Sequence record: NC_105617.1
Origin: a phage
Strand: one strand, 5' to 3'
Length of the DNA: 50,709 bases
The translations under genes were made by a program, and so were the position numbers. Of this stretch, positions 1 to 50,709 are shown piece after piece. Under the pieces are notes generated by a model. The model was not told the DNA's origin. It saw only the letters and a list, made by a program, of their open reading frames with translations, and searched no databases. How positions within the stretch are numbered: the first letter of the stretch is position 1; each line of letters starts with the position of its first letter.

Positions 1-525
1 ATGAGTGAACCTAAGAACGCCCCTGTAGTTCAGGGAGGTAATTTCAAAGAGCTATACAAGAAAAAGTTTGGCACTGTTCTTGCGAAGAATCGGGCAATGA
101 CTCCTGAGCAATTATTCGATCTGTCAGTGAAGTATTTTGAATGGGCCGAAGATAATGCGATCAAGGCGTCAGAATCAGCCAGCTTCCAGGGTGGCGTTTA
201 CGAGTCACTTGTTCATAAGCCGCGCGTCTTCACTTGGACCGGATACCGACTATTCATAGGAGCAAGCGAGGCCGCAATCATTAAATGGAAACGCGAGGAA
301 GAATACAGTGAGGTTATGGAGTTCGTGGAATCTGTAATCAACGAGCAAAAATTCCAGCTTGCTGCCAACGGTGTGATTAACGCCTCCTTTATCGGTAAGG
401 ATTTGGGAATCGATAAACCAGCCTCAATCAATATCGAAAACTCGTCAGCTTCCGCATCGACAGTAGTCGCCACTACTGAGGATGCAATGAAAGAGGCAGT
501 AAACAGCATTCTTGATATGCTTTAA
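1..525 (+). CDS. Terminase small subunit (putative)
   Basis: 174-aa ORF immediately upstream of the large terminase; ATG at window position 1 is preceded by an RBS (gaagagga) at the window end if the genome is circular; no diagnostic motif seen. Confidence 0.45.
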   Translation: MSEPKNAPVVQGGNFKELYKKKFGTVLAKNRAMTPEQLFDLSVKYFEWAEDNAIKASESASFQGGVYESLVHKPRVFTWTGYRLFIGASEAAIIKWKREEEYSEVMEFVESVINEQKFQLAANGVINASFIGKDLGIDKPASINIENSSASASTVVATTEDAMKEAVNSILDML

Positions 526-563
526 CGTTAGGGGCGCGCAAGCGCCCATACAGGAGAATTGAT

Positions 564-2132
564 ATGATTCAATGGGAAGAACTCGACGCAACTCAGAAGT
601 TAGCGATCAAGAAAATGAGCGAGGCCAATTTCGAAAAAATGATTCGGATCTGGTTCCAGCTTATGCAGGCGCAGCAGTTCCAACCTAACTGGCATCACCT
701 TTACCTATGCCACGAAGTGGAGGAAATTATTGCAGGCCGACGCGGGAATACTATCTTTAACGTCACGCCCGGTTCCGGTAAGACTGAGGTGTTCTCAATC
801 CACCTTCCGGTTTACGCGATGCTCAAGTGTAAGAAGGTGCGAAACCTTAACGTGTCGTTTGCCGATAGCCTGGTTAAGCGTAACAGTAAGCGAGTGCGTG
901 AGATTATCAGCAGCAACGAGTTCCAGGAGCTATGGCCCTGTAAGTTCGGCACATCAAAAGACGAAGAGATGCAAGTCCTTAACAGCGACGGTAAGGTCTG
1001 GTTCGAACTAATCTCCGCAGCGGCTGGCGGTCGAATTACAGGTTCGCGTGGCGGCTACATGACGCCAGGATTCTCCGGGATGGTAATGCTCGACGATATA
1101 GACAAGCCTGACGATATGTTCTCAAAGGTTAAGCGTGAGCGTACTCACATGCTATTAAAGAACACCATACGATCCCGTCGTATGCACAACGAGACGCCTA
1201 TTATCGCAATCCAGCAGCGACTGCACGCGCAGGATTCAACTTGGTTTATGATGAATGGAGGTATGGGTATTGAGTTTGATCAGATCTCGATTCCGGCACT
1301 AGTAACTGAGGAATACGGAAAGACGCTTCCTGACTGGTTACAACCATACTTCGAGCGCGACGTTTTGTCGTCTGAGTATGTAGAATTGGATGGAGTTAAG
1401 CATTACTCATTCTGGCCCAGCAAGGAGAGTGTTCACGACCTATTGGCTTTGCGCGAAGCGGACCAGTACACCTTTGATTCTCAGTATCAACAGAAGCCGA
1501 TAGCGCTTGGTGGCTCCGTGTTTAACTCGGAGTGGTGGACTTATTACGGAAGCAGCCTTGACGCTGACGAGCCAGATCCGGGTAAATATGATTACCGTTT
1601 TATCACCGCTGATACCGCTCAGAAGACAGGTGAGCTAAACGACTACACAGTCTTTTGTTTATGGGGTAAGAAAAACGATAAGGTTTACTTTATCGACGGC
1701 ATTCGCGGAAAGTGGGAAGCGCCTGATATGGAGAAACAATTTACCGCCTTCGTGAATCAGGCATGGAGGCACAATAAATCAATGGGTGTGCTTCGCAAAA
1801 TCTACGTGGAAGATAAGGCGAGCGGGACGGGATTGATTCAGAACTTAAGGAAAAAGACTCCGATCTCAATCACACCATTGCAGCGTAACAAAGATAAGGT
1901 TACCCGAGCTATGGATGCTCAGCCAGTAATTAAGGCCGGGCGCGTGGTTCTTCCAGAAGAGCACCCTATGCTTGCGGAAATCATCGCAGAACATAGCGCC
2001 TTCACTTACGATGACACCCATCCGCATGATGATATCGTCGATAACTTCATGGATGCGGCGAACATCGAATTGCTGACCATTGATGATCCTATCGAGAGAA
2101 TGAAGCGACTCGCCGGGATGGTTAAGCGGTAA
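564..2132 (+). CDS. Terminase large subunit
   Basis: 522 aa; Walker A-like TPGSGKTE and Walker B-like VMLDDID; C-terminal acidic nuclease-like region; position before portal. Confidence 0.85.
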   Translation: MIQWEELDATQKLAIKKMSEANFEKMIRIWFQLMQAQQFQPNWHHLYLCHEVEEIIAGRRGNTIFNVTPGSGKTEVFSIHLPVYAMLKCKKVRNLNVSFADSLVKRNSKRVREIISSNEFQELWPCKFGTSKDEEMQVLNSDGKVWFELISAAAGGRITGSRGGYMTPGFSGMVMLDDIDKPDDMFSKVKRERTHMLLKNTIRSRRMHNETPIIAIQQRLHAQDSTWFMMNGGMGIEFDQISIPALVTEEYGKTLPDWLQPYFERDVLSSEYVELDGVKHYSFWPSKESVHDLLALREADQYTFDSQYQQKPIALGGSVFNSEWWTYYGSSLDADEPDPGKYDYRFITADTAQKTGELNDYTVFCLWGKKNDKVYFIDGIRGKWEAPDMEKQFTAFVNQAWRHNKSMGVLRKIYVEDKASGTGLIQNLRKKTPISITPLQRNKDKVTRAMDAQPVIKAGRVVLPEEHPMLAEIIAEHSAFTYDDTHPHDDIVDNFMDAANIELLTIDDPIERMKRLAGMVKR

Positions 2133-2150
2133 TAAATGAGATATAATCAA

Positions 2151-2176
2151 GGCTGTCAATTGACGGCCTTTTTTTA
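2151..2176 (+). terminator. Intrinsic terminator-like hairpin between terL and portal
   Basis: ggctgtcaa/ttgacggcc stem then T7 run. Confidence 0.45.
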
Positions 2177-2189
2177 TTGGAGGGAAAGT

Positions 2190-3473
2190 ATGAAAATTGT
2201 TAAGCATGATGGTTATAACGATATCTTTAACGGCGGCGCGGACGGCTCACCTAAACCATTTTTTATGGTTGATGCGTCATATAACGTCGGCTCATTCTAT
2301 AACGATAACGCGACAGCGAAAAGAATTGTAGACGTGATCCCTGAAGAGATGGTTACGGCTGGTTTTAAAATATCAGGAGTCAAGGATGAAAAGGAGTTCA
2401 AATCTCTGTGGGATAGTTACAAAATTGATCCTAGCTTGGTTGATGTTCTTTGCTGGGCGCGCCTATACGGTGGAGCGGCTATTGTAGCGATCATTAATGA
2501 CAACAGAATGTTAACCAGCCCTGTTAAACCTGGAGCTAAACTTGAAGGTGTGCGTGTTTATGATAGATTCGCAATTACAATCGAAAAAAGAGTAACTAAT
2601 GCTCGATCGCCTCGCTATGGTGAACCTGAGATCTATAAGGTGTCTCCTGGTGACAATATTCAACCTTACTTAATCCACCACACAAGAATTTTTATTGCTG
2701 ATGGTGAGCGAGTAACACCTCAGATTCGAAAGCAGAATCAAGGGTGGGGTGCTTCAGTTTTGAATAAGTCACTGATTGATGCGATCTGCGATTACGACTA
2801 CTGCGAATCTCTAGCGACTCAGATCCTGAGGCGTAAGCAGCAGGCGGTATGGAAAGTCAAAGGTCTTGCTGAAATGTGTGATGATGATGATGCTCAGTAT
2901 GCAGCGCGCTTGAGACTGGCTCAGGTTGACGATAATTCAGGTGTTGGCCGTGCGATCGGTATCGATGCCGAGACGGAAGAATACGACGTTTTAAACTCTG
3001 ATATCAGCGGAGTTCCTGAGTTCCTATCAAGCAAGATGGACCGCATTGTCTCGCTTTCTGGTATCCATGAGATTATCATCAAGAATAAGAACGTAGGCGG
3101 CGTATCAGCGAGCCAAAACACAGCGCTTGAGACTTTCTATAAGCTAGTCGATCGCAAGCGAGAGGAAGATTACAGGCCGCTTCTTGAGTTCTTGTTGCCG
3201 TTCATTGTTGACGAAGAAGAGTGGTCCATCGAGTTTGAGCCGCTGTCGGTCCCGAGCAAGAAAGAAGAATCCGAGATCACGAAGAACAACATTGAGTCGG
3301 TAACGAAAGCTATCACCGAGCAAATCATCGATCTGGAAGAAGCTCGCGACACGTTACGATCCATTGCGCCTGAGTTCAAACTCAAGGATGGTAATAACAT
3401 CAACATTCGCGAACCGGAAGAAACAACAGAGCCGGAACCGGGATTAGGGGAGAAGTTAGAAGATGAAAATTAA
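2190..3473 (+). CDS. Portal protein
   Basis: 427 aa directly after terL; start placed at ATG 2190 behind RBS GGAGGG (track ORF from 2136 has no RBS); acidic C-terminus. Confidence 0.7.
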   Translation: MKIVKHDGYNDIFNGGADGSPKPFFMVDASYNVGSFYNDNATAKRIVDVIPEEMVTAGFKISGVKDEKEFKSLWDSYKIDPSLVDVLCWARLYGGAAIVAIINDNRMLTSPVKPGAKLEGVRVYDRFAITIEKRVTNARSPRYGEPEIYKVSPGDNIQPYLIHHTRIFIADGERVTPQIRKQNQGWGASVLNKSLIDAICDYDYCESLATQILRRKQQAVWKVKGLAEMCDDDDAQYAARLRLAQVDDNSGVGRAIGIDAETEEYDVLNSDISGVPEFLSSKMDRIVSLSGIHEIIIKNKNVGGVSASQNTALETFYKLVDRKREEDYRPLLEFLLPFIVDEEEWSIEFEPLSVPSKKEESEITKNNIESVTKAITEQIIDLEEARDTLRSIAPEFKLKDGNNINIREPEETTEPEPGLGEKLEDEN

Positions 3474-4224
3474 TGGCGTTGCAACACAGTGGCGCTATCC
3501 TGAAATGAGCGAGCGCGCAATGTCGCGCTCCTTACAGGATGTTGCAGCCAGACTAACAGAAAGAATGCGTGACGAATTAAAGCCGATGAAATTTGACGCT
3601 ACCGACGAAGAGATAGACCAAGCGGAAAGGTCATTGCTTGATTACGTCGAATCTCTAATCGCGCCGATTATCGGATCTCTATCATCCGTCGCGCTAACTA
3701 TCTATAAATTCAACTCTAAGCAGTGGTTGCGAATAGCTCGAAATGCTGGAGGTAAGAAGAATCAAGCCGTAATGCTACTTGCCCTGATTGGTCCTACCGC
3801 TGCCGAAAACTGGTACTCAGGACAATATAATCTGTGGAGATCGCAGGTGACTACTTCTATCAGGAAATTTGCCGCCAACATGGTTACTGATTTCACTGAT
3901 AAACTTCGTGCGGCATCCGGTCAGGGTAAAAGCAAGGATTTTGTTGTTGAACTTGCTAAGGAGAGATTTGGTATTTACCGGAATTGGGCCAAAAACAGAG
4001 CGTCGGGGATTGTCGGAACATGGAACAGTAGACTGATGCGGCAGCGCATAAAAGACGCTGGAGTCTCTTACTATTTCTGGCGAGGGGTGATGGATTTACG
4101 TGAACGTGAAAAGCATGTAAGATGGGAAGGTAAGCGTATAGCGGTAGATTCCGATCACGTATTCCCGGGTGAAGAATACAATTGCCGCTGTTGGGCTGTT
4201 CCAGACTTTTCTACAGGAGATTAA
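3463..4224 (+). CDS. Minor head / head morphogenesis protein (putative)
   Basis: 253 aa, overlaps portal stop; conserved position after portal in siphovirus head modules. Confidence 0.45.
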   Translation: MKINGVATQWRYPEMSERAMSRSLQDVAARLTERMRDELKPMKFDATDEEIDQAERSLLDYVESLIAPIIGSLSSVALTIYKFNSKQWLRIARNAGGKKNQAVMLLALIGPTAAENWYSGQYNLWRSQVTTSIRKFAANMVTDFTDKLRAASGQGKSKDFVVELAKERFGIYRNWAKNRASGIVGTWNSRLMRQRIKDAGVSYYFWRGVMDLREREKHVRWEGKRIAVDSDHVFPGEEYNCRCWAVPDFSTGD

Positions 4225-4226
4225 AA

Positions 4227-5339
4227 ATGAAGGCAAAACAAAGATTCGATTCCGTAAAAATCAAGGCGCACTTTGATGATAATGGTTTTTTGGTTGACCG
4301 TCCCATCGTGGCGAGAATCGGCGCTCAGGTTTACAATACTCCCCACGGCGATCGCGTCGAGTTCCGTCCGGCGTCCGAAGTTTTCAAGCAAGATTCCTTG
4401 CAAAGTTTTGCAGGCAAGCCGATCACAGTCGGTCACGTAACTGTGACTCCGCAAAATGCTAAGGACGTTGTTGTAGGATCGTGCGCTGGCGCTGGTATTG
4501 CTTCAGGCGTTGGAGTTGAAGTCCCTTTGAGCATTTACAGCGACTACGCGATCAGCAAGGCTAAAGCAAAAGAAGCTGGTGAATTATCTGTTGGCTACAC
4601 GTCAGTAGATATTGATAAGCCGGGATGGGGTTCAAATGAGACTGGAGAATATATCTTCGAAGAGGATATGAAACAGGACGAAGCGCCGCCTGAAGGTTGG
4701 GTTAAATTCGATGCTGTTCAAACAAACATCAAGGTAAACCACATTGCACTTGTTTTCAAGGGTCGCGCTGGAATTGCTAAATTAAACCTTGATGCCGAGC
4801 AGGAGTTCCCGTATGATAATAACGTTCAATTAACTAACGAGGACAAGCAAATGAAAAAAATTAAGATCGACTCAGTTGATGTGGAAGTGACCGAAGATGT
4901 TGCGAACCATATCGAAAAATTAACCGCGCAGATTGCCGCCATTCAGGGGAAAGCTGATGGCTTCGAAGCTGAGCGCGATGCGCTGAAGGTTAAGGTTGAC
5001 TCCCTGCCGGAACTGGTGAAGGCCGAAGTAGAGAAGCAAAAAGCTGACGCCGCAGCGCGTGCTGAAGTCACCGCAGTAGCGGAAACCGCAGGCGTTAAGC
5101 ATGATGGTCTTGATATCAAAGACGTTAAGGTAGCTGTTGTCAAAGCCATGCTTGATAAAGATGTTAGCGAAAAATCAGACGCATATATCGACGCTATGTT
5201 TGATGTTGCTAAGGATTCTGATATTATGGCTATTCAGCGTAAGGCGGTAAAAGGCGATTCTATCGAAGGCGGTAAGCCGGAAGAGAAAAACGACGCCGCA
5301 CCTGTTACGCCAAATTCACGTTTAAGCAAAGTAATGTAA
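4227..5339 (+). CDS. Prohead protease/scaffold-like protein (putative)
   Basis: Start at ATG 4227 with RBS GGAG; globular N-terminal half plus C-terminal coiled-coil rich in E/K/A; located between portal and capsid genes. Confidence 0.4.
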   Translation: MKAKQRFDSVKIKAHFDDNGFLVDRPIVARIGAQVYNTPHGDRVEFRPASEVFKQDSLQSFAGKPITVGHVTVTPQNAKDVVVGSCAGAGIASGVGVEVPLSIYSDYAISKAKAKEAGELSVGYTSVDIDKPGWGSNETGEYIFEEDMKQDEAPPEGWVKFDAVQTNIKVNHIALVFKGRAGIAKLNLDAEQEFPYDNNVQLTNEDKQMKKIKIDSVDVEVTEDVANHIEKLTAQIAAIQGKADGFEAERDALKVKVDSLPELVKAEVEKQKADAAARAEVTAVAETAGVKHDGLDIKDVKVAVVKAMLDKDVSEKSDAYIDAMFDVAKDSDIMAIQRKAVKGDSIEGGKPEEKNDAAPVTPNSRLSKVM

Positions 5340-5350
5340 GGGGAAATATC

Positions 5351-5827
5351 ATGGCACAGATTAATGCATCTTATCAGCGAGACATGGCTATTGCGCTTCC
5401 GGGTATGGTTGCGGATACTTCGAAGTATAATATTGATGGCGCTTGCGTCGTTAACGAAGGTGATGTTTTTGTTGGCGCTGCCGTACAGGTTGTTCAAGCC
5501 CAAGCCGTTGACGGCCATAAATTGGTTAAGGCTATGGAATCGTCTAAAGTGCCGTATGGCGTAGCTATTCGATCTCACTGGCAGACTGTGAACAAAGATA
5601 ATCAGATGATTTACGAAGATGGCGGTGCTATCAACGTCATGACCTCCGGGCGAGTCTGGATGCTTTCCAAATCAGAAGAAGCACCAACTTTCGGGACCGC
5701 TGTAAAACTTGACGTTGACGGTCAAGAGAAATCTGATGGTACGATCGAAACAACTTGGACCTACGCTGGCGGCTGGACCAAATATAAAGACATTCAGCTT
5801 GTTGAAGTTCAGTTGCATCAACTGTAA
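5351..5827 (+). CDS. Capsid-associated protein, paralog 1
   Basis: 158 aa; shares motifs YNIDG-CV, PYG-A-RS, GRVW, W-T-AGG with the next gene; followed by an intrinsic terminator. Confidence 0.35.
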   Translation: MAQINASYQRDMAIALPGMVADTSKYNIDGACVVNEGDVFVGAAVQVVQAQAVDGHKLVKAMESSKVPYGVAIRSHWQTVNKDNQMIYEDGGAINVMTSGRVWMLSKSEEAPTFGTAVKLDVDGQEKSDGTIETTWTYAGGWTKYKDIQLVEVQLHQL

Positions 5828-5842
5828 TTAGTGTTTAATATG

Positions 5843-5873
5843 GGGACTATCCTTTTGGGTAGTCCTTTTTTTA
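5843..5873 (+). terminator. Intrinsic terminator
   Basis: ggactatcc-tttt-gggtagtcc hairpin followed by T-run. Confidence 0.6.
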
Positions 5874-5886
5874 TGGAGAAAATACT

Positions 5887-6654
5887 ATGCCTTACGAAAA
5901 TTTAATGTTACGCCCGGCGTGCCCTGGTAATCTTTCGGATACTTCAACCTACAATATTGATGGATCTTGTGTTGCTCAAGGCGATATTGAGTTCGGCTCC
6001 GCTGTTAAAGTTATCGGTATTGTTGACGGCGTTAAGGTTGTTTCCACGCTTACTGATGGTGAAACACCTTACGGAATCGCTTTCCGTTCCCAATATGAAC
6101 ACCTGAGCGGTAAAATCCTCGACGGTGAAGTTTGCAACGTCGTTTCTCATGGTCGCGTGTGGACGCTAACTTCTCTTGATGAAGCTCCGGCCTTGTTCTC
6201 AAAGTTACAATTTGGATCTGGTGGTGTTGTTACTGGTAGCTCTGGTTCCGTAGGTTGGACTTTTGCTGGTGGATTTGTTAAGCACGAGGACGGGTACATT
6301 ATTGAGGTTCAGGTTAAGCAAAATGCCTTTATTGTTCCACCTCCACCCCCTCCCGTGGTTCTTGTTGAGTCTGCGACGATTACAACTAACAAGGAGAGTC
6401 CTCAGCCAAACAATGCACCTGTGCAATTTAACGTTGCTGTAAAACCTGACAATGCCACCGATAAAACTGGCGTGTGGTCTGTTGATGCTGAAAATATTGC
6501 GACAATAGATCCAAAATCTGGCGTTCTTACTCCAATTGGTGGAGATGCGGCAGGTAGCGTAATCGTAAATTGGACGGCTAACGATGCCAGCAAAACTAAA
6601 GAATCGATCACTTATGTTTTTGATGCTGCGCCAGCCGAAGAAGAAGAGTCATAA
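5887..6654 (+). CDS. Capsid decoration-like protein with C-terminal Ig-like domain, paralog 2
   Basis: 255 aa; N-terminal domain paralogous to 5351-5827, poly-proline linker (PPPPPPP), C-terminal Ig-like segment. Confidence 0.4.
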   Translation: MPYENLMLRPACPGNLSDTSTYNIDGSCVAQGDIEFGSAVKVIGIVDGVKVVSTLTDGETPYGIAFRSQYEHLSGKILDGEVCNVVSHGRVWTLTSLDEAPALFSKLQFGSGGVVTGSSGSVGWTFAGGFVKHEDGYIIEVQVKQNAFIVPPPPPPVVLVESATITTNKESPQPNNAPVQFNVAVKPDNATDKTGVWSVDAENIATIDPKSGVLTPIGGDAAGSVIVNWTANDASKTKESITYVFDAAPAEEEES

Positions 6655-6674
6655 CACAAAAATACTTTGACGCT

Positions 6675-6696
6675 TTAACAAAAAGTGCTATTATTG
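6675..6696 (+). promoter_or_regulatory. Reverse-oriented TAGCAC box forming extended -10 (TGcTATTAT) upstream of major capsid gene
   Basis: ttaacaaaaagtgctattattg; box is the reverse complement of the early-cassette box. Confidence 0.4.
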
Positions 6697-6697
6697 A

Positions 6698-6727
6698 AGC
6701 CGTGAACATAATCACGGCTTTTTTTAT
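6698..6727 (+). terminator. Intrinsic terminator
   Basis: agccgtga...cacggct hairpin plus T-run, upstream of capsid gene RBS. Confidence 0.55.
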
Positions 6728-6746
6728 TAACTAAGGAGAAGTAATC

Positions 6747-7706
6747 ATGACTACTAAAAAATTTGATGAAGCAGATAAGAGCAATGTTGAAATGTATCTG
6801 ATCCAGGCTGGCGTAAAACAGGATGCAGCCGCAACGATGGGTATCTGGACCGCTCAGGAACTACACCGCATCAAAAGCCAGTCCTATGAAGAAGACTACC
6901 CGGTAGGCTCCGCACTTCGAGTATTCCCGGTTACTACCGATCTATCTCCGACCGACAAGACGTTTGAGTATATGACCTTTGATAAGGTTGGTACTGCGCA
7001 GATTATCGCTGACTATACAGATGACCTGCCTCTGGTTGATGCGCTTGGTACTTCTGAGTTCGGTAAGGTGTTCCGCTTGGGTAACGCGTACCTGATTTCA
7101 ATCGACGAAATCAAAGCAGGTCAGGCAACTGGTCGACCGCTGTCAACCCGCAAGGCAAGCGCGTGTCAGTTAGCGCATGACCAACTGGTTAACCGTCTGG
7201 TGTTCAAAGGTTCCGCGCCGCACAAGATCGTGTCCGTGTTCAACCATCCGAACATCACCAAAATTACCTCCGGTAAGTGGATGAATGTCTCAACTCCGAA
7301 GCCGGAAACGGCTGAAGCGGAATTGACTCAGGCGATTGAAACCATCGAGACGATTACTCGCGGTCAGCATCGTGCAACCAACATTCTGATCCCGCCGTCC
7401 ATGCGTAAGGTTCTGGCGATCCGTATGCCTGAAACTACCATGTCTTACCTGGACTATTTCAAGTCTCAGAATGCTGGTATCGAAATCGACTCTATCGCAG
7501 AGCTTGAAGATATCGACGGTGCGGGTACTAAAGGCGTACTGGTGTACGAAAAAAATCCGATGAATATGTCCATCGAGATCCCGGAAGCATTTAACATGCT
7601 GCCAGCGCAGCCGAAAGACCTTCACTTTAAAGTGCCTTGCACCTCCAAGTGTACTGGCCTTACAATTTATCGTCCGATGACTATTGTCTTAATCACTGGC
7701 GTGTAA
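6747..7706 (+). CDS. Major capsid protein
   Basis: 319 aa ORF bracketed by intrinsic terminators, strong RBS AAGGAG; position and size typical of a siphovirus coat protein. Confidence 0.65.
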   Translation: MTTKKFDEADKSNVEMYLIQAGVKQDAAATMGIWTAQELHRIKSQSYEEDYPVGSALRVFPVTTDLSPTDKTFEYMTFDKVGTAQIIADYTDDLPLVDALGTSEFGKVFRLGNAYLISIDEIKAGQATGRPLSTRKASACQLAHDQLVNRLVFKGSAPHKIVSVFNHPNITKITSGKWMNVSTPKPETAEAELTQAIETIETITRGQHRATNILIPPSMRKVLAIRMPETTMSYLDYFKSQNAGIEIDSIAELEDIDGAGTKGVLVYEKNPMNMSIEIPEAFNMLPAQPKDLHFKVPCTSKCTGLTIYRPMTIVLITGV

Positions 7707-7713
7707 TATTATA

Positions 7714-7741
7714 GGGACTAACTTAGTTGGTCCCTTTTTTA
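7714..7741 (+). terminator. Intrinsic terminator after major capsid gene
   Basis: gggactaac...gttggtccc hairpin plus T6. Confidence 0.6.
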
Positions 7742-7755
7742 TTGGAGAAATCAAA

Positions 7756-8046
7756 ATGGCTAAAGAAAAAACTGTTGTTATCGTAAACGTTGGTGTAGCG
7801 CTTCAGATGTTCCGTCTTGAAGATGGCTCATTCGCAAAGGTTCTCCCGGATGAAGAGGTGACACTCCCAGCATCCGCACTTGAATTGCCCGGGCTGCGTT
7901 GCTTGATTGCTCGCGAAGAAATCGAAGTAAAAGACGACAGTGCCACCAACCGGGAAATCCGCGCAGAGATGGCTAAACTTAAAAAACCTGATCCGTGGGA
8001 TAAGATGAGCGTAAAAGAGCTTGAAGACGGCGGCGAATACTATTAA
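7756..8046 (+). CDS. Hypothetical structural protein
   Basis: 96-aa ORF with RBS, flanked by terminators on both sides. Confidence 0.35.
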   Translation: MAKEKTVVIVNVGVALQMFRLEDGSFAKVLPDEEVTLPASALELPGLRCLIAREEIEVKDDSATNREIRAEMAKLKKPDPWDKMSVKELEDGGEYY

Positions 8047-8052
8047 TCAACA

Positions 8053-8076
8053 AGGCGCTTAATGCGCCTTTTTTTA
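8053..8076 (+). terminator. Intrinsic terminator
   Basis: aaggcgc-ttaat-gcgcctt hairpin plus T7. Confidence 0.6.
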
Positions 8077-8088
8077 TAGGTGGAAATT

Positions 8089-8502
8089 ATGGATCAAGAA
8101 ACATTAAACAAAGTGGTCGAGCAAATGAGAAAGCTGGTTCCGGCACTTCGCAAGGTTCCAGACGAAACGCTTTATGCATGGGTAGAAATGGCTGAGCTAT
8201 TTGTATGCCAGAAGACCTTTAAAGATGCATACGTCAAGGCGCTTGCTCTTTATGCATTGCACCTTGCTTTCCTTGATGGGGCGCTAAAAGGTGAAGATGA
8301 GGATCTTGAATCGTACTCACGACGCGTTACGTCATTCTCCCTGAGCGGTGAATTTAGCCAGACTTTTGGAGAGGTGACGAAGAACCAGTCAGAGAACATG
8401 ATGCTTTCGACGCCGTGGGGTAAGATGTTCGAACAGCTTAAAGCGCGACGCCGTGGTCGATTCGCATTAATGACAGGACTCCGTGGAGGATGCCACCAAT
8501 GA
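8089..8502 (+). CDS. Head-tail connector/adaptor (putative)
   Basis: ATG 8089 behind RBS AGGTGGA; position between capsid and tail genes. Confidence 0.35.
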   Translation: MDQETLNKVVEQMRKLVPALRKVPDETLYAWVEMAELFVCQKTFKDAYVKALALYALHLAFLDGALKGEDEDLESYSRRVTSFSLSGEFSQTFGEVTKNQSENMMLSTPWGKMFEQLKARRRGRFALMTGLRGGCHQ

Positions 8503-8870
8503 ACTACTCACAGATCGAAAGGATGGCTCGCAAAGGCGTGGCTTTCTTCACCGATGCATCAAGACCTATGAACCTGATAAAGCAAGGTGAATACGGATAT
8601 GATGAAAACGGATTCGAGATCCCACCGATGGAACAGGTTATTCCAATATCCGGCGCGACGCGAAGACCGAACGCGCGTGAGATTGACGGGGAGACTATCC
8701 GCGCCTCAGACCTTTTGGGGATCTTCAATAACGACCATGAAATAAACGAAGGTGACTATATAGAGATTGACGGCGTTCGTCATGTTGTCGTTGATGCTCG
8801 CCCGGTTCAGGCGTCACTGAAACCAGTCGCCTATCGCCCAGTATTGCGGAGGGTATCAGTAGGTGGCTAA
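8499..8870 (+). CDS. Head completion protein (putative)
   Basis: ATGA start/stop overlap with upstream gene; RBS GGAGGA 8 nt upstream. Confidence 0.35.
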   Translation: MNYSQIERMARKGVAFFTDASRPMNLIKQGEYGYDENGFEIPPMEQVIPISGATRRPNAREIDGETIRASDLLGIFNNDHEINEGDYIEIDGVRHVVVDARPVQASLKPVAYRPVLRRVSVGG

Positions 8871-9306
8871 TTATCAGATTCGTAGATTTCAAGGTGAGAT
8901 TGATGCGTGGATTAAGGCCGCTGAAAGCACGTTAGAACATTCCATTGAGATATTTGTAAGGGATGTTCACGACGCGCTCGTTAGCCGTTCTCCCGTCGAC
9001 ACGGGGCGCTTTAAGGGTAACTGGCAGATAACTTTTAACGAAACCCCTAACTACGCATTAAATCGATACGATAAAACTGGCGGCGTCGTCCGTAGTGAGG
9101 AGCAAGCCAAAACTTATGGCATGTTCAGCCGTGGGGGCGCGATAACATCCGTTCACTTCTCAAACATGTTGATTTATGCAAACTCTCTTGAGTACGGTCA
9201 TTCACAACAAGCGCCAAACGGCGTCGTCGGGCTGGTTGCATTGAGATTGCGATCGTATATGGCAGACGCAATAAAGCAAGCAAGGAGACAACAAAATGCA
9301 CTATGA
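8863..9306 (+). CDS. Head-tail joining / neck protein (putative)
   Basis: 147 aa, GTG start overlapping upstream stop; position in neck module. Confidence 0.35.
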   Translation: MANYQIRRFQGEIDAWIKAAESTLEHSIEIFVRDVHDALVSRSPVDTGRFKGNWQITFNETPNYALNRYDKTGGVVRSEEQAKTYGMFSRGGAITSVHFSNMLIYANSLEYGHSQQAPNGVVGLVALRLRSYMADAIKQARRQQNAL

Positions 9307-9694
9307 GTTATCAGCGGCGGCGCGAGCCGCCTTTCTGTCGAAGTATAGAGACTTTCCTCACTACATGGAAAACAGGAACTTTACACCACCGAAGGATGGC
9401 GGCATGTGGCTAAGGTTCAACTACATTGAAGGGGATACGCTTTATCTATCAATTGACAGAAAGTGTAAATCTTACATTGCAATAGTTCAGATCGGAGTTG
9501 TGTTCCCTCCTGGTTCCGGCGTTGATGAGGCAAGATTGAAAGCAAAAGAGATTGCTGATTTTTTCAAAGATGGTAAAATGCTTAACGTTGGTTATATTTT
9601 CGAAGGTGCAATCGTGCATCAAATTGTTAAACACGAAAGCGGATGGATGATTCCGGTTCGCTTTACAGTACGAGTAGATACAAAGGAGACTTAA
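9296..9694 (+). CDS. Tail terminator/completion protein (putative)
   Basis: 132 aa; precedes putative major tail protein. Confidence 0.35.
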   Translation: MHYELSAAARAAFLSKYRDFPHYMENRNFTPPKDGGMWLRFNYIEGDTLYLSIDRKCKSYIAIVQIGVVFPPGSGVDEARLKAKEIADFFKDGKMLNVGYIFEGAIVHQIVKHESGWMIPVRFTVRVDTKET

Positions 9695-9695
9695 T

Positions 9696-10364
9696 ATGCA
9701 CTTACCAAATGGCGCGCAAATTTTCGTGGAAACCTCTCGCGGAGAAGAGATCGAGGCGACCGCTGTCACTAACGCAAAAAATCCTGTTGCTACAGTTGCA
9801 TCTAAGGGCGACTTGGCAAAAGGTGATTACGTTATTGTAACTCAGTCAACTTGGGCTAAGATGGTTAGTCGAGTACTTATTGTTACCGATGCTCAGGAAA
9901 CAAGCATTACTCTTGCTGGAATTGACACTACTGATACTCTTGTTTTCCCGGCTGGCGGTACGATGAGCTTTGCAAAAGTTACTGGCTGGACTGAGATTCC
10001 TTGCGTACAGGAGATTGGTCAGGACGGCGGTGAGCAGCAGTACTACACTTATCAGTGTTTGTCCGACGATAAAGAGCAGCAGATCCCGACGTTTAAATCT
10101 GCAATCTCGCTAACTTACACCTTCGCGCACGAATTTGATAACCCGATCTACCCTATTCTGCGTAAGCTGGATTCTTCTGGTCAGGTAACTTCGGTTCGTA
10201 TGTATGTTCCAAAAGCGAACGAGATGCGCATGTGGGCTGGCATCTTGTCTTTTAACGACATTCCGTCTACGCAAGTAAACGAAATGGAAACGGTACAACT
10301 AGCCGTATCCCTGAAGGGTGATTTCACTTTCGTTTCATCCTCTCTGGCATCACCTGGTGCCTAA
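9696..10364 (+). CDS. Major tail protein (putative)
   Basis: 222 aa, followed by GC hairpin; located just upstream of chaperone/tape-measure genes. Confidence 0.5.
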   Translation: MHLPNGAQIFVETSRGEEIEATAVTNAKNPVATVASKGDLAKGDYVIVTQSTWAKMVSRVLIVTDAQETSITLAGIDTTDTLVFPAGGTMSFAKVTGWTEIPCVQEIGQDGGEQQYYTYQCLSDDKEQQIPTFKSAISLTYTFAHEFDNPIYPILRKLDSSGQVTSVRMYVPKANEMRMWAGILSFNDIPSTQVNEMETVQLAVSLKGDFTFVSSSLASPGA

Positions 10365-10376
10365 ATCATATCCACA

Positions 10377-10400
10377 GGGGGCTTGCGCCCCCTTATTCAT
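10377..10400 (+). terminator. Terminator-like hairpin after putative major tail gene
   Basis: gggggc-ttgc-gccccc followed by T-rich tract. Confidence 0.35.
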
Positions 10401-10438
10401 TTCTGTAAAATCATCGTATCAACTTTTCACTATTCTCT

Positions 10439-10470
10439 TTTAACAAAAAGTGCTATTAACCAATCAGGAG
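10439..10470 (+). promoter_or_regulatory. Reverse-oriented TAGCAC box plus CCAATCAGGAG leader upstream of tail chaperone gene
   Basis: tttaacaaaaagtgctattaaccaatcaggag. Confidence 0.4.
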
Positions 10471-10477
10471 AAATATC

Positions 10478-10795
10478 ATGGCTAAATTTAATTTCGTTCT
10501 TGGTCAACTTCCAGACTTCAAACTTCCAGTCACCTTCACCATGCCTAACGGTGAAGATGCAACGATCATTTTCACTGTACGCCACCTTTCCAGTAAAGAA
10601 GTTCAGGATATGTATGCCAACCAGGGAGAAATGAACGATAGCGAGTTCATTACCAAGATCGCGTCAGGATGGAACCTTGAAGAAGAATTTAACGAAGAAA
10701 ATGCGCGAAAACTGGTTCAGTATTATCCTTCAGCAGCGTACAACCTGACAGCGACTTACATCAAGGCTCTCGCCGGACACCGCGCAAAAAACTAA
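10478..10795 (+). CDS. Tail assembly chaperone (G-like)
   Basis: 105 aa directly upstream of tape measure; ends in slippery heptamer A_AAA_AAC. Confidence 0.55.
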   Translation: MAKFNFVLGQLPDFKLPVTFTMPNGEDATIIFTVRHLSSKEVQDMYANQGEMNDSEFITKIASGWNLEEEFNEENARKLVQYYPSAAYNLTATYIKALAGHRAKN

Positions 10796-11112
10796 AAAGG
10801 GCGGTCTATCTGTTATATCAGAAGCCGCCAACAGAGGAACAATTGCGATCGGTTGGCTTAAGTCTTTCCGACTATGAAGACGAGGAGCCTGAAACGATAA
10901 TTGGCGACGCTGAAATGGTGAAGGCTTGGAATGTTTTTACATCAATGCTCACTCAGTGGAGAAGTTCAGGCGCTGGCGCTTACGGTCTTGATTATAATGT
11001 TTTGCCTATGTTGTTTAAAATCTATAAAATAGAAGATGAAGAACTGGCATTGCAGGACGTTAGGATCATGGAAGCGAAAGCGCTTGAAATGATTGCTAAG
11101 CAGAATAACTAA
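10478..11112 (+). CDS. Tail assembly chaperone, -1 frameshift fusion (GT-like)
   Basis: The -1 frame is open from the slippery site at 10786-10792 to 11112 with no stop; classic G/GT arrangement before the tape measure gene. Confidence 0.45.
10786..10792 (+). other. Candidate -1 programmed ribosomal frameshift slippery heptamer
   Basis: A_AAA_AAC in the zero frame of the chaperone gene, 1 codon before its stop; -1 frame open to 11112. Confidence 0.45.
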
Positions 11113-11113
11113 G

Positions 11114-11134
11114 CCGCCGTTTGGCGGTTTTTTT
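11114..11134 (+). terminator. Intrinsic terminator before tape measure gene
   Basis: ccgcc-gttt-ggcgg hairpin plus T7. Confidence 0.55.
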
Positions 11135-11151
11135 GTATATAAGGGGGTTAT

Positions 11152-14025
11152 ATGGTTGATAAGGTAGCAGGTCTATCGCTTGACGTTGATGTGTCGACAG
11201 TACAGCGCGCCGTCAAGTCATTGAAAGAGTTTTCAAAAGCTAACGACCAAGCCGCTGACTCTATGGGGTCTTTAATCAATGAGGCCGAGGTTGCAAAACA
11301 GAAGGCTAAAGAACACGCTGAGCAACTTAAGCGCCAGCGCAAAGAGTACGAGGCTGTAGAAAAGGCAATCGATCCTACAGTATCAAAAATGGAAAGGCTG
11401 AAGATTGCATCTCAGCAGCTTGATAAACTCTGGCAAAAGGGCATTGTTCCAGATGAAACATTTTTCCGTTTGGGTGAAATGCTGGACATGCAAAATGCAA
11501 AACTTGCTCGCAGCCGGGCCATGCTTACTGAAGAGGGGCAGGCAGCATTGCAGGAAGCGAAAGCAAAAGAGCAGGCAGCAGCGAAAAACAAAGCGTTCAT
11601 GGATTCCCTTAACAGTCAGGTTAACGCTATTGGCAAAACTCACGCAGAGTTAATGGAACTGAAAGCGGCTCAGCTTGGGCTATCAAATGAAGCAGCGCCA
11701 CTGATCGCAAAACTGAAAGAGCAGGGTCGAGCCATGAATGCCGCAGGTATTAGCGCGGGGCAATATAGGCAGGCAATGCGAATGCTTCCTGCACAGATTA
11801 CCGACGTCGTTACATCTCTTGCGTCCGGTATGCCAGTTTGGATGGTTGCCATCCAGCAAGGCGGTCAAATTAAGGACTCGTTCGGAGGGATCGGGAATAC
11901 GTTTAAGGTATTGCTCAGCTATATTAATCCGGTCACAGTTGGCGTTGGTGTTCTTGTCGGCTCTTTAGGACTTCTTGCGAAAGCTGGTTATGACTCTTAC
12001 AAGTCAATAACTGATATGCAGAAGGCTCTTGTTGAGACTGGAGGTTACGCAGGAGTCACGGCTGAAGAACTTGATTCTGTTGCTAAAAAGGTGGCTCAGA
12101 CGAGCAACTCAACAATTTCAAGCATTCGTGAGATTGTTACTGAACTTGCCAGTACGGGGAAGTATACGCGAGAGCAGATTCAGAACATCACAAAGGCTAC
12201 CGCTGAGTGGTCGACAGCAACCGGAAAATCAGCAAGTAAAATCATCGCTGAGTTCGATAAAATCGCAAGCGATCCTGTAAAGGGTCTGGCTAAACTTAAC
12301 GAGCAATACAACTTTTTAGAAAAAGGTCAACTGACATATATCGATACGCTAAGCCGTACTAAGGGTGAAACGGAGGCAGTGTCTGAAGCAACAAAATTAT
12401 TCGCCGAAGTTATGGAGAAGCGAATGAAGTCGATCGCAGACAATGCCACTCCTCTTGAAAAAATGTGGAACGATATTAAGCAGTGGGCCTCTGATGCGTG
12501 GGGGTGGGTTGGGGATCATACTCTCGGAGCATTAAACCTGATTATTGACGTAGTTCAGGGTACGGTAATTCAGGTAAAAATGATTCTGGCGAAGGGCGAT
12601 GAGTACATATCAAACTTTATAGCCTCTGCAATTAAGGCTACGCAGTCTCTGCCTGGAATGAGTGATTTCGGCGCTGATGTACTAAAGGAACAGGAGAATA
12701 TTGTAAAAAGTTCTCGTGACAACTACGATCAGTTAGCTTCAGAGCTTGATGCCATCAACGCCCGTGTTGAAAAAGGTGAGATGGGATACATTGAAGCAAT
12801 GAAGCAGCGCCGTACTCTTGAAAAGCAGTATAGCCAGGAAACTAAGGACGCTATCAAGGAAGAAGCTGAAGAGATCGAAAAGCGAAACCGTGAACGAAAT
12901 AAGCAGTCGAAAATTTTACGCTCACCTACAGAGCAATTCGATAAGGAGTTAATTTCACTCAAAGCACAGCTTAAGGTTTTGCAGGAGCACAAGGAGATAG
13001 GGCAAAAACTATCAGCACAGAGAAAGGCGCTGTTTACGACTGAGGCTACAATTGCCGTTCTTAGAGAAGCTAGTTCTAAGCGTCAGTTATCTGCGGAAGA
13101 AAAAGCACTACTTGCAAACCAGGAGAAAGTTTTAGAGCTTGCGAAACAAAAGGCCGAGATTGGCGATCAGATTGTTAAGCAGCAGCAGTTGAACGCTCTT
13201 ACTGATAAATCACTGAAGTTTGTCAATGATTTGACGGCAGCTACAGAGCAGCTAAACGCGTCTCGCGGGATGAGCACCCGAGAAATGGAGCGACAAGCGG
13301 AGTTGGCTAAGATCACCACTGACTATATTAATGCGGGTGGCAGCGAAGGGGATGAAAAACTCCAGAACATGATCAAGGCGCAAAATGATTACTATGCTGC
13401 GGAAGATGCCAAGCGTGCTGACTGGTTGGCAGGTGCTGAAAGCGCATTTGCAGATTACGGCGATTCCGCAATGGATATGTATGGTAACGTATATGATATA
13501 GCGTCAAGTTCACTTAACGGAATGAGTGATATGATGACCCAATTCCTGACTACAGGTAAGGCAAACTTTGAGGACTTTGCGAAAAACATCATTAGCATGA
13601 TTATAAAGATGATTGCTCAGATGGTAATCTTCAATACGATCTCAGGCATGATGGGCGGTAAGACGTGGAGCTTTGCTGGAGTGGCGTCGTCTGGTGCTTC
13701 TGCGGCATCACAGGCAACCCCTACGCCTGCCGCCTCCGGTTTTAGGTCTTTATCATCGGGCGTTGCTGTTACCTCGCTTGCTGCCGCAGCTGGTAGTGTG
13801 GCAACATCTGGATTTAACGCATCTAAAGCAGCGCCGAAGGCAGTAAACCAATCAGCAGGTGGGACGGTCGTTGACGTTAGGGGCATGGAGGTTAAAGTTG
13901 ACAATGGTTCAGATCCGAGAGGAATTTCTCAGGGCGTAGAGATGATGTTCAAAAAAATGATTCGCGAATCTTGTTCTCAGGGCGGTGAGGTTTACAATTA
14001 CATTCAGGAAAAAACAGGAGGCTAA
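11152..14025 (+). CDS. Tail tape measure protein
   Basis: 957 aa, long coiled-coil regions, Gly/Ala/Ser-rich C-terminal part; position between chaperones and M/L/K/I/J-like genes. Confidence 0.9.
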
Positions 14026-14027
14026 TA

Positions 14028-14381
14028 ATGGCGGCACTTGATACTTTTAGTTGGTGTACGCAGGTTCAAGGGGGCGGCGGCTCCCTTACCACTACCAACA
14101 ATGACAGATCCATACAGTTTGGCAACGGCTACATGCAGCTTGCATCTTCTGGATTTAACACCACGAGACGCGAGTATTCGGTTGTCTACGCTGGTGATGA
14201 TTTCATGGCTGTTTACAACTTCTGTGATTCTCATCGAATTAAACCTTTCGCATGGACACCTCCAGACGGGAAGATCGGGGTATGGGTAGTTAAGCCAAAT
14301 AGTTTGGGAGCGAAACCTGTATCACGGGACGTGATGGAAATTAACGTAACGTTTATGGAGCAGTTTACATCTATGCAATAG
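14028..14381 (+). CDS. Minor tail protein (lambda M-like)
   Basis: 117 aa immediately after tape measure; size and position match lambda gpM. Confidence 0.55.
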   Translation: MAALDTFSWCTQVQGGGGSLTTTNNDRSIQFGNGYMQLASSGFNTTRREYSVVYAGDDFMAVYNFCDSHRIKPFAWTPPDGKIGVWVVKPNSLGAKPVSRDVMEINVTFMEQFTSMQ

Positions 14382-14397
14382 CACTTAGTGACAAAAG

Positions 14398-14419
14398 CCC
14401 GCCTTGCGCGGGTTTTTTT
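14398..14419 (+). terminator. Intrinsic terminator (copy 1 of identical element)
   Basis: cccgccttgcgcggg + T7; preceded by TAGCAC box overlapping upstream stop; followed by TAGAAT. Confidence 0.6.
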
Positions 14420-14460
14420 GTAGCTGTAGAATGGTTGCAACTAAACAAGAGGAAAAGAAA

Positions 14461-15243
14461 ATGAGCGGAAACAAAAAACTTTATGATGAAGAAAGCGGAA
14501 AGAGCCTGTTTCATAACTGCCTTCAGTCACTGTATCCAGGGGAGATAATCACCCTTATTGAAGTTGATGGTAGCAAGTTCGGCGCTCAGGTTTATCGATT
14601 CCACGGAGAGAACATCCAGTACACTCCAGAGGAAATCATGCAGGCCCAGCAAACTGGAACGCTGCCGCCGAAAGAAATTACATTCCGTGGCGAGCAATAC
14701 GGAGCGCGACCGTTCGGTATATCCGGGATCTCGTTCGACAGTTCCGGTAAGGCCACAAAACCACAGTTGACGGTGGCGAACATTGATAGCCGAGTATCTG
14801 CAATGATTCGATCATATAACGGATTGATGCAAGCTAAGGTGACAATCTGGATCACTCAAAAGGACTTAATTCAACCTGACGGCTCAATAGCTGACGGCGC
14901 TTACCGCAAACTGGTATACTATATCGAACGCCCGAGCTATGTCGATAAGAGCGTCGCCCGATTCGATCTCACGTCGCCGTATGATATGGATGGCATCATG
15001 ATCCCGTCTCGACTAACGCAAAGCGTTTGCTATTGGGCGCAGCGGGGATGGTATAAAACCGGGAAAGGCTGCGGATACAACGGGCAAAACGGTTATTTTG
15101 ACAAAGACAACAACAAGGTAGGCGATCCATCCCTAGACTTCTGCCCTGGAACGGTAACTGCGTGCCGACTTAGATTTGGTGCAAATAATGAATTGGATTT
15201 TGGCGGTTGTGCTGTCGCTTCACTACAGAGGAAAAATCAATGA
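14461..15243 (+). CDS. Minor tail protein (lambda L-like)
   Basis: Start at ATG 14461 with RBS GAGGAAAAG; Cys-rich C-terminal region as in gpL-type proteins. Confidence 0.6.
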   Translation: MSGNKKLYDEESGKSLFHNCLQSLYPGEIITLIEVDGSKFGAQVYRFHGENIQYTPEEIMQAQQTGTLPPKEITFRGEQYGARPFGISGISFDSSGKATKPQLTVANIDSRVSAMIRSYNGLMQAKVTIWITQKDLIQPDGSIADGAYRKLVYYIERPSYVDKSVARFDLTSPYDMDGIMIPSRLTQSVCYWAQRGWYKTGKGCGYNGQNGYFDKDNNKVGDPSLDFCPGTVTACRLRFGANNELDFGGCAVASLQRKNQ

Positions 15244-15974
15244 TTAATGCAAAAATTAAACTTGAAATCATGACTCACGCTCAAGAAGAATACCCCCGAG
15301 AATGCTGCGGGGTAGTTACCCAAAAAGGACGCGTGCAAAAATACCATCGCATTGATAACGTGCATCGCGATCCTGAGAATCATTTCATGATGGACGCAGT
15401 GCAATACGCATGTATTGAGGATGACGCAGACTCAACCACGATTGCGATCGTTCACAGCCACACAGGAGACGGGGCTACAACTCTTCCCAGTGCGCACGAC
15501 ACATGCATGTGCAACGAGATGGAAGTTACCTGGATTATTGTTAGCGTACCGGAAGGAGATATGCGATTTGTTAAGCCTGAGAAATTACCTCTGATTGGTC
15601 GACCGTGGTCGTTAGGCTCATTTGACTGTTACGGTCTAGTAATGGCGTGGCACAAAGAGCACGGCGTAGAGTTACGCGATCGCCGATTGAATTTTGAATG
15701 GTGGAAACCTGAGTACGGAATTAATCTCTATCAGGATTATTACAAGCAAGATGGATTCGTTGAGATTCCAGATCAGAATAACCCATCATTCGGGGATATG
15801 GTAATCATGCAGATAGGGCAAAATGTTCCGGTATGGAACCACGCAGGGATTTACCTTGGTGATAATCAGATCTTGCATCACGCCTTTGGCAAACTTTCGA
15901 GACGTGATATCTATTCCGGCTGGTATCAGGATCATACTGTTTTAATTGTTCGCCATAAGGATCTTAAATTATGA
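15240..15974 (+). CDS. Tail assembly protein (lambda K-like, JAMM/MPN + NlpC/P60)
   Basis: JAMM-type motif HSHTGDGATTLPSAHD (H-x-H-x7-S-x2-D); ATGA overlap with upstream gene. Confidence 0.65.
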   Translation: MINAKIKLEIMTHAQEEYPRECCGVVTQKGRVQKYHRIDNVHRDPENHFMMDAVQYACIEDDADSTTIAIVHSHTGDGATTLPSAHDTCMCNEMEVTWIIVSVPEGDMRFVKPEKLPLIGRPWSLGSFDCYGLVMAWHKEHGVELRDRRLNFEWWKPEYGINLYQDYYKQDGFVEIPDQNNPSFGDMVIMQIGQNVPVWNHAGIYLGDNQILHHAFGKLSRRDIYSGWYQDHTVLIVRHKDLKL

Positions 15975-16570
15975 ATGATGTAAAAGTAATCAAATTATCC
16001 GGTTCACTTGGAAGGCGCTTCGGCGTCTTCCACCGATTCGCTGTTGACTCTTACCCGGAAGCTATCCGGGCGCTATCCAGTCAGGTGGATGGGTTCAAAG
16101 AATATATGCAAAGTGAGGTCGGCTCGCGTAGCAAGTTTGCAATATTTGTGGACGGCGTTAACGTAGGCCACCATGAAGAGGAAAAATTCAAGTGTGCTAA
16201 AGAGATAAGAATCGTCCCGATCCCGACTGGCTCTAAGTCTGGAGGTCTATTCCAGGTAGTATTGGGCGCGGCAATAATGGTTGCCGCATTCTATACTGGC
16301 GGCGCATCTCTGGCGTTAATGGGTACAATGTCATCATCTCTGTTTATGATGGGCGGCGCTATGGTGCTGGGAGGTGTAATGCAGATGATTTCACCGCAGC
16401 CGGGTGGCGCAAATTTTGAGGTTCAGTCCAGTAAAAACAAGCCTTCGTACGCATTCGGCGGTGCTGTCAATACGACGGCAGCGGGATACCCCCTTCCGGT
16501 CCCGTATGGATATCGTGCTGGAGGTGGCGCAACATTCTCGGCAGGTTCTTACGCTGAGGATATGAGTTAA
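15971..16570 (+). CDS. Tail assembly protein (lambda I-like)
   Basis: 199 aa, hydrophobic/Gly-rich C-terminal half; ATGA overlap; precedes the J-like gene. Confidence 0.55.
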   Translation: MNDVKVIKLSGSLGRRFGVFHRFAVDSYPEAIRALSSQVDGFKEYMQSEVGSRSKFAIFVDGVNVGHHEEEKFKCAKEIRIVPIPTGSKSGGLFQVVLGAAIMVAAFYTGGASLALMGTMSSSLFMMGGAMVLGGVMQMISPQPGGANFEVQSSKNKPSYAFGGAVNTTAAGYPLPVPYGYRAGGGATFSAGSYAEDMS

Positions 16571-16576
16571 AACCAA

Positions 16577-16611
16577 CCCGCCTTGCGCGGGTTTTTTTTC
16601 GCCTGTATAAT
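16577..16611 (+). terminator. Intrinsic terminator (copy 2, identical 22 nt) with downstream TATAAT
   Basis: cccgccttgcgcggg + T8 then gcctgTATAATgg. Confidence 0.6.
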
Positions 16612-16647
16612 GGGTTAACCGATAAACAGCACAAAAAGGTAAACATC

Positions 16648-19600
16648 ATGATTCAAAAAGTGATAAGTGGTTCGAAAGGCGGCTCTCCTAAGCCTCACAA
16701 TCCAGTTGAAATGGAAGATAACCTGATCTCAATCAACAAAATAAAGATTCTTCTGGCAGTATCTGATGGCGAGATTGACGAAACATTCAACCTCAAGCAG
16801 CTGATGTTTAACTCAGTCCCGGTGCAAAACGAGGATGGCTCTTTCAACTTTGAAGGCGTAACGGCAGAGTTCAGGTCGGGCACGCAGACTCAGGAATACA
16901 TCAAAGGTATGGAGGATAGCTCCAGCGAGGTAACTGTAAACCGTGAGATTACTACCGATAATCCATACACGATCTCAGTAACCAACAAGACGCTGTCGGC
17001 AATCCGTATCAAAATGTTCATGCCTCGCGGCGTACGCATTGAAAGTAACGGCGATAAGAACGGCGTTCGCGTTGAGTACGAAGTGCAGCAAGCGGTTGAT
17101 AGTGGTTCGTTTGAGACTGTTCTCACTGACGTAATCGAAGGCAAAACAATGTCAGGTTACGACCGAAGTCGTCGAATAAACTTACCAAACTTCAACAACC
17201 AGGTGATATTCAGGATTGTTAGAAAGACTCCAGACTCTGATAACTCAAACGTTGTCGATGCAATTCAGGTAAAAAGCTATGCTGAGGTTATCGATGCCAA
17301 GTTCCGTTATCCCCTGACTGGTCTTCTTTTTGTCGAGTTTGATTCGAAAATGTTCCCAAACCAACTACCTACGATCTCAATTCGTAAGCGCTGGAAGATT
17401 ATTAACGTTCCATCGAATTACGACCCTGAATCGCGAACATACAACGGAAATTGGGATGGTACTTTCAAGAAGGCGTGGACTAACAATCCGGCATGGGTTC
17501 TATACGACCTGATGATTAATCAGCGTTATGGACTGGATCAGAAAGAGCTTGGAATCTCCGTAGATAAATGGGCGCTATATGAGGCCGCGCAATATTGCGA
17601 TCAGATGGTTCCAGATGGAAAGGGTGGAACTGAGCCTCGCTACCTTTGCGACGTGATAATTCAGTCACAAACTGATGCATACAAAGTGATTCGAGATATT
17701 TGCTCAATATTCCGAGGTATGAGCTTTTGGAATGGTGAAAGCATTTCTGTAATCATCGACAGACCGCGTGAGCCTGCGTACATCTTCACTAACGACAACG
17801 TTGTTAATGGTGACTTCTCATACACGTTCGCAAGCGAAAAGAGCATGTACACGACGTGTAACGTGATGTTTGATGATGAACAAAACATGTATCAGCAGGA
17901 CGTTGAGCCAGTATTCGATCGAGAGGCCACTCTACGGTTCGGTAACAATGTAACCAGCATTACAGCGATCGGATGTACCAGACGCAGCGAGGCTAACCGA
18001 CGCGGGAGATGGATTCTGAAAACTAACCTCCGCAGCACTACGGTAAACTTCGCTACCGGGCTTGAGGGTATGATCCCGACCATCGGTGATGTGGTGGCGA
18101 TAGCTGACAACTTCTGGTCAAGTAACTTGACTATGAACCTGTCAGGAAGATTGCTCGAAGTGTCTGGACGTCAGATTTTCTTGCCGTTCCGAGTGGATGC
18201 GCGCGCAGGTGACTTTATTATCGTAAATAAGCCAGATGGAAAGCCCGTGAAGCGCACAATCTCAAGCGTTAGTGCAGATGGCAAGACCATAGAGATTAAC
18301 ATCGGCTTTGGCTTTCCTGTTAAGCCTAACACTGTATTCGCAATCGACCGCACTGACCTGGCATTGCAGCAGTACGTCGTGACAAAAATCGACAAGGGTG
18401 ATGACGATGAGGAATTTACCTACAAGATTACTGCGGTGGAGTACGATCCTAACAAGTACGACGAGATTGATTACGGCGTAAACATCGATGACAGACCGAC
18501 GAGCATTGTTGAGCCAGACCAGATTCCTAGACCGGAAAACGTGAAAGTATCCTCAGAGTCTAGAATCGTGCAGGGAATGAGCGTAGAAACGATGATTGTT
18601 AGCTGGGACAAAGTGCCGTACGCAGTTTTCTATGACGTCCAGTGGAGAAAGGATAATGGAAACTGGCAGAACGTCCCGCAGACGGCAAACAAGGAGGTTT
18701 ATGTTGAAGGGATTTACGCTGGAAACTATCAGGTTCGCGTGCGATCAGTAGCTGGTTCCGGAACGACTTCGGGATGGTCAAATATCGTCGCAGCGACGCT
18801 GACAGGTAAGCAGGGTGAGCCTGGTCGACCGATTAACCTTACAGCTACGGATGACGTTGTTTTTGGTATCCGTACAAAGTGGGGGTTCTCTGATGGTTCT
18901 GGAGATACGGCCTATACAGAATTGCAACAGTCACCGGATGGAACGGTTGATAACGCAAGTTTGCTATCTCTTATTCCATACCCGCAGCATGAGTATTATC
19001 ACTCACCGATGCCTGGAGGGAATATTGTGTGGTATCGGGTAAGGACGGTTGACAGGATCGGTAACGTATCTCAGTGGACTGATTTTGTCAGAGGCATGGC
19101 ATCAACAAACGTTGACGATATCATCGGAGAGATTTCTGTCGATATCGAAAACTCGCCGGGTTACGAGTGGCTTGTTGATAACGCAACAGACAACGCGGCG
19201 CAGAACGCAGCTAACGCAGAGGCGGCAATAGAAAACGCGCTCGCCAATGACAAAGATGCGATCTACATGAAGAAGGAGAACGGAAAACGAAAAGCTGAGT
19301 ACACGAAATCACTTAAACTTATTGCTGATGAGACGCAGGCGCGAGTGACGTCGATCGAGCAGTTGAAGGCAAGTTTTGACGATCAGATTAGCGCAAGCAA
19401 TAGCGAGTTGCGTGAAGTTATAGCAACCGAGACTGGAGCGATATCGCGTGAAATTGACCAACTCAAGGCTCAGATTGGTGACGATATTCAGGCGAGCTTG
19501 ACAGATATCAGAGAGGCTATCGCAAACGAGACTGAGGCCAGAACTCAGGCCGACTTAACGTTAAACGCGAGGCTTGGAAATAACGAGGCGGCACTTGCTC

Positions 19601-20100
19601 AAAAACTTGACTCTTGGAGTAATGCGAGTTCTACCGGGGCGATGTACGGCGTTAAGCTGGGGCTGAAATACAACGGGCAGGAATACAGCGCAGGAATGGC
19701 TATGTCCCTGATTGGTTCCGGCGCGGCTGTTAAGGCTCAGATTCTTTTTGAGGCGTCACGATTTGCAATCATGACCGGGATGAATGGAAAGACACAATAC
19801 CCGTTTGTTGTTGAGAATGGTCAGGTTATTTTAAGTAGCGCGATCATTAAAAACGGATTCATCACTAATGCTATGATTGGAAACGTTATTCAATCGAATA
19901 ACTTCTCTTCAGGTAGTGCTGGATGGATGGTTAACAAGAATGGATCGGCTGAGTTTAATGCGGTTACTGTCAGAGGCAAACTTTACGCAAGTAACGGTGA
20001 GTTTGCATTCAACGGAACGGGTAATACCGTTCAGATTAACAATAACGGCATCACGGTAAACTTACCTGGTGGCGGGAAAGTTGTAGTGGGGAGGTGGTAA
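16648..20100 (+). CDS. Tail tip / host specificity protein (lambda J-like)
   Basis: 1150 aa, last gene of the tail operon, fibronectin-III-like segment (WSNIVAATLTG), coiled-coil region, followed by terminator. Confidence 0.85.
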   Translation: MIQKVISGSKGGSPKPHNPVEMEDNLISINKIKILLAVSDGEIDETFNLKQLMFNSVPVQNEDGSFNFEGVTAEFRSGTQTQEYIKGMEDSSSEVTVNREITTDNPYTISVTNKTLSAIRIKMFMPRGVRIESNGDKNGVRVEYEVQQAVDSGSFETVLTDVIEGKTMSGYDRSRRINLPNFNNQVIFRIVRKTPDSDNSNVVDAIQVKSYAEVIDAKFRYPLTGLLFVEFDSKMFPNQLPTISIRKRWKIINVPSNYDPESRTYNGNWDGTFKKAWTNNPAWVLYDLMINQRYGLDQKELGISVDKWALYEAAQYCDQMVPDGKGGTEPRYLCDVIIQSQTDAYKVIRDICSIFRGMSFWNGESISVIIDRPREPAYIFTNDNVVNGDFSYTFASEKSMYTTCNVMFDDEQNMYQQDVEPVFDREATLRFGNNVTSITAIGCTRRSEANRRGRWILKTNLRSTTVNFATGLEGMIPTIGDVVAIADNFWSSNLTMNLSGRLLEVSGRQIFLPFRVDARAGDFIIVNKPDGKPVKRTISSVSADGKTIEINIGFGFPVKPNTVFAIDRTDLALQQYVVTKIDKGDDDEEFTYKITAVEYDPNKYDEIDYGVNIDDRPTSIVEPDQIPRPENVKVSSESRIVQGMSVETMIVSWDKVPYAVFYDVQWRKDNGNWQNVPQTANKEVYVEGIYAGNYQVRVRSVAGSGTTSGWSNIVAATLTGKQGEPGRPINLTATDDVVFGIRTKWGFSDGSGDTAYTELQQSPDGTVDNASLLSLIPYPQHEYYHSPMPGGNIVWYRVRTVDRIGNVSQWTDFVRGMASTNVDDIIGEISVDIENSPGYEWLVDNATDNAAQNAANAEAAIENALANDKDAIYMKKENGKRKAEYTKSLKLIADETQARVTSIEQLKASFDDQISASNSELREVIATETGAISREIDQLKAQIGDDIQASLTDIREAIANETEARTQADLTLNARLGNNEAALAQKLDSWSNASSTGAMYGVKLGLKYNGQEYSAGMAMSLIGSGAAVKAQILFEASRFAIMTGMNGKTQYPFVVENGQVILSSAIIKNGFITNAMIGNVIQSNNFSSGSAGWMVNKNGSAEFNAVTVRGKLYASNGEFAFNGTGNTVQINNNGITVNLPGGGKVVVGRW

Positions 20101-20107
20101 AATATAA

Positions 20108-20129
20108 GGGGCCGAGTGGCCCCTTTTTT
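20108..20129 (+). terminator. Intrinsic terminator after J-like gene
   Basis: ggggcc-gagt-ggcccc plus T6. Confidence 0.6.
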
Positions 20130-21102
20130 AATACATGTTCGGAAGAACTATCAACGGAGATTGAATTGCTATGTTCCTGTTAGGCATCACGAATTGCTGT
20201 CGAGAGTAGTTGCCAACAACCTTATTTTTAGCAACTCTTACCTTGTTTCCAGCCATTCTAATCCCGTTCATCCTTACGTGGTTATATCCTCCATTCCCTT
20301 CAATAAGTGCGCCGCAGTATGATAGCTGAATCAAGCTGTTTCCTATATCCTGATCCCCCGTTCCGATGTTGATTACGCGGTTGTAAACGAATGGCTTATT
20401 TACTGTAGAAAAAGTAACCTGACCTTGCTTGTTTGTCATTGTTATACCGTTACCGCCGCGAGGTGGAGTGTTATTGAATATAACTAAATCCATAGAAACA
20501 GAGGCTGTTACGTCATCTCTCCCCCCGTATGATGCATTCCTTACCGTGATGTTTGAACCGTCAAATCCAACGCTTACATTAGGATCGTCCCATCTGGCGA
20601 AAGGTATGCCGCTTACTGGCAACTTCATGTTTCCATTTACAGTTATACGTTTTGAGTATTGGCACGTCATTAATTTTGCAACGTTTGATATAGCTGTGAA
20701 ATCAGTAGAGTTTGCAACCAGTAAGCCCTCGTTTCTTGTTCCTACTGGCAATATTTCCATGACAGTACCAGCCCATTGAGGTAGCCCGTTATATGCACTC
20801 AATGCATCATCGCCTCTAATTATCACTCCGCTATTGCCATTCCTTGATACCGTCGTCGCATAAAACGGATCTGGTATAACAAGTGTCTGGTCGAACACCT
20901 CAATAACGTCAACAGGTTTTGTGAAAACAACAACAACCTGAGATCCCGGAGTTAATGGAGTATTTACTGTTAACGTCTTGTTTGATTGCGCCCTCTGATT
21001 AAAGTTAGCGCAGAATGACGGTGCGCGAAGCCCTGCCGTTATTTGCATCGCTGGTCGTCCGTCATTGTAGTTTACATATATCCCCTCACCCATAATTACC
21101 AC
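20128..21102 (-). CDS. Hypothetical beta-rich protein; candidate receptor-binding/host-range protein
   Basis: 324 aa, Gly/Asn/Thr/Val-rich; start overlaps the stop of the upstream Cor-like gene (same strand); function inferred from context only. Confidence 0.3.
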   Translation of the reverse strand: MVIMGEGIYVNYNDGRPAMQITAGLRAPSFCANFNQRAQSNKTLTVNTPLTPGSQVVVVFTKPVDVIEVFDQTLVIPDPFYATTVSRNGNSGVIIRGDDALSAYNGLPQWAGTVMEILPVGTRNEGLLVANSTDFTAISNVAKLMTCQYSKRITVNGNMKLPVSGIPFARWDDPNVSVGFDGSNITVRNASYGGRDDVTASVSMDLVIFNNTPPRGGNGITMTNKQGQVTFSTVNKPFVYNRVINIGTGDQDIGNSLIQLSYCGALIEGNGGYNHVRMNGIRMAGNKVRVAKNKVVGNYSRQQFVMPNRNIAIQSPLIVLPNMY

Positions 21103-21326
21103 TCCTTAGTTTTGACTGAGATCTTACCGCTAAAGTTGCCCTGATTGTCGTCTGATGAAAGGCCTTTGAATCGCATGTCAACTTCTCCAGCAGGCACTTT
21201 CTTACCGTCAATGAATCGCATCATGCAAGATCCGTAAGCGTAAGTAACACAGTCGCCATTCTTAAGATTCTGAGCGCAACCAGTCAGGATGAACGCAGCG
21301 GCGATAATGGTGATTAACTTTTTCAT
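21096..21326 (-). CDS. Cor-like outer-membrane lipoprotein (superinfection exclusion candidate)
   Basis: 76 aa; signal peptide with lipobox LTGC (MKKLITIIAAAFILTGC); own sigma70-like promoter upstream; size and position next to tail genes as for cor in T1/phi80-type phages. Confidence 0.5.
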   Translation of the reverse strand: MKKLITIIAAAFILTGCAQNLKNGDCVTYAYGSCMMRFIDGKKVPAGEVDMRFKGLSSDDNQGNFSGKISVKTKEW

Positions 21327-21355
21327 TTGTATGCCCTCGTCGTTAGTGTGTTTGA

Positions 21356-21384
21356 ATTGTATGTCGCATTTACTTTTATTGCAA
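21356..21384 (-). promoter_or_regulatory. Sigma70-like promoter for cor-like operon
   Basis: Minus strand TTGCAA-17 bp-TACAAT, about 25 nt upstream of RBS GAGGG. Confidence 0.5.
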
Positions 21385-21399
21385 TAGTTCGATTACAAT

Positions 21400-21790
21400 T
21401 TTTTTTCGCGTAACAGGTGTCTATTTTTGTAACTGGAAGTGGTGTTACAAAATCGACCTCATTCGACCGCAGGTAGATATGATAAAAACTCTATATAATA
21501 TATATAGATAGATAATATTTAATTTTAGCTTTATATATATAATTATTGCTGTGTAACAGTTGTCTATCATGTAACAGGTGATTTGATTGATTCGTCAAAT
21601 TTCTATCATATATGTTCAAAATTTAATCAATCTTGGTTCTATTCATGGATATCTGTGTATTTATAAGAAAAAGCGGTTACAAGTGTTACACAATATACAC
21701 CACATAAAATCAGTGTTAATCTATTGATTCCATTGATGCTGGTTGTAACTTGAGCGATATAGACACACGATTACACACCAATTACATGTA
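21400..21790. repeat. AT-rich divergent control region with iteron-like repeats (hub 1)
   Basis: GTAACAG(G/T)TGTCTAT at 21411 and 21556, further GTAACAGGTG/GTTACAA copies, long (TA)n tracts 21490-21545. Confidence 0.5.
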
Positions 21791-21795
21791 TTCGA

Positions 21796-21823
21796 TTGAC
21801 TAAACGCTGTTAATGGCTATAAT
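21796..21823 (+). promoter_or_regulatory. Consensus-like sigma70 promoter for exonuclease-erf-ssb operon
   Basis: TTGACT-16 bp-TATAAT, 31 nt upstream of the start codon at 21855. Confidence 0.55.
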
Positions 21824-21854
21824 GGATTCATCGTAAACGAAGGAGATAAACGAA

Positions 21855-22919
21855 ATGTTCCAGGTATTCACATCAAACCAGCTTTCTAATGACGAGTATC
21901 ATAGCAATGAAGGTTGGGCGGCAGAGTATGTAAGCGGATCGAGCCTTGCAGAAATTTATCAGACCTGCCCGGCTAACTGGCGATTCAAGAAAAACGAGAC
22001 AACGAAAGCGCTGGAGTTCGGTACTCAGTCTCATACCAACTTCGAGAGTCGCGATCTGTTTACTGCAACTTATGCTCGTTGTCCGGCTCCGTCAGAGTTT
22101 AAAGATCTCATTACTTCGCAAGCTGCACTGGCGGCAAAATTAAAATCCTTTGGCCTGAAAGGTACATCCGGTAAGCAGTACCCTGACCTCATCAAAATGA
22201 TGGTTGATTGTGGTGAAGAACTCAATGTCCAATACCTGATTGAACTGATCGCAGAGGCTGAGGCGCGCGCTGAAGGAAAGCAACTCGTTGACGCTGATAA
22301 ATACGACGCCTGCATGAAGATGAGAGCCATACTTGAGCAAAACCCTGATCACGAAGCGTGCATCAACAGCGAAACGGCGCAGCGGGAGATCTCAATCTTT
22401 GGCGAGATATCCGGCGTCAAGGTTAAGGTTAGACTTGACCATCTGGACTACAAAGAGAATGTTCCAGGCCGCGTGCTGACTGGTTATGATGAGAATGGTG
22501 ATCCTGTATTTGAAGACGTGATTTTCCCTGAAGCGCTGATTATTACTGACTTCAAAACCACGATGAGCGCCAACCCGTTAGAGTTCCCGAGACTGGCATA
22601 CAATCACGGGTATTATCTTAAAATGGCCTTGCAGCATGACTTATTGCGGCGTGCAATTCAGGCTGGAGCATTTGAAGGAAACTTCCCGGAAGATATCCCG
22701 ATCGTAGTTCGATTACTGGCACAGGAGAAAAAGGAACCTTACATTGCCCTTGCTTATCGCATGACTATGGAGCAAATCAGGATCGGTCGTAACCAGTACA
22801 TTAGCGTAGTCCACACTTACAAGGCTTGCTCTGAGATGGATGTATGGCCTGGATATGCTGGCGACGCAAGCGAGATCGAACTCGAAACGCCGTCATGGGT
22901 ACGATATCAAAACAAGTAA
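21855..22919 (+). CDS. Recombination-associated exonuclease (putative)
   Basis: 354 aa, first gene after a consensus sigma70 promoter, immediately upstream of Erf-like and SSB genes; possible PD-(D/E)xK signature (IITDFKT); weak on sequence alone. Confidence 0.4.
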   Translation: MFQVFTSNQLSNDEYHSNEGWAAEYVSGSSLAEIYQTCPANWRFKKNETTKALEFGTQSHTNFESRDLFTATYARCPAPSEFKDLITSQAALAAKLKSFGLKGTSGKQYPDLIKMMVDCGEELNVQYLIELIAEAEARAEGKQLVDADKYDACMKMRAILEQNPDHEACINSETAQREISIFGEISGVKVKVRLDHLDYKENVPGRVLTGYDENGDPVFEDVIFPEALIITDFKTTMSANPLEFPRLAYNHGYYLKMALQHDLLRRAIQAGAFEGNFPEDIPIVVRLLAQEKKEPYIALAYRMTMEQIRIGRNQYISVVHTYKACSEMDVWPGYAGDASEIELETPSWVRYQNK

Positions 22920-22929
22920 ACGGCACAAA

Positions 22930-22985
22930 TAGCTAAACAAATAATTAATGAGGTGTTATAATGCACCTCATACACCAATCAGGAG
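22930..22985 (+). promoter_or_regulatory. Degenerate box-hairpin cassette upstream of erf-like gene
   Basis: tagctaaac box, hairpin gaggtg/cacctc with TATAAT in loop, then CACCAATCAGGAG leader. Confidence 0.4.
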
Positions 22986-22993
22986 AAGTTAAG

Positions 22994-23641
22994 ATGCAAT
23001 TATCACCGGAAACAAACGAAATCCTCCCAGCACTGTTTAATGCTCGCAATAAATTCGCTAAGGCAAAGAAGGACGCTAAAAACAATCACCTGAAAAATTC
23101 ATACGCAACTCTTGATGCAATGATGGCGGCAGTTAGTCCGGCGTTAACTGATAACGATATCATGATCCTGCAATCAATGCTTGATACCAGCACGGAAACA
23201 ACATTCCATCTTGAGACTATGCTGATTCACAAATCAGGGCAATGGGCCAAATTCTTCATGATGATGCCTATTGCAAAACGCGATCCGCAAGGTGTAGGTT
23301 CAGCAATGACTTATGCGCGACGTTACTCTCTTGCCGCAGCGCTGGGAATTAGCCAAAGTGACGATGACGCTCAGCTTGCTGTGAAATCTGTCAAGGACTG
23401 GAAGAAAGAACTTGATGCGTGCGAAGATATCGAATCACTGAAGGATGTTTGGGCCAATGCTTACCGCCAGACTGACACGGCTAGCAAGTCAATAATTCAG
23501 GATCATTACAACGCACTGAAGGCGAAGTTTGAGATCGGCAAGGCTCGCGGCATTCGCCCGGCGCAACCGGAACGGAAAAAACAGGTTGAAGCAACAAGCG
23601 CGAAACCTGTACAATCTCAATCAATAACAAACTTCGAATAA
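22994..23641 (+). CDS. ERF-family single-strand annealing protein
   Basis: Motifs KNSYATL and GSAMTYARRYSLAAALGISQSDDDA resemble the ERF signature as recalled; adjacent to SSB. Confidence 0.6.
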   Translation: MQLSPETNEILPALFNARNKFAKAKKDAKNNHLKNSYATLDAMMAAVSPALTDNDIMILQSMLDTSTETTFHLETMLIHKSGQWAKFFMMMPIAKRDPQGVGSAMTYARRYSLAAALGISQSDDDAQLAVKSVKDWKKELDACEDIESLKDVWANAYRQTDTASKSIIQDHYNALKAKFEIGKARGIRPAQPERKKQVEATSAKPVQSQSITNFE

Positions 23642-23687
23642 TCACCCGGGCGGCTTTGGTCGCCCATAAATTTTAGGAGAGAAAATC

Positions 23688-24104
23688 ATGCATATTATCA
23701 CTGGCGAGATCCGAAAAGAACCTAAGATTCTTGAACGCAACGGCGGCAACACTTATATCATCGAAATGGCAGAAAGCTACAAGCCTCGTGATGGAGATCG
23801 CGAATACACCAACTACACATTCTTTTTTAGCGACGGTGGAAAACCTGGGCTTGCTGATTGGTATCGTGAGGCGTTCCAAGTTGGTCGGGTAATCTCAGTA
23901 TCGTGCGAGACGTTGAAGATCTCATCCCGTGAACATAACGGAACGGTTTATAATTCATTACAGGCAGCTGACTTCCCTAAGCTGGTATTCAGTCAGCGAG
24001 GTCAAAGCAACCAGCAGCAACGATCGCCACAGCAACACGCTAATCAGCAGTCACAACCACAACCAAATCCTCAATCAACTTTCGACGACGATATTCCATT
24101 CTAA
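23688..24104 (+). CDS. ssb: Single-stranded DNA-binding protein
   Basis: 138 aa, Q/P-rich linker and canonical acidic tail ...FDDDIPF at the C-terminus. Confidence 0.8.
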   Translation: MHIITGEIRKEPKILERNGGNTYIIEMAESYKPRDGDREYTNYTFFFSDGGKPGLADWYREAFQVGRVISVSCETLKISSREHNGTVYNSLQAADFPKLVFSQRGQSNQQQRSPQQHANQQSQPQPNPQSTFDDDIPF

Positions 24105-24135
24105 CAAAAAGCCCCGCAATGCGGGGCGTCTTTTT
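24105..24135. terminator. Bidirectional intrinsic terminator between ssb and tail fiber
   Basis: gccccgcaatgcggggc hairpin flanked by A-run and T-run. Confidence 0.65.
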
Positions 24136-26107
24136 ACTTACTATTAAGTAAAGATTTTACAATCAATTTCAATTCCTCAACTTCATTCCTTAATGAAACA
24201 ATTTCCTCCTCCTGCTCTTTGCACACCTGTAGCGTGTAGGCCGTTACAGCTCCATAGTCAACAGTGTAATATCGCTCTTCAAGAAAAAGAGGAGTCCCAT
24301 CCTGATTAACACCGTAAACACCATCCTCTTTCCTTCTGTAAGTTGTTCCAACAGCCTCCGGAACAACATCCATGAACTCCTGAGCTATAACCCCAGCATA
24401 AGGTAGTCCATCGTCCTTAAATGTGTACGTGTATCCTCCAACCTTTGACAGACCGCTCCTTGCGTTCTCTATAACCTTTATGTTTTCCTTTAAATCCCTG
24501 TCAGAGGTCTGATTAAAGGCTTTCGCCTCAGCAGTTCCTGATATGTTTAGAACGTGGCTATTATCGCTGTTTCTCTGTATATACATAGCGTAAGCCGAAG
24601 CGCCACCAGTCTCAAATAGAAATTCTATAACCCCAGGTCGCCCGGTATTGTTTCCCCACAATCTCTGTATTCCGTTAAGAGACGGAGATTGAACTTGGTG
24701 CGCCATGCTTCTTGAGCCATTGACATGATTAATGTTTCCAGCATTAACCCTTACCGCCCTTCCGGATTGTGCTGTTATTGCAACATCCCCAGGACCTTCA
24801 AGAGTTAATGAGTTTTTACCAATATCTGAATAAAGCGTTATATTTGTTGTTTCATTTGAACCCTTACCCAAAAAGAACGCTCTTGTTTTGTTTTTCCTGT
24901 AACCAGATAGAATTGGAGCGTCGTTACTCTCTGGTCTTATGTCTAAATATGAATTAGTGGTTAGACCTTTCGCGGCAGATAAAGCTCCTGGAACTCTTAA
25001 GTCACCGTTCTTTGAAAAATCAAGGAATTGAGGGTTGTTATTATCACTCCTGTTAATTAATGAAAAATTACCACCGCCGCTAGCCCTGATCTCACCTTGA
25101 GAAATAACATCCCCTCCGATAGATCCGGAGTAGTGAACCCATACAGTTGACGGCCCTACAGTGTTTAACTGCCCGACAGATTGGTTTACAATGCTCCCGT
25201 TCGTGTTCTTAATACCTAAAAACTCAGGTGTATTTTTTTTACCTAACCCCAAATTATCACGGGACTTTGATGCATCCTGAACATCACTAAGGTTTTTATC
25301 CTTGCGAAGTAGATTCGCTGCATCAACGCTATTTGCTGCGTCCTTAGCTTCCTGCGCGCTTACTGACGCCGCACCCTTTGCGCTAACCGCAGAATCACGC
25401 GCCGCCTGGGCGTCGTTTTTTGCTGAGGTTGCAGTTTGCGCCGCCGCCTGGGCGTTGTTAACGTAACCTGACAGATCTCCTTTGGCGTCATTGATTGCTT
25501 TAATGGCTGCTTTCTCTTCCGTGTCGATGTGCGTAATCGCCGCTGATTCTTTAGAGCCTACATCTGTGATCGCTTGTTCTTTTGCTGCATTGATGCTACC
25601 GACTGCCCCGTCAACAATTTGCTGAACTTGGCCTTTGGTGGCTTTAGCTTCGTCACGTGCTGCATTCGCTGAGTCGCGAGCAAGTTCCGCTTGATTCTGT
25701 GCAGATTCAGCGGCTGATTTGTTCGCCTTAATTTCTTCAACGATGCGGTTAAGGTTATCCATATCCAGACTCGCAATGATATCCATTGCCCCGGCAATCT
25801 CAGTCTCTTTGCTTTGATAGTATCGAAGCGTCTCAGCGACGTTTTGAGCCAATCCGTTAACAGTCAGTGAATCGTTAAGCAAGATCACATACTTACCGTC
25901 AGAGGCAGTCTGACCGTCGGTAGAGATAGCCTTTAATTCTGTGTCGCTAACGATATCGCTAATCACCGCCAGCTTAATTGGTTGCTCAAGGAATACGATA
26001 GTTGCACCTACGCGAATTAGAGCAAGCTGATCTTTCCATTTTGTATCGGTTCCGTGAACCGTTCCGTCTGCATCCATCGATGCTGTACCGCGTCTGTATA
26101 AAGCCAT
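24134..26107 (-). CDS. Tail fiber with C-terminal intramolecular chaperone (peptidase S74-like) domain
   Basis: 657 aa; C-terminal segment SGLSKVGGYTYTFKDDGLPYAGVIAQEFMDVVPEAV typical of self-cleaving fiber chaperone domains; Ala/Gln-rich coiled-coil shaft. Confidence 0.7.
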   Translation of the reverse strand: MALYRRGTASMDADGTVHGTDTKWKDQLALIRVGATIVFLEQPIKLAVISDIVSDTELKAISTDGQTASDGKYVILLNDSLTVNGLAQNVAETLRYYQSKETEIAGAMDIIASLDMDNLNRIVEEIKANKSAAESAQNQAELARDSANAARDEAKATKGQVQQIVDGAVGSINAAKEQAITDVGSKESAAITHIDTEEKAAIKAINDAKGDLSGYVNNAQAAAQTATSAKNDAQAARDSAVSAKGAASVSAQEAKDAANSVDAANLLRKDKNLSDVQDASKSRDNLGLGKKNTPEFLGIKNTNGSIVNQSVGQLNTVGPSTVWVHYSGSIGGDVISQGEIRASGGGNFSLINRSDNNNPQFLDFSKNGDLRVPGALSAAKGLTTNSYLDIRPESNDAPILSGYRKNKTRAFFLGKGSNETTNITLYSDIGKNSLTLEGPGDVAITAQSGRAVRVNAGNINHVNGSRSMAHQVQSPSLNGIQRLWGNNTGRPGVIEFLFETGGASAYAMYIQRNSDNSHVLNISGTAEAKAFNQTSDRDLKENIKVIENARSGLSKVGGYTYTFKDDGLPYAGVIAQEFMDVVPEAVGTTYRRKEDGVYGVNQDGTPLFLEERYYTVDYGAVTAYTLQVCKEQEEEIVSLRNEVEELKLIVKSLLNSK

Positions 26108-26120
26108 AGTATAAACTCCT

Positions 26121-26143
26121 TAAGTAAATAGCACGAATTGCTA
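26121..26143 (-). promoter_or_regulatory. Reverse-oriented TAGCAC box upstream of tail fiber gene
   Basis: Minus strand reads ttagcaattcgtgctatttact directly before RBS GGAG of the fiber gene. Confidence 0.4.
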
Positions 26144-26185
26144 AGCATTGATTTTATCATTGCGCTATGAGTCTTGCAACGGGCA

Positions 26186-26207
26186 ACAAAAAACCGCCCT
26201 AAGGCGG
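26186..26207 (-). terminator. Intrinsic terminator after primase gene
   Basis: ccgccctaaggcgg hairpin; T-run on minus strand. Confidence 0.55.
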
Positions 26208-27143
26208 TTATAGTAGATCGCTTGCTGAGAATAGCTTGGCTTGCATTCCTGAACGGTATCCTCCAGGATTCGGGATGATTATTTTTAATTGTCGGTCATC
26301 GGCCATGTATAAAGTCTCCTTATCTGAAGGTTCGCACGCCACTCTTACCTCTCGATCCCCTTTGTATCTGTACGCAACCATTTCGAGATTTTCAGGAGTG
26401 AAACAGGACCACACCTCTTGTTTTGTGTGAAAAGCTATGTGCTGAGCGTCAATCCAGTTTAGACACAAGTAGATCGCCTTTTCAGTTTTACCAGTCACGG
26501 CAACCGAGCAACTCGTGTATTTCTTCGCGTAAAATGACTCCCTTCCTTCTTCATCAATAATCAAAATATTGCAAAACTCATCATCAAGTCCATCCTCGTG
26601 CACAAGTTGACACGGGATAGTGTGAAATACGCTCTCCCCGCCATCTTCGCGACGCTTTACCCCAACGTCGAATGATTCAGTAGGTAGCGATTCAAACATG
26701 CTTAGAGGCGTGTTTACGCGCTTCTCTGTGCGCTCCATGACTTTCATCACCGCTTCATGATCTGCCATCATGACATTGACGCCCGATACCGGAGTCCGGC
26801 GCGCTTTCTTGTTTGCCTTGACGATGTATTCCTGCGGAACTTTTCCGAGAAATCTTCCCAGGATATTTATGCACTCGCTATACGGCATACCAGTTAATTT
26901 CATCAACCAACCTATCCCGGAGTCGTTACCGCATGAGTTGCAGATTGCACCGCCGTCTCCTGGGGTATTCAGATTGTCGGTCCAGCGAAAACGGTCTTTA
27001 CCTCCACAGTTAGGGCAAGGTTGATGCTTCTTGTTGAATACCTCGTTAGGTAATCCGCATACCGACTGGAAGGCATCTCGCCATAACCCCTTCATATACG
27101 GCAAGACGTCCTCTTTCTGAAACATCATAAACTCTTCGTTCAC
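26208..27143 (-). CDS. DNA primase (zinc-ribbon type, putative)
   Basis: CPNCGGKDRFRW...CNSCG zinc-ribbon near N-terminus; neighbours helicase; start codon uncertain (GTG 27143 or ATG 27128). Confidence 0.5.
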   Translation of the reverse strand: MNEEFMMFQKEDVLPYMKGLWRDAFQSVCGLPNEVFNKKHQPCPNCGGKDRFRWTDNLNTPGDGGAICNSCGNDSGIGWLMKLTGMPYSECINILGRFLGKVPQEYIVKANKKARRTPVSGVNVMMADHEAVMKVMERTEKRVNTPLSMFESLPTESFDVGVKRREDGGESVFHTIPCQLVHEDGLDDEFCNILIIDEEGRESFYAKKYTSCSVAVTGKTEKAIYLCLNWIDAQHIAFHTKQEVWSCFTPENLEMVAYRYKGDREVRVACEPSDKETLYMADDRQLKIIIPNPGGYRSGMQAKLFSASDLL

Positions 27144-27155
27144 TTCCAGATCTCC

Positions 27156-27195
27156 AAATAAAAAACGCGTAGAAGGATGTTAACCCGCTACGCGT
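27156..27195 (-). terminator. Terminator-like hairpin after regulator gene
   Basis: acgcgtag/ctacgcgt stem with long loop; T-run on minus strand. Confidence 0.35.
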
Positions 27196-27203
27196 AGTTT
27201 GTT

Positions 27204-27656
27204 TTAACTAAAAATGCTATTTGTCGTTCCAATATCTTCCTTCTTCACGACCCGCATAAACTTCTTGTTTTTGCAGCGCTTCTCAAGGCACTTGCCGTTC
27301 CCATCAAACTTCAGATCGAATCGCAGCCATGCGGCCCGAAATCCTTTGCAACCCTGTCGGCGATAAGCACGATGCGCCGCTTCAGCGCCTTGCCAGGAAA
27401 TCATATTTCGATCCTTCCAACCTTGAACCGTCTGGTTGCTAACTTTCAGAGCCTTTGCACAAGCCGCCGGACCACCATAATATTCAATAAGAGCATCCAA
27501 TCGCGCCCTCAGTCCTGCGCGCGTTTCTTCTTTATGGATATAAAATCCGCAGCGCTGGCGGGGCTTTTTGTCTTTACCGCGTCGTGTTCCGTTGTTACCA
27601 TTGATGTGACGCTTATCGATTTCACCAGTTGACTCTGCGATACGTTTCATATTCAT
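27204..27656 (-). CDS. Cro/YdaS-like HTH transcriptional regulator
   Basis: Start at ATG 27656 with RBS AGGAGAG; segment YYGGPAACAKALKVSNQTVQGW matches Cro/YdaS-type HTH pattern; basic N-terminal region. Confidence 0.45.
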   Translation of the reverse strand: MNMKRIAESTGEIDKRHINGNNGTRRGKDKKPRQRCGFYIHKEETRAGLRARLDALIEYYGGPAACAKALKVSNQTVQGWKDRNMISWQGAEAAHRAYRRQGCKGFRAAWLRFDLKFDGNGKCLEKRCKNKKFMRVVKKEDIGTTNSIFS

Positions 27657-27669
27657 CCTAACTCTCCTG

Positions 27670-27720
27670 TAGCACTTTTTGCTAAAAACGTTTACTGTAT
27701 GCCGTGTATTATATCGTAAA
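27670..27720 (+). promoter_or_regulatory. Box-hairpin-(-10) cassette upstream of helicase
   Basis: tagcactttttgctaaaa, 22-nt spacer, TATTAT; hairpin cgtttac/gtaaacg. Confidence 0.5.
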
Positions 27721-27750
27721 CGATACAACGATTCAAAGGATTAAATAGCC

Positions 27751-29769
27751 GTGACAATTAACATCAAAAAGCAAATCGCATTACTTGGCGATGACTATAT
27801 AAAACGCACTCAAGAACGATTCACTGTTGGTGAGGTCGTTCCGTATCCGTACCAGGTTGTTGCTTATGCTGAGATCGCAAAACGCCTATCAAATTACGAG
27901 CATCCATTCTTTGTTAAGGCGTCAGTGTCTGCTGGTAAGACAATCATTTTCGCTATGGTTGCAAAGCAGTGTCAAAAAATGGGCTTAAAAATGCTTGTGC
28001 TGGCTCGCCAGGGTGAGATTGTCGATCAGGATAGCGAAGAGATCGATAACTTCGGGGTAACTAACTCCATATTCTCAGCGTCACTTGGAATCAAGTCCTG
28101 CTACTTCCCGATCGTGGTTGGCTCTGAGGGCACTGTTGCAAATGGTTTAAATAATGAGTTGGCTGATTTTGTCCCTCACGTAATCGGGATAGATGAATGT
28201 CACCAGGTGGATTGGGAAGACCTTGCGCAAGCCATAGACGGAAAGGAAACGATGGAACAGATGCGGGGAGAAAAAGGGAAAATTATCATGGACGGTGATA
28301 TTCCTCTGATTGGTAATGATGGAAAGCCTCTTCTTGGAACTAAGCGCAGTCAGTACACGATCGTAATCATGGAAATGATGCGACGCTGTAAAGAGGTTCA
28401 CGGTCACGACCTTAGAATATTTGGTATGACTGGTTCTGAATTTAGGGGCGTAGTTCCTATTCTTGTTGAGAATCCAAAGGCGTTAGGCTTCTGGCGTGAG
28501 CGCGTTACTGATATAGACACCAACTACCTTATTGAGTTTGGCTCAGTCGTTCCGACTATATTCGGTTCTACGGACGGAGTTCACTACGATCTTGATAAAT
28601 TTAAGGCATCAAGCGAGGATGGGGTACAGGACTTTGCAGAGAAAGATATGAAGGCAATGGAAGATGAGATCCTTCATGATAAATCTCTTACTCAGCGAAT
28701 CATGCAAATGGTTGCCAAAAAGGCTGAAGAGCGTAACGCAGTTCTGATCACATGCGCCGGGGTGCGTCACTGCAAAGAGGCAGCGGCGGCACTACCACCA
28801 GGAAGCACATATGCAATTATTACTGGCGACACAGACACTAAAACGCGCAAGAAGATTCTTGATGATGTTAGGGCCGGGAAAATTAAATACACCTTTCAGG
28901 TCATGGCGCTAACTACTGGCGTTAACGTTCCAAATTGGGATTTCAGTGTAATACTTCGCAAGATAGGATCTCTTACCTTGCTGATTCAGCTTTTGGGTAG
29001 AGGTATGCGACTTCTTAAATCCTGGCAGGTTGCTGAAGGGATGGTTAAGCAAGACCATCTTGTATGGGATTTCGCAGGCACGATGGATGAGTTGGGGCAG
29101 CTTTATTTCGATCCTATACTTGAGCAGGCTCAGTTCCAGAAGCGATTTGAGAACGGAAAAGACCCTAAAACGTGCCCGAAATGTGGTTGCGTAAATAGCT
29201 TCTATGCTCGCCGATGCGTTAACGTTATCGACGGTGAGCGCTGTGATCATTTCTGGACTTCTCAGATTTGCGAGGACCAGGTTGATGAGCGCACTGGGAA
29301 AATTCTTGTCAAAGGGTGCGGTGCCGAGAATGACGTTGTGGCCCGAGTCTGTCGCTGTTGCGATGTTTCTCTTGTTGATCCTAACCTTAAGTTATCCGGT
29401 AAGGCTTACACCAAGAATGACTGGTACGAGGTCAAGAATTTTGAAGTTACGTTAACCAAAAACCAAAAGGGTGTGATATACAAATACACGCTTATTAATG
29501 ATGAGGGTGATGAGTTCAAGGCGTATGAAAAATTCTTCCCTGAGTCAGACTCTAAGATTTGCGGTACGCTATGGAAAACTAAAGGAGTATTACCTCACGT
29601 ATCAGATCCTAAAATGCGTCGATACTTTATCGGAATGAAGAACGCTATCAAGATCGTGCAATACTCTCATCATATAGCGCATCCGGTACGCGTTACTCAT
29701 AGGCGCAACCAGAAGAAGGAAGATATTATTTCACGCAAAGATTTCGGTATGGAGGATATCCCGGAATGA
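27751..29769 (+). CDS. SF2 DEAH-box helicase
   Basis: GTG start; motif I SAGKT, motif II GIDECHQ, motif VI QLLGRGMR; C-terminal Cys-rich zinc-ribbon-like region. Confidence 0.8.
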   Translation: MTINIKKQIALLGDDYIKRTQERFTVGEVVPYPYQVVAYAEIAKRLSNYEHPFFVKASVSAGKTIIFAMVAKQCQKMGLKMLVLARQGEIVDQDSEEIDNFGVTNSIFSASLGIKSCYFPIVVGSEGTVANGLNNELADFVPHVIGIDECHQVDWEDLAQAIDGKETMEQMRGEKGKIIMDGDIPLIGNDGKPLLGTKRSQYTIVIMEMMRRCKEVHGHDLRIFGMTGSEFRGVVPILVENPKALGFWRERVTDIDTNYLIEFGSVVPTIFGSTDGVHYDLDKFKASSEDGVQDFAEKDMKAMEDEILHDKSLTQRIMQMVAKKAEERNAVLITCAGVRHCKEAAAALPPGSTYAIITGDTDTKTRKKILDDVRAGKIKYTFQVMALTTGVNVPNWDFSVILRKIGSLTLLIQLLGRGMRLLKSWQVAEGMVKQDHLVWDFAGTMDELGQLYFDPILEQAQFQKRFENGKDPKTCPKCGCVNSFYARRCVNVIDGERCDHFWTSQICEDQVDERTGKILVKGCGAENDVVARVCRCCDVSLVDPNLKLSGKAYTKNDWYEVKNFEVTLTKNQKGVIYKYTLINDEGDEFKAYEKFFPESDSKICGTLWKTKGVLPHVSDPKMRRYFIGMKNAIKIVQYSHHIAHPVRVTHRRNQKKEDIISRKDFGMEDIPE

Positions 29770-30182
29770 TTACAGATAAAGGCGATTACTTAGAGTTTTA
29801 CGAGCGAGATCCTAGCGACACGAGAAAGGAGGACGCTCATCAAGTAGACTGCGTGTCTTGGTTGAAATACAATTTTCCTCAGCTTCTATTTTGGCACACA
29901 GTTAACGAAGGTGAAAAAACAATCACATCGGCGCTCAGGGACGAGCAAGCCGGATTGCTTAAAGGTGTTTCGGACTTCGTTATCCTGATTGGTGTAAACT
30001 CACGTTACCCGTTCGCAGCTATCGAACTCAAACGGGTTAATAAGTCCGGCAAGGGAAAGGCGTCACCAGTCAGCGATAAGCAAAGGGAGTTTCTCAAAAA
30101 GGTTCGGGATCGCGGTGGATTCTCTGCCGTTGCATACGGATTTGAGCAATTCAAGCTGGCAATATACGATTTAACTAAATAG
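29766..30182 (+). CDS. VRR-NUC domain nuclease
   Basis: 138 aa with D...ELK signature (SDFVILIG...AIELK) typical of VRR-NUC PD-(D/E)xK nucleases; overlaps helicase stop. Confidence 0.55.
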   Translation: MITDKGDYLEFYERDPSDTRKEDAHQVDCVSWLKYNFPQLLFWHTVNEGEKTITSALRDEQAGLLKGVSDFVILIGVNSRYPFAAIELKRVNKSGKGKASPVSDKQREFLKKVRDRGGFSAVAYGFEQFKLAIYDLTK

Positions 30183-30228
30183 CACTTTTTGTTAAAACTG
30201 CCTGAATGGAATCTGGCATTATTATCCC
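30180..30228 (+). promoter_or_regulatory. Box-hairpin-(-10) cassette upstream of dam
   Basis: TAG stop of upstream gene = box start; ttgtta + 22 nt + CATTAT; near-duplicate of minus cassette 40057-40099. Confidence 0.5.
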
Positions 30229-30249
30229 ACCGAAACGAGAGGATTAAAA

Positions 30250-30963
30250 ATGAAAGACTTTAAAGATATCGAAACAATCGACTTTGCAGAAACCGGGTGC
30301 TCATTCACTCGCGAAGCAATAGCATCAGGCGGTTATTATCAAGCATTGAAAACGCCAACCTGCAAAGAGATTTCAGGACGTCGATACAAGGGAACAAATA
30401 CACCTGACGCAGTTCGTGATTTATGGTCAACCCCACGCGAGGTTATCGCATACCTTGAGGGTCGCTACGGAAAATATGATCTCGACGCTGCGGCAAGCGA
30501 AGAAAATAAAGTTTGCGAGAAGTTTTATTCCCAGGAAACAAACTGCTTAAAACGTTGGTGGGGTAAAAATAAGCACGTATGGTTAAACCCTCCTTACAGT
30601 CGACCTGATATATTCGTCAAGAAAGCGATTGAGCAAATGGAGCACAACAACCAGATCGATATTCTTTTACCTGCCGATAACTCGACTGCGTGGTTTACTG
30701 AGGCTCGACAGCACGCGGCTGAAATCATCTGGATTGAAGCTGATTTGACTGAGGATATTGACGGCAATGAATACGCACGATCCGGTCGCTTGGCTTTCAT
30801 ATCCGGTGAAACTGGAAAGGCGGTTGACGGCAATAACAAAGGTTCGGTAATTTTCATTATGCGCGAACTTAAAGAGGGTGAGACACAGCAAACTCACTAT
30901 ATCCCAATCACAAGCATTTGCCCTTCGGTGAAAAACAAGCGCGCAAAAGTGAGGAAAGTATGA
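30250..30963 (+). CDS. dam: DNA N6-adenine methyltransferase (phage Dam family)
   Basis: 237 aa; catalytic NPPY motif (WLNPPYS); architecture of phage orphan Dam enzymes. Confidence 0.8.
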   Translation: MKDFKDIETIDFAETGCSFTREAIASGGYYQALKTPTCKEISGRRYKGTNTPDAVRDLWSTPREVIAYLEGRYGKYDLDAAASEENKVCEKFYSQETNCLKRWWGKNKHVWLNPPYSRPDIFVKKAIEQMEHNNQIDILLPADNSTAWFTEARQHAAEIIWIEADLTEDIDGNEYARSGRLAFISGETGKAVDGNNKGSVIFIMRELKEGETQQTHYIPITSICPSVKNKRAKVRKV

Positions 30964-31211
30964 TGAACGATAAAATGATTCCGGTTAAGTTAACTGATCA
31001 AGGTTTATGGCTGCTTTATCGAGCTACCTGCTGCGAAATTATGGAGAGAAACGGATTGACTCAGGATGTTATTGGTTGCGATCTGTGGGAGTTCACTAGT
31101 TCTCTTGATATGTCTTTCGACGAGATAAAAAGTGAATGCATAGAGAATTGGCCTTCAATCATACAGAAAGACGTGGAAGAACTTAAAGCTGATACAATCG
31201 TAAAGCACTAA
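30960..31211 (+). CDS. Hypothetical protein
   Basis: ATGA overlap with dam stop, RBS GAGGAAAG; 83 aa. Confidence 0.4.
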   Translation: MMNDKMIPVKLTDQGLWLLYRATCCEIMERNGLTQDVIGCDLWEFTSSLDMSFDEIKSECIENWPSIIQKDVEELKADTIVKH

Positions 31212-31250
31212 TTGCTAAAAATACCCGGCGAAAGTCGGGTATAGTTATTT
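31204..31250 (+). promoter_or_regulatory. Box-hairpin-(-10) cassette
   Basis: agcacTAAttgctaaaaa + 22 nt + TATAGT; hairpin tacccg/cgggta. Confidence 0.5.
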
Positions 31251-31277
31251 CATCAAAACGAAATGAGGAATCAGAAG

Positions 31278-31487
31278 ATGGCACGCATTAACGCAAACTT
31301 TTTCAATATCGCTCAACAGTCAGCAAAGATGGCTGTTCATATCACTGACAAGAAAGGCGGCAACTTTGATTGGGATATTGCCATGAACTTCCTTAAAATG
31401 GCTTACTACCTCTGCTCAGTCAAAGATGTTGAGTGTTTTATTGAAAGCGTGGAGAAACTAACCGATGCTTATAAAAAAACAAGGTAA
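31278..31487 (+). CDS. Hypothetical protein
   Basis: 69 aa behind a box-hairpin promoter cassette; RBS GAGGA. Confidence 0.4.
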   Translation: MARINANFFNIAQQSAKMAVHITDKKGGNFDWDIAMNFLKMAYYLCSVKDVECFIESVEKLTDAYKKTR

Positions 31488-31737
31488 ACGAGAGGTTTGG
31501 GAGCACGCGAAGGAATGCGGAATATCAGACGATATAGCACTAATAGCAAAATATTTCGATATAAAGGATGTTAGCATTATCTCAAATGGCAAGATTTCAT
31601 TTATGGAGGATATGCCGAGAAAAATGCATAGAGTGCCAGCAACTCCGTCACTTGAGTTTTATCGTGAAGAGGGAAAGAGAATTGATCGAGAACGAAAAAC
31701 AGCAAAGAACAACAAGTCTTCCAGGCTTAAACATTAA
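31465..31737 (+). CDS. Hypothetical protein
   Basis: 90-aa ORF overlapping upstream gene end; basic C-terminus. Confidence 0.35.
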   Translation: MLIKKQGKREVWEHAKECGISDDIALIAKYFDIKDVSIISNGKISFMEDMPRKMHRVPATPSLEFYREEGKRIDRERKTAKNNKSSRLKH

Positions 31738-31969
31738 CGAAGACGATTACCAGACCATATGGATCGGAAAGAAGCAGGTTAAGCAAATCCCTTTCTCTGA
31801 TTGGTTGCCTCCTGACTTCGTTAACGTGCTGTGTACCATAGGGATCGATCAGGAATTGCATATAGGTTATTACTCACCTGGTCGAAACAGTATGATGCTT
31901 GAGGTTGACGGAAAGCTAGTTGAGTTTAAATCGTCAGATCTAGGATTCTGGTTAAAGGCTGTGGCATGA
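31682..31969 (+). CDS. Hypothetical protein (start uncertain)
   Basis: Open frame 31568-31969 overlaps the previous ORF in another frame; unique coding part 31738-31969; possible TTG start at 31682. Confidence 0.3.
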   Translation: MIENEKQQRTTSLPGLNINEDDYQTIWIGKKQVKQIPFSDWLPPDFVNVLCTIGIDQELHIGYYSPGRNSMMLEVDGKLVEFKSSDLGFWLKAVA

Positions 31970-32047
31970 ATCTTTATTTTGCTGTAGTATTAACACCGCT
32001 AATTTCATTTTCAGTAATGTATTTCATTATCATGTAAGGATTAAAAT

Positions 32048-33199
32048 ATGTCACAAGCTAAAATCACTACCGAGCAACTTATTGAAGAGCGCATGAGCGG
32101 ACTTACACTTCGCGAGATTGCGGAAAAGTACGGCATGCACATTCGCACTGTTGAAGCTCGTCACGCAAAACTTGCAAAGGAAGGTCACTTCCACGGTAAC
32201 GAGCATGTTGCTAAGAACGTACCGGAAGGATTCATGGTAAAAGGCACATCAACGATGATTCGCGGCGATGGGACCGAGGTAGTGCGATGGGTTAAGACCG
32301 ATCAGGACCGTGAGAAGATTGCGGCAATGATGGAAGCAGCGCGTATTGCATTCTGTGAAGACTTGCCGAGAGCAAAACCAACTGAGCTACTCACATCGCA
32401 AGGGCTTACAACCGCTATTGGCAAGCTGGCACTCTACCCGGTGTTCGATCTTCACATTGGCGCGCTCGCTCACAAGCATGAATGCGGAGAGAACTACTCT
32501 ACAGACGTAGCGGAAAAAGTGCTGAATGACTTCTTTAACTACGCGATCGATATTGCCCCGAACGCAGAGAAGGCTGTTCTGTTAATCGGCGGCGACTTCC
32601 TTCACTCAGACGGTCTTGATTCTGTTACCCCGGCAAGCGGTCACGTTCTGGATCAGGATTCACGATATGCGAAATTGGTGCATGTGGCTATTCGATCGGT
32701 GCGAAGAGCTATCGACAAAATGCTGACTAAACACAAAGAGGTCGAAGTTCAGGTTATCGAAGGGAACCACGACCAGGCCGGAATGATTTGGCTACGCGCT
32801 GCAATGGCTGCATACTATGAGGACGAGCCGCGAGTATTCGTTGACGTTAGTCCTATGATTCTGCATAAGACCCGCTGGGGAAATACCTTGTTGGGATACA
32901 CTCACGGTCACACGATGAAAAAGGCAGACACGCGACTTGCAGCGATGGCGGCAGACTTCCGTGCAGACTTCGGTGAAAGCAAATACGTGTATACTCACAG
33001 TGGACACTGGCACCATCAAACAATCACAGAACACTCGTTAGGTATTGATGAGGTTCACGGGCAGTTAGGCGCGAAAGATGCATACGCCGCGCGAGGCGGG
33101 TGGCGCTCATATCGCCAGGCGGCGGTAATCGTTTACGATAAACAGTTTGGTGAAATCGGTCGATTCATCTATCGTCCAGAAATGACAGGATCGCACTAA
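32048..33199 (+). CDS. Calcineurin-like metallophosphoesterase with N-terminal HTH (sigma70 region 4-like)
   Basis: Motifs DLH, GGDFLHSDG, GNHD, GHTH/GHWH; N-terminal LTLREIAEKYGMHIRTVEARHAKL resembles sigma-70 region 4.2 / LuxR-type HTH. Confidence 0.6.
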   Translation: MSQAKITTEQLIEERMSGLTLREIAEKYGMHIRTVEARHAKLAKEGHFHGNEHVAKNVPEGFMVKGTSTMIRGDGTEVVRWVKTDQDREKIAAMMEAARIAFCEDLPRAKPTELLTSQGLTTAIGKLALYPVFDLHIGALAHKHECGENYSTDVAEKVLNDFFNYAIDIAPNAEKAVLLIGGDFLHSDGLDSVTPASGHVLDQDSRYAKLVHVAIRSVRRAIDKMLTKHKEVEVQVIEGNHDQAGMIWLRAAMAAYYEDEPRVFVDVSPMILHKTRWGNTLLGYTHGHTMKKADTRLAAMAADFRADFGESKYVYTHSGHWHHQTITEHSLGIDEVHGQLGAKDAYAARGGWRSYRQAAVIVYDKQFGEIGRFIYRPEMTGSH

Positions 33200-33235
33200 T
33201 CGCCAAAAACTCCCGAAGGGATTCGGGTATATTGA
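33192..33235 (+). promoter_or_regulatory. Box-hairpin-(-10) cassette (degenerate box)
   Basis: cgcacTAAtcgccaaaaac + 22 nt + TATATT; hairpin cccgaa/ttcggg. Confidence 0.45.
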
Positions 33236-33262
33236 CCACATAGAAAACAAAGAGGGTATTTC

Positions 33263-33439
33263 ATGAAACGAGTTAAGTGCATCCGAAATGATTCCAAAAC
33301 GCTTCCATTCCGCGTAAATCAGATCTATAGTGTTGGTTATGATTTCGGAGGTGGATTGTTTGAGATTTACGATGGTAGAGGTTCAACAATACAAGCTCCT
33401 CTGAACGGTCATTACCTAGAATTTATTGAGCTAGATTAA
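33263..33439 (+). CDS. Small hypothetical protein
   Basis: 58-aa ORF below track cutoff with RBS AGAGGG, own promoter cassette upstream and hairpin terminator downstream. Confidence 0.35.
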   Translation: MKRVKCIRNDSKTLPFRVNQIYSVGYDFGGGLFEIYDGRGSTIQAPLNGHYLEFIELD

Positions 33440-33461
33440 CAATATCATTCATAACCTTACG

Positions 33462-33491
33462 GGCTGGCATGGTTTACATGCTGGCCTTTTT
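33462..33491 (+). terminator. Terminator-like hairpin after small ORF
   Basis: ggctggcatg-gttta-catgctggcc (two G-T pairs) plus T5. Confidence 0.4.
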
Positions 33492-33557
33492 GCGTTGTAT
33501 CAAGTAAATTTGAAGGTTAAAATCAACTCACTTGTTCAAAAAATATATGGTGAGATT

Positions 33558-33773
33558 ATGAAAGAATTTTTAACAGCGGCTACGTCAAGCACGGGAGGCG
33601 CTTCATTGGTAGGGGCGGCGACAGGGCAACTTTATATTGCTGGCGCTACATTCATTTGCTTTCTGCTTTTTGGTGCATGGGGCGCATACTGGAAGTATCG
33701 TGATAGTAAGGCAATTCAGGAAGCGTTAAACGATGGCGATCTAAATAAGGCGCTTAAGATCAGGGGGAGATAA
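33558..33773 (+). CDS. Holin (putative pinholin)
   Basis: 71 aa with Gly/Ala-rich weak TM followed by hydrophobic TM ([31 protein letters not shown]), charged C-terminus; TAATG overlap with endolysin. Confidence 0.5.
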
Positions 33774-34261
33774 TGAGCTTAAAAAATAACGTTATAGGCG
33801 CATCGATCGGGGCCGCTTTGACGTTGACGCCTACCCTGCTGGAACGAATCGAAGGGATAGAATACGAAGTGTATTACGATATAGCTGGAGTACCTACCGT
33901 ATGCAGCGGAATAACCGGGCCGGACGTCATACCTGGCAAGAAATACACTAAGCGAGAATGCGATGCATTACTGATAAAGCATATAGGCGTCGCTCAGCGA
34001 TACGTTGACAAGAAGGTTAAGGTTGAAATTCCGGTAACGATGCGCGCCTCACTCTACAGCTTTACTTTCAACGTTGGTACTAGCGCATTCGGATCTTCCA
34101 CAATGCTTAAGCTAATCAATCAGGGTAAGCACAAGGAGGCGTGCAATCAGTTATGGCGATGGGTATACTACTACAATCCAAAAACAAAAAAGCGCGAAGT
34201 ATCGAGAGGCATAAAGAATCGACGCGCTGAAGAATACGCGTATTGCGTTAAGGAATTATGA
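33773..34261 (+). CDS. SAR endolysin (lysozyme, T4 E / P21 R-type)
   Basis: Gly/Ala-rich N-terminal signal-anchor-release segment; catalytic region [20 protein letters not shown]...[10 protein letters not shown]...[10 protein letters not shown] closely matches the P21-type SAR lysozyme pattern as recalled. Confidence 0.85.
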
Positions 34262-34662
34262 TGAAACTGAAGAAAACTTGCATTGCAGTTACTATTGCTG
34301 TTGGCGTTATTTCTCTATCAGGCTGTTCTGCGGCATCTGCCCTGAGCGGTTTAATTGGATCTAAACCGGAAGTTACGGCGCAGATTGGAGAGGAGAACAC
34401 AAAGCAATTAGCAGGAGTAACCGCAAAATCCGAAGATAAGAGAGATGTTAAAGTTGAGAAGTCCAATGTAGGAAAGGTTGACTCTTCCGTGAAAAAATCA
34501 ATTGAAGTGTCAACCATTAAGGCCAACACAGTTAACGCTGAAAGCATCACAGTCACTAAGCCTGGTAATTGGTACGACGCAATTGTAGGGTGGACTCTCG
34601 TTTTTATTGGCCTGTTGATGGTTTATTTTTCAATTCGTAAGTACGAAAAAAAGGAGGCGTAA
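34258..34662 (+). CDS. Unimolecular spanin (T1 gp11-like)
   Basis: N-terminal lipoprotein signal with lipobox LSGC plus C-terminal transmembrane helix ([13 protein letters not shown]) in one 134-aa protein; last gene of lysis cassette. Confidence 0.7.
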
Positions 34663-34678
34663 GCCTCCTTTCTTTTAT
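34644..34678. terminator. Bidirectional intrinsic terminator between lysis cassette and minus-strand block
   Basis: aggaggc-gtaa-gcctcct hairpin flanked by A8 and T-rich run. Confidence 0.6.
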
Positions 34679-34890
34679 GCATCAGCCCACATGTAACTTT
34701 CGTTCGTGAGTTTTGCGTATTCGCGAACCTCAATCTCGCAGGTGTCGCCGTACATCTCAGCGACCTTCTTCTCGTTCGCTACCGCCGTTTCTTCAGTCCA
34801 TCCATCAGCCTTGCTGTAAAGTGTAGGAATCTCACTGCTAGTGCCGTTAGAGTGGTTGTAAACGCGAACTACTAAAAATTTGTTAGCCAT
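34675..34890 (-). CDS. Hypothetical protein
   Basis: 71-aa ORF behind a minus-strand box-hairpin cassette; ends at a bidirectional terminator. Confidence 0.45.
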   Translation of the reverse strand: MANKFLVVRVYNHSNGTSSEIPTLYSKADGWTEETAVANEKKVAEMYGDTCEIEVREYAKLTNESYMWADA

Positions 34891-34927
34891 GATGTTTTCC
34901 TTCAGGTCGTTTCATTTCGATGAAACA

Positions 34928-34970
34928 AATATACCCGATACGAGATCGGGTGTTTTAACAAAAAGTGCTA
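34928..34970 (-). promoter_or_regulatory. Box-hairpin-(-10) cassette (minus)
   Basis: Minus strand tagcactttttgttaaaac + 22 nt + TATATT; hairpin cccgat/atcggg. Confidence 0.5.
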
Positions 34971-35079
34971 TTTGTACCTTTTCACATGAAGGAGCAACTC
35001 GCCATCCTGATCGCAAAGATTGTGTTCGCTGTCATTGTTGGCCCTCATTGAAGTAAGTAACAGGCTGAGTAACCCCTGT

Positions 35080-35487
35080 TCAAATTCTTCCTTTGTAAGC
35101 TGGAGTCTTGCGCACAATTCGACGTTCCGATCTATCAATGTTTCTACGTTCGCCAAACAAATCCTCATCACTCATCTCTCCAATGTGCATCATTTCCCAC
35201 GTATACCGATTGCTGTAGCCATCAATACACAACAGCTTCATCATTACCGGGCGCTTAATCTTTCCCTTGCACCAGTAAACACCATCCTTGCGATCCAAGT
35301 AACCCTCAGTCACGCAACGAGAGCAAAACTCCTTAGATAGCGCACTTGTAAATTCACGGTGAGTCATTCCAGCAGCCTTAGCAAATCGCTCACTTTCCTT
35401 GTGGGCGTATATAAATTTCGCTATGTGCTGTCGGGTGTATTTGTCGTAACCTTCGCAGAACCTGAACAGATCTAAAAGAAGCAGCAT
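35080..35487 (-). CDS. Hypothetical protein, possible winged-helix DNA-binding
   Basis: 135 aa; segment ERFAKAAGMTHREFTSALSKEF...GYLDRKDGVYW has HTH-like character; directly downstream of the P-loop NTPase gene. Confidence 0.35.
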   Translation of the reverse strand: MLLLLDLFRFCEGYDKYTRQHIAKFIYAHKESERFAKAAGMTHREFTSALSKEFCSRCVTEGYLDRKDGVYWCKGKIKRPVMMKLLCIDGYSNRYTWEMMHIGEMSDEDLFGERRNIDRSERRIVRKTPAYKGRI

Positions 35488-35491
35488 ATCA

Positions 35492-37060
35492 TTAACCCAT
35501 CAGTCTAGGATTGATGAAAACAATATCATCAATGCGGCAAGTGTAGTTCATCTCTTCGAGCGTGATCAGCAGGCTATCGATTCGCTCAGATACTTTCTGT
35601 TGACCGTTGAACGGAGTAACGTTCCGGCACTTTGCAACGATGCTATGAATAGGAGCGCGCCCTTTATTCTTCTTTGCGATCTCAGTGATAACATCAATCA
35701 GCTTACGAGATTCAGCCTCATCACCAGCATACCCGGCAGCGCTGGCAGACGACAGATAAGTTCTGGAAAGCTCATTGAAGATCATGATCGCTTCCTGCAT
35801 TGTTTCAAGGTCAATCTCACGGTTGGAACGGTTCGGTGATTCACCCTCCCAATTCTTGATCGTGTGGAGAACTGAAGCAATACGCAATGCGTGCTTATCG
35901 AACTTACCGAGATGACCGCGTAGCATTGAGTGCGAGTATTTGCCACCTGCGGCGAAATCCGGCTCCATTGCCTGACGTGCAAGGTTTAATTCACGCATAG
36001 CATTACGACTTACAGAAAGAACAACGTTTTCCTCCTTCATAATATTGTGCACAAGTCGATAATATTTACTCACCAATCCTCGATCGACTTCCTTGTACAG
36101 TGCATCACCATTTTCATCGCAAAGGATACGAGTACCTAAAAGAGGTTCCTCACGAACAAGAAGGAAACGCTCAGATACACCGATACCTCGTTGGCCTGCG
36201 TCCATGATACCTTTGATTGTTTCATCCTGCGCAATAACGCAGATGGAACCGACAGGGCAAAGGGACAAGTTGTTATCCTGGTTGGAACGCGCTACCTCCA
36301 TATGGTTTTTATCCCACGCCTTAAGGATAAGCTCACTATTTGATTTCTTGTCTGAACCACCATAAGTCAGGCCGAGCAATGTATTGATTGCTGTCGCCTC
36401 ATCAGAGATTACTGAGAAGTGACCTTGAACAGCCGCCACCTTCGCAAGACCTTCAGGTGTAGGATCTGATACCGCGAAAACAATATCAGCCATCTTCTTG
36501 ATCTTCTCTTCCAGTTTTTCTTTGTCTTCGTACAGCGCCGCCGTCGTGTTACCCTTCGGGTCGTTTTTAATTTCCTTCTCGACCTGACGTAGCTGACTGG
36601 TTAAGCGGATACGCTCCTTTTTTCTCTCTTCGTTCAGTCGCTGAATTTCTGCACGCATAGGCGTAATCGCTGCGGAGTTAATCGCAGATTTACCTGTTGA
36701 CGGTGGCTGGCTGATTACCATGTAAAGAGCGGTGGGTTGTTCTTCTCCGTGATATTGCACCCAAAACTTCCCGAGCATCGCGGCTGAGATGCACCCAATG
36801 AAATGAGCGTACGCAGACGAAACAGGGAACTGTACAGACTCAGCCTTTGCTTTTGCATATTCGAATACCAGGTTATCGCCACCTAGCGAAATCAGAGGGA
36901 ACTTATCGTTGCCGCTATTGATATCGATCGGATCTTGCCAAAATGAAACTGAGTCACCATAGCTGTTTTCACGAATTGCGATTGCCACCGGATTAACTCC
37001 AGTGCTATTGGCGATCTCAATAATCTGTTGGTAATTCAGTTTTGGCTTAATATTAAACAT
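35492..37060 (-). CDS. P-loop NTPase (putative replication/helicase-associated)
   Basis: Start at ATG 37060 with RBS AAGGAG; Walker A PPSTGKSA and Walker B-like VIAQDE separated by a coiled-coil insertion. Confidence 0.45.
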   Translation of the reverse strand: MFNIKPKLNYQQIIEIANSTGVNPVAIAIRENSYGDSVSFWQDPIDINSGNDKFPLISLGGDNLVFEYAKAKAESVQFPVSSAYAHFIGCISAAMLGKFWVQYHGEEQPTALYMVISQPPSTGKSAINSAAITPMRAEIQRLNEERKKERIRLTSQLRQVEKEIKNDPKGNTTAALYEDKEKLEEKIKKMADIVFAVSDPTPEGLAKVAAVQGHFSVISDEATAINTLLGLTYGGSDKKSNSELILKAWDKNHMEVARSNQDNNLSLCPVGSICVIAQDETIKGIMDAGQRGIGVSERFLLVREEPLLGTRILCDENGDALYKEVDRGLVSKYYRLVHNIMKEENVVLSVSRNAMRELNLARQAMEPDFAAGGKYSHSMLRGHLGKFDKHALRIASVLHTIKNWEGESPNRSNREIDLETMQEAIMIFNELSRTYLSSASAAGYAGDEAESRKLIDVITEIAKKNKGRAPIHSIVAKCRNVTPFNGQQKVSERIDSLLITLEEMNYTCRIDDIVFINPRLMG

Positions 37061-37089
37061 CACAATAAACTCCTTAGTTGACGGTGTAA

Positions 37090-37132
37090 ATGATACACCG
37101 CCAATGGTATACGCTTTTTGCAAAAAGTGCTA
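37090..37132 (-). promoter_or_regulatory. Box-hairpin-(-10) cassette (minus)
   Basis: Minus strand tagcactttttgcaaaaa + 22 nt + TATCAT. Confidence 0.45.
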
Positions 37133-37136
37133 TTGG

Positions 37137-37562
37137 TTATAAGTATTTGGCCTCAAAGGTTGTGCCGTCTGCGATACTAAAACCAACCTCTTCGCGAAAC
37201 AAGGTCCATCGACAACCATCTTCATCAAAGATGTAACCAGCTACGCCACCGAGAGCGCGACCGCTTTCAACCTGGTAACGCTTGCCAACTTTGAATGATT
37301 TTTTCATTGGGTTGCGATGGTCAAGCCCGGTGCACTTGAGCGTCTTTGTTTTCAACTCAGTGAACTTCGCGAAGAAGATTTCATCAGATCCGTGAATCTG
37401 TAATTCATCATGCTTTTCAAGTTTTAAATACTTGCCGCATTTTAACTTGATTTCACGAGTGCCATCATAGCGCTCTCTACCTTTGTACAGGTTGTTAACT
37501 TCAAATCCTGTGATTTTGTCTGCTGAAGTGCATTTAAGTTTGATGGATTTCATTGCGTTCAC
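37137..37562 (-). CDS. Hypothetical protein
   Basis: 141-aa ORF behind cassette with CCAATCAGGAG leader. Confidence 0.45.
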   Translation of the reverse strand: MNAMKSIKLKCTSADKITGFEVNNLYKGRERYDGTREIKLKCGKYLKLEKHDELQIHGSDEIFFAKFTELKTKTLKCTGLDHRNPMKKSFKVGKRYQVESGRALGGVAGYIFDEDGCRWTLFREEVGFSIADGTTFEAKYL

Positions 37563-37589
37563 TCCTGATTGGTTATCTTGAATAAGGCC

Positions 37590-37632
37590 ACTTTATCAAA
37601 TGACCTTACGGCAATATTAACAAATCGTGCTA
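37590..37632 (-). promoter_or_regulatory. Box-hairpin-(-10) cassette (minus)
   Basis: Minus strand tagcacgatttgttaat + 22 nt + TAAAGT; near-duplicate of plus cassette 45457-45505. Confidence 0.5.
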
Positions 37633-37633
37633 T

Positions 37634-37846
37634 TTACCAGGGAATATAATCGTCGTCGTCATTATCACCAATATCATCGCCGGGCATCTCGAAGTCGGGA
37701 TTATATTCACTTTCTGCGTCCATATCCATATTCCCTAGCGCGTCGTCAAGCGTAATTTCTTTATATGCAACCTTGATACACCATTCCGCACTAAGCCCGG
37801 CATCGAGCGCGGCAAAATAACGAGTCCAGAAATTATCCTGTTCCAT
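37634..37846 (-). CDS. Small acidic protein with SSB-tail-like C-terminus
   Basis: 70 aa; C-terminal 35 residues strongly acidic, ending ...GDNDDDDYIPW, resembling the SSB tail DDDIPF. Confidence 0.5.
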   Translation of the reverse strand: MEQDNFWTRYFAALDAGLSAEWCIKVAYKEITLDDALGNMDMDAESEYNPDFEMPGDDIGDNDDDDYIPW

Positions 37847-37849
37847 TAA

Positions 37850-38074
37850 TTAGCTCCATGAATTAATGTAAATCGAGTTAGCCTCAAGCGTTGCGCGAAC
37901 ATCCGCATCCGTTGCATTTACTAAGCGCGATCCTGGTGTGCTGCCAATAACGTTATTACCGTTCCGAGCCTTAGTTACCGTCATTGAAACAAAACCGGAA
38001 GACTTATCCATTTTGATAACTACACGTCCTTTCGCGTTCAGATGCTTGATGATATTCTCAACTTTAATACTCAT
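37850..38074 (-). CDS. Hypothetical protein
   Basis: 74-aa ORF behind a minus-strand cassette. Confidence 0.45.
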   Translation of the reverse strand: MSIKVENIIKHLNAKGRVVIKMDKSSGFVSMTVTKARNGNNVIGSTPGSRLVNATDADVRATLEANSIYINSWS

Positions 38075-38107
38075 TTTTAATTCCTTTATTTCGTTTGGTG
38101 TGGGAGT

Positions 38108-38151
38108 AATATACCTTACTCCCTATTTATTGTCTTTAGCAATTAGTGCTA
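38108..38151 (-). promoter_or_regulatory. Box-hairpin-(-10) cassette (minus)
   Basis: Minus strand tagcactaattgctaaag, hairpin gggagta/tactccc with TATATT in loop (spacer 23). Confidence 0.45.
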
Positions 38152-38295
38152 TCAGTACTCGGAAATTACTTTACACTCTTTGATTGTTCCACCTAGAACT
38201 ACTTTCTGCATCATTGCTTTTTGGTGGCTATCGTAAACGCGAACATTTTTTACGCTGTTAAATTTGCCAGTATAGAAAGTGTGAATATAAATCAT
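38152..38295 (-). CDS. Small hypothetical protein (micro-ORF)
   Basis: 47-aa ORF below track cutoff; ATGA overlap with upstream stop; its own stop TGA directly abuts a TAGCAC box. Confidence 0.25.
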   Translation of the reverse strand: MIYIHTFYTGKFNSVKNVRVYDSHQKAMMQKVVLGGTIKECKVISEY

Positions 38296-38612
38296 TTTTT
38301 ACCGTCCCATGTTTGATACGCCGTCACAAGGTTAATGCTATGGTCGAACTCGTCAATGCTAAGCGATCCGATTCGAACCAGTTCTTTATCATGCTTAATA
38401 TCTATCATCCGGCTATATGGATGACCTGGCACGTATTTGAACAGTCGCTTGCTGTCAGCAATATCAGCGTTGATTCCATAGAATCGGCCTACCGCCGCCT
38501 TCACGCGCTCCATGATGTTTTTTTCGTGGATTGCTGCCGCGTTATTCAATGCCGCGACCGTGCTTCCGTTAATCTTCGGTGATTTCGTTGTGATTTTATA
38601 AGTGTGGTTCAT
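38292..38612 (-). CDS. Hypothetical protein
   Basis: Start placed at ATG 38612 behind RBS GGGGG; track ORF extends further upstream without RBS. Confidence 0.45.
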   Translation of the reverse strand: MNHTYKITTKSPKINGSTVAALNNAAAIHEKNIMERVKAAVGRFYGINADIADSKRLFKYVPGHPYSRMIDIKHDKELVRIGSLSIDEFDHSINLVTAYQTWDGKK

Positions 38613-38628
38613 TATTCCCCCTAACCAG

Positions 38629-38829
38629 TCAGGATAGCTTTCTCGCTTCATCAATGATAACAGGTTCGAGACGCTCAAGTCGAACGCGGAACGTGTTCAT
38701 AAATCCTTCGTTATTCTTCAGTAGCTCGAATGCGTCTGTTGCCTCAATTGCGCTATTTCCCATGTAGGCAACTACTCTCTTTTGCGTCTTGCGTGAGATC
38801 GCAACCACGCGGTAGATATTATCACTCAT
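38629..38829 (-). CDS. Hypothetical protein
   Basis: Start at ATG 38829 behind strong RBS AAGGAGG; overlaps end of upstream gene. Confidence 0.45.
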   Translation of the reverse strand: MSDNIYRVVAISRKTQKRVVAYMGNSAIEATDAFELLKNNEGFMNTFRVRLERLEPVIIDEARKLS

Positions 38830-39193
38830 ACAATTCCTCCTTAACACGGTCCGCAATGCAGGAGTTTACAGAGATTGAGTAGTTAGCCACGCCCCATAAT
38901 GCAATATTGCCAAGCTCGGTACGCATTGATGGATTATTAAGCTGGATTATTGTCTCTCCAGTATCATTATCAATAAAGCGAGACACGCCTAAATGGTCCA
39001 CGGCGCGGGTTACTCGGTTAACACACTCCATTGCATCACTTACACCATAATAAGCGCTTAGAGCGGCTCTCACGGCATTCTCTTGCTTGTTGTAAATCTT
39101 TCGTGCAATGTTCTCGATCGCTACGTTCTCTTTCTCGTCAGTCTGGATTGCTGTGCTTGCTGAGAAGTCCAGGTCTACGAATTGTTTAAACAT
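38822..39193 (-). CDS. Hypothetical protein
   Basis: Start at ATG 39193 downstream of cassette 39225-39267; the longer track ORF would run through the promoter. Confidence 0.45.
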   Translation of the reverse strand: MFKQFVDLDFSASTAIQTDEKENVAIENIARKIYNKQENAVRAALSAYYGVSDAMECVNRVTRAVDHLGVSRFIDNDTGETIIQLNNPSMRTELGNIALWGVANYSISVNSCIADRVKEELYE

Positions 39194-39224
39194 GGTGATT
39201 GCCTCGTTTTCTGTAGATGGGATA

Positions 39225-39267
39225 ACTATACCAGCCATCCATGCCGTGCGTTTAGCAAAAAGTGCTA
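39225..39267 (-). promoter_or_regulatory. Box-hairpin-(-10) cassette (minus)
   Basis: Minus strand tagcactttttgctaaacg + 22 nt + TATAGT. Confidence 0.5.
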
Positions 39268-39270
39268 TCC

Positions 39271-39375
39271 TCAGCGACCAACTGCATCCATAATGATTGA
39301 GAACATGATCGCGAGCAAGCACCCGGAAAGAGCGAAAATCATTGAGGCTATTGCGTAATCAAAAAACTTTGTCAT
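39271..39375 (-). CDS. Small hydrophobic peptide (micro-ORF)
   Basis: 34-aa ORF MTKFFDYAIASMIFALSGCLLAIMFSIIMDAVGR with RBS GGGGG; stop followed by a TAGCAC box. Confidence 0.3.
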   Translation of the reverse strand: MTKFFDYAIASMIFALSGCLLAIMFSIIMDAVGR

Positions 39376-39377
39376 AA

Positions 39378-39608
39378 TTACCCCCTGAAACTATCAATAG
39401 TGTCATTAATGTATTTCACCTGAGCCTCGACGTCTGACGTGGCGATATACTGAAATGTATCGTAATCCTCCCGCAAGTCGACAAGCTCAATCTTTGTATG
39501 ATGCTCTTTCAAGCCACCCATGTGACCGTAATGCGTTCTGTAGACAATGAATCCCTCATCATTGGCGCGCTGAATTGCCTTCTTCAGCCCGGGGTGTTTA
39601 ATTGCCAT
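39378..39608 (-). CDS. Hypothetical protein
   Basis: 76 aa behind cassette with CCAATCAGGAG leader. Confidence 0.5.
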   Translation of the reverse strand: MAIKHPGLKKAIQRANDEGFIVYRTHYGHMGGLKEHHTKIELVDLREDYDTFQYIATSDVEAQVKYINDTIDSFRG

Positions 39609-39639
39609 CTGTTGATTCTCCTGATTGGTTGATGTGTTA

Positions 39640-39682
39640 ACTATACCCCGATCTCACTCGGGGCGTTTAGCAATTCGTGCTA
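39640..39682 (-). promoter_or_regulatory. Box-hairpin-(-10) cassette (minus)
   Basis: Minus strand TAA stop + tagcacgaattgctaaac + 22 nt + TATAGT; hairpin ccccga/tcgggg. Confidence 0.55.
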
Positions 39683-40018
39683 TTAATCGATATCAAACTC
39701 AGCGGCGTATGCTTTCTTGAAGCCAGCTTCGCGCATAGTGCGCTTGCTGATTTTGCGCGGGAATTTGTACTGGCTGTTAGGCTTGACCCACCAGAAGCAG
39801 GAAGTCTCGCGAACGATTTCATATTTACCGTAACGAGTGAAGGTATCGCGTTCCATATCAGGCTGATTAACACAGGTCAGGAATTTAGCTGCTTTGTCTT
39901 CAGTTTTGATTTCTTCCCAAACGAATGAGTCCATTCCGTTAACCTTGCAAGCAACCATGATGTACTCAACGCCGTTTTCGATTTTGATGATTTCGTTACC
40001 GCGATTTTCGTATTTCAT
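39683..40018 (-). CDS. Hypothetical protein
   Basis: Start at ATG 40018 with RBS AGGAG downstream of cassette 40057-40099. Confidence 0.45.
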   Translation of the reverse strand: MKYENRGNEIIKIENGVEYIMVACKVNGMDSFVWEEIKTEDKAAKFLTCVNQPDMERDTFTRYGKYEIVRETSCFWWVKPNSQYKFPRKISKRTMREAGFKKAYAAEFDID

Positions 40019-40056
40019 TTTCTTGCTCCTGATGTGTATCTCGTTTCGATGAGGTA

Positions 40057-40099
40057 ATAATGCCAGATTCCATTCCGGCAGTTTTAACAAAAAGTGCTA
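40057..40099 (-). promoter_or_regulatory. Box-hairpin-(-10) cassette (minus)
   Basis: Minus strand tagcactttttgttaaaac + 22 nt + CATTAT; box encodes C-terminus of MTase-like gene. Confidence 0.5.
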
Positions 40100-40788
40100 T
40101 TTGCGATCGCTTTAAAAAATCCCCTGGGCGACAGGGATCGTATCAACTTAGTTTTGGCAGATTTGCCGCCTAGCTTACTGTGCTGTGCAGAGTACCCGTC
40201 AGGCAGGCTTACAGGTTTTCTCTCGGGCATGACAAAATCGTCAGAGGTCCAAAGGCAAGTTTTCTTCGGGTAAGCATCGCGCGGCGCAATATACATCGGG
40301 AACCAGGGGTGTGAGTCATTCTCAGGAAGATAGCCGCCATACTCCCAGGGATTGAAGGAGTGATTTGGTTTTCTCCAGGCAGATGACAGGACGCTAACCG
40401 GATTCTCAATGATGTAAGTCACGCCCAGGCTATCGCCAATGTTCGCAGCAATCCGGGCGGTGGCAACAGCCTTCTCCTGGAATAACTGATCGCGTTCACG
40501 CTTTCTTGCGAAGTGAGCGGCACCACTAACAGCTAGGTCAGTGCACGGCGGGAAGGCCATAATGAAATCCGGCTTGCCATACACGCCAGCGATAGCATCA
40601 CGCTCAAACGCTGCGTCAATGAACACGTTCACATACTCAATGTTCGGATGCTCCACTCGGGCATTGTACTTTGCGTAATCTCCGTGATCGGCTCCGTCAA
40701 AGTTGAAGCACATTACCTTGTGACCTTGCTTAGCTAGCTCATGACCAGCAAGACCGGAACCGTCGAATAGGGACCAAATCAACTTCAT
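40084..40788 (-). CDS. DNA cytosine-C5 methyltransferase-like protein (compact, noncanonical)
   Basis: Motif I-like LFDGSGLAG, motif IV-like FPPCTDLAVSGA (PC dipeptide, T in place of Q), motif VI-like IIENPVS; only 234 aa; last five codons (NSTFC-stop) are encoded by a TAGCAC box. Confidence 0.5.
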   Translation of the reverse strand: MKLIWSLFDGSGLAGHELAKQGHKVMCFNFDGADHGDYAKYNARVEHPNIEYVNVFIDAAFERDAIAGVYGKPDFIMAFPPCTDLAVSGAAHFARKRERDQLFQEKAVATARIAANIGDSLGVTYIIENPVSVLSSAWRKPNHSFNPWEYGGYLPENDSHPWFPMYIAPRDAYPKKTCLWTSDDFVMPERKPVSLPDGYSAQHSKLGGKSAKTKLIRSLSPRGFFKAIANSTFC

Positions 40789-40928
40789 TTTGCGATCTCC
40801 TTTTTGTAGTGATTCAGCTTGTCGATGATTGACTTCGACTTGTTGGCTAGCGCCATGTCAGAGAACAGAGCTACGCGATAGATGTGTTCGTAACGATTAA
40901 TGGCTGCGTTGATGTTTGCAATATTCAT
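40785..40928 (-). CDS. Small hypothetical protein
   Basis: 47 aa from ATG 40928 behind CCAATCAGAGGA leader; first gene of the minus-strand block. Confidence 0.35.
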   Translation of the reverse strand: MNIANINAAINRYEHIYRVALFSDMALANKSKSIIDKLNHYKKEIAK

Positions 40929-41018
40929 GTCGATTCCTCTGATTGGTTGATGAGATGAATCATACCCGATCGGCAGTGCTGATGTGTTGCAAAAAATGCT
41001 ATTCCAATAGTTGCTCAT

Positions 41019-41610
41019 TATTCCACCATCAATGGAATATCTGGAATAATTGCGATCCCGATTGATCTCGAATGATGAAATGTGATTGTTGCATGGTGTG
41101 CAACTGTTGATGTGATTGTTTCTTAGAATGCAATGATTGTGAGAGGGGGGATTTAGTGTTACCCGGTTCGCCTGGTGGTCATCTCCATTTTTAGCAAAAC
41201 GTGCTATCGATTACAATTTAACTTGTCACGACTGTAATATTTGTCTAGAATCGCACTTGTGACAAAATTACGCACTGTGACGCATCACAATAGACATATA
41301 GATATATGTATATATATAATATATATAGTGTTTTTTTTATTTATATATATAGATAATTATATTGTAATAGTTGTGTATAGCCGTCTTACATTGTCTAGCG
41401 TACTGTTGGCATATTTCTATCTGCATGTTTATATATACAGTACTTTTTTGAGGGCTATATATTTCTATAGTGACTCTAGACAGCTAGACAAATATTACAC
41501 AGCTTAAAATTGGCTTGCAGTCGTTGACAGCTCTACGTCGCTCTGTCACAATGGCAATTGTTGACATGCTATGACACCATTTACACACCAATAGACAAAG
41601 AGGGCACATT
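41019..41610. repeat. AT-rich divergent control region with repeated TGTCAC/GTGACA and TTGTCTAG/CTAGACAA motifs (hub 2)
   Basis: Repeats tgtgattgtt x2, acttgtcac/acttgtgac, ttgtctag x2, ctagaca x2, atagaca x2; (TA)n tracts 41295-41360. Confidence 0.5.
41524..41552 (+). promoter_or_regulatory. Candidate sigma70 promoter for plus-strand early block
   Basis: TTGACA-17 bp-CACAAT about 58 nt upstream of ATG 41611. Confidence 0.4.
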
Positions 41611-42126
41611 ATGAGCAATACCAATCAGGAATTAAAAATCACCGACATGATTCGACTAACCTGCGATGCAATGTACCGCGACAAAGGCATGACCGAGTTC
41701 TCTTTCGTGGCTGATGATATGGCCCTAGAAGCAGCGCGATTCTACTTTCGTGGCCAGGAGGTAAGTGATAGCGATCTTGAATCTGCCGCTGCCGGATGGG
41801 TGGACCAGAACCAGGGGGAGGTAGAGAAGCGATTCAAATCTGCTTTCATCACTCCAATCATTACCCGACACTTTTGCAAGTATGGCAAGGTGGCAAAGGT
41901 GAAGGTAGGCCGGAATGACGCGGCAATCACGATGATAACCGTTATCGTTACCGACGAAGAGGTTCCGGTGAAGAAGCGCCGCAGCCGGAAAAAAGTTAGC
42001 CTGGCCGACTGCCTTGATTCGTTTGACGTTGATGTTAGCAAGCTATCCGATAGCGAGTTAATGGTTCGTGATGTGAATGAGATCGTGCGCCAGATGAAAG
42101 CACATATTGAAAAGTGTGGACTGTAA
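41611..42126 (+). CDS. Hypothetical protein
   Basis: 171 aa, first gene of the plus-strand early block, RBS AGAGGG; basic patch KKRRSRKK. Confidence 0.5.
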   Translation: MSNTNQELKITDMIRLTCDAMYRDKGMTEFSFVADDMALEAARFYFRGQEVSDSDLESAAAGWVDQNQGEVEKRFKSAFITPIITRHFCKYGKVAKVKVGRNDAAITMITVIVTDEEVPVKKRRSRKKVSLADCLDSFDVDVSKLSDSELMVRDVNEIVRQMKAHIEKCGL

Positions 42127-42138
42127 GGAGAGATGAGT

Positions 42139-42378
42139 ATGAGCAAGATTAAGCATGACGCCCTGAAAGGTATCTTGATGCGACTAAACCCAGGTGAAGC
42201 ATTCCAGCTTAACCCCGAGACGTTTGGATTCAATGGTGATTATCGTACAACCTTCGAATTTGTCCGGTATGTAAAGAAAGAGTTTGGATTCGAAGTTATT
42301 CACGCAGGTCTTATCAATGGCATCCAGACATTCATCTTTAAGCCAAATGAGATTCGTTGCTTCACGCTGATGAAATAG
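42139..42378 (+). CDS. Hypothetical protein
   Basis: ATG 42139 preferred over 42133 for RBS spacing; stop TAG lies in a TAGCAC box. Confidence 0.45.
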   Translation: MSKIKHDALKGILMRLNPGEAFQLNPETFGFNGDYRTTFEFVRYVKKEFGFEVIHAGLINGIQTFIFKPNEIRCFTLMK

Positions 42379-42424
42379 CACTTTTTGTTAAAACCGGAGC
42401 GGGATAACCTGGTATAGTTATCCC
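42376..42424 (+). promoter_or_regulatory. Box-hairpin-(-10) cassette
   Basis: TAG stop = box start; ttgtta + 22 nt + TATAGT; hairpin gggataa/ttatccc. Confidence 0.55.
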
Positions 42425-42449
42425 ATCGACAACGAATGAGGAAACGAAG

Positions 42450-42644
42450 ATGGAAACGCAAATTGACGTAGTGGTTGTTCAGCGTGACTCCACCCATGAA
42501 AAGGGGCTATTCAAGAAAGGAACTGAAATCACGATAGACCTTGAGGATATGGTTGCATATCACTCGGGTCTTACCTGGAACGTGGTGCGCGTAGGCAGCG
42601 ACTACAAACTCAAAGGCTTTAACACTTACTTTGCGGAGGTTTAA
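42450..42644 (+). CDS. Hypothetical protein
   Basis: 64 aa behind cassette 42376-42424. Confidence 0.45.
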   Translation: METQIDVVVVQRDSTHEKGLFKKGTEITIDLEDMVAYHSGLTWNVVRVGSDYKLKGFNTYFAEV

Positions 42645-42646
42645 TT

Positions 42647-43117
42647 ATGACAACCATTACCGTATTTCTTGCTAAAGATGAGCTTGATGGCGAAATGTCA
42701 TTCTTCGCGTTTGAGCACAAGACCGGATCGCACTGGCATGCGTACACTCACTACACGGTTATCTCAATCGAGGCGTTCGAAGGTGATTCACTCACTGATA
42801 AGCTGAGTTATTTTGTTGAAGCGGTTAAGGCTAGCGGCGGCTGTGAGTGGAAAGAAGATCACGAAGTTATGCGAATGCTTGAGATGGTCAATCCGGTTCG
42901 ACTTGAGTCTTTCGAGCTTGATTCTTACGTGAGCATTAAGGTGAGAAAGCCGGGTGAGTTGTTGCCAGGGATGCGTGTGCTGACTGGTTACTCAGGTCGT
43001 AAAGTGTGGCGAACCATATCGAAGATTCGACAGCGCTCAGAAACATGCTACAGCGTGTTCTTTGATGACGGCTGGAATGAGGTTGCTGGTAGTAACGTGA
43101 AGTATCTTACCAAATAG
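42647..43117 (+). CDS. Hypothetical protein
   Basis: 156 aa; stop TAG inside a TAGCAC box. Confidence 0.45.
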   Translation: MTTITVFLAKDELDGEMSFFAFEHKTGSHWHAYTHYTVISIEAFEGDSLTDKLSYFVEAVKASGGCEWKEDHEVMRMLEMVNPVRLESFELDSYVSIKVRKPGELLPGMRVLTGYSGRKVWRTISKIRQRSETCYSVFFDDGWNEVAGSNVKYLTK

Positions 43118-43163
43118 CACGAATTGCTAAAACCGGATCGGGGTATCTTGCTATAGTTACCCC
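43115..43163 (+). promoter_or_regulatory. Box-hairpin-(-10) cassette
   Basis: TAG stop = box start; ttgcta + 22 nt + TGcTATAGT; hairpin ggggta/tacccc. Confidence 0.55.
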
Positions 43164-43196
43164 ATCAAAACGACACACCAATCAGAGGATTTCACC

Positions 43197-43460
43197 ATGT
43201 CAATCGTCAAGAATAGAAACGCAATTGAAGCTACTCGCCACAACAAGCAACACGCGATTTTCATTGCTCGCTACTGCTCAAGCATCAATGGTGGCTTGCA
43301 GTATCGCCGCTATGCAGTGATTGAGCTTTCCCCATACATTTACAAAGAGTATCGAGAGGAGAATGGCAAGTGGATTGAGATTGAGGGCGTAACGAGCTTC
43401 TTGATCTGGAATGGTGAATTTCAGGGGTACGACGATATCAGCACTTTAATTGAGGAATAA
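43197..43460 (+). CDS. Hypothetical protein
   Basis: 87 aa behind cassette 43115-43163 with CCAATCAGAGGA leader. Confidence 0.45.
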   Translation: MSIVKNRNAIEATRHNKQHAIFIARYCSSINGGLQYRRYAVIELSPYIYKEYREENGKWIEIEGVTSFLIWNGEFQGYDDISTLIEE

Positions 43461-43466
43461 ATAATC

Positions 43467-43694
43467 ATGCCACGTTACAGCAACCTAACCAAACTAATCC
43501 GCGTCAACGGGCACATGATCCCGGCTAAATCTACTCACTGCGCGAAAGGCGCAAAGCACGGATTATATTTCAAGTGGCGCGGTCAATGGAACTTCACGGC
43601 GGTGAGCAATTTTTACATGCGCGTTCCTGGTGATGATCCGCAATCGGTAGTAGAAAACTCAATCGGCGACAACAAGATCGAGGTACTAAAATGA
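43467..43694 (+). CDS. Hypothetical protein
   Basis: 75 aa, basic. Confidence 0.45.
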   Translation: MPRYSNLTKLIRVNGHMIPAKSTHCAKGAKHGLYFKWRGQWNFTAVSNFYMRVPGDDPQSVVENSIGDNKIEVLK

Positions 43695-43801
43695 ACTTCA
43701 ATACAATAGCTCTATGGTCTGCCGTCTGGTTCTTCTGCATGGGTCACGTTATGGTCGGCATCGTGGTAATGCTTCTCCTGTGTGCGGGGGCGTTCGAATG
43801 A
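43691..43801 (+). CDS. Small transmembrane peptide (micro-ORF)
   Basis: 36 aa MNFNTIALWSAVWFFCMGHVMVGIVVMLLLCAGAFE; ATGA overlap with both neighbours. Confidence 0.3.
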   Translation: MNFNTIALWSAVWFFCMGHVMVGIVVMLLLCAGAFE

Positions 43802-43971
43802 TGCGAATATTGATTTGCATGATGGCGGCGGTCGCCCTGGCTATCCTGGTAGTGTCAGGATGCGGAGAGGTCAGAGATAGCTGTCATAAGACCGGGAACC
43901 AGGTTACTACGCTTGTGATGGTTGGCAACGTTTTGCTACCAATCACATCAAATGAGATCACTTGCGAATAG
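43798..43971 (+). CDS. Small lipoprotein (putative)
   Basis: 57 aa from ATG 43798; signal peptide MMRILICMMAAVALAILVVSGC with lipobox VSGC. Confidence 0.4.
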   Translation: MMRILICMMAAVALAILVVSGCGEVRDSCHKTGNQVTTLVMVGNVLLPITSNEITCE

Positions 43972-43980
43972 GATTTAAAA

Positions 43981-44172
43981 ATGGCTGATTTTATGCACCA
44001 AATGATTGCAGTATTCAAAGGTAGCGAAGATGAGGAAGTAAAAGAGTGCTTTACTGTCGACAAGCATTATAACGCTTCGCTAACCAGCTTCGGTAACATC
44101 TCATTGCTTGATGATAATGGCGATCCCTGGGTATTCGATGAAGATACGGATTGCTTCGAAATTAAAGAATAG
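43981..44172 (+). CDS. Small acidic protein
   Basis: 63 aa rich in D/E; stop TAG inside a TAGCAC box. Confidence 0.45.
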   Translation: MADFMHQMIAVFKGSEDEEVKECFTVDKHYNASLTSFGNISLLDDNGDPWVFDEDTDCFEIKE

Positions 44173-44218
44173 CACTTTTTGTTAAAACGCGATCATGTGG
44201 TTGCGATATAGTAACCAC
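44170..44218 (+). promoter_or_regulatory. Box-hairpin-(-10) cassette
   Basis: TAG stop = box start; ttgtta + 22 nt + TATAGT; hairpin gtggtt/aaccac. Confidence 0.55.
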
Positions 44219-44243
44219 ATCGACAACGAATGAGGACGAGAAC

Positions 44244-44732
44244 ATGAAAATTAAATTACTGTGCACTGGCGGTTACAAAGGCTTTACTCGCGACCTGGAA
44301 TCAGACCCGATTATCGTTGACGCTGTGAAGTGCGATGATAGCACGGGCGGCTACCGCGTCAAGGTTGACGACCTGGTAAAAGCTGGCGTGTACGATCTGG
44401 ATTACGGCCTATCGGTTAGTCCAGTATTTGGCCCGGCTGACTTCAACGAAAATGACGGAACGATGTTCTTTTTTGAATGGGAAGTCCAGGCAAACATCAA
44501 GCCGCGCAAGGTTCGACTTCTCAACAATGGCGGGTATCCTATGCGCCCTGGTTATGAGAATCGCACGTTCCCGGTTATTGTTGACTTTGAGGAAATTACC
44601 AGCACCCTGGCTTACGTTGGAAATGAACAACTCAATGCTGTAGGTTTTTGGGGTGGGATGAATAAAGAGTCTCTTTGCTTCTTCCATCGCGACACCGAAC
44701 CGTTCTCTATTGAGTGCGAGTTAGTTTACTGA
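44244..44732 (+). CDS. Hypothetical protein
   Basis: 162 aa behind cassette 44170-44218. Confidence 0.5.
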   Translation: MKIKLLCTGGYKGFTRDLESDPIIVDAVKCDDSTGGYRVKVDDLVKAGVYDLDYGLSVSPVFGPADFNENDGTMFFFEWEVQANIKPRKVRLLNNGGYPMRPGYENRTFPVIVDFEEITSTLAYVGNEQLNAVGFWGGMNKESLCFFHRDTEPFSIECELVY

Positions 44733-44780
44733 GCACGAATTGTTAAAAGGGGATTCGTCCTGACTGGTACAATCCACATA
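44730..44780 (+). promoter_or_regulatory. Box-hairpin-(-10) cassette
   Basis: tGAgcacgaattgttaaaag + 22 nt + TGgTACAAT. Confidence 0.5.
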
Positions 44781-44803
44781 TCAACCACTAAGAGGAAATC
44801 ATT

Positions 44804-45310
44804 ATGTTGAAATTAGAAGACGTAAAATTCCCGATTAAATTTATCAGCCTGGGTTGCGGTGAAATTACATTCACCAGTGAAGATAAAGGCAAGTGGGCAA
44901 CTGATGAGGTGTCTCAGCTTAAGTTGGATTGGTTTATCAATAGGCACAATGAAGTAAATCCTGAAAACTCAGCCAAGAAGGATTACCATTACATTATTAG
45001 TGGTAGTCAGGATGTGTACGAAAAGTATGATGGTTGGAAAACTGATCGATCCATCTTCCACCCCGCAAAGCCAGAAATTAAACCGATGTTACAATGCACT
45101 CAGATCGAGAACATGCCATTGAGCGCTACGATAAAGGGCGTCCAACTTGATAGCGAATCCTGGGCCGAGATTACCGCAACACCTAAAACTATTGAGGTGC
45201 ATGATGATGTAGTGATTCTCCTATTGCATTACGGCAGCTTTAAGCACAAAACGGTATCAGGTGAAATAAGCATTAAGCGCGGAACACTTGTACGCTATGA
45301 GGTGAAATAA
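44804..45310 (+). CDS. Hypothetical protein
   Basis: 168 aa behind cassette 44730-44780. Confidence 0.5.
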   Translation: MLKLEDVKFPIKFISLGCGEITFTSEDKGKWATDEVSQLKLDWFINRHNEVNPENSAKKDYHYIISGSQDVYEKYDGWKTDRSIFHPAKPEIKPMLQCTQIENMPLSATIKGVQLDSESWAEITATPKTIEVHDDVVILLLHYGSFKHKTVSGEISIKRGTLVRYEVK

Positions 45311-45459
45311 TGGCTTCATGGGTTTTGATTATCTTAATGAGTACCGGGCCAGATCACGTATACATGGAAAGCCAACAATCATGCAACAAGGCTCGGGAGG
45401 TGATTTCAGAGAACAGGCCGTTCGGATACGAAGTAAAAACGATGTGCGTTAAACGATAG
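45310..45459 (+). CDS. Small hypothetical protein (micro-ORF)
   Basis: 49 aa with hydrophobic N-terminus (MASWVLIILMSTG); TAATG overlap upstream; stop TAG is the TAG of a TAGCAC box. Confidence 0.3.
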   Translation: MASWVLIILMSTGPDHVYMESQQSCNKAREVISENRPFGYEVKTMCVKR

Positions 45460-45505
45460 CACGAATTGATAAACCTTCCGCAAGGCCATTTGATATAGTG
45501 GCCTT
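45457..45505 (+). promoter_or_regulatory. Box-hairpin-(-10) cassette
   Basis: TAG stop of micro-ORF = box start; ttgata + 22 nt + TGaTATAGT; hairpin aaggcca/tggcctt. Confidence 0.55.
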
Positions 45506-45539
45506 ATTGAAGCAAGGCAACCAATCAGAGGAATCAGCT

Positions 45540-45746
45540 ATGGCTACACGACTAACTCAGTGGCAGATTTACGACAAGGCCTCACGCCTACGTGAATCAC
45601 TTCGCGGACTGACGCAGAATGACAGAATGGAGATTATCGGGCACGCATTGCACGAACTCACGCCGCCGGACGTAACCTATCATTCATGCGGCAATAAATT
45701 CTGGAACGTGACATTCGAGGTAAAGAAAGATGAGCAAAACTCATAA
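45540..45746 (+). CDS. Hypothetical protein
   Basis: 68 aa from ATG 45540 behind CCAATCAGAGGA leader. Confidence 0.45.
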   Translation: MATRLTQWQIYDKASRLRESLRGLTQNDRMEIIGHALHELTPPDVTYHSCGNKFWNVTFEVKKDEQNS

Positions 45747-46017
45747 GTTAAAAATCGCCCCGATACATTTCATTGGTGTAATGAACGGAACCAAAACGGC
45801 AGAGTTCCGCATCAATGACCGCAACTTCCAGGTTGGTGATATCCTTGAGCTACGCGAGTTCGATCGTGACGAGTTTACCGGGTGGGAAGTTCACGCAAGG
45901 GTATCCGATGTTACCGATGTGACGCCATACATTAATCGCGGGTATGACGATCAAGGATGCGACTTCACGCAATACGTGATGTTATCAATCAAACCTTACA
46001 GGAAGGTTAGACCATGA
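45730..46017 (+). CDS. ASCH/PUA-like domain protein (putative)
   Basis: 95 aa; N-terminal pattern KTHKLKIAPIHFIGVMNGTKTAEFRINDRNFQVGDIL resembles ASCH-type domains; weak. Confidence 0.35.
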   Translation: MSKTHKLKIAPIHFIGVMNGTKTAEFRINDRNFQVGDILELREFDRDEFTGWEVHARVSDVTDVTPYINRGYDDQGCDFTQYVMLSIKPYRKVRP

Positions 46018-46670
46018 AATTTGAATGCGTATCAAGTAGCGGATCGGGCTTTAAGTGGGGAAAAATCTACGAAGGCGCTCGAGTCAATGACGACAGCTTC
46101 GTTGTCGTGGATGAGAACGGCAGTAACGTTAACATCACCCGTCGTAACGAGTACCAAGAAATTTTCCTGCCGTATGGCGGTAGTTCAAAATATATCTTCC
46201 ATCGAATCGTGGATGGTGTTAAATTTAGAGACGTAATCGAAGCAATCAACCAACTGCATAATAAAGAGGTAAAATTTATGAAATTTGAATGTATCAGCGA
46301 TAACACCAAAAAATTTACTGTTGGAAAAATCTACGACGTTCCTACTGAGCACGCAAAGCACACTGTAGCGCTTACTGACGACACTGGCCGTCACCGCATC
46401 GCTACCGTAACGCATAATGGCGAAGGTCTGCGATGGAATAGCGGCGGCACTAAGTTTGCAACGTTCGGCAAGAAGAAGCAGAAATTTAATACCAGTAGAA
46501 TCAAGGGCGGTTTCCGCATCGAACAGGGTAAGATTCAAAGCGTTAAGCCAATCGAAGTTGATGGTAAAGTCAAGCCTAAGCTGACCAACAAGGACATTGA
46601 TAATCTGGCGAACCTGGCTATGGCTACCGTGCTTCTTATTTCTCTTATCGTGCTGTTTTTCGTAGTTTAA
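46014..46670 (+). CDS. Tail-anchored membrane protein with tandemly duplicated N-terminal domain
   Basis: Two about 88-aa repeats each starting MKFEC(V/I)S...GKIY(E/D), second with its own SD AAGAGG; C-terminal TM LANLAMATVLLISLIVLFFVV. Confidence 0.5.
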   Translation: MKFECVSSSGSGFKWGKIYEGARVNDDSFVVVDENGSNVNITRRNEYQEIFLPYGGSSKYIFHRIVDGVKFRDVIEAINQLHNKEVKFMKFECISDNTKKFTVGKIYDVPTEHAKHTVALTDDTGRHRIATVTHNGEGLRWNSGGTKFATFGKKKQKFNTSRIKGGFRIEQGKIQSVKPIEVDGKVKPKLTNKDIDNLANLAMATVLLISLIVLFFVV

Positions 46671-46677
46671 CTTAAAG

Positions 46678-46709
46678 TGGGAATCGTTCCTGAGCGGTTC
46701 CCTATTTTT
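46678..46709 (+). terminator. Terminator-like hairpin
   Basis: gggaatcg/cggttccc stem (one G-T pair) followed by T-rich tract. Confidence 0.35.
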
Positions 46710-46720
46710 ATGAGGTGAAT

Positions 46721-46843
46721 ATGAATAGCTTTATGCCTGACTTTAAGAACTGGAAAAACGAACCTCCATCATTTCAGGAGTTGCTATTCTGCCTCCTGGT
46801 CCTGACATTATCTCTTAAGGGTGTTTTATGGCTACTATCATGA
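46721..46843 (+). CDS. Small hypothetical protein (micro-ORF)
   Basis: 40-aa ORF with RBS GAGGTG and hydrophobic C-terminal half; overlaps next gene start. Confidence 0.25.
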   Translation: MNSFMPDFKNWKNEPPSFQELLFCLLVLTLSLKGVLWLLS

Positions 46844-47046
46844 CAGCAGAAGATGCAGCACGTGAAGCAGTGGAAGGAATGCGACCAAATACCTCCAGAA
46901 TCGCACACTACTACAAATTTGACGTATCGGCAGTGCAATTGGTCCATGAAATTTTAAGGCTCCCACAAGTCGATTCAGCGCGTGTGGTGGCGTGCTTAAA
47001 AAATTATTTTTGCATCACTATTAAAACGAATAGCACGAATTGCTAA
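46828..47046 (+). CDS. Hypothetical protein
   Basis: 72 aa; last five codons (NSTNC-stop) are encoded by a TAGCAC box. Confidence 0.45.
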   Translation: MATIMTAEDAAREAVEGMRPNTSRIAHYYKFDVSAVQLVHEILRLPQVDSARVVACLKNYFCITIKTNSTNC

Positions 47047-47079
47047 AACCTATCAAGGGGAATGCGCTATGATTCCCCT
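47031..47079 (+). promoter_or_regulatory. Box-hairpin-(-10) cassette
   Basis: Box encodes last codons NSTNC-TAA of upstream gene; ttgcta + 22 nt + TATGAT; hairpin ggggaat/attcccc. Confidence 0.5.
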
Positions 47080-47103
47080 ACACCAACGAACGAGGGAATA
47101 CTC

Positions 47104-47550
47104 ATGAAACACTTGATTTGCATTGATACACCTAACAATGAACACACTCTGCACGGCATTGGGATGTTCAAAGGCCACTACATGACAGCAAGCATTTATG
47201 ATGCGCATCGCGACGATGGCGATCTGATGATTACGTCAAAAGACGTTAATCCGTACATCATGCAGAATCTTGGCAACAATGAATATATGGCTTACGGATG
47301 CAACGCGGTGTACAAGAATGTCAAGATCCGTAAGCGTATTGTTCGCGCATTTAAGAAAATCGCCATGAAGCACTGGAAGATGAGCAAGAAGGAGGCTGGG
47401 CGCTGGGCGCGTAACGTTGCTGATTCATACTTCTATCGTAACGGTGAGTCGTGCCACTTCCTGATCGATGAAATGATGGAAAATTATAGCGGCACATTCC
47501 GCCAAAGTGATTTTGACGCTTGGGCTTACTACGAGGTAGATTGCTGGTAA
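47104..47550 (+). CDS. Hypothetical protein
   Basis: Start at ATG 47104 with RBS GAGGG, downstream of cassette 47031-47079. Confidence 0.45.
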   Translation: MKHLICIDTPNNEHTLHGIGMFKGHYMTASIYDAHRDDGDLMITSKDVNPYIMQNLGNNEYMAYGCNAVYKNVKIRKRIVRAFKKIAMKHWKMSKKEAGRWARNVADSYFYRNGESCHFLIDEMMENYSGTFRQSDFDAWAYYEVDCW

Positions 47551-47597
47551 TAGCACGAATTGCTAAAACTTACTCAAGGGCATTTGGTAGAATGCCC
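47551..47597 (+). promoter_or_regulatory. Box-hairpin-(-10) cassette
   Basis: ttgcta + 22 nt + TGgTAGAAT; hairpin gggcat/atgccc; CCAATCAGAGGA leader downstream. Confidence 0.55.
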
Positions 47598-47633
47598 TTC
47601 GTTGAGTTAAACAACCAATCAGAGGAATAAATC

Positions 47634-48167
47634 ATGGATAAAATTACAATTTGGGGTCAAACTATCAACCTGTTTCTCGGTCCGCGCCGCGTCGCAATCT
47701 TTGACTTTGACGGAACACTGAGTGACGGATCAAAGCGCCTTCACCTGTTGCCAAAAAAGGATTTGCACTTGACTGAAAGCTGGTCTGAGTTTAATCGAGC
47801 CGCAATATTTGATAACCCCATCCAGAGCACGATTGAGGTGATGAACTCATTACGCCAAGCTGGGGTGTATGTAATCATTTTAACCGGGCGAAGCGATGAG
47901 GTGCGTTACGCATCTGAGTTATGGCTTAAGCATCACGGTGCGCGATATGATTACTTAGTCATGCGACCGCACACAGACAACCGGAAAGACACAGTGATGA
48001 AAGAGGAAGCGGTGCGAGCGATCGGTATTGAAAACATCCTCGCGGCTTGGGATGATTCACCGCAAATTATTCCATTATTCCGGTCGCTTGGAATAACCAC
48101 ATATGCTGTAGTTGACTATGGCGATAACGTTCACGATCATTTAAAATCGCACGGGGTAGAGAAATGA
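47634..48167 (+). CDS. HAD-superfamily phosphatase (polynucleotide 3'-phosphatase / nucleotidase-like)
   Basis: HAD motif I FDFDGTL, motif II ILTGRSD, DNRKDTVMKEE segment, motif IV AWDDSPQ; resembles the phosphatase domain of T4 polynucleotide kinase as recalled. Confidence 0.6.
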   Translation: MDKITIWGQTINLFLGPRRVAIFDFDGTLSDGSKRLHLLPKKDLHLTESWSEFNRAAIFDNPIQSTIEVMNSLRQAGVYVIILTGRSDEVRYASELWLKHHGARYDYLVMRPHTDNRKDTVMKEEAVRAIGIENILAAWDDSPQIIPLFRSLGITTYAVVDYGDNVHDHLKSHGVEK

Positions 48168-48274
48168 ACCTATACGAATTTATTGCAGCACATCCGGTAT
48201 TGACGGTTATCATCCTGCTAATCATCAATCACACTATCATAAATGTAGCAAAATTATTTTTAGGGAGATACTGA
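48164..48274 (+). CDS. Small transmembrane peptide (micro-ORF)
   Basis: 36-aa ORF MNLYEFIAAHPVLTVIILLIINHTIINVAKLFLGRY; ATGA overlap with phosphatase stop. Confidence 0.3.
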   Translation: MNLYEFIAAHPVLTVIILLIINHTIINVAKLFLGRY

Positions 48275-48275
48275 C

Positions 48276-48848
48276 ATGAAAACAGCTATCGTTTTAAACG
48301 GCGCGCCTGGAGCGGGAAAAGACACTATCGGATGCATCCTGGCTGACACTTACGATCACGTAGCCTTGCGCAGCTTCAAAGCGCCAATGTTTGAGATTGC
48401 CCGGGCAATCCTGGGTGAAGCTAACTACGAGTATTTCATGTTCTTGTATGAGGACCGTCGATATAAAGAAGAGCCAGCATCCATCCTGAACGGTAAAAGC
48501 CCACGCCAGTTTATGATCTGGATTAGCGAGGAAGTCATCAAGCCGCAGTTCGGAAATCGCTTCTTCGGTATGCGAGCGGAAAGCAAGGTGAAAGAGTCAC
48601 ACTCCCTTTCTGTATTTACTGACGGTGGATTCAAAGATGAGATCTTGCAAATGATTGAAGGCGATATCCAGGTCAAGCTATGCCGCATACATCGCAACGG
48701 CTGCAACTTCGATAACGACAGTCGAGATTATATCTACCTGGATGATATGATCGGTGTCAACGGTTATCAGGAATGTGACTTCTTCTCTGTCGAAGGTCAT
48801 CCAGAAATTACCGCTCAGCACATAGCCGCTACGTTCATCAACAAATAG
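48276..48848 (+). CDS. P-loop nucleoside-monophosphate kinase-like protein (dNMP kinase candidate)
   Basis: Walker A GAPGAGKDT at N-terminus; LNGKSP segment; overall resemblance to phage dNMP kinases as recalled. Confidence 0.5.
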   Translation: MKTAIVLNGAPGAGKDTIGCILADTYDHVALRSFKAPMFEIARAILGEANYEYFMFLYEDRRYKEEPASILNGKSPRQFMIWISEEVIKPQFGNRFFGMRAESKVKESHSLSVFTDGGFKDEILQMIEGDIQVKLCRIHRNGCNFDNDSRDYIYLDDMIGVNGYQECDFFSVEGHPEITAQHIAATFINK

Positions 48849-48895
48849 CACTAATTGCTAAAACGTCGGTGGGGTGATTTGATATAGTCACCTCA
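48846..48895 (+). promoter_or_regulatory. Box-hairpin-(-10) cassette
   Basis: TAG stop = box start; ttgcta + 22 nt + TGaTATAGT; hairpin ggtga/tcacc. Confidence 0.55.
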
Positions 48896-48920
48896 TCGAC
48901 AACGAAGAGAGAAAATAGAA

Positions 48921-49130
48921 ATGATGGTGTCAACTGATAAGTTTTTCACTTGCAATAAAACTTCTGAAGTATTCGAACTCGTTCATACTGATAACGGTGA
49001 TTTCATGCATGACGGTTGCGACGTTTTCATTGAAGTGAAAGAAAGCGACTATGATGACGGGGTTTATTACAACCCGGCAGTGAACACTCAGTTTTTTACA
49101 CCGATCGAAGGTGAGGGAGAAGAGGCATGA
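48921..49130 (+). CDS. Hypothetical protein
   Basis: 69 aa, acidic, behind cassette 48846-48895. Confidence 0.45.
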   Translation: MMVSTDKFFTCNKTSEVFELVHTDNGDFMHDGCDVFIEVKESDYDDGVYYNPAVNTQFFTPIEGEGEEA

Positions 49131-49471
49131 TTACGATTAACCTGTCAGAGAAGCAAGCTCGTGAAATCCTTGATGCGATCGGCGACCAGTTGCATATAAA
49201 AGGAGCAGCCGCCGAGTTGCTAAACCAGGTCGAAAAACAACTTACTCCTGTGTCAACGAATCAAGCTGAGTTTGCAGCCTGGAAAAGCGAGCGAATCCTG
49301 CCCAATATCATCAAGGCATGGAAGCGCAAGCATAAAAAAGAAATCAATGTTGATGACTTATTTACTGATGAATTAAGCCCTTCAAAGGTTGCTCAATATC
49401 AGTTGCGATACATGGAATCAGTTTGCAATCAGGTTTTAGGTGTTAATTTTTCATTTGGGAGAGGTAAATAA
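49127..49471 (+). CDS. Hypothetical protein
   Basis: 114 aa; ATGA overlap upstream. Confidence 0.45.
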   Translation: MITINLSEKQAREILDAIGDQLHIKGAAAELLNQVEKQLTPVSTNQAEFAAWKSERILPNIIKAWKRKHKKEINVDDLFTDELSPSKVAQYQLRYMESVCNQVLGVNFSFGRGK

Positions 49472-49701
49472 TGTTCGGTTTAAGTGAAGCGGAATGGAAC
49501 GTAGTAAAGCGCGCAGCGAAGGAATTGAATAAATTCGTTAGCGGAATGAAGAAAGAAGATCGCAAAAACGAAAAGATTATGATTGACGTAATTTCGACTC
49601 ACCATAAAAAGGTCGAACTACTCATTGACCGCTACAAATTTGTCTGGACTGCCGGGTATATTGCAGGGCGCGTAGGAAACAAAGAAGGGGATTACGAATA
49701 A
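49471..49701 (+). CDS. Hypothetical protein
   Basis: 76 aa; TAATG overlap. Confidence 0.45.
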   Translation: MFGLSEAEWNVVKRAAKELNKFVSGMKKEDRKNEKIMIDVISTHHKKVELLIDRYKFVWTAGYIAGRVGNKEGDYE

Positions 49702-49904
49702 TGGCTAATTTACCGAAGAAAGGCGATCAGGTTCGATGTGTCACCTCACGCAATGGTAATGCTTTCTCGGCGGGGTGCTTGTACGACGTAGAAAAAGTCA
49801 GTAAATCAAAGAGGCTTGTATTCGTGTACGGTGATGATGGAAACCTGCATGAGCTTGATTACCCGCAGGATGTAACTAATGGTCAATTCGAAATTAATGA
49901 TTGA
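49701..49904 (+). CDS. Hypothetical protein
   Basis: 67 aa; TAATG overlap. Confidence 0.45.
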   Translation: MANLPKKGDQVRCVTSRNGNAFSAGCLYDVEKVSKSKRLVFVYGDDGNLHELDYPQDVTNGQFEIND

Positions 49905-50068
49905 CCTAAATACCTGAGCGGTGATAGTATTAATCCCGTAGACAGACGAGGCGCAACTAAGCGCAACGCGTGAGACGATTCTCACACTTCCAGCTAACAA
50001 GCTCGGTTGCATAGTGGTTAAGCAACGCCGCAGACCCGTAAGCGGCAACAATTCAAGAGGGTTGCATA
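49905..50068 (+). repeat. Structured GCAAC/GTTGC repeat-rich intergenic region
   Basis: 164-nt gap in otherwise tight gene packing; GCAAC or its complement 6 times; hairpins gtgaga/tctcac, gccgc/gcggc, gttgc/gcaac. Confidence 0.4.
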
Positions 50069-50230
50069 ATGCAAAAAACTAAAGACGAATCAGTCAAAAT
50101 TGAAATTAAAGTAACTCGCAACGGTGAAACCACTCGTTATAAAAAACGATTAAATCCTGGAGAGGCTGTTATTGGTCGCATTGCTGGCGTTATGGTTAAG
50201 GCGCAGGAAGATGAAGCGATTCAAAGTTAA
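50069..50230 (+). CDS. Small hypothetical protein
   Basis: 53-aa ORF below track cutoff with RBS AGAGGG; start codon sits in a small hairpin (ttgcat/atgcaa). Confidence 0.3.
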   Translation: MQKTKDESVKIEIKVTRNGETTRYKKRLNPGEAVIGRIAGVMVKAQEDEAIQS

Positions 50231-50396
50231 ATTAATTATTCGAAAGATGGGAATGTTTTGCCAGTCGTGCAAGCAATCTTTCGAAACTGAATTATCAGCA
50301 ACCAGTCAGGCAGAAGCCATCGCGAAAGCAAAAAAACTTTCCGGAGCAAACCTTGACACTCACAAAATAAACATTGAATTAATTAAGGAGATTTAA
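50211..50396 (+). CDS. Hypothetical protein
   Basis: Start placed at internal ATG 50211 (MKRFKVK...); basic N-terminus. Confidence 0.35.
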   Translation: MKRFKVKLIIRKMGMFCQSCKQSFETELSATSQAEAIAKAKKLSGANLDTHKINIELIKEI

Positions 50397-50397
50397 C

Positions 50398-50625
50398 ATG
50401 GAAATTTTTTTATGGATTATCGCTGGTATCGTTATTTTTGGTGCTGGTTTATTTTCTGGCTTCGTTCTTGTAGCGTTCGCGATGGCTATGGAAGCAAAAG
50501 ATAAAACTGGCGTGTGGCTGACCTACTCACCTAAGAAGGACCAGTGGGAAATGATTGGTGATCTTGCTCACTGCTATTCTAAAGCACGGCTACACCATAA
50601 AGGCATTAAACGACGATTATCGTGA
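50398..50625 (+). CDS. Small membrane protein
   Basis: 75 aa with N-terminal TM helix (IFLWIIAGIVIFGAGLFSGFVLVAFAMAM); followed by terminator. Confidence 0.45.
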   Translation: MEIFLWIIAGIVIFGAGLFSGFVLVAFAMAMEAKDKTGVWLTYSPKKDQWEMIGDLAHCYSKARLHHKGIKRRLS

Positions 50626-50634
50626 TAATCAATA

Positions 50635-50657
50635 ACCCGCTACGGCGGGTTTTTTTA
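50635..50657 (+). terminator. Intrinsic terminator
   Basis: acccgc-tacg-gcgggt plus T7. Confidence 0.6.
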
Positions 50658-50709
50658 TGCCTGCGATATGGTAAAATAGCACTAAATGTTAAACGAAGAG
50701 GATTGATTT
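50658..50709 (+). promoter_or_regulatory. Post-terminator -10-like element and TAGCAC box leading to window end
   Basis: gcctgcGATATGg then tagcactaaatgttaaac and RBS gaagagga at the window end. Confidence 0.35.

Follow-up and report, generated by a model that had tools for sequence, protein, structure and literature searches.

A repeat-rich, AT-rich intergenic module upstream of recE in a T1-like phage, conserved across Drexlerviridae and present in two related copies: a candidate replication origin or early-gene control hub

The intergenic region upstream of recE in the analysed window (the whole 50,709-nt sequence NC_105617.1, a Tunavirus, or T1-like, genome) was found to hold a genuine module of 0.4 kb, R1, which is conserved throughout the family Drexlerviridae and has a related second copy, R2, in the same genome. 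As judged from sequence comparison, the module is most likely a replication origin or a control hub for early genes. Cis elements of the origin or operator type form a known class, and this one is new for a classical phage family, T1 being one of the seven classical T phages. No replication origin has been found in T1 relatives, and the control of early functions is among the open questions (PMC11447400, PMC7718038). No experimental origin or transcript map of T1 was encountered in the searchable literature, which did not include the T1 and Rtp genome papers. Likewise, neither this literature nor the inspected annotations contained a description of the module, its arrays, the IHF site or the paralogy of R1 and R2.

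R1 lies between the gene of a Cor-type lipoprotein (21096-21326, minus strand, PF24052) and that of a RecE-like PDDEXK exonuclease (21855-22919, plus strand), which is followed by erf and ssb. A divergent gap of about 0.5 kb had been described here in an earlier note made from the letters alone; the gap measures 528 bp, and every element listed in that note was recovered no more than 1-3 nt from its stated coordinates. The gap displayed 99.6% identity to the corresponding region of Escherichia phage vB_EcoS_Chapo and 90.7% to that of phage T1 (29851-30375), and as a query it matched 67 phage records, nearly all of them Tunavirus. Prior annotation of the gap consists of one or two predicted promoters, to which T1 adds a hypothetical ORF of 46 codons. 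The gene to the left varies: Tunavirus and SRT8 have cor, IME347 has a hypothetical gene and ESCO41 (locus L097, 30209-30970) an anti-repressor gene of the Rha family, with the module still in place. TLS (locus L119, 28707-29117) has no leftward gene, since tail gene J ends there in a terminator, and the module stays. R1-like sequences on plasmids or E. coli chromosomes, sought as possible satellites using the same origin, were not found. The coordinates of the features are collected in Table 1.

Table 1 Features of modules R1 and R2 in the window
Feature	Position	Strand	Remarks
Module R1, whole cor-recE intergenic region	21327..21854	.	90-93% identity over ~60 Tunavirus records
Leftward sigma-70-like promoter of the cor-like gene, TTGCAA-17-TACAAT	21356..21384	-	9/12; invariant in 15 Tunaviruses
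Single TGTAAT core beside the leftward promoter	21392..21397	-	part of TCGATTACAATTT, common to R2 41207-41219
Array A: (C/T)GTAAC, TGTCTA, TGTAAC, 9-10-bp register	21409..21433	+	direct repeat of array B
TGTAAC core facing array A	21444..21449	-	perfect 9-nt inverted repeat 21425-21433 / 21444-21452
AT core, candidate DNA-unwinding element, 73 bp	21476..21548	.	predicted melting z 5.9; invariant in Tunavirus
Array B: TGTAAC, TGTCTA, TGTAAC, starts 9 bp apart	21552..21575	+	orthologous triplets elsewhere
Small ORF, 46 codons, TTG start, T1 CPTT1_049	21587..21727	+	probably not a gene
Array C: TGTAAC, TGTAAC, TGTATA, starts 9 bp apart	21676..21699	-	mirror image of array B
IHF-consensus site AATCAATAGATTA (consensus WATCARNNNNTTR)	21717..21729	-	perfect match, between arrays C and D
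Array D: TGTAAC 21744 (+); TGTCTA 21760, TGTAAT 21770, TGTAAT 21781 (-)	21744..21786		
PrecE, TTGACT-16-TATAAT	21796..21823	+	11/12; conserved in all genera; = TLS P51
Module R2, R1 paralog, in the other large divergent gap	41188..41610	.	AT core 41296-41365

The repeat unit of R1 was found to be a 6-nt core, TGTAAC, TGTAAT or TGTCTA, which occurs on both strands. Taken together, the three cores number 13 in 21391-21840, compared with 0.62 expected per 450 bp (Poisson 2e-13), and 7 of the 22 genome copies of TGTAAC fall within 21428-21749. The composite GTAAYANKTGTNTA has five exact copies in the genome, all of them in R1 or R2; with up to one mismatch, 8 matches were obtained versus 0.62 in shuffles. 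The core cluster is confined to these two loci. Two copies of a 15-mer had been reported earlier. Both are present, GTAACAGGTGTCTAT beginning at 21410 (formerly given as 21411) and GTAACAGTTGTCTAT at 21553 (formerly 21556), but the true unit is the 6-nt core, with at least 13 copies on both strands. The additional GTTACAA-type elements are also as described, with GTTACAA at 21444 and 21676, another GTAACAGGTG at 21571 and TGTTACAC at 21684.

The cores make up four arrays, A to D, of which A to C are triplets in a 9-10-bp register. The AT core is bracketed by arrays A and B, which repeat one triplet in the same direction, and 9 bp separate the end of array D from the -35 hexamer of PrecE downstream. 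Among the cores a single tight inverted repeat was seen, with a gap of 10 bp and a centre-to-centre distance of 16 bp. Orthologues of array B in other genera are TGTTTC/TGTTCT/TGTTTC and similar triplets, while the third core of array C, TGTATA here, is TGTCTA in most Tunaviruses. Short motifs recur easily in low-complexity AT-rich DNA, and the repeats could have been taken for chance occurrences in a spacer with no function beyond its two promoters. This reading is contradicted by the Poisson value, the confinement of the composite to R1 and R2 and, above all, the conservation data given below (positions kept across genera and an invariant block of 165 bp), and can be regarded as excluded.

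According to the nearest-neighbour melting energy, a thermodynamic prediction, the stretch 21477-21546 is the second most meltable 70-mer of the genome. The two most meltable 70-mers lie in R1 (z 5.9) and R2 (z 6.2), and the next one reaches z 3.3. The window 21474-21773 has the lowest GC content of all 300-bp windows (0.263). This bears out the TA-rich, easily melted tract of the earlier note. Homologues of the AT core occur in other genera and in R2, and inside it a TATAAT at 21494-21499 is conserved in position. Of 47 loci, 25 have a perfect IHF consensus at the same place (around -138 to -142), compared with 0.9 in shuffles, and in Tunaviruses the variation of the site is restricted to the N positions. 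One site for a host protein, IHF, is therefore likely to be present in R1.

In order to define the conservation of the module, 46 loci from viral contigs were anchored on RecE (43-99% identical to that of the window). The layout of R1 upstream of recE was found in all 46 Drexlerviridae loci, with a core hexamer that differs between genera. The AT trough lies ~330-430 bp upstream of recE in all of them, the lone outlier (L049) having a mis-set recE start. A stretch of ~165 bp that contains the AT core, 21476-21640, hardly varies among 15 distinct Tunavirus sequences, whereas their flanks differ by ~10%. Counted from recE, the TGTAAC cores of the window lie at -427(+), -411(-), -303(+), -285(+), -179(-), -170(-) and -111(+), and the TGTAATC cores of SRT8 at -444(+), -410(-), -291(+), -273(+), -178(-) and -109(+); R1 of T1 has an extra site at -446(+). 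The core is TGTAAC in Tunavirus, TGTAATC in SRT8 and TGTTCT, TGTTTC or TGAACA elsewhere. Positions and orientations that stay fixed while the core changes are what would be expected of sites that co-evolve with a phage-encoded binding protein, and they speak against a ligand supplied mainly by the host. The clustering, the family-wide positions with a changing core and the IHF-type footprint argue strongly for a functional array of protein-binding sites.

It is very improbable that the block is conserved because it encodes a product, either the 46-codon ORF or a small RNA. The ORF is open in all 15 Tunaviruses, is annotated in T1 and has AGGTG 7 nt upstream of its TTG start. However, its variable columns are distributed over the codon positions as 9/17/12, the second position being the most variable, and it has neither a PHROG match nor a homolog outside Tunavirus. 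Based on this non-coding substitution pattern and the lack of homologs beyond the genus, it was rejected as a gene. On the RNA side, one possible compensatory change (TCTAT/ATAGA to TCTAC/GTAGA) was noted, but the covariation term of RNAalifold is just -0.9 and -0.5 kcal/mol for the two strands, the terminator-like hairpin at 21454-21469 is not conserved, and no Rfam match was obtained in R1, the sole one being a chance snoRNA (E 0.47) outside it. The change itself is found in a Tunavirus sub-lineage (L004, L016 and relatives), as TCTAT to TCTAC at 21639-21643 and ATAGA to GTAGA at 21692-21697. It affects two TGTCTA-like sites of opposite orientation in one evolutionary event, and may reflect either compensation within a pair or binding sites changing in concert.

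The elements of R1 given in the earlier note were confirmed, but R1 is not unique; the paralogous R2 had been missed. R2 lies in the gap 41019-41610, ~20 kb from R1, and its stretch 41296-41365 is the second most AT-rich and the most meltable of the genome. The gap holds the only other exact copies of GTAAYANKTGTNTA and 10 more cores; composite sites are located at 41234, 41364 and 41485(-), and a rightward promoter, TTGACA-17-CACAAT, at 41524-41552. R2 is colinear with R1, with an alignment score of 188.5 versus 115.6 +/- 11.7 for block shuffles. The paralogy was observed in five genomes, namely the window, SRT8, IME347, ESCO41 and TLS. Within-genome similarity (z-scores 5.3, 12.1, 14.7, 11.9 and 8.5) exceeded that of cross-genome comparisons in four of the five, and in TLS the two modules resemble each other more than R1 resembles the orthologous R1 of other phages. 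This points to concerted evolution of R1 and R2. The R2 arrays of T1 and ADB-2 are built of three tandem CGATTAACA units and further TGTTAATC cores, unlike the TGTAAC of R1. As T1 keeps TGTAAC in R1 while the core of its R2 differs, R1 and R2 need not share one ligand.

The GenBank records of T1 begin at about position 41088 of the window, and in one record nucleotides 1-2800 carry a repeat-region annotation, which places R2 just inside the terminal redundancy. This position next to the conventional T1 genome end, within the annotated 2.8-kb terminal repeat, together with that of R1 upstream of the recombination operon, would suit some other shared cis function, such as a site related to recombination or packaging, or a sink for host nucleoid proteins; the concerted evolution could then reflect gene conversion between the copies. 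Such a function is nevertheless considered unlikely. R1 has nothing that corresponds to the pac-like GATTGTTGC repeats (41080-41133) to the left of R2, and the change of core between genera speaks against a host protein as the main ligand. The repeats themselves, tandem ATGTGATTGTTGC/TGCAATGATTG units followed by a G-run, coincide with the start of the T1 records and are a candidate pac site, that is, a recognition site of the small terminase. ESCO41 and SRT8 have similar repeats bordering R2 on the left, where TLS has another repeat tract, rich in TGATT.

The two promoters on which the earlier note based its divergent arrangement were both found (Table 1), but the leftward one is dispensable. 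Its place is taken by a DR-type element (TAGCAC..TTGCTAAA) in most other genera and by a terminator in TLS. In that phage the upstream gene is co-oriented and closed by the terminator, yet array A and the AT core persist. The authors of the TLS work listed only three intergenic sigma-70 promoters, P01, P51 and P57. P01 falls in R2, P51 is PrecE in R1, and P57 precedes the HTH-primase operon, so that each module ends in an immediate-early promoter. The equivalent of P57 in the window is a good minus-strand promoter, TTGAAT-17-TATAAT, at about 27733..27705, in a short divergent gap (27651-27750) that separates the HTH-primase operon from the SF2 helicase gene and also contains a plus-strand DR element (27669-27687). 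The strong promoters of R1 point away from the AT core; a weak promoter-like site on the minus strand, TAGACA-16-AATTAT (21566..21539), points into it. TAGACA, the reverse complement of TGTCTA, matches the -35 consensus at 5/6 positions (21561-21566, 21760-21765, 41291-41296 and others), and it serves in this site and in a plus-strand one at 41291-41320 (11/12 match). Given this resemblance, some cores may double as contacts of RNA polymerase.

These promoters make it possible, if less probable than an origin, that the module controls early transcription. The arrays would then be operators or enhancer-like sites of one or more phage regulators, which would shut off or boost the immediate-early promoters with the help of IHF bending; in R1 they would target PrecE and the promoter of cor, in R2 those of the early genes, and the AT core would be architectural or UP-like. 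Of the three strong sigma-70 promoters, two lie immediately downstream of the modules, each of which ends in a strong rightward one, and this would follow no less from a purely transcriptional role. No intergenic sequence of the genome matches the sigma-70 consensus better than PrecE, array D abuts its -35 hexamer in every genus, and within Tunavirus a change of core in the R2 arrays goes along with a change of the neighbouring hypervariable first early gene, a pattern reminiscent of a repressor-operator cassette. The operator region of phage Mu provides a precedent. On the other hand, no core overlaps the -35 or -10 hexamers of the R1 promoters, and the sites reach ~400 bp upstream of PrecE. 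The AT core is invariant despite lying 130 to 290 bp from either promoter, no arrays accompany the third sigma-70 promoter, that of the HTH-primase operon, and in TLS array A and the AT core are kept with no leftward promoter to control.

The Cro-like protein had been suggested as the partner for binding assays with R1, a choice that is not favoured by the present comparison. Its Cro-fold HTH segment is identical in SRT8 (TGTAATC) and IME347 (TGTAAC), and no residue of the recognition helix cleanly separates the core classes, the search for discriminating alignment columns being confounded by phylogeny. It is true that the protein (27204-27650, minus strand) is a family core gene product made from an immediate-early sigma-70 promoter. 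Nonetheless, the arrays are improbable as its operators, also because of their geometry: the sites repeat directly at 9 bp or face each other across a 10-bp gap, and Cro-type palindromes, with half-sites about one helical turn apart, were not found among the cores. The core nearest to the -35 hexamer of PrecE lies 9 bp upstream, none is inside either promoter, and the promoter of the gene itself has no arrays nearby. The ORF listed for 27204-27728 (174 codons, TTG start) is over-extended, the conserved start of the HTH protein being MKRIAE at 27650.

A more natural target of the Cro-fold protein may be the DR element, a 21-nt sequence (aaATAGCACnnnTTGnTAAAA; ATAGCACnnnTTGnTAAAA) that is the same in all genera. 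It occurs at 27 sites of the window with up to 3 mismatches, versus 2.1 expected, for example at 10438(-), 30179(+), 41189(-), 42375(+) and 47030(+). The copies are oriented mostly along the direction of transcription and lie in early and middle gene blocks; one lies at the border of R2 (41189-41207, minus strand), and R1 too has one at its border in most genera. The function of DR is listed as an open question for T1-like phages (PMC11447400).

Other candidates for the binding protein were considered. The phages encode a primase and two helicases, and no clean signal of covariation with the core was obtained for the primase or the SF2 helicase. The region 35492-37562 (minus strand) encodes a DUF3987-family helicase of 543 aa, preceded by a conserved 141-aa protein (37137-37562) with an N-terminal half that varies between genera. 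The helicase is not supported as a candidate, as its N- and C-terminal ends do not match the core classes. Nor did the 141-aa protein covary cleanly: its N-terminal half is nearer to that of IME347 than to that of SRT8, a trend from which the protein of ESCO41 departs. When the HTH protein, the DUF3987 helicase and the 141-aa protein were searched by sequence against the PDB, nothing was found.

The remaining lead for an array-binding protein is the product of the first gene downstream of R2 (41611-42126, plus strand, in the window). The gene at this position belongs to Pfam DUF7174 in TLS, ESCO41 and SRT8, and within Tunavirus it is hypervariable, with identities from 96% down to 46%. T1 and ADB-2 carry a different type of first gene together with their different R2 arrays, an association that linkage could explain. 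The confident AlphaFold model of the 41611-42126 product gave no clear structural relative. A bolder and rather unlikely proposal is that R1 and R2 are co-evolving origin modules with immediate-early promoters and that this gene encodes a new array-binding initiator or regulator, with a specificity that is swapped with the R2 arrays as a cassette. If true, this would reveal the origin that has long been missing in T1 and, with it, a DNA-binding protein family of a new kind.

The reading preferred here, tentatively, is that R1 is one of two paralogous cis modules for the assembly of a nucleoprotein complex with a role in replication initiation. It is placed ahead of the control of early promoters, and the two roles are not mutually exclusive. 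The clustered arrays, the AT core, the IHF site, the presence at two loci, the concerted evolution, the outward promoters and the phage's own primase and helicases fit a replication origin. The persistence of the module in TLS, where no leftward gene exists, makes it independent of the leftward promoter and was counted in favour of an origin. Both alternatives of the earlier note, origin or operator, stay as the best explanations, with operators of the Cro-like protein disfavoured and the view of two 15-mers corrected. In the proposed mechanism, a phage-encoded DNA-binding protein would occupy the TGTNNN arrays A to D, which face each other across the AT core and the spacer, and host IHF would bend the DNA at its site. 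The AT core would then melt, aided by negative supercoils that RNA polymerase leaves in its wake as it departs from the outward promoters (PrecE and a leftward one in most genera), and the phage primase and helicases would load on the melted DNA.

Two features of iteron origins were found in R1, a cluster of repeated sites and an adjacent predicted unwinding element. Among the replication proteins tested, no initiator covaried convincingly with the core. Also counted against an origin were the different cores of the R1 and R2 arrays in T1 and ADB-2, where a single protein could not bind both modules, and the lack of R1-like matches on plasmids and E. coli chromosomes. The 528 bp of R1 contain no GATC (243 in the genome, one per 209 bp) and no perfect DnaA box, and those with a single mismatch overlap TGTAAC cores. 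An origin of the oriC type was discarded on the grounds that R1 has no GATC cluster or perfect DnaA box. The cumulative GC skew and the skew at four-fold sites (GC4) followed gene orientation and transcription only, with no origin signal. Over the window (1-50709), the coding strand has an excess of G in every transcription block, whichever its orientation. This suggests that origin calls from GC skew, such as that of Sfin-1 (PMC6714547), mainly mark changes of orientation. The Sfin-1 position, ~1 kb from R1, probably reflects the local change in gene orientation.

The search for the origin and the early regulation of T1 is narrowed by these results to two modules of ~400 bp with site maps at base level, and both questions become directly testable in T1-like phages. 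The annotation of the module can be transferred to the many Drexlerviridae genomes that are being sequenced for therapy. In addition, R1 and R2 mark regions to be left undisturbed when phages of this family are engineered.

Compared with known systems, R1 resembles iteron origins (lambda ori, pSC101, R6K gamma) in having repeats beside an AT tract, an IHF site inside and an adjacent promoter. It differs from them in its cores, which are 6 nt long and arranged in triplets on both strands instead of 19-22-bp iterons, and in having no recognisable initiator gene, perfect DnaA box or GATC cluster. As in oriL/oriR of SPP1 and ori/crr of P4, two distant regions share the same type of repeat and AT-rich DNA; here, in contrast, a whole module of ~400 bp is duplicated, including its terminal sigma-70 promoter, and the copies of T1 and ADB-2 use different cores. 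The combination of a promoter and an AT-rich unwinding element in a virulent phage with no classical initiator recalls the primary origin of T7 and oriF/oriG of T4. In T7 and T4 the unwinding element is downstream of the promoter, so that the transcript can prime synthesis, whereas the strong promoters of R1 face away from the AT core and only weak internal sites point in. The operator of phage Mu has many short repressor sites and an IHF site between divergent promoters. R1 is similar to its O1-O3 in combining many short sites with a candidate IHF bend between outward-facing promoters, but its sites lie off the promoters, the module is twice as long, and it contains an invariant 73-bp AT core. 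Finally, like the DR element of T1-like phages (PMC11447400), the arrays are a family-specific repeat; unlike DR, the TGTNNN arrays occur only at R1 and R2, on both strands, with a core that changes between genera.

Follow-up and report, generated by a model that had tools for sequence, protein, structure and literature searches.

The marbox is an asymmetric 20-bp site for monomers of the AraC-family host activators MarA, SoxS, and Rob, joined by RamA in Klebsiella, Salmonella, and Enterobacter; the consensus attributed to Martin et al. in 1999 reportedly reads AYnGCACnnWnnRYYAAAYn. At class II promoters, RNA polymerase is recruited by an activator that covers the −35 region and touches both sigma region 4 and the α C-terminal domain. 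A published definition of the site is 5'-gcannwwntgnnaaa-3' (PMC12052159), forward-oriented sites cluster at −41 and class II promoters are devoid of a −35 (PMC10268841), and the micF soxbox is centered at −41.5 (PMC9638938). In the cryo-EM structure of Rob and RNA polymerase on micF, the G lies at −47 and sigma region 4 is held off the −35 by Rob (PMC9178005). Promoters joined to hairpins are known as promoter-early stem-loop (PeSL) cassettes from the T4-type phages RB49, phi1, PST, and nt-1, the last with a "PmSL" form that has a MotA box; their stem-loops either overlap the −10 or lie in the space separating it from the upstream element (PMC2839356). Finally, a direct repeat of unknown function has been described in TLS, T1, Rtp, and Rogue1, 21 nt long in TLS (aaATAGCACnnnTTGnTAAAA), and its function was left open between stoperator, enhancer site, and UP element (PMC11447400, 2024).

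The window, by which we mean the whole stretch of 50,709 nucleotides analyzed here (NC_105617.1), comes from a Tunavirus (T1-like, Drexlerviridae), in which about 25 cassettes precede early and DNA-metabolism genes. Their box is the same element as the TLS repeat and agrees with it in sequence, in orientation with transcription, in lying about 76 nt before start codons, and in having three spacer variants (TTT, GAA, TAA/AAA); a fixed −10 distance, a hairpin, and a marbox identity are absent from the TLS report (PMC11447400). What is new here is that the box reads as a perfect marbox, that is, as a binding-site sequence for MarA, SoxS, and Rob.

The sequence likeness to the class II marbox promoters of E. 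coli and Salmonella (micF, fumC, rfaY, lpxC P2) comprises an asymmetric forward box overlapping the −35 position, the lack of a −35 hexamer, and a distance of 35 nt from the G of GCAC to the −10, as in micF. However, chromosomal sites are degenerate, whereas this virulent phage has at least 25 copies at or near consensus, often with an extended −10 and with a hairpin in the spacer and discriminator. The comparison with PeSL cassettes made in the earlier note is apt, as the two published stem-loop positions correspond to the classes A and B described below; in both systems a promoter is combined with a sequence-variable stem-loop, many copies lie among small genes of unknown function, and inter-copy recombination yields insertions and deletions. 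PeSL cassettes differ in having a near-consensus sigma70 promoter (TTGACA-N17-TATAAT) or a MotA box instead of a marbox 22 bp from the −10, the genome here is that of a siphovirus of another family, and most stems here lack polyG/polyC composition, with a putative terminator role. In T4 middle promoters (MotA box and −10, with sigma appropriation by AsiA), an activator site also replaces the −35 while the −10 is kept, and the phage box shares the TTGCT core; however, the MotA box is centered at −30, about 12 bp from the −10, whereas the TTGCT core here ends 22 bp away, and no MotA or AsiA domain was found with Pfam in the ORFs between 21 and 50.6 kb. The stoperators of mycobacteriophage L5 are likewise many short, asymmetric, intergenic sites oriented with transcription, but they are targets of the phage repressor and stand in no constant relation to a −10, whereas here the −10 lies at a base-pair-exact spacing from a site that matches that of a host activator.

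Copies of the Box and Their Distance to the −10

All 19 sites listed in the earlier note are present with their coordinates and strands and share the form (A)TAGCAC-N3-TTGYTAAA(AC); the N4/5 spacer first given for the box has zero matches, the correct spacer being N3. The figure of about 19 copies covers those sites and misses about ten more elsewhere in the window. The 15-nt marbox definition has 22 perfect matches in the window versus approximately 0.4 expected from base composition, and the phage box agrees with all of this definition and with 18 of the 19 specified positions of the longer consensus. A matrix built solely from 73 Salmonella ChIP-seq sites for MarA, SoxS, and Rob as well as RamA (PMC10268841) has the consensus GCACAAATTGCTAAA and a maximum of 18.1 bits, which is the score of the box GCACTAATTGCTAAA (48845..48895, +), above all 73 known sites; 13 window sites reach at least the 90th percentile of the known sites, versus 0.04 in shuffles, and the box GCACTTTTTGCAAAA (37083..37133, −) is identical to a Salmonella ChIP-seq site.

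The hexamer's starting offset, counted from the G of GCAC, is 35 at 18 of 19 sites and 36 at the exception (38149−); the spacing of 22 nt described earlier is the distance from TTGYTA to the hexamer. A TAnnnT hexamer lies at exactly offset 35 in 42 of 62 perfect boxes from four phages (any other offset, at most 5), a test free of the selection behind our set of 87 phage modules, in which 76 have offset 35 after preselection for a hexamer at offsets 34–36. TGn precedes the hexamer in 42 of the 87 modules (five phages) and in 10 of the 19 sites, fewer than the two thirds previously estimated. That the box is not a sigma70 −35 is borne out by a consensus sigma70 scan, which detected 0 modules and whose total count was no higher than in shuffles. 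The modules are co-oriented with the downstream gene, 58–81 nt upstream of start codons, with a weak TAAAAC 18 bp upstream of the −10 and a conserved CA start context about 7–8 nt after the hexamer. The strict 35-nt offset and constant orientation imply that a protein makes contact at a set position. In the natural E. coli micF promoter, aCAGCACTGAATGTCAAAAC-N15-TAGAAT, the G of GCAC lies 35 nt from the −10, and the distance from the phage box to its predicted −10 is the same to the base pair. The seemingly excessive 22-bp spacing would be accounted for because Rob or SoxS replaces −35 recognition at the class II promoter micF.

Hairpin Classes and Exchange of Cassettes

Hairpins fall into two positional classes. 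In class A (six sites), a GC-rich stem occupies offsets 16–37 and ends where the hexamer starts. This class is represented before dam at 30179..30229 (+; weak hairpin, TGn and CATTAT), where the upstream ORF uses the TAG of the box as its stop codon and the T1 counterpart hairpin is annotated as a terminator; at 31202..31252 (+; 9 bp with a GAAA loop, then TATAGTTATTT; flagged terminator-like); ahead of the lysis cluster at 33190..33240 (+; box with one mismatch, GCACTAATCGCCAAA, and TATATT); and at 34921..34971 (−; then TATATTTGTTT; flagged terminator-like), 39633..39683 (−; GCCCCGA/TCGGGGT, TATAGT), and 40050..40100 (−; TGn and CATTAT). The 12 class B sites have their 5' arm at offsets 23–32 and their 3' arm at 37–48; the stem thus ends at about −1/+1, and its loop and 3' arm take in the hexamer. 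Class B hairpins are found on the plus strand at 42375..42425 (GGGATAAC/GTTATCCC, TGn and TATAGT), 43114..43164 (TGn and TATAGT), 44169..44219 (with a compensatory T-A to G-C change among relatives), 45456..45506 (AAGGCCA/TGGCCTT, TGn and TATAGT), 47030..47080 (AGGGGAAT/ATTCCCCT, TATGAT), and 47550..47600 (TGn and TAGAAT), and on the minus strand at 37083..37133 (11 bp, TATCAT), 37583..37633 (12 bp with three G-U pairs, TGn and TAAAGT), 38101..38152 (TATATT at offset 36), and 39218..39268 (G-U pairs, TGn and TATAGT). The module before the helicase gene (27751) at 27669..27719 (+; box GCACTTTTTGCTAAA, TATTAT) has a long imperfect hairpin around the −10, and that at 48845..48895 has a 15-bp hairpin with three G-U pairs, TGn, and TATAGT. 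At 44730..44780 (+; site 44733, TGn and TACAAT), the hairpin GGGGATT/AATCCCC is mismatched and degraded in this phage and intact in relatives. These classes correct the earlier statement that the hairpin always pairs and always has the hexamer in its loop or 3' arm.

The mean fold energy of the 38 nt after the box is −12.35 kcal/mol versus −4.93 ± 2.96 in random 38-nt windows of the same genome (Mann–Whitney p = 8e-12), and folding is stronger on the sense than on the antisense strand (−10.24 versus −7.97 kcal/mol; Wilcoxon p = 1.2e-8), with 102 versus 49 G-U pairs. Selection had been suggested on either DNA or RNA structure; the fold energy supports a selected structure, and the sense-strand bias speaks for RNA and against DNA. 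The hairpin is selected as RNA, on the sense strand. Covariation within one orthologous hairpin is modest. The T1 record annotates class A hairpins as terminators; just 2–3 of 19 hairpins have a U-rich tail, so that termination is a putative role.

Among the further copies, those with a hexamer at about the standard offset include a module before the erf gene (22923+, 22920..22970; box with one mismatch, TATAAT at offset 34, 9-bp class B hairpin), one at the head of the leftward gene block (40999−, 40952..41002; one mismatch, TATGAT at offset 35), and one at 31537+ (31534..31584; TGn and TAGCAT, weak hairpin), conserved in T1 at 40311. The module between the genes for a Cro-like regulator and primase (27217−, 27170..27220) has TAACAT in the hairpin loop, and its hairpin is followed by TTTTTT in true intrinsic-terminator form (T1 terminator 35930-35971). 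Two modules lie antisense to late genes: 10453− (10406..10456; TGn and TACGAT), in a late-operon intergenic gap with no ORF downstream, is conserved in T1 at 18847−, and 6688− (6641..6691; TGn and TATGAC) corresponds to T1 15083− and TLS 15039−. Atypical copies or bare boxes occur at 14381+ (14378..14440), where the box is followed by a canonical terminator (GCCCGC..GCGGGTTTTTTT) and by TGn and TAGAAT at offset 46, 11 bp beyond the standard offset; at 26131+ (26128..26178; one mismatch, hexamer TATGAG without the final T); at 41204− (41157..41207), a perfect box and hairpin with the −10 absent at the standard offset, in an AT-rich non-coding region matching the ends of the T1 genome record; and at 50679+ (50676..50709), a perfect box interrupted by the window end.

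Tunavirinae, Tempevirinae, Braunvirinae, and Jhansiroadvirus retain the module, and over 1000 phage records, with hosts that are nearly all Enterobacteriaceae, contain the box. T1-like phages recorded under the names Vibrio phage Vc1 and Pseudomonas phage Motto also keep the boxes; should the hosts so named be right and have no marbox-binding activators, the case for dependence on a host factor would be weakened. A hybrid T1-type module is present in the T4-like phage KP27. In the relative L007, the 5' half of module 42378 (the left partner, 42375..42425) is joined to the 3' half of module 44172 (the right partner, 44169..44219) and the intervening 1.8 kb is absent, a deletion produced by recombination between two cassettes; this chimeric module bears out the earlier idea of a recombination signal.

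Candidate Regulators of the Cassettes

We judge, with modest confidence, that in the modules RNA hairpins are fused to marbox promoters of class II and that the resulting gene cassettes are exchangeable, and we infer binding and activation by host MarA, SoxS, or Rob, the transcription start sites, and the role of the hairpin. Nothing points to a phage factor as the ligand of the box, as had been proposed, given that the box has the consensus of a host marbox and precisely the class II geometry, and that the phage encodes no AraC-type protein: MarA, SoxS, and Rob queries against the six-frame translation gave nothing better than E = 0.4, and no ORF from 21 to 50.6 kb has a Pfam match to HTH_18 or HTH_AraC. 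Counting against host activation, unstressed cells contain little MarA and SoxS, most Rob is tied up in inactive aggregates (PMC10268841), and the half of the modules with TGn could fire independently of an activator. We found no transcription start data for any T1-like phage in the literature.

Of the two HTH proteins named in the earlier note, 32048-33199 is a phosphoesterase in which an HTH is only weakly indicated at the N-terminus, and 27204-27656 (−) is a Cro/YdaS-like protein with a single HTH and a homolog of T1 gp23, whose predicted recognition helix is variable even though the box is constant. It is unlikely that the box is the operator of this regulator, with a dimer switching the promoter set off or on. 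Half-sites spaced by one helical turn give the box a partial dyad, TAGCA-N5-TGCTA, every family member encodes a Cro-like regulator that could bind it, the regulator is found in 819 phage records from roughly the same family as the box carriers, PHROGs assigns it to a transcriptional-regulator family, and "stoperator" and "enhancer" roles were proposed by the TLS authors (PMC11447400); however, conservation is asymmetric (the G of GCAC is invariant, whereas its partner in the dyad can be C or T; there is conservation of AAA(AC) outside the dyad, and the upstream side is AAA, not TTT), the predicted recognition helix is QTVQGW here versus VRLTNAY in Vc1 with an identical box, and the top-of-range marbox score and micF spacing would be left without a reason. 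Moreover, the first-expressed genes cannot await a phage-made activator, although a repressor could still act on them.

We are similarly doubtful that the promoters are activator independent, driven by the extended −10 with the A/T-rich box as a UP-like element or weak −35 substitute. TGn in about half of the modules, the weak TAAAAC upstream of the −10, and the resemblance to UP elements mentioned for TLS (PMC11447400) fit this reading, but UP elements, being A/T tracts, contain no invariant GCAC, the box is retained in modules without TGn, class A ones among them, and the strict offset and orientation imply a positioned contact. Least probable is that the repeats are mainly recombination or boundary signals, or decoys for MarA, SoxS, and Rob that blunt the stress response, with promoter activity secondary. 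The L007 deletion, the KP27 hybrid, and the at least 22 consensus sites brought by each replicating genome copy fit this reading, but recombination or titration alone would need neither a fixed-distance −10, a conserved CA start context, co-orientation with genes, nor a set position before start codons.

Under the class II marbox reading, each module would be a composite regulatory cassette in about 70 nt from a stop codon to the next ribosome-binding site. The forward-facing marbox would overlap the −35 position and form, with the −10, an activator-dependent sigma70 class II promoter, in which a −35 hexamer is missing and TTGYTA lies 22 bp from the −10 because the activator would occupy the −35 region; transcription would start at the conserved CA. 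The RNA hairpin would be encoded in the spacer and discriminator, the only positions free to vary, and would form solely in read-through transcripts from upstream, where it probably attenuates or terminates read-through RNA or shields neighboring mRNA ends from decay. As near-identical repeats of about 50 nt every 0.4–1 kb, the cassettes double as homologous recombination sites that add or remove gene cassettes. If true, this suggests that a whole phage family borrows host antibiotic-stress regulators for its gene expression.

Sequence and geometry of the modules

The 19 sites listed in the earlier note are all present in the window, and each is composed of a box, a −10-like hexamer, and a hairpin. 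The box had been described there with an internal spacer of 4 or 5 nt, a pattern that has zero matches; the true spacer is 3 nt, and the box reads (A)TAGCAC-N3-TTGYTAAA(AC). This sequence agrees at every specified position with the published definition of the marbox, 5'-gcannwwntgnnaaa-3' (PMC12052159), of which the window contains 22 perfect matches, and its recognition elements, GCAC and YAAA, are arranged asymmetrically and 7 bp apart, as in a marbox. In a weight matrix built from only 73 in vivo sites of Salmonella MarA, SoxS, Rob, and RamA (ChIP-seq, PMC10268841), the consensus GCACAAATTGCTAAA scores 18.1 bits; the phage variant GCACTAATTGCTAAA also scores 18.1 bits, which is above all 73 chromosomal sites, and the remaining phage box variants score 16.0–17.4 bits. 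Measured with this 73-site matrix, the boxes of the window (14.4–18.1 bits) are at or above most known sites, 13 sites in the window reach at least the 90th percentile of known sites (0.04 in shuffles), and the box at 37130 on the minus strand is identical to one Salmonella ChIP-seq site.

The element itself has already been published: a 21-nt direct repeat, aaATAGCACnnnTTGnTAAAA, was described in 2024 in 21 copies in phage TLS, oriented with transcription and separated by ~76 nt from the start codons that follow; T1, Rtp, and Rogue1 have it too. Its function was guessed to be that of a stoperator, an enhancer site, or an UP element, and only three sigma70-like promoters were found in TLS (PMC11447400). 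That paper reports neither a fixed distance to a −10 nor a hairpin (PMC11447400). To judge from the literature that we searched, recognition of the repeat as a marbox promoter seems to be novel; we found there no link between the marbox and T1-like phages and no transcription start data for Drexlerviridae or any T1-like phage.

In 18 of the 19 sites the hexamer begins 35 nt after the G of GCAC (offset 35), and in the remaining one at offset 36. When no hexamer is presupposed, the 62 perfect boxes of the window, T1, TLS, and Rtp include 42 with TAnnnT at exactly offset 35, and every other offset from 18 to 55 is represented at most 5 times; of 87 modules from five phages, all selected beforehand for carrying the hexamer at offset 34–36, 76 have it at offset 35. 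A CA is conserved 6–7 nt 3' of the hexamer, CA being the usual context of a transcription start. Additional modules with the hexamer at the standard offset are found at 22923, 31537 (plus strand), 40999, 27217, 10453, and 6688 (minus strand), and atypical copies are found at 14381, 26131, 50679 (plus), and 41204 (minus). At 14378–14440 (plus), the box is followed by a canonical terminator and then by an extended −10 (TGn) with TAGAAT at offset 46, which is 11 bp, or about one helical turn, beyond the standard 35. In the modules the box, the −10, and the downstream ORF all have the same orientation; the upstream ORF stops within the box or directly adjoining it, the stop codon being the TAG of TAGCAC in eight cases, and the downstream start codons lie 58–81 nt from the G of GCAC. 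The module leaders, at offsets +47 to +75, fall into a few conserved families (e.g., CATCGACAACGAATGAGGA and CAACCAATCAGAGGA), so the cassettes resemble one another as far as the ribosome-binding site, 5' UTR included.

Published forward sites are concentrated at −41, and class II marbox promoters have no −35 (PMC10268841). By the published definition of forward orientation (PMC12052159, PMC10268841), the phage modules are forward, with GCAC distal and AAA proximal to the −10 on the transcribed strand; the box overlaps the −35 position at a fixed distance from the −10, with its center near −41, and the −35 position reads AAAACn, with no recognizable −35 hexamer. In the structure of Rob and RNA polymerase at micF, the GCAC G occupies −47, with Rob holding sigma region 4 off the −35 (PMC9178005), and the micF soxbox is centered at −41.5 (PMC9638938). 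The natural micF promoter of the E. coli chromosome reads aCAGCACTGAATGTCAAAAC-N15-TAGAAT-N7-G(+1); its G of GCAC is 35 nt from TAGAAT, the same distance as in the phage modules, and AAAAC is also common to both. We consider class II marbox promoters of the micF type, joined to RNA hairpins, the best explanation of the modules, a reading that we hold with slightly better than even confidence: the modules have the sequence and geometry of such promoters, features from which activation by MarA, SoxS, or Rob is predicted. The 22-bp gap between TTGYTA and the hexamer, from which the earlier note had argued that the box is no sigma70 −35, would exist because an activator, not sigma region 4, reads the box DNA. 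That argument holds, and TTGYTA as a −35 is ruled out both by the 22-bp spacer and by a scan for the two sigma70 hexamers, which detected none of the modules and was not enriched (36 hits vs 38.7 expected).

Host and phage proteins as candidate readers of the box

An activator might perhaps be unneeded in modules with TGn, which is found in about half of them (10 of 19 sites and 42 of the 87 modules from five phages), not in two-thirds of copies as had been claimed. Most Rob is sequestered, and in unstressed cells MarA and SoxS are in short supply (PMC10268841). Two T1-like phages deposited under non-enterobacterial hosts also carry the box: Vibrio phage Vc1 (NC_054898.2) has at least 10 modules in 24 kb, and Pseudomonas phage Motto (ON843697.1) has 14 perfect boxes in 24 kb. 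This means either that the host assignments are in doubt or that enterobacterial MarA, SoxS, and Rob are not required for the box to work.

Alternatively, the boxes might be stoperators of the L5 type, which are phage repressor sites distributed in transcription units without a fixed relation to promoter elements. The phage does encode a Cro-like regulator as a putative binder, but the 35-nt relation to the −10 is fixed here, which counts against a stoperator. The regulator, a conserved "transcriptional regulator" at 27204–27656 (minus), is a Cro/YdaS-like single-HTH protein by both Pfam and PHROGs, and these family assignments suffice to decide whether it is AraC-like. This phage and Vc1 have identical boxes but different predicted recognition helices in the regulator, and the box is essentially invariant across subfamilies with proteins that are only 45–60% identical. 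Given this invariance, we infer that a highly conserved host partner fits better than a co-evolving phage regulator. The box also carries a partial dyad, TAGCA-N5-TGCTA; its asymmetric conservation fits a monomeric reader with two HTH motifs and not a dimer on this dyad.

The proposal of the earlier note that a phage factor binds the box finds no support. We identified no AraC-type protein in the phage: MarA, SoxS, and Rob probes searched against all six frames gave a best E of 0.4, and Pfam detected no HTH_18 or HTH_AraC domain in any ORF from 21 to 50.6 kb; the structural genes at 1–20 kb were covered by the probe search only. No phage-encoded MarA-like protein was found in these searches. 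A sigma54 promoter (TGGCAC-N5-TTGCW) can be dismissed given the wrong spacing of the box (TAGCAC-N3-TTGC) and its AG in place of GG, with no module within two mismatches of the consensus (19 hits elsewhere vs 25.9 expected), as can a T4 MotA-dependent middle promoter, given that the TTGCT core lies 22 bp and not ~12 bp from the −10; Pfam found no MotA or AsiA domains.

Module hairpins and their strand

The hairpins are under selection for structure, as the earlier note had proposed; it had left open whether in DNA or RNA, and the evidence favors RNA. The 38 nt 3' of the box have a mean fold energy of −12.35 kcal/mol, compared with −4.93 ± 2.96 for random 38-nt windows of the same genome (p = 8e-12). 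Two arrangements are found: class A stems occupy offsets ~16–37 and end at the start of the hexamer, and class B stems have their 5' arm at 23–32 and their 3' arm at 37–48, ending at about −1/+1, with the hexamer in the loop and 3' arm. In the 87 modules the sense strand folds more stably than its complement (−10.24 vs −7.97 kcal/mol, Wilcoxon p = 1.2e-8) and contains 102 G-U pairs, compared with 49 in the complement. This asymmetry indicates that the structure is selected in the RNA of the transcribed strand and, together with the G-U excess, disfavors interpreting the inverted repeats as a DNA cruciform. For the class B register, the pairing value is 0.597, vs 0.514 ± 0.017 in shuffles, and is above all 2000 of them. 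One orthologous hairpin has one clear compensatory exchange, G-C vs U-A, which is modest support because the relatives compared are close.

A U-rich tail or canonical terminator form is seen in no more than two or three of the 19 hairpins, and no known RNA family in Rfam matches the hairpins; class A hairpins are annotated as rho-independent terminators in the T1 record. At 33212–33227 and 38102–38123, the opposite strand reads as the module hairpin followed by a T-rich stretch and scores as a terminator of antisense transcription; the T-rich stretch at 33212–33227 is the complement of the A-run of the box.

With the upstream gene ending in the box, the only free positions before the start site would be the 17-nt spacer and the discriminator, and these would be the positions that pair, placing the hairpin inside the promoter. 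RNA from a module's own promoter would then lack the hairpin, which would therefore be expected to act only on read-through transcripts. The hairpin on such RNA may be an attenuator or terminator; alternatively, it could block decay of the upstream message from its 3' end or, after processing, protect the 5' end of the downstream message as a stem.

Genome context, cassette exchange, and implications

The region at 27–49 kb of the window is ~93% identical to Tunavirus genomes, for example, those of Shigella phage Sfin-1 and Escherichia phage XJA18, which are T1-like siphoviruses of the family Drexlerviridae. Late structural genes occupy 1–20.1 kb (plus strand) and are followed by recombination genes, a tail fibre gene, and a primase gene at 20–27.7 kb (mixed strands), helicase, dam, phosphoesterase, and lysis genes at 27.75–34.7 kb (plus), a leftward block at 34.7–41.0 kb (minus), and small early genes at 41.6–50.6 kb (plus). 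Between the last two blocks lies a non-coding region of 600 bp, 41018–41611, which is AT-rich, contains (TA)n runs, and is the counterpart of the ends of the T1 record. In the right half of the window, near-consensus sigma70 promoters are found only within this region: TAGACA-18-TATAAT (41291–41320), TTGTCA-17-TAGAAT (41223–41251), and TTGACA-17-CACAAT (41524–41552), which are candidate immediate-early promoters. The region also contains a perfect box and hairpin without a −10 (41157–41207, minus). Two modules, at 6641–6691 and 10406–10456 (both minus), lie in intergenic gaps of the late structural operon, oppose its direction, and have no ORF downstream; they are kept in T1 (15083 and 18847, minus) and TLS (15039, minus) and could be a source of antisense RNA against late messages.

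The earlier note had likened the modules to the promoter-early stem-loop (PeSL) cassettes of T4-type phages, in which an early promoter is joined to a stem-loop of variable sequence; one such stem-loop terminated transcription strongly in vivo, and cassettes recombine with one another to give insertions, deletions, and mini-circles (PMC2839356, PMC4122927). The anatomy bears out this comparison: promoter and stem-loop share a single intergenic cassette, and in classes A and B the stem-loop sits either in the interval from the upstream element to the −10 or over the −10 (compare PMC2839356). The suggestion that the cassettes are recombination sites is also upheld, by a chimeric module in the relative's locus L007 (loci L003–L016 and L019 were analyzed by alignment and pattern search only). 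L007 is colinear with the window through the gene at 42133–42378 and the 5' half of module 42378, to GGTATAGT, beyond which come the 3' half of module 44172 and gene 44244; it has no equivalent of 42417–44208, a segment of six ORFs, and thus shows the gene insertion or deletion between cassettes seen with PeSLs. An ORF in the cassette-flanked segment absent from L007, 42450–42644 (plus), matches Pfam PF25180, "phage antiviral trigger protein Gp54" (E = 1.9e-33). Unlike PeSLs, which have a near-consensus sigma70 promoter (TTGACA-N17-TATAAT), the modules have a marbox 22 bp from the −10. By analogy, they would function like PeSLs but stand outside that family, lacking its sigma70 −35 at 17 bp.

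Klebsiella phage KP27, a T4-like Slopekvirus, contains one complete T1-type module (L018, 401–447; HQ918180.1, ~91205–91251, minus), with TAGCACGAATTGCTAAAAC, TGn and TATATT at offset 35, and then ACACACATCGAAACGA. The other "middle promoters" of KP27 (L019), which its annotators identified with MEME, resemble PeSLs: they read TTGCAT-N17-TATATT, and a stem-loop covers the −35. Their −10, their initial transcribed sequence, and the downstream sequence ACACACATCGAAACGAAAC are common to T1-type modules. These shared sequences suggest that cassette parts have been exchanged between unrelated phage families.

Transcription of T1-type genes has been a gap in knowledge, for which the class II marbox reading offers a concrete and testable explanation. 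As a tentative extension, it is possible that T1-like phages have no early or middle transcription factor of their own and that their ~25 promoters per genome are hard-wired to host MarA, SoxS, Rob, and RamA; if so, expression would be gated by antibiotic-tolerance regulators and replicating phage DNA would titrate them. The mar/sox/rob stress regulons are induced by antibiotics, salicylate, bile salts, and oxidants. Drexlerviridae comprise >1000 sequenced genomes, including Klebsiella therapy phages, and if the marbox reading is true, the course of infection by this large and medically used family would hinge on the mar/sox/rob regulons or vary with them. This would matter for whether phages and antibiotics act in synergy or antagonism, for mar/sox/rob mutants that tolerate phage, and for designing promoters that follow the state of the host. 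On the same reading, the PeSL idea would no longer be confined to T4-type phages and would take in promoter–hairpin cassettes by which single genes are insulated and their exchange is driven.

Follow-up and report, generated by a model that had tools for sequence, protein, structure and literature searches.

Footprints of exchange among paralogous gene-junction cassettes in a T1-like phage

How near-identical promoter-like segments came to lie upstream of unrelated genes, on both strands of one phage genome, is the question raised by this locus. The window, i.e. the whole stretch of 50,709 nucleotides analysed (NC_105617.1), contains a complete T1-like phage (Tunavirus, Drexlerviridae). An earlier note on this DNA had taken identical hairpins as a sign of recent duplication or transfer of whole promoter-leader units. 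Sequence has indeed moved between these units, but as mosaic patches, and one of the two principal pairs is old.

A family of cassettes at gene junctions

The early and middle genes are linked by about 22 paralogous cassettes, each 70-85 nt long and located at a gene junction (Table 1). Each consists, in order, of the box ATAGCACnnnTTGnTAAA, a spacer with a variable hairpin, a -10 hexamer, a conserved leader and the start codon. In 16 of the 22 cassettes the upstream gene ends at a stop codon within the box (17-20 nt, aaATAGCAC-N-W-W-TTG-Y-TAAAa), which matches the window 43 times at three mismatches or fewer, against 16 expected; 20 of these matches are exact. The spacer has a fixed length of 21 nt, counted from the 17-nt box, and contains an inverted repeat of variable sequence; the register between box and -10 is constant across cassettes. 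A TGn motif often precedes the hexamer, about one third of the cassettes being without it, CA occupies the inferred +1, and the leader, CATCGAnAACGA or AACCAATCAGAGGA, is followed by a Shine-Dalgarno sequence and ATG. A cassette is present at every position for which the earlier note had reported one. The location on opposite strands, which it had pointed out, merely mirrors divergent transcription units, because every cassette is directed toward its own downstream gene.

Table 1. Cassettes and isolated boxes in the window, with their positions and distinguishing features.
Feature	Positions	Strand	Remarks
Reverse-oriented box	6675..6691	-	56 nt upstream of major capsid gene (6747)
Reverse-oriented box	10440..10456	-	Adjoins ribosome-binding site of late gene starting at 10478
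Reverse-oriented box	26128..26144	+	21 nt upstream of tail-fibre gene start 26107, minus strand
Cassette before primase gene	27144..27220	-	Degenerate box ATAGCATTTTTAGTTAA
Cassette before helicase gene (GTG 27751)	27669..27750	+	Divergent from Cro-like regulator gene
Cassette before dam-like methyltransferase gene (ATG 30250)	30179..30249	+	Pair A, member 1; source type of spacer ctgccNgaatggaatctggcattatta
Cassette with hairpin ending at -10	31202..31262	+	Terminator-like shape; orthologue annotated as terminator in T1 record
Decayed cassette	33190..33262	+	Box with 3 mismatches; hairpin, -10 and leader retained; box intact in LeonhardEuler
Cassette with terminator-like hairpin	34891..34971	-	Hairpin immediately 5' of -10
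Cassette before helicase gene	37061..37133	-	In T1, HNH gene inserted at upstream edge of cassette
Cassette type B2, before T1 gp07 homologue	37554..37633	-	Pair B, member 2; conserved in T1, LeonhardEuler, Sfin-1
Cassette with longer spacer	38075..38152	-	Box to -10 22 nt, one above the usual 21
Cassette sharing ctggtatagttatcccatc with 42375	39194..39268	-	From sequence comparison and repeat finder
Cassette with 76-aa gene 39378-39608	39609..39683	-	In window, CLB_P3, Sfin-3; absent from EF3-1, LeonhardEuler, Sfin-1
Chimeric cassette before MKYENRG gene (ATG 40018)	40019..40100	-	Pair A, member 2; alpha upstream flank, dam-type (beta) spacer, beta leader
Degenerate cassette ATAGCATTTTTTGCAAC, before internal ATG 40928	40929..41002	-	Leader CAACCAATCAGAGGA; Sfin-3 orthologue
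Orphan box without in-register -10	41191..41207	-	Edge of AT-rich divergent control region; core CACGTTTTGCTAAA = E. coli mar promoter marbox core
Mosaic cassette before Gp54-like gene	42375..42449	+	Shares ctggtatagttatcccatc and catcgacaacgaa
Cassette with hairpin enclosing -10	43114..43196	+	
Cassette with stem ATGTGGTT/AACCACAT	44169..44243	+	T1: GGGGTT/AACCCC, a compensatory change
Cassette with box variant TGAGCAC	44730..44803	+	TGA is the upstream ORF's stop codon
Cassette type B1	45456..45539	+	Pair B, member 1; hairpin AAGGCCA/TGGCCTT around -10 TATAGT; leader AACCAATCAGAGGA
Cassette with hairpin AGGGGAAT/ATTCCCCT	47030..47103	+	
B-like sub-family cassette before polynucleotide kinase gene	47550..47633	+	From hairpin analysis and repeat finder
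Cassette with leader catcgacaacgaa	48845..48920	+	Leader common to 42375 and 44169; from sequence comparison
Box followed directly by terS ribosome-binding site and start	50676..50692	+	No promoter behind

Near-identical pairs and mosaic cassettes

An independent repeat finder ranked as the top inverted repeat of the window the segments 30177-30240 and 40039-40102 (pair A), identical at 60 of 64 nt (94%) over box, spacer, -10 and first leader bases, in agreement with the near-identity of about 60 nt noted earlier for the cassettes upstream of dam and at 40018-40099. Second came 37566-37633 and 45456-45523 (pair B), 78% identical over 68 nt. The hairpin core of pair B agrees at 25 of 27 positions and the stretch from box to ATG at just 60 of 84 (71%), where the earlier note had given about 80 percent over box, hairpin and leader. 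A further match joins 39199-39234 to 42409-42444 (36 nt, 83%), and the strings said to be shared among the 42376, 39193 and 48846 cassettes were recovered, ctggtatagttatcccatc at 42375 and 39268, and catcgacaacgaa at 42375, 44169 and 48845. In the paired cassettes homology does not extend past the cassette, and the genes on either side are unrelated.

These likenesses were compared with a null in which each of the 45 ungapped post-box columns was permuted among 21 cassettes, the family consensus being preserved. Pair A scored 41 of 45, against a null maximum of 34 over 5000 permutations, and pair B 33 of 45 (P about 0.002); 42375/43114 reached 33 and 42375/48845 reached 32 (P about 0.007). Since these scores exceed a consensus-preserving null, the likeness extends beyond the box and -10 hexamer, the limit at which the earlier note would have given up its proposal.

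The spacer of pair A, ctgccNgaatggaatctggcattatta, also occupies the dam locus of T1, LeonhardEuler, Sfin-1 and seven IMG/VR contigs. Its second copy lies in a mosaic, the 40100 cassette, composed of an alpha flank, the dam-type spacer, hairpin and -10, a neighbour-like discriminator and a leader of its own. Phages EF3-1 and CLB_P3 have the arrangement Dcm-[alpha]-two small genes-[beta]-MKYENRG. At the corresponding Dcm-MKYENRG junction of the window, the alpha flank is joined to the beta spacer, the two small genes are absent and the alignments overlap on the cassette; in LeonhardEuler and Sfin-1 an alpha spacer is joined to the beta leader. These alignments reveal the origin of pair A: the junction arose twice, with crossover points differing between the window and LeonhardEuler/Sfin-1, and in both cases the two small genes were lost through cassette-by-cassette crossovers. 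The dam-type spacer precedes three different genes and follows boxes of two subtypes; in pSf-2 it stands before the third gene, with a different box subtype and a different leader. Because the two members of pair A are in inverted orientation, gene conversion, and not crossover, must be their origin. The 42375 cassette is likewise mosaic, and its locus in LeonhardEuler and Sfin-1 has a different spacer, -10 and leader.

Pair B has another history. T1, LeonhardEuler and Sfin-1 retain each of the two members at its own locus, and both types are present in TLS and in Klebsiella phage KP36, where the B1 cassette is almost unchanged, upstream of genes that are unrelated in both phages, and the B2 copy of KP36 has a compensatory G-C to C-G stem change. 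With its TLS copy the 45456 cassette shares 86% identity, more than the 71% it shares with the other member of the pair. By these comparisons pair B represents old cassette sub-families retained across genera and is not recent. The hairpins, described before as otherwise variable, thus fall into sub-families.

Recombination is also apparent in gene content. Modules of a cassette plus an ORF occur in differing combinations in the window, EF3-1, CLB_P3, Sfin-3, Sfin-1 and LeonhardEuler, so that the cassettes do flank differing gene content among related phages, as the earlier note had suggested checking. Cassettes occupy 9.6% of the sequence and contain nine of 26 alignment breakpoints (P = 5e-4), a weak argument by itself as breakpoints favour intergenic DNA anyway. 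These sequence footprints show recombination among the cassettes by way of their conserved ends, the box of about 20 nt and the discriminator/leader of about 19 nt. Crossover between neighbouring cassettes in direct orientation removes or adds the intervening ORFs, with a chimeric cassette as the outcome, and short patches comprising spacer, hairpin and -10 are copied among distant cassettes, inverted ones included, with pair A as an example. The phage has RecE-like and Erf-like genes, as annotated in collinear relatives, and its RecE-like exonuclease and Erf-like annealing protein would mediate such exchange over short homologies.

Recent copying of one complete cassette to a second site, with little divergence since, would account for the 60 of 64 positions shared by pair A from the box to the first leader bases, and the weak association of box subtype with leader type (odds ratio 3.3, P = 0.04) is what would be expected if some whole units had once been copied. 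As a general explanation it is nevertheless decidedly improbable: the parts of the mosaic 40100 cassette have different nearest relatives, pSf-2 combines the dam-type spacer with another box subtype and another leader, and the members of pair B are old and separately conserved across genera. Recent duplication of a whole unit is accordingly contradicted for pair B, whose members are old, and over the full length of pair A, where the structure is mosaic. That no sequence was transferred at all, the pairs resembling each other by convergence or shared constraint from the same factor or the same hairpin, is unlikely as well, even if the B1 hairpin is kept in Tunavirus, Tlsvirus and Webervirus as a sequence, beyond structure alone, which could be due to sequence-specific selection. 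The locus orthologous to 40100 has an unrelated spacer before the same gene in LeonhardEuler and Sfin-1, and the dam-type spacer is therefore not required there; mosaic junctions argue against convergence for pair A, and crossover signatures with missing genes are direct evidence of exchange. The near-identical pairs are thus best read from their sequences as footprints of cassette exchange or, for pair B, of old sub-families.

Possible roles of the box and the hairpin

The published definition of the marbox, 5'-GCAnnWWnTGnnAAA-3' (PMC12052159), has 22 exact matches in the window, against 1.03 expected, and 12-21 matches each in T1, TLS, Rtp, Sfin-1, LeonhardEuler and KP36. The variable positions of the box coincide exactly with degenerate or W positions of that consensus, the core of the mar promoter marbox matches one phage box at 14 of 14 positions, and box orientation and the 20-nt distance to the -10 equal those of E. 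coli micF (class II). Class II sites are clustered at -41, face forward and lack a -35 (PMC12052159, PMC10268841). A canonical sigma-70 scan of the window does not detect the cassettes. No homologue of MarA/SoxS/Rob was found among the phage-encoded proteins, nor any sigma factor or MotA/AsiA, an absence that speaks for host Rob, MarA or SoxS. The cassette may then be a -35-less promoter whose box is a class II marbox for host Rob/MarA/SoxS (RamA in Klebsiella), placed as at micF, a proposal with roughly even chances. If true, it would explain the transcription of these T1-like phages. MarA and SoxS are inducible. Against such a role, T1-like phages grow on laboratory strains without inducers, and under standard growth conditions most of the Rob protein is sequestered (PMC10268841). 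The extended -10 of many cassettes could function without an activator, and the box conserves positions that are free in the marbox (ATA before GCAC, TT before G), which could mean a different, more specific binder.

Such a binder could be a phage protein, for which the box would be an operator. A conserved HTH regulator of Cro-like type, whose gene lies at 27204-27656 (minus strand), is the candidate, and it might activate, repress or form a roadblock in the manner of an L5 stoperator. This possibility, although doubtful, draws on the stoperator or enhancer roles proposed by the authors of the TLS study (PMC11447400), on the presence of the conserved regulator gene, on a box conservation exceeding what the marbox consensus requires, and on box variants with TTGCTAA, which form the partial palindrome TAGCA-N5-TGCTA. 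Four boxes beside late genes either are not followed by a promoter or have the wrong orientation, and a pure class II promoter reading leaves them unexplained; the promoterless ones immediately 5' of late genes, including terS, are placed as a roadblock would be. However, conservation is asymmetric (aaA before TAGCA, AAA after TGCTA), about 40% of the boxes break the palindrome (TTGTTAA) at a marbox-free position, the box agrees exactly with the marbox in sequence, orientation and spacing, and the earliest-transcribed genes require a factor that pre-exists in the cell. Host RNA polymerase alone, with TTGnTA as a displaced -35 and/or the A/T-rich part as an UP element and a dominant extended -10, is an unlikely explanation. 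TTGnTA is similar to TTGACA, TGn precedes the -10 in many cassettes, and UP-element similarity is mentioned in the TLS paper (PMC11447400), but the spacer from TTGnTA to the -10 is 22 nt in essentially every cassette, 5 nt over the optimum, neither a -35 nor an UP element would have any use for the invariant GCAC, and TGn is missing from about a third of the cassettes.

Hairpins with z < -1.9 are present in 17 of 23 cassettes. Of 107 unique cassettes, 79 have the more stable fold on the sense strand and 24 on the antisense strand; the composition-controlled z is -2.76 for sense and -1.58 for antisense (P = 2e-11). G-U pairs are commoner on the sense strand, compensatory stem changes are seen between orthologous cassettes, and just 2-3 hairpins look like intrinsic terminators. 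The hairpin would act as RNA on read-through transcripts from the upstream gene, as attenuator/terminator or 3'-end stabiliser. Action as DNA, in cruciforms or N4-type hairpin promoters, would be in keeping with inverted repeats inside a promoter, as in N4 early promoters, and is very improbable given the strong strand asymmetry of stability with extra G-U pairs on the sense strand, the loops of 4-10 nt, the stems differing in sequence and position, and the lack of a virion RNA polymerase gene in the window genome and related genomes. The account as a whole, of cassettes that recombine, to which recombinase, marbox-promoter and RNA-hairpin steps would be added, seems a likely one.

Comparison with known systems

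A close parallel exists with the promoter-early stem-loops (PeSLs) of the T4-like phages RB49 and phi1 (Arbiol et al., 2010, PMC2839356; Comeau et al., 2014, PMC4122927). These also combine a host-type promoter with a stem-loop that either overlaps the -10 or lies between it and the upstream element, occur in many copies among small genes of unknown function, and recombine so that flanked ORFs are deleted, inserted or replaced and chimeric cassettes result; the crossover sites mapped in them lie either in the loop or in the stretch from -10 to ATG (PMC2839356, PMC4122927). The phages considered here are, however, Drexlerviridae siphoviruses, an unrelated family, without sequence homology to PeSLs. 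The upstream element of PeSLs is a -35 hexamer with an AT-rich tract, in contrast to the 20-bp marbox-fitting box at a fixed 20-21 nt from the -10, and most hairpins here lack a U-tract.

Class II Mar/Sox/Rob promoters of Enterobacteriaceae, with micF as archetype, share the exact GCAnnWWnTGnnAAA match in forward orientation, 20 nt to the -10, a site centre at about -40/-41, and a canonical -10 with no recognisable -35. Chromosomal marboxes are degenerate, whereas the sites here are near-perfect to consensus, about 20 per genome, and carried by a virulent phage. In the GenBank record of T1 ("transcriptons"), Rho-independent terminators are annotated at the cassette hairpins before dam (38973-39001), ST18 and ST15. 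Hairpins 31221-31242 and 34933-34951, window orthologues of annotated T1 terminators, are picked up by a terminator scan, their T-run being provided by the -10 and discriminator; most cassette hairpins differ in enclosing the -10, followed by CATCGAC... and not by a T-run.

Lambdoid boundary or linker sequences and the stoperators of mycobacteriophage L5 are similarly short conserved intergenic module junctions, with asymmetric sites oriented with transcription. The lambdoid sequences are not promoters sharing an activator site, and L5 stoperators bind the repressor of a temperate phage, whereas the phage here is virulent and has no obvious gene for a comparable repressor. The 21-nt direct repeat aaATAGCACnnnTTGnTAAAA of phage TLS (PMC11447400, 2024) is the same element as the box, in consensus, orientation and distance of about 76 nt upstream of start codons. 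Its authors also reported it in T1, Rtp and Rogue1, and left its function open as stoperator, enhancer site or UP element (PMC11447400). Their description does not extend to the -10 in fixed register, the hairpin and conserved leader, the match to the marbox or the recombination between copies.

Anatomy of the cassettes and their place in the genome

A 20-kb query from the window matched 381 phage records, the best being the Escherichia/Shigella Tunavirus phages XJA18, Sfin-1, EF3-1 and LeonhardEuler (91-93% identity, collinear), and by this comparison the window represents a whole, permuted T1-like genome. Late genes occupy 1-26 kb and the replication/dam/lysis block 26-35 kb. An AT-rich control region with TATATA runs (41000-41610, about 41.0-41.6 kb) separates two operons of small early genes that run divergently. 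Within the scanned 30-50 kb region, strong canonical sigma-70 matches were found only there; these three are probably immediate-early promoters that need no box.

The box, ATAGCACnnnTTGnTAA, occurs 43 times in the window at up to three mismatches (16 expected), with 20 exact copies, and opens a gene-junction unit termed here the cassette. Alignment on the box of 81 cassettes from the window, T1, TLS and Rtp gave the consensus aaATAGCAC-N-W-W-TTG-Y-TAAAa, 14 variable positions, t.tG.tAtaaT, and CA 6-7 bases later; the -10 is tAtaaT with a tG upstream (a TGn extension). The 17-nt box lies 21 nt from the -10 in 21 of 23 window cassettes and 22 nt in one, and cassette 41207 has no in-register -10. 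The TTGnTA of the box, 22 nt from the -10, is thus too distant to act as a -35 element. Downstream, a leader of either of two types (CATCGAnAACGA or AACCAATCAGAGGA) is followed by a Shine-Dalgarno sequence and ATG. All cassettes of the early and middle regions are oriented toward their own downstream gene. In 16 of 22, the upstream ORF has its stop codon inside the box or abutting it (for example 30180-30182, 42376-42378 and 40084-40086), as TAG at box positions 2-4, TGA at 1-3, TAA at 8-10 or 15-17, or a TAA that overlaps the first box bases or ends 2 nt upstream of them; recombination in the box would therefore always leave the upstream gene properly terminated. Two decayed cassettes, whose boxes have three mismatches, retain hairpin, -10 and leader; at the site of the first, LeonhardEuler has an intact box.

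Coordinates of cassettes, boxes, promoter matches and open reading frames in the window
Feature	Position	Strand	Remark
Dam cassette	30179-30249	+	pair A
Cassette before MKYENRG gene	40019-40100	-	pair A
Type B1 cassette	45456-45539	+	pair B
Type B2 cassette	37554-37633	-	pair B
Decayed cassette	33190-33262	+	first site
Decayed cassette	40929-41002	-	second site
Sigma-70 match TTGTCA-17-TAGAAT	41223		divergent control region
Sigma-70 match TAGACA-18-TATAAT	41291		divergent control region
Sigma-70 match TTGACA-17-CACAAT	41524		divergent control region
Box before terS	50676-50692	+	14 nt ahead of terS ribosome-binding site, no usable promoter behind
Box at major capsid gene	6675-6691	-	faces away from gene
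Box at tail chaperone gene	10440-10456	-	faces away from gene
Box at tail fibre gene	26128-26144	+	faces away from gene
ORF	21855-22919		exonuclease VIII-like gene at this position in annotation of collinear relatives
ORF	22961-23641		Erf-like annealing protein gene at this position in annotation of collinear relatives
ORF, Gp54-like	42450-42644	+	Pfam PF25180 'Phage antiviral trigger protein Gp54', E = 2.6e-36

Near-identical cassettes and their histories

Every coordinate named in the earlier note contains a cassette, and the sharing of sequence that it described was borne out by an independent repeat finder. The best inverted repeat, 30177-30240 against 40039-40102 (64 nt, 94%), joins the members of pair A; the second, 37566-37633 against 45456-45523 (68 nt, 78%), joins those of pair B; and a third repeat links 39199-39234 with 42409-42444 (36 nt, 83%). 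Since all cassettes share one consensus, scores were judged against a null in which each of the 45 ungapped post-box columns was permuted among 21 cassettes (5000 trials). Pair A agreed at 41 of 45 positions against a null maximum of 34, pair B at 33 (P about 0.002), 42375/43114 at 33 and 42375/48845 at 32 (P about 0.002-0.007). The similarity thus extends beyond the box and the -10, to which it would have been confined had the first impression been mistaken. Beyond the cassette edges it stops: when 1.3 kb around every member was compared by BLAST, only the 64-nt match (A) or a 27-nt core (B) was returned, with no protein-level similarity, and no homology was found between the genes that flank the pairs.

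The origin of pair A can be read at the junction behind the Dcm gene, where LeonhardEuler, Sfin-1 and the window share both flanks and the downstream MKYENRG gene. The spacer of LeonhardEuler and Sfin-1 at this junction, actcgatcggtgtgatttggcataatta, is unrelated to that of the window. EF3-1 and CLB_P3 have the order Dcm, cassette alpha (spacer actcgatcggtgtgatttggcataatta), two 186-nt genes, cassette beta (dam-type spacer actgccggaatggaatctggcattatta) and MKYENRG. The window cassette joins the upstream flank of alpha to the spacer of beta, which places its crossover in the box, and the LeonhardEuler/Sfin-1 cassette joins the spacer of alpha to the leader of beta, which places that crossover in the shared ttacctcatcgaaacgaga. 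No trace of the two 186-nt genes that lie between alpha and beta was found in the window, and alignments with EF3-1 share the window cassette at this junction as an overlap, the signature of a repeat-mediated deletion or insertion. A terminator-like structure of good intrinsic shape, TCCCTGTCGCCCAGGGG then ATTTTTT, lies at 40121-40137 (-), within the 3' end of the Dcm-like ORF and just upstream of the 40100 box.

Cassette beta, too, is a mosaic, with spacer and -10 of the dam cassette consensus and the discriminator of alpha. The dam locus carries the dam-type spacer in T1, LeonhardEuler, Sfin-1 and seven IMG/VR contigs; SH6 has it a second time, ahead of MKYENRG, and in pSf-2 it precedes a further, different gene and follows a GAA-type box. 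Because the dam cassette stands on the opposite strand, a crossover with it would invert 10 kb, and the dam-type spacer would thus have been transferred as a non-crossover conversion patch.

Pair B has a different history from the recent duplication that had been supposed. Both members are conserved, each at its own locus, in T1, LeonhardEuler and Sfin-1, and both types can be made out in TLS (Tempevirinae) as well as in Klebsiella phage KP36 (Webervirus). Cassette 45456+ is 86% identical to its TLS copy and 79% to its KP36 copy, and only 71% to its partner 37633-. The genes behind the B1 cassette in T1, TLS and KP36 are not homologous to that of the window, and no orthology was found across genera between the genes behind B-type cassettes. 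Pair B thus represents an old sub-family of cassettes, which has kept its place while the genes behind it changed. In the third group (42375+, 39268- and 48845+), LeonhardEuler and Sfin-1 have another cassette at the locus orthologous to 42375, although both flanking genes are about 90% identical. The 5' part of cassette 42375 matches 43114, the 19 nt around its -10 match 39268 and its 19-nt leader matches 44169, a composition that marks it as a mosaic. Directly behind this swapped cassette lies the Gp54-like ORF.

The earlier note had taken the identical hairpins to indicate recent duplication or transfer of complete promoter-leader units. Transfer has occurred, in the form of mosaic patches and not of whole units, and pair B is old. 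The note had proposed to compare the gene content beside the cassettes with that of related phages; modules of a cassette plus an ORF are differently combined in the window, EF3-1, CLB_P3, Sfin-3, Sfin-1 and LeonhardEuler. The observation itself is confirmed, its interpretation in part, and the cassettes appear to carry a specific lead on T1-like transcription.

The box as a candidate class II marbox

A 21-nt direct repeat of TLS, aaATAGCACnnnTTGnTAAAA, published in 2024 and also reported in T1 and Rtp, has been suggested to be a stoperator, an enhancer site or a UP element (PMC11447400). It is the same element as the box, with the consensus aaATAGCACnnnTTGnTAAAA, oriented with transcription and lying about 76 nt upstream of start codons; the box-to-ATG distance in the window is 71-84 nt. 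The marbox, the DNA site of the host activators MarA, SoxS and Rob, is defined as 5'-GCAnnWWnTGnnAAA-3' and in class II promoters lies in forward orientation, overlapping the -35 position (PMC12052159). Only the definition printed in PMC12052159 was used for the comparison. Exact matches to it number 22 in the window, where 1.03 would be expected, 20 in T1, 19 in TLS, 14 in Rtp, 21 in Sfin-1, 19 in LeonhardEuler and 12 in KP36. The box positions that vary among the 81 aligned cassettes are the n positions of this consensus, and positions 9 and 10 are A/T only, matching W. The marbox also has a 20-mer consensus, AYnGCACnnWnnRYYAAAYn, a string not found in the literature search.

Orientation and spacing agree as well. 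The archetype of class II promoters, E. coli micF, has its site at about -41 (CACT-7-AAA), and on the E. coli chromosome it reads GCACTGAATGTCAAA, then 20 nt, then TAGAAT, with the 15-mer at -48 to -34. The phage cassettes are likewise forward with 20 nt between 15-mer and -10, and the box centre would fall at -40/-41 if transcription starts, as inferred, at the conserved CA that follows the -10 by 7 nt. The marbox of the mar promoter, ATGCCACGTTTTGCTAAATC, is reversed, as expected for class I and opposite to the cassettes, and shares CACGTTTTGCTAAA with the box at 41191-41207. Class II promoters typically have no -35 and retain a canonical -10; so do the cassettes, with no -35 hexamer at 16-18 nt. 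Given this agreement with the marbox sequence, the cassettes are proposed as putative class II promoters served by host Rob/MarA/SoxS, a proposal to which we give slightly less than an even chance. A phage-encoded MarA-like activator was rejected: a profile of MarA, SoxS and the N-terminal domain of Rob gave a best E of 0.11 when four phages (the window, T1, TLS and Rtp) were searched as six-frame ORFs, and Pfam and PHROG scans of 40 ORFs returned only a Cro-like HTH protein. The lack of a phage homologue speaks indirectly for activators of the host. The literature search found no paper linking 'marbox' with these phages, and no transcription-start mapping for Drexlerviridae.

Several observations speak against the marbox. 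Most Rob is sequestered (PMC10268841) and MarA and SoxS have to be induced, yet laboratory strains support good growth of the phages; the extended -10 might be enough by itself; and the box conserves more positions than a marbox requires. Moreover, four boxes at late genes, all conserved in T1, LeonhardEuler and TLS, either lack a promoter behind them or point away from their gene, the three away-facing ones lying 21-56 nt upstream of the ATG of the adjacent gene. These late-gene boxes may be roadblocks or antisense starts, and they keep in play a less probable rival reading, in which the box is bound by a phage regulator (a stoperator). Canonical sigma-70 promoters were rejected, since a consensus scan missed the cassettes and was not enriched overall (34 matches against 38.7 expected); the TLS authors likewise had difficulty in finding promoters and reported only a handful of sigma-70 ones (PMC11447400).

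Promoters of other phages fit less well. N4-type hairpin promoters have a conserved stem of 5-7 bp and a 3-nt loop, whereas cassette loops span 4-10 nt and stems vary in sequence; with no virion RNA polymerase gene and a stability bias toward the sense strand, this type was rejected. To our knowledge, T1-like phages encode no RNA polymerase or sigma factor. The T4 MotA box has its centre at -30, some 12 nt away from the -10, whereas the TTGCTAA of the phage box is 21 nt from it; this spacing, and the absence of MotA and AsiA family matches among the 40 ORFs scanned, led to rejection of a MotA-dependent middle promoter. Between the dam cassette (30196-30230, +, GGCATTATTATCCC) and GGCAATATTATCCC, a stretch of the E. 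coli mar promoter that overlaps site I of the MarR operator, 13 of 14 positions agree, probably by chance, since the shared -10 drives the match and the spacing of the TGCC/GGCA half-sites differs.

Returning to the class II marbox, this reading of the TLS repeat offers a concrete hypothesis for T1-like transcription. More tentatively, and with the balance somewhat against it, nearly all early and middle genes of T1-like phages (Tunavirinae, Tempevirinae, Braunvirinae and Webervirus) might be transcribed from such promoters. Development of these phages would then depend on, or be tuned by, Rob/MarA/SoxS (RamA), which would couple their gene expression to stress from bile, oxidants or antibiotics. 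Alternatively, some 20 perfect sites per replicating genome might titrate these regulators off the host regulon. In either case the cassette would double as a recombination junction. On the marbox reading, a virulent phage would, unusually, have its programme wired to stress regulators of the host that have a further role in controlling antibiotic tolerance. T1-like phages commonly occur as contaminants, grow fast and are candidates for use in phage therapy.

Hairpin, recombination and comparison with PeSL elements

Between box and +1, the variable sequence contains an inverted repeat, with a folding z below -1.9 in 17 of 23 cassettes. The hairpin ends at the -10 in 31202, 34971, 39683 and the pair A cassettes and encloses it in most others. 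Among 107 unique cassettes from six genomes, 79 had the more stable fold in the sense RNA and 24 in the antisense (composition-controlled z -2.76 versus -1.58, P = 2e-11), and G-U pairs were commoner on the sense strand. Compensatory changes were seen at the 44169 locus (T-A to G-C in T1) and in the KP36 B2 copy (AAGGTCA/TGGCCTT to AACGTCA/TGGCGTT). Because the hairpin shifts register between cassettes, column-pair complementarity over 161 unique cassettes gave a weak signal (maximum z = 4, centred at position 38.5), and the evidence comes instead from per-sequence z-scores. With its 5' arm upstream of the inferred start, the hairpin would exist only in RNA reading through from the upstream gene, on which it may act as attenuator, terminator or 3'-end stabiliser. 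Only two to three hairpins passed a terminator-shape scan; those ending at the -10 are the terminator-like ones, as the -10 and discriminator supply the T-run, and exactly these are annotated as rho-independent terminators in the T1 GenBank record. Terminators 38973-39001, 39998-40024 and 41980-42007 of that record are cassette hairpins, and the box-to-(-10) promoter unit around each is not noted there. No family in Rfam matched.

In a comparison of the window with Sfin-1, LeonhardEuler or T1 over 26-50.7 kb, 9 of 26 distinct breakpoints fell inside cassettes, which make up 9.6% of the interval (P = 5e-4), although intergenic DNA attracts breakpoints anyway. Box subtype was only weakly linked to leader type (odds ratio 3.3, P = 0.04), as expected for reshuffled modules. 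The exonuclease VIII-like and Erf-like proteins would be plausible catalysts of exchange over about 20 nt of homology. The cassette would serve as a plug-and-play junction of stop codon, activator site, RNA hairpin, -10 and leader that shuffles accessory genes. Cassette-by-cassette recombination explains the patchy small-gene content, including the Gp54-like defence-trigger gene.

The closest known kind is the promoter-early stem-loop (PeSL) of the T4-like phages RB49 and phi1, in which recombination between copies shuffles orphan genes (PMC2839356, PMC4122927). The T1-like cassettes shuffle genes in the same way and have the same anatomy, including the upstream stop codon in or at the box; in the compared genomes, recombination between copies likewise accounts for gene insertions, deletions and replacements among close relatives, and the strand bias at the RNA level is consistent with, though not proof of, a terminating stem-loop with mini-circle formation as in PeSL elements. 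Unlike PeSL elements, which combine sigma-70 -35 and -10 hexamers with an AT-rich upstream tract, the cassettes have a -10, no -35 at 17 +/- 1 nt and an activator-type box instead; they are unrelated in sequence and belong to another phage family. Gene shuffling in the style of T4-like myoviruses thus operates also in an unrelated family of siphoviruses.

Follow-up and report, generated by a model that had tools for sequence, protein, structure and literature searches.

A small acidic protein family of T1-like phages with a conserved SSB-type C-terminal tip, a candidate for short-motif mimicry of the SSB docking peptide

The stretch of DNA analysed here (sequence record NC_105617.1, 50,709 nucleotides, referred to below as the window) derives from a T1-like phage (Tunavirus, Drexlerviridae) and encodes on its minus strand a 70-aa protein, MEQDNFWTRYFAALDAGLSAEWCIKVAYKEITLDDALGNMDMDAESEYNPDFEMPGDDIGDNDDDDYIPW, whose gene appears as a hypothetical CDS in the annotation of its relatives. 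Over the approximately 3 kb around this gene, the window shares about 94% identity with phages SA30RD and LeonhardEuler/Bas13 (features and coordinates are collected in Table 1). An initial annotation, made from the sequence alone, had given the location and sequence of this open reading frame correctly, omitting that it lies on the minus strand, and the gene call is borne out by a ribosome-binding site, by the CDS in the relatives and by a match to the profile of phrog_9085 (E=4.3e-46), in which residues 1-70 align to profile positions 1-69 of 69. The same annotation had drawn attention to the resemblance between the end of this protein and that of the phage's own SSB, whose FDDDIPF terminus is confirmed by translation. 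The window has 308 ORFs that are 40 aa or longer, and just two of them, this SSB and the 70-aa protein, carry an end of the type P[FWY]; the 70-aa ORF with its acidic, SSB-like end is a real, confirmed observation.

Table 1. Coordinates of the 70-aa protein gene, its parts and related features in the window
Feature	Position	Strand	Remarks
70-aa protein CDS	37634..37846	minus	stop codon 37634-37636; phrog_9085; corresponds to bas13_0048 of phage LeonhardEuler
N-terminal three-helix module, residues 1-38, proposed anchor	37733..37846	minus	AlphaFold2 model, alignment
Acidic element xMDxDxES, residues 39-46 (NMDMDAES)	37709..37732	minus	follows the module
Hypervariable acidic linker, residues 47-66, predicted disordered	37649..37708	minus	AlphaFold2 model, codon comparison
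SSB-type tip YIPW, residues 67-70 (Phi-P-aromatic-COOH)	37637..37648	minus	stop codon directly after
Shine-Dalgarno GGAG of the 70-aa gene	37854..37857	minus	7 nt 5' of the ATG, within the last codons of the upstream gene
Upstream 74-aa gene (phrog_4344)	37850..38074	minus	same frame; only TAA TTA between it and the 70-aa gene
12-bp RNA hairpin	37582..37609	minus	just downstream of the 70-aa gene; z=-2.95
Phage SSB, 138 aa	23688..24104	plus	ends FDDDIPF, identical to the E. coli host SSB tip

The upstream 74-aa gene is a conserved neighbour across the Drexlerviridae subfamilies checked, where the gene order is the 74-aa gene, the 70-aa gene, an optional Dcm methylase gene, two small genes and the gene of a DUF3987 helicase, and in every subfamily checked the 70-aa gene lies in an operon upstream of this helicase. 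In SA30RD, a rho-independent terminator is annotated at the site equivalent to the hairpin in the window and another one upstream of the 74-aa gene; because these terminators bracket the two genes and match the hairpin seen here, the 74-aa and 70-aa genes look like a bicistronic cassette. In LeonhardEuler, the annotation includes a RecE-like exonuclease, an Erf-like recombinase, an SSB, and a primase and helicases of the phage's own, with no DNA polymerase among the annotated genes, and the genomic context of the 70-aa gene is one of replication and recombination. The phrog_4344 protein is a possible partner of the 70-aa protein. Its structure is modelled with confidence as an alpha+beta fold for which no informative match was found, and this model rules it out as the missing OB fold; a weak PDB match to the BRCT domain of LigA (E=0.15-0.27) found no confirmation in the fold search. 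In a single record, vB_SsoS_008, the 74-aa and 70-aa genes are fused and a premature stop follows MDMD, which is weak evidence either way.

The 70-aa protein has a net charge of -17.5, and its C-terminal half is as strongly acidic as first described, with 13 acidic and no basic residues between positions 39 and 70; the hydropathy of residues 1-38 is near neutral (GRAVY -0.05). In an AlphaFold2 model built from 25 homologues, helices are placed at residues 6-15, 20-27 and 33-38, with block-mean pLDDT values of 74-85 over residues 1-40, and residues 41-70 are without secondary structure at block-mean pLDDT values of 53-57. The C-terminal tail is accordingly predicted by the model to be disordered, as in the linker of SSB. 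An OB fold is absent from the model, in agreement with the earlier view that the protein is too short to form one, and what is predicted in its place is a set of three short helices with a disordered tail. Among 33 family representatives of less than 75% identity, residues G17, L18, V26, L33, A36, L37 and G38 of the helical module are invariant, and in the acidic element that follows it M40 is conserved in 97%, D41 in 88%, E45 in 100% and S46 in 85% of representatives; this element probably belongs to the binding surface of the anchor. The protein is made of three parts, an anchor, a tether and a tip, with selection acting on the anchor and on the tip.

The strength of this selection can be seen first among the nearest relatives. 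The close homologues number 63, every one of them encoded on a contig of about 50 kb from a T1-like phage, and in all full-length homologues of this T1 clade the YIPW sequence is invariant at the extreme C-terminus (including I68 and P69), preceded by an acidic stretch that varies. When the codons of 15 unique T1-clade gene sequences were compared, none of the four tip codons was found to change the amino acid and two of the four had synonymous-only variants (TAT/TAC and CCC/CCT/CCG), whereas amino-acid changes were found in 16 of 20 linker codons. The tip is under purifying selection while the linker drifts.

Beyond the T1 clade, a profile run exhaustively against 1.8 billion representative proteins gave just 27 matches, a word-indexed profile search brought further family members, and a locus search with closer alignment returned T1-clade loci alone. 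Members down to about 35% identity share a common module, F.R...A.DAGLN.EW..KVA...TLD.ALG, followed by xMDxDxES, and their C-termini are IPF, IPW, FPF or LPF in the different clades. Between these two conserved parts the linker differs wholly from clade to clade, being acidic in the T1 clade and carrying a CxC...CxxC knuckle in Hanrivervirus-like and Tlsvirus-like clades, with a length of 20-52 residues across the family. Directly before the stop codon, [ILMFV]-P-[F/W] is present in 124 of 132 unique members; proline occupies position -2 in 117 of 125 members, the end is IPW in 59 of 125 and the terminal residue is Phe in another count of 59 of 125, and position -3 is I, L, F or M in 29 of the 33 representatives. 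In terms of information content over these representatives, the module reaches up to 4.3 bits and the last three residues 2.7-4.1 bits (3.6-4.1 at the proline and 3.2-3.5 at F/W), as compared with about 0.8-2.4 bits in the linker. Every member of the family is acidic, the mean net charge of the clades ranging from about -8 to -18, and five members end in IPFW, by which the carboxylate would be displaced.

By tblastn, the family was found in about 450 phage records with Escherichia, Shigella, Klebsiella, Salmonella, Citrobacter, Enterobacter and Cronobacter as hosts, and the records inspected are all Drexlerviridae of about 48-53 kb. Truncated copies are present in two records, the above-mentioned vB_SsoS_008 and an IMG/VR contig, and should these copies prove genuine, phages in culture can do without the tail.

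The rules by which the SSB tip is recognized allow this conserved end to be compared with it in detail. In SSB, the penultimate proline is essential (ssb113), as is the terminal phenylalanine, since a hydrophobic pocket together with a basic residue recognizes both its side chain and its free alpha-carboxyl, and a 'basic ridge' on the SSB client contacts the aspartates of the tip (PMC3159472). The family described here resembles the SSB C-terminus (DDDIPF-COOH) in its predicted disordered tail, its penultimate proline, the Ile/Leu before it and an aromatic residue at the very end, Phe or Trp, which leaves a free carboxylate and may be read by a client as the Phe of SSB is. It differs in that the 70-aa protein is without an OB fold or ssDNA-binding domain and that it has Trp in place of Phe and a Tyr between its run of aspartates (DDDD) and IPW, and it may differ in the number of tips presented, which is four in SSB. 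The fuller end [DE][DE]x0-1[IL]PF is found in just 5 of 132 members and an acidic residue at positions -7 to -4 in 78 of 132, and a large clade with CxRCFPF ends has no acidic residue at these positions and an Arg two residues before the tip; the acidic contact with the basic ridge is therefore not conserved family-wide, and the match to SSB across the family is limited to the last three residues.

No homology to SSB was found for the 70-aa protein by BLASTP against the phage SSB, and no SSB model in Pfam or NCBIfam was matched by it or by 21 family members; more broadly, searches of the 70-aa protein against Pfam, NCBIfam and PDB sequence profiles, and by Foldseek against the PDB, gave no informative match. 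Since neither profile searches nor BLAST connect the family with SSB, the likeness is that of a short linear motif and nothing more; the weight of this motif comes from its conservation and not from alignment statistics, and missing BLASTP or HMM similarity is expected for a motif of 3-7 residues. The proposal first made from the sequence, that the protein mimics the SSB tail, thus stands in part: the tip conserved in 124 of 132 members, the purifying selection, the disordered tail and the core rules of the SSB tip speak for it, while the scarcity of the full DDDIPF-type end, the Trp and the extra Tyr speak against a complete copy. Reading the end as a motif mimic is well supported by its evolution, and any target or direction of effect named below is a proposal.

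Other C-terminal signals were also considered. A beta-clamp-binding motif (QL[SD]LF or QLxLxL) at or near the C-terminus, a mimic of the FtsZ C-terminal peptide (DIPxFL) and an ssrA-like end were each found in 0 of 132 members, the family peptide ending at the aromatic residue where the FtsZ peptide continues. No signal peptide or hydrophobic run was found in family members, so periplasmic PDZ receptors, which read OMP-type ends, would be out of reach.

Another part of the protein, whose conservation the early focus on the tail had passed over, is conserved still further. The helical module with ALGxMDxDxES is the most conserved part of the family, and it is also present in tip-less proteins of Ackermannviridae. 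In these phages (Vi1-like, about 157 kb, 259 records), 175-aa proteins of phrog_4823, whose gene adjoins the DNA polymerase gene, contain the same module, ALGDMDMDAE and an acidic linker. The module is also common to phrog_9323, and both groups are true homologues over the module, ALGDMDMDxE and the acidic linker; in a third architecture, P0084, the module is fused to a Cys-rich domain. The phrog_4823 proteins differ from the 70-aa family in having an extra N-terminal domain and in ending in an amphipathic helix, AAWEWQNEKNAWLDSRL, as opposed to an SSB-type tip. As the module is thus joined to another kind of C-terminus in Ackermannviridae, it has the look of an anchor, and the terminal peptide that of an exchangeable hook.

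Known clients of SSB include ExoI, RecJ, RecQ, PriA, the chi subunit of Pol III and DnaG. Given the anatomy described above, the tip of the 70-aa protein probably engages a pocket of the SSB-tip type on a host or phage protein, whether as a blocker or as a recruiter. A narrower proposal, plausible to us and falling a little short of an even chance, is that the protein is an anchor-directed competitive blocker of one SSB client, for which ExoI is a guess, as is the choice of inhibition over recruitment; the binding of the tip to such a pocket, the identity of the protein bound and the inhibitory effect are what we infer. In this system, the 70-aa protein would be a modular early or middle phage factor in which residues 1-46, including ALGxMDxDxES, form a small helical anchor, joined by a flexible acidic tether of dispensable sequence to YIPW-COOH, which would imitate the bacterial docking tip DDDIPF-COOH. 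The side chain of the terminal Trp and the free carboxylate would enter the site made of a hydrophobic pocket and a basic residue on SSB clients, and the anchor would bind a second surface, giving specificity and avidity. One SSB client, for example a host ssDNA nuclease or helicase such as ExoI, would thereby be blocked and uncoupled from SSB-coated DNA, and the 3' ssDNA intermediates of the RecE/Erf recombination-dependent replication of the phage would be protected.

Several considerations lead us to put blocking first. A free monovalent tip would be weak, indiscriminate and in competition with the phage's own SSB, which argues for an anchor that directs it; the anchor is common to phages with an unrelated replisome, which argues for a target in the host; and replication of the RecE/Erf type would gain from disabling ssDNA nucleases that are stimulated by SSB, such as ExoI. 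The idea of ExoI as the client is also timely, because recent work makes ExoI and tip-bearing SSB-like proteins of phages central to DRT4 and DRT10 defence. Against a blocker weigh, besides the departures from the SSB tip, the IPFW ends and the truncated copies noted above, that a general decoy would compete with the SSB tip of the phage itself and that the claim is built on a motif of 3-7 residues.

A competitor had been proposed from the start, and the anatomy fits such a role; what had been overlooked is the role of an adaptor, which is as compatible with this anatomy and is the main rival. In that case, the anchor would bind a component of the phage replisome or recombination machinery, such as the DUF3987 helicase, the primase or the 74-aa neighbour, or else a DNA structure, and the tip would recruit a host SSB client, such as the Pol III holoenzyme via chi, PriA or DnaG, thereby supplying an SSB tail in trans. 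The position of the gene in a helicase operon in all subfamilies checked is in keeping with this, as are the swappable hook and the linker of 20-52 residues, which suit tethering, and the LeonhardEuler annotation, in which primase and helicases are the phage's own and the absence of an annotated DNA polymerase implies that the host enzyme is presumably used. By analogy, the tails of T7 could serve as a precedent, where gp2.5 (the SSB) and gp4 (the helicase-primase) have acidic tails ending in Phe and both bind the phage DNA polymerase. Here a replication protein other than SSB shares the acidic, aromatic-ended tail of the phage SSB; these tails differ, however, in that they dock on T7's own polymerase and are not known to have a Pro-aromatic tip, and a receptor of this type is missing from the annotation of the closely related LeonhardEuler genome, which lists no DNA polymerase. 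The adaptor is nevertheless judged unlikely, as the phage SSB already brings the exact DDDIPF tip to ssDNA and as the same anchor is found in Ackermannviridae, which have their own polymerase and a quite different replisome; the presence of the anchor in these phages disfavours a replisome partner specific to Drexlerviridae.

In contrast to both of these roles, the tip may be the ligand of a receptor with a pocket of another kind, its likeness to SSB being coincidental, or it may be a signal for stability or degradation. The receptor could then be the 74-aa neighbour, whose gene is conserved, translationally adjacent, in the same frame and fused to the 70-aa gene in one record, or a host protein that binds C-terminal peptides. 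That the family shares just three residues with SSB, that 41 of 132 members end in FPF after Arg-Cys and that the protein of the window ends in Trp would all sit well with such a receptor. Against it, a disordered acidic tail with proline as its last residue but one, an aromatic residue at its end and an obligatory free carboxylate is exactly the published grammar of the SSB tip (PMC3159472), the phage's own SSB carries this tip, and an unrelated OB-less phage family, described below, bears the exact DDDIPF; the ssrA-like, clamp and FtsZ motifs are also absent, as is a signal peptide or hydrophobic run that would lead to PDZ receptors. On balance we regard a receptor outside the SSB group as improbable.

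Polyanionic mimicry has precedents in Ocr, gp5.9 and the tail of gp2.5, and the Ocr-like DNA mimic suggested at first, taken here in the wider form of an acidic half that would resemble ssDNA or dsDNA and occupy the DNA site of a nuclease, a restriction enzyme or the OB fold of SSB, the tip being of minor importance, could appeal to the charge of -17.5 on 70 residues, to the acidity of all members and to the conserved acidic element ALGxMDxDxES, but it is given up here as very improbable, since the acidic linker is predicted to be disordered, is the least conserved segment and is replaced by a Cys knuckle in clades that are near-neutral before the tip, since Pfam, PDB-sequence and Foldseek searches showed no likeness in sequence or fold to Ocr, ArdA, gp5.9 or anything else in the PDB, and since the selection on the exact C-terminal residues and on the position of the stop would be left unexplained. 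Ocr, ArdA and gp5.9 are likewise small, very acidic, early phage proteins, and they differ in being folded scaffolds with the geometry of DNA, as opposed to a disordered, unconserved acidic part with selection on a terminal tripeptide.

Among phage proteins with an SSB-type tip, a close parallel is Bas52_0087, which ends in FDDDIPF and is a trigger of DRT10 that has been proposed to interfere with ExoI (bioRxiv 10.64898/2026.04.29.721553). Like the 70-aa protein, it bears an SSB-type tip and is proposed to meet host SSB clients such as SbcB/ExoI; unlike it, Bas52_0087 is predicted to contain two OB folds, so that binding to ssDNA is presumed. Because the 70-aa protein is a helical module without an OB fold, its tip would be presented away from DNA, or at whatever site the anchor occupies. 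Both ExoI and phage SSB-like proteins with such a tip are already implicated in DRT4 and DRT10 defence. Synthetic SSB C-terminal peptides and small-molecule mimetics block interactions between SSB and its clients and are used in antibacterial design (PMC5872125, PMC10143822). The 70-aa protein is proposed to act likewise, by competing for the SSB-tip pocket, with the difference that the mimetics are artificial and the 70-aa protein is natural. In searches of open-access papers and bioRxiv, no description was found of a natural OB-less protein or decoy with an SSB tip, nor of the Drexlerviridae 70-aa family; these searches yielded only the synthetic mimetics and phage SSB-like proteins with OB folds.

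We regard the 70-aa family as a putative case of short-motif mimicry by a virus, here directed at the SSB hub. The C-terminal tip of SSB is a single docking site for more than 12 replication, recombination and repair enzymes and a validated antibacterial target. If the reading of the tip is right, the family would give this hub its first known decoy or adaptor of viral origin, presenting the tip without binding DNA, and would offer a ready-made tool to separate SSB-client interactions in vivo; a function would also be assigned to a conserved 'hypothetical' gene of about 450 sequenced T1-like phages, many of which are therapy candidates. A broader and more doubtful idea, which we hold only tentatively, is that there is a hitherto unrecognised class of 'SSB-tip hitch-hikers', unrelated small OB-less phage proteins bearing the SSB docking tip, with the Drexlerviridae family and phrog_1811 as candidates, that block or hijack the host SSB interactome, and that the T1-family member inhibits an SSB client such as ExoI and acts as an anti-defence factor against, or a trigger of, the ExoI/SSB-monitoring systems DRT4, DRT6, DRT9 and DRT10. 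Such a role would tie the family to ExoI and to the phage SSB-like proteins that set the threshold of reverse-transcriptase defence systems.

Another example of a tip-bearing phage protein comes from viral contigs scanned for DDDIPF with a TAA stop after it, where at least 113 complete ORFs were found, with a median length of 140 aa among the matches listed, about a quarter of these being 115 aa or shorter. Some of the short ORFs are genuine mini-SSBs that match SSB PHROGs. One family that recurs, of 73-76 aa (…KYEAEI…GIGEHPQF…DDDIPF), matches only phrog_1811, a group of unknown function, and has no Pfam match; judged by its sequence, this family of about 73 aa looks helical and unrelated to the 70-aa family. 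Given this family and the singletons mentioned below, the SSB tip seems to have arisen on a non-SSB protein more than once in phages. In the one contig inspected, the phrog_1811-type gene lies among genes that resemble those of DNA metabolism. Several singleton DDDIPF ORFs from the same scan are also without an SSB signature.

The SSB tip is also borne by a second OB-less family, phrog_1811, whose members (73-76 aa) end in an exact DDDIPF on IMG/VR viral contigs among the matches listed. This family is unrelated to that of the 70-aa protein, its members look helical from their sequences, and a Pfam search with them gave no match; other short singletons with the same ending are collected in the table below.

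Within the 70-aa family itself, many Drexlerviridae clades carry a four-Cys knuckle in place of the acidic linker, immediately N-terminal to the tip, with the patterns DCGCRGSxxCxxC-IPF or DCGCDFDPxCxRC-FPF, and this knuckle presumably binds zinc and serves to present the tip. Another arrangement is found in Klebsiella phage UPM 2146 (Ackermannviridae), where a phrog_4823 protein of 175 aa, with matches in 259 records and a gene adjoining that of DNA polymerase, combines the helical module of the family with ALGDMDMDAE and an acidic linker; unlike the 70-aa protein, it has an amphipathic helix (AAWEWQNEKNAWLDSRL) at its C-terminal end rather than a Pro-aromatic tip.

Truncated copies are also present. 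In Shigella phage vB_SsoS_008, a TAC in place of the stop codon fuses the 74-aa gene to the 70-aa gene, and the tail is lost through an early TAA that follows MDMD, while the tail-coding DNA beyond it is still intact and in frame. In L022 (IMG/VR contig 2974595650), the gene copy yields only 28 aa on translation. Both truncations could be sequencing errors, or a sign that the phage can do without the tail in culture.

The phage's own SSB (window 23688-24104, plus strand; 138 aa) is atypical: curated SSB models match only its C-terminal part, residues 71-138, at E=5e-4, which falls well short of the cut-off for the family, so its N-terminal DNA-binding domain is, judged by model matching, highly divergent. 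Despite this divergence, its tip is identical to that of the host SSB.

Features of the 70-aa gene region and of related loci (L, compared viral loci or contigs; P, members of the 70-aa family)
Feature	Source	Coordinates	Strand	Remark
Fused 74-aa/70-aa genes	L006, vB_SsoS_008, MK335533	401-697		
phrog_1811 members	L038, L069, L099, L028, L044, L129	4580-4801 (L099)		IMG/VR viral contigs
Short singletons ending DDDIPF	L116, L064, L137, L132/L138, L083/L100, L112			among matches listed
175-aa protein, phrog_4823	L007, UPM 2146	4001-4528		
Four-Cys knuckle members	P0068, P0073, P0075, P0080, P0085, P0088, P0096, others			
141-aa gene, phrog_2684	window	37137-37562	-	downstream of 70-aa gene
Small hairpin	window	37582-37609	-	counterpart of a terminator annotated in L023 (SA30RD)
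Sigma-70-like match, 10/12	window	37700-37728	-	within 70-aa coding sequence

In phage SA30RD, small hairpins annotated as rho-independent terminators lie on either side of the 74-aa and 70-aa genes taken together, and likewise around several further small genes in this leftward operon, which suggests cassette-like units or, alternatively, hairpins acting as RNA-stability elements; the window hairpin is without a clear U-tract. The sigma-70-like match is probably due to chance, since 16 such matches were observed in the region against 12.5 +/- 4.1 expected from shuffled sequence. The 141-aa gene lies between the 70-aa gene and the DUF3987 helicase gene, and its product shows a sub-threshold match to DUF7244 (E=0.006).

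Follow-up and report, generated by a model that had tools for sequence, protein, structure and literature searches.

The bacterial regulatory microproteins AcrZ, MgrB, SgrT and MgtS and the phage inner-membrane exclusion proteins HK97 gp15 and T4 Imm carry a single transmembrane (TM) helix and no enzymatic domain, and each binds a larger membrane protein. Four of the seven micro-ORFs considered here (A, C, D and G) would encode peptides in this size class, HK97 gp15 and T4 Imm being larger, and the group is used as a working model only; no sequence similarity of A, C, D or G to these microproteins or to exclusion proteins was found. Two-component spanins (Rz/Rz1) resemble the adjacent micro-ORFs A and B in gene order, the gene for a TM protein being followed by an overlapping lipoprotein gene, and the receptor-blocking lipoproteins Cor (T1, phi80) and Llp (T5) resemble B in being small, phage-encoded and equipped with internal cysteines. 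Finally, in the T4-type phages RB49 and phi1, small non-essential genes are separated by PeSL (promoter-early stem-loop) cassettes, repeats made up of a promoter and a hairpin, and the insertions, deletions and replacements that distinguish relatives fall at these repeats (PMC2839356).

The window, the 50,709 nucleotides of NC_105617.1, is the entire genome of the Tunavirus (T1-like) Escherichia phage vB_EcoS_SA12KD. The initial annotation described seven short, hydrophobic, unannotated frames in it, and the coordinates and translations of all seven (A to G) were reproduced exactly. They are located in two divergent blocks of small genes in the right third of the genome, where they fill the spaces left by larger ORFs and are read in the local direction of transcription; by genome position alone they would be early genes. 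The ribosome-binding sites proposed for them are borne out by a GAGG- or GGGG-type Shine-Dalgarno sequence before each frame. ATGA overlaps join A and F to their upstream genes, A to B, and C to the PNK gene, so that the junctions claimed on both sides of A are confirmed; stop/start overlaps are likewise shared by close relatives and, for A, by several distant homologues. Hydrophobicity holds for A, B, C, D and G, but not for E (GRAVY -0.24) or F (GRAVY -0.15). The frames are not unannotated in the strict sense, since all seven exact sequences are public in NCBI as "hypothetical protein", although some records do omit several: the record of the window itself annotates B, D (as SA12KD_52) and E but apparently omits A, C and G, and A, C, F and G are missing from several others, for example SA30RD and some RefSeq re-annotations. 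Homologues are annotated in the T1, LeonhardEuler and Sfin-4 records; the 2004 T1 record (AY216660.1) contains those of A, B, E, F and G, with a single predicted TM noted for A and G. The T1 counterparts of A, B, E, G and F (ORFs 73, 72, 69, 67 and 4) are ~86-95% identical, with order and overlaps unchanged, whereas C and D have neither a T1 counterpart nor a PHROG family. As an overall explanation we lean, by a narrow preference, towards seven genuine, separately translated accessory genes arranged in short modules.

The products of A, B, C, D and G are likely to reside at the membrane. A (43691..43801, + strand; T1 Orf73/CPTT1_005 homologue, phrog_25570) is a predicted 36-aa single-pass membrane peptide with no basic residue, whose homologues in distant Drexlerviridae are 35-36 aa long and ~40% identical, several of them keeping the 4-nt overlap with the upstream stop. 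C (48164..48274, +) is likewise a predicted 36-aa single-pass membrane peptide, and its reported placement between a phosphatase and a kinase gene stands, with the refinement that C is inserted between the PNK/phosphatase gene and a homologue of deoxynucleotide kinase, a 1-nt gap separating it from the ATG of the latter. C was found in 55 phage records, all of Escherichia or Shigella Tunavirus and at 90-100% identity; T1 has an HNH endonuclease in its place, and in most other Drexlerviridae, which also lack C, the two flanking genes overlap directly. G (46721..46843, +; T1 Orf67/CPTT1_011) is a predicted C-terminally anchored membrane peptide of 36-40 aa, the second ATG, at 46733, being the start used in most relatives. 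A 50-nt spacer separates G from the previous gene, and a terminator-like hairpin (46679..46702, +; a 10-bp stem followed by a T-rich tail) lies immediately before it; for the equivalent site, the T1 and SA30RD records give a rho-independent terminator. G and the next gene share 16 nt, as they do in T1. D (39271..39375, - strand) is a rare accessory gene for a 34-aa hydrophobic peptide whose conserved L[SA]GC motif reads LSGC here; the product would be a TM helix or else a very short lipoprotein. The gene has a GGGGG Shine-Dalgarno sequence and starts 2 nt after the upstream stop. Only three D homologues were found, in ECO104 4-5-2 (100% identity), ULIM2 (76%, of equal length and annotated) and Salmonella STSR3 (53%, E 3e-5).

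B (43798..43971, +; T1 Orf72/CPTT1_006 homologue, phrog_8628) is a predicted 57-aa lipoprotein precursor composed of a signal helix, the lipobox VSGC (Cys22) and a beta-hairpin bracketed by Cys29 and Cys56. The N-terminus is a canonical n-h-lipobox signal; B would be exported and is probably lipidated on Cys22. Among homologues Cys29 and Cys56, which may form a disulfide, are invariant, and the lipobox cysteine is nearly so. The AlphaFold2 (AF2) model, of moderate confidence and based on a shallow alignment, places a helix at residues 2-19 and strands at 29-42 and 45-56 (pLDDT 65 overall, 82 in the hairpin). Among distant homologues, P0024 and P0025 retain the Cys-hairpin core behind a lipobox, and P0020, L049 and L064 retain it behind a plain TM anchor; since this core recurs with both, membrane tethering appears to be the conserved feature. 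The lipobox itself is changed in three homologues, L011 (Phe for Cys), L006 (Val at -1) and P0020 (no Cys), and Asp occupies +2 in one homologue, so that B may be able to dispense with lipidation and with sorting to the outer membrane. The B homologue in the T1 record carries no lipoprotein flag, whereas two homologues are named "Lipoprotein" in UniRef.

Neither of the known lipoprotein systems accommodates B readily. Judged against the generally known features of o-spanins, mature B differs in being modeled as a beta-hairpin; in addition, the A-B pair lies outside the lysis cassette, which in a collinear relative already contains a u-spanin, A lacks a periplasmic domain that could contact B, and the pair is separable. 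An obligate A-B unit was indeed rejected, because B is lacking in one relative that keeps A, and distant homologues of A are paired with different genes. Compared with Cor and Llp, B shows no sequence relationship, its mature part is only 36 residues long, and it is ~22 kb away from the genes for the tail and for receptor binding, which Cor-type genes adjoin. A PDB sequence search with B returned nothing relevant; the library searched should include the Llp-FhuA structure, entry 8A60 (PMC13164509). The usual site of the exclusion factor in this phage family is next to the receptor-binding gene, and in the window a separate lipoprotein gene adjoins the putative receptor-binding gene. A relationship of B to this tail-adjacent lipoprotein was rejected (hhalign probability 6%, nothing alike beyond the lipobox).

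The two remaining products are modeled or predicted as soluble. E (45310..45459, +; T1 Orf69/CPTT1_009, phrog_5579), joined to its upstream gene by a TAATG overlap, is modeled as a 49-aa beta-beta-alpha-beta mini-protein, and its homologues across Drexlerviridae are 50-55 aa long with two conserved cysteines. A membrane assignment was rejected because AF2 gives a globular fold (pLDDT 89) in which the hydrophobic N-terminus forms a strand at residues 4-10. F (38152..38295, -; T1 Orf4/CPTT1_076, phrog_3955) is a 47-aa hydrophilic protein with homologues in 40 of the 75 sources searched (74 fetched loci and the window), and a membrane peptide was again rejected (maximum 19-residue hydropathy 0.66).

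Searches of Pfam, NCBIfam, PADLOC and PDB with the micro-ORFs returned no match, the PHROG families matched are all of unknown function, as are the neighboring genes with the exception of 45730-46017 (RNA-binding-protein family), and we found no family, structure or paper assigning a function to any of the seven. In the mechanism we propose, each micro-ORF would be read within a short module of one to five genes, and, as the stop and start codons of most overlap or abut the preceding gene, translational coupling would be possible. A, C, G and probably D would be single-pass inner-membrane microproteins of 34-40 residues, B would display a ~28-residue hairpin on the periplasmic side of a membrane, and E and F would act as small soluble proteins. 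The membrane peptides might bind host envelope proteins by contacts between helices and so modulate them, like known bacterial and phage microproteins, and B might dock through its hairpin on a periplasmic or outer-membrane partner. The outcome would be a conditioning of the infected cell envelope, exclusion of other phages being one candidate; we put forward such an envelope-modulating or exclusion role only tentatively.

Two other functional readings are improbable, both to the same degree. Small pore-forming and depolarising peptides are similar to these membrane peptides in size and composition, A has no basic residue at all, and T1 infection reportedly alters membrane permeability early; the peptides could thus be membrane-damaging or lysis-timing factors, akin to type I toxins or (anti)holins, whose role would be host shut-off or the adjustment of pinholin triggering instead of binding to specific host proteins. 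However, none lies in the lysis cassette, which is ~3-14 kb from the seven genes and is complete in a collinear relative (holin, endolysin, u-spanin), and each family keeps specific sequence motifs, not hydrophobicity alone. The other reading, in which the targets are membrane-associated host immunity rather than other phages, would make the products counter-defence or host-range factors. Anti-defence genes are often accessory, patchy and shuffled between positions, as here, where B, C and D are each absent from some close relatives and B-like and E-like genes occupy other positions in other Drexlerviridae, and a block of small genes of unknown function is typical of such loci. Against this, none of the products resembles a known family linked to defence, the conservation of A, E and F is broad and not strain-specific, and DefenseFinder found no anti-defence systems in the Tunavirus genome of KanT1, as stated in the KanT1 paper.

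A putative promoter-plus-hairpin cassette, present in 20 copies, divides the region into modules and marks points of insertion and deletion. It consists of a 15-bp palindromic box (TAGCAC-N5-TTGCTA), a -10-like hexamer (TATAGT) that follows at a constant distance of 22 nt, and a hairpin overlapping the hexamer. Boxes directly follow F (38137..38151, -) and D (39253..39267, -), others open and close the A/B module (43115..43129 and 44170..44184, both +) and the PNK-C-deoxynucleotide kinase module (47551..47565 and 48846..48860, both +), and the box at 45457..45471 (+) supplies the stop codon of E with its first three bases. The likeness to PeSL extends to both arrangement and indel position, but the cassette sequence differs. 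At the start of the rightward gene block, 41223..41552 (+) contains a cluster of near-consensus sigma-70 promoter matches, among them three of the top four in 37-50.7 kb (10-11 of 12 positions agreeing); these are matches to the consensus only. Relative to XJA18, D and the cassette downstream of it form an exact insertion, and an extra ORF in ULIM2 is likewise gained or lost precisely at cassette boundaries. This behavior, and the homing endonuclease at the C junction of T1, would suit passenger genes of mobile regulatory cassettes, spread by recombination with little benefit to the phage. We regard that account as quite improbable, since strong purifying selection on C (pN/pS 0.12) and on others implies that the products matter to whatever carries them.

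Selection also bears on whether the frames are coding, which we consider very probable for the six other than D and fairly likely for D. Own-frame pN/pS was 0.11 for A, 0.14 for B, 0.09 for E, 0.08 for F and, computed over the full length with its non-homologous first four codons included, 0.40 for G, compared with at least 1.0 in the other two forward frames of these six micro-ORFs (1.2 and 3.6 for A) and a median of 1.2 among 134 control small ORFs. Because pN/pS is blind to the difference between a frame and the antisense frame sharing its third positions, strand assignment rests on ORF integrity, Shine-Dalgarno sequences and context. Conservation of the frames in relatives, proposed initially as a check, was observed: they are intact in 9-15 distinct relative sequences (13 of 13 for A), a premature stop in E of L010 being the exception, and G is intact in 17 close relatives with core substitutions mainly at third positions. 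That the frames are untranslated chance ORFs in intergenic spacers, hydrophobic through base composition, is accordingly very improbable, despite their shortness, the gaps in annotation of A, C, F and G, and the occurrence of a 19-residue hydropathy of at least 1.6 by chance in 21 of 121 small ORFs of the region. Variation falls mainly at third positions in the five frames with pN/pS of 0.08-0.14, homologues of A, E and F in distant subfamilies (30-45% identity) match them in length and keep the tight junctions, and the fold of E is predicted confidently; A, G, D and C rank highest in hydropathy among the 121 ORFs of 25-60 aa in 37-50.7 kb. Least probable of all is a spurious A overlapped in another frame by the N-terminal extension of an 85-aa B, for which the frame of B does offer an ATG, at 43714, and stays open from there to 43971, because over the A region the B frame has a pN/pS above 1 against 0.11 for the A frame, the extension varies freely between relatives and is interrupted by stops in L009 and L013, distant homologues exist for A and none for the extension, and a lipoprotein signal has to be N-terminal.

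The seven micro-ORFs described in the initial annotation were accurately observed and are real genes, ordinary members of already catalogued families without an assigned function. The window is a complete 50,709-bp genome of a T1-like siphophage (Drexlerviridae, Tunavirus), which exact sequence matches identify as Escherichia phage vB_EcoS_SA12KD. Its relatives include LeonhardEuler, Sfin-1 to Sfin-6, XJA18 and IME18, with 88-92% identity over 80-92% of the region considered here, and, beginning at the small terminase, the gene order of the window is collinear with that of LeonhardEuler. The micro-ORFs fall in two divergent small-gene blocks, one running leftward from ~40.8 to 37.1 kb and the other rightward from 41.6 kb to the end. 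Of the region's four best matches to a sigma-70 promoter, three are in the AT-rich gap between the blocks. Micro-ORFs A (43691-43801), B (43798-43971), E (45310-45459), G (46721-46843) and C (48164-48274) are on the plus strand, and D (39271-39375) and F (38152-38295) on the minus strand; all coordinates, lengths and translations were reproduced as first given. The ribosome binding sites and start/stop overlaps proposed for them were also borne out. A GAGG- or GGGG-type Shine-Dalgarno sequence lies 5-11 nt 5' of every one of the seven starts, ATGA overlaps join A and F to their upstream genes, A to B, and the phosphatase/kinase (PNK) gene to C, and TAATG joins E to its upstream gene. The D start is 2 bases past the upstream stop, and a 1-base spacing separates the end of C from the next start. 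Unlike the rest, G is located 3' of a terminator-like hairpin (46679-46702), and its end shares 16 nt with the gene that follows. Immediately 5' of G is the gene for a 218-aa protein with a C-terminal transmembrane (TM) anchor (46014-46670, plus strand).

Evidence that these frames are coding comes from their conservation in related phages, where the reading frames of A, B, C, E, F and G are kept with an ORF-frame pN/pS of 0.08-0.40. Peptides were mapped onto 72 related loci fetched around the PNK gene, with 9-15 distinct nucleotide versions per gene among close relatives. Third codon positions carry most substitutions: variable columns at codon positions 1/2/3 number 8/4/22 for A (pN/pS 0.11), 10/8/34 for B (0.14), 7/2/17 for C (0.12), 11/7/26 for E (0.09), 2/4/20 for F (0.08) and 9/5/18 for G (0.40), while pN/pS in the remaining two forward frames ranges from 1.0 to 6.2. 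The value for G is inflated because its first four codons are non-homologous in most relatives, in which the gene begins at the second ATG; variation in the core is mainly at third positions. When every 20-60-codon ORF in 37-50.7 kb with sufficient relatives was used as a control, the median pN/pS was 1.2 and the micro-ORFs fell in the lowest tail. Antisense ORFs that share the third positions of a real gene, for example at 43613-43675 (minus), 47292-47387 (minus) and 40094-40273 (plus), also reach 0.10-0.16, so the strand cannot be read from pN/pS alone, and micro-ORF calls based on conservation need the same caution. Strand was therefore assigned from ORF integrity in relatives, Shine-Dalgarno sequences, tight junctions and the filling of gaps on the transcribed strand. 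A longer, 85-aa form of B with its start at 43714 would eliminate A; it was rejected because the added N-terminal part shows no conservation and two relatives have stops within it. The E homologue in locus L010 has a premature stop, an isolated lesion in an otherwise conserved gene. Locus L016 (IMGVR_UViG_2974611450) has homologues of B, C, E and G that look frameshifted or truncated throughout, and their occurrence together in one genome makes errors of sequencing or assembly a likelier cause than gene loss.

The micro-ORFs had been called unannotated, which is true of only part of the public record. NCBI has an exact match to each of the seven, named "hypothetical protein"; A, C and G were apparently omitted from the window's own record, as judged from locus-tag numbering and accession lists, and B (SA12KD_63), D (SA12KD_52) and E (SA12KD_67) have accessions there. 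The sister record SA30RD likewise omits A, C and G, and C is missing from the annotation of many records. Six of the seven are annotated in LeonhardEuler and Sfin-4, and D is annotated in ULIM2. In the T1 record AY216660.1 (PMID 14972552), the homologues of A and G are Orf73 and Orf67, both noted there as having a single transmembrane domain, and those of B and E are Orf72 and Orf69; F corresponds to T1 Orf4. Full-length PHROG matches were obtained for A (25570), B (8628), E (5579) and F (3955), with E-values from 3e-27 to 7e-25, all four being families of unknown function; C, D and G had no PHROG match. As a discovery the genes carry little weight, since they are already public as hypothetical proteins and blocks of unknown small genes are standard in phages. 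What is gained is the sorting of family-wide from lineage-specific genes, the separation of four or five membrane-directed products from two soluble ones, and a short testable list.

A, E and F are old, family-wide genes, and B, C, D and G lineage-specific ones. A has homologues in distant Drexlerviridae that are 35-36 aa long with ~40% identity, several of them with a 4-nt overlap with the upstream stop; these are flanked by other TM micro-ORFs and not by B. Genes resembling E (50-55 aa, with two conserved Cys) or F occur widely, and B, C and G are essentially limited to Escherichia and Shigella Tunavirus. A, C and D were searched by tblastn against a phage collection, and A, B and C were each found in 54-55 phage records. 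The close relative L012 keeps A and lacks both B and the following gene, indicating that the A-B pair is not an obligate unit. The junction between the PNK and deoxynucleotide kinase genes (48164-48275, with its equivalent in loci L014-L074) is a hotspot for insertions. Many Drexlerviridae have the two genes in direct ATGA overlap there; the junction is occupied by C in the window's clade, by an HNH endonuclease gene in T1, and elsewhere by genes that are E-like, B-like or encode other small membrane proteins. Nor is C a leftover of the endonuclease insertion in T1, as the alignment shows no similarity before the start of the kinase gene.

D is the weakest of the seven cases. Most relatives lack it, and only three homologues were found: one of 100% identity in a fragmentary record, one of 76% in ULIM2, where it is annotated and equal in length, and one of 53% in Salmonella phage STSR3 (E = 3e-5). 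The frame and an L[SA]GC motif are kept in all three. D itself has a candidate lipobox, LSGC, at 16-19 behind K3. Only 15 residues remain after it, most of them hydrophobic, and the Cys may simply be mid-helix within a TM segment (residues 8-29). Several distant Drexlerviridae have an A homologue followed by an overlapping 38-aa TM micro-ORF, with the two-ORF version at L052, L057, L062 and L073; at L056 (7628-7951) and L060 (1100-1423), a 37-aa TM micro-ORF is additionally present 5' of the A homologue. The C-terminus of this 37-aa peptide, ADAIGR, resembles the MDAVGR of D, which hints at a wider family that includes D.

The description of the products as hydrophobic peptides applies to A, B, C, D and G and fails for E and F. 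When the region's 121 ORFs of 25-60 codons are ranked by hydrophobicity, A, G, D and C take the first four places, and A, at 36 residues, is practically all TM helix. F is hydrophilic along its whole length. AlphaFold2 models E confidently (pLDDT 89) as a beta-beta-alpha-beta fold, with a core strand formed by the hydrophobic N-terminus; as modeled, E is a globular protein and not a membrane peptide. A Foldseek search of the E model against the PDB gave a best E-value of 0.45, and T7 Gp2, which ranked third without reaching significance, was disregarded.

B had been proposed to be a lipoprotein, and its predicted signal is complete. The N-terminus (MMRILICMMAAVALAILVVSG followed by C) comprises a basic n-region with R3, a 16-residue h-region and the lipobox VSGC at 19-22, matching the pattern [LVI][ASTVI][GAS]C; acylation of the Cys is thus predicted. 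This Cys is present in 10/11 sequences of our B alignment (A1) and in two distant homologues, P0024 (LAGC) and P0025 (VTGC). It is replaced by Phe in L011 and absent from the distant homologue P0020, and the homologues in L049 and L064 have plain TM anchors. The L006 homologue has Val at -1 of the lipobox, and that of L008 has Asp at +2, which would imply inner-membrane retention. The predicted lipid anchor of B is therefore itself not strictly conserved. Cys29 and Cys56, by comparison, are invariant. In the AlphaFold2 model of B (pLDDT 65 overall, 82 in the hairpin), a signal helix (2-19) and a disordered linker precede strands 29-42 and 45-56, and the two Cys lie at the open end of the resulting hairpin, which is presumably periplasmic. 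Since the hairpin core of distant members can follow a lipobox (LAGC, VTGC) as well as a plain TM anchor, the conserved element of B is likely a membrane-tethered, Cys-bracketed hairpin, a concrete structural idea for this protein. The family is tiny, with six hits in a profile search of 1.84 billion representatives; a 725-aa hit was discarded as a repeat artefact. The contexts of P0024 and P0025 are not informative, the neighbor of P0025 being a zinc-ribbon-like ORF rather than a TM peptide. P0024 belongs to a long run of small genes that overlap tightly, on an unrelated, larger phage-like contig of 91 kb (from the JGI metagenome contigs L079-L082), with a HAD_SAK_2 phosphatase gene a few kb downstream.

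The small-gene blocks are punctuated by a repeated, promoter-like cassette. Its palindromic 15-bp box, TAGCAC-N5-TTGCTA, has 20 copies in the window against 0.15 expected, with 15-nt sites at 6676, 10441, 26129, 27670, 30180, 31203, 34956, 37118, 38137, 39253, 39668, 40085, 41192, 42376, 43115, 44170, 45457, 47031, 47551 and 48846. The box is co-oriented with local transcription in the region of the micro-ORFs and for most other copies, and the stop codon of the preceding gene often forms its first bases. About 15 copies have a TATAGT-like -10 hexamer (5-of-6) at a fixed 22 nt past the box, often with TG two bases 5' of the hexamer, so that the box center would lie near -42 from the inferred start, a geometry resembling that of an activator-dependent promoter. 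A candidate for the activator is the phage's putative transcriptional regulator, a homologue of bas13_0031 encoded near 27.2-27.7 kb. Most copies also have a variable-sequence hairpin of -9 to -25 kcal/mol that overlaps the hexamer, and the hairpins of five copies are weaker, at -3.8 to -6; the next gene's Shine-Dalgarno sequence comes after the hairpin. SA30RD annotates these hairpins as rho-independent terminators, yet they have no U-tract. Among described elements, the PeSL cassettes of T4-type phages (PMC2839356) are the closest analogue, being likewise repeated promoter-like and stem-loop units between small genes; the promoter and terminator activities of the cassette here are putative. 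Cassettes split the blocks into modules of one to five genes. D, E and F each close a module, one module is shared by A and B, and another by PNK, C and the kinase. Indels between relatives also fall at cassettes. For example, D and its downstream cassette form an exact insertion relative to XJA18, ULIM2 has an extra ORF between two boxes, and in L012, which lacks B and the next gene, a cassette directly follows A. The cassette provides a map of transcription modules and indel points for engineering or dissecting the region.

Among E. coli phages, the T1-like group serves as a model and is also a nuisance, and roughly a third of the genome of these phages is without an assigned function. Scans of all seven micro-ORFs against Pfam, NCBIfam and PADLOC found nothing above noise, the weak NCBIfam matches for B spanning its signal peptide only; neither a solved structure nor a defence-related model matched the micro-ORFs, and a literature search found no paper on these proteins. 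A PHROG scan assigned nine of ten neighboring genes to families of unknown function, the tenth (45730-46017) belonging to an RNA-binding-protein family, and gene context therefore says nothing about the role of the micro-ORFs. In our working model the membrane peptides would bind and modulate host envelope proteins, a functional step that we infer, and the host takeover or exclusion role suggested in the initial annotation is a guess. B shows no sequence or profile homology to the receptor-blocking exclusion lipoproteins Cor and Llp and has no Pfam or NCBIfam family, and the B profile matched nothing among PDB sequences better than E 0.07, an archaellum protein. In addition, Cor-type genes of this family sit beside tail-tip or receptor-binding genes, whereas B is at 43.8 kb and the tail-tip J-like gene ends at 20.1 kb. 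A 76-aa lipoprotein gene (lipobox LTGC; 21096-21326, minus) does occupy the position usual for receptor-specific exclusion lipoproteins in this family, beside a 324-aa ORF (20128-21102, minus) that follows the J-like gene. Its product is unrelated to B, the two giving an hhalign probability of 6% with the lipobox alone aligned.

Other roles can be weighed against this guess. The membrane peptides could instead depolarize the membrane or set the timing of lysis, which we consider unlikely; the micro-ORFs could also act as counter-defence factors, and this too seems improbable. A more speculative joint reading, to which we give little credence, treats the set as cassette-moved, with B as a new class of phage envelope effector and A, C, D and G as shuffled intramembrane inhibitors. 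B would then be reduced to a beta-hairpin of ~28 residues, with a Cys29-Cys56 disulfide presumably closing it, that may be tethered by lipid or a TM helix depending on lineage. Through beta-strand augmentation it may inhibit either a phage receptor or a machine of the host envelope; A, C, D and G may target host inner-membrane proteins, and the activator-dependent promoter cassette may double as the recombination site that moves the whole set. That the micro-ORFs are mere passengers on mobile cassettes is very unlikely, being disfavored by the purifying selection acting on them. Finally, A and B are not a two-component spanin, since the lysis cassette, which in collinear LeonhardEuler comprises holin, endolysin and u-spanin at 33.6-34.7 kb, already has a u-spanin and lies ~9 kb away in another transcription block, and A, all TM helix, lacks the long periplasmic coiled-coil by which an i-spanin reaches its o-spanin. 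The block that contains A and B also encodes a 75-aa ORF with an N-terminal TM segment (50398-50625, plus). A 53-aa soluble ORF that was absent from the initial annotation (50069-50230, plus) is conserved, with a pN/pS of 0.13, and is intact in 15/15 relatives.
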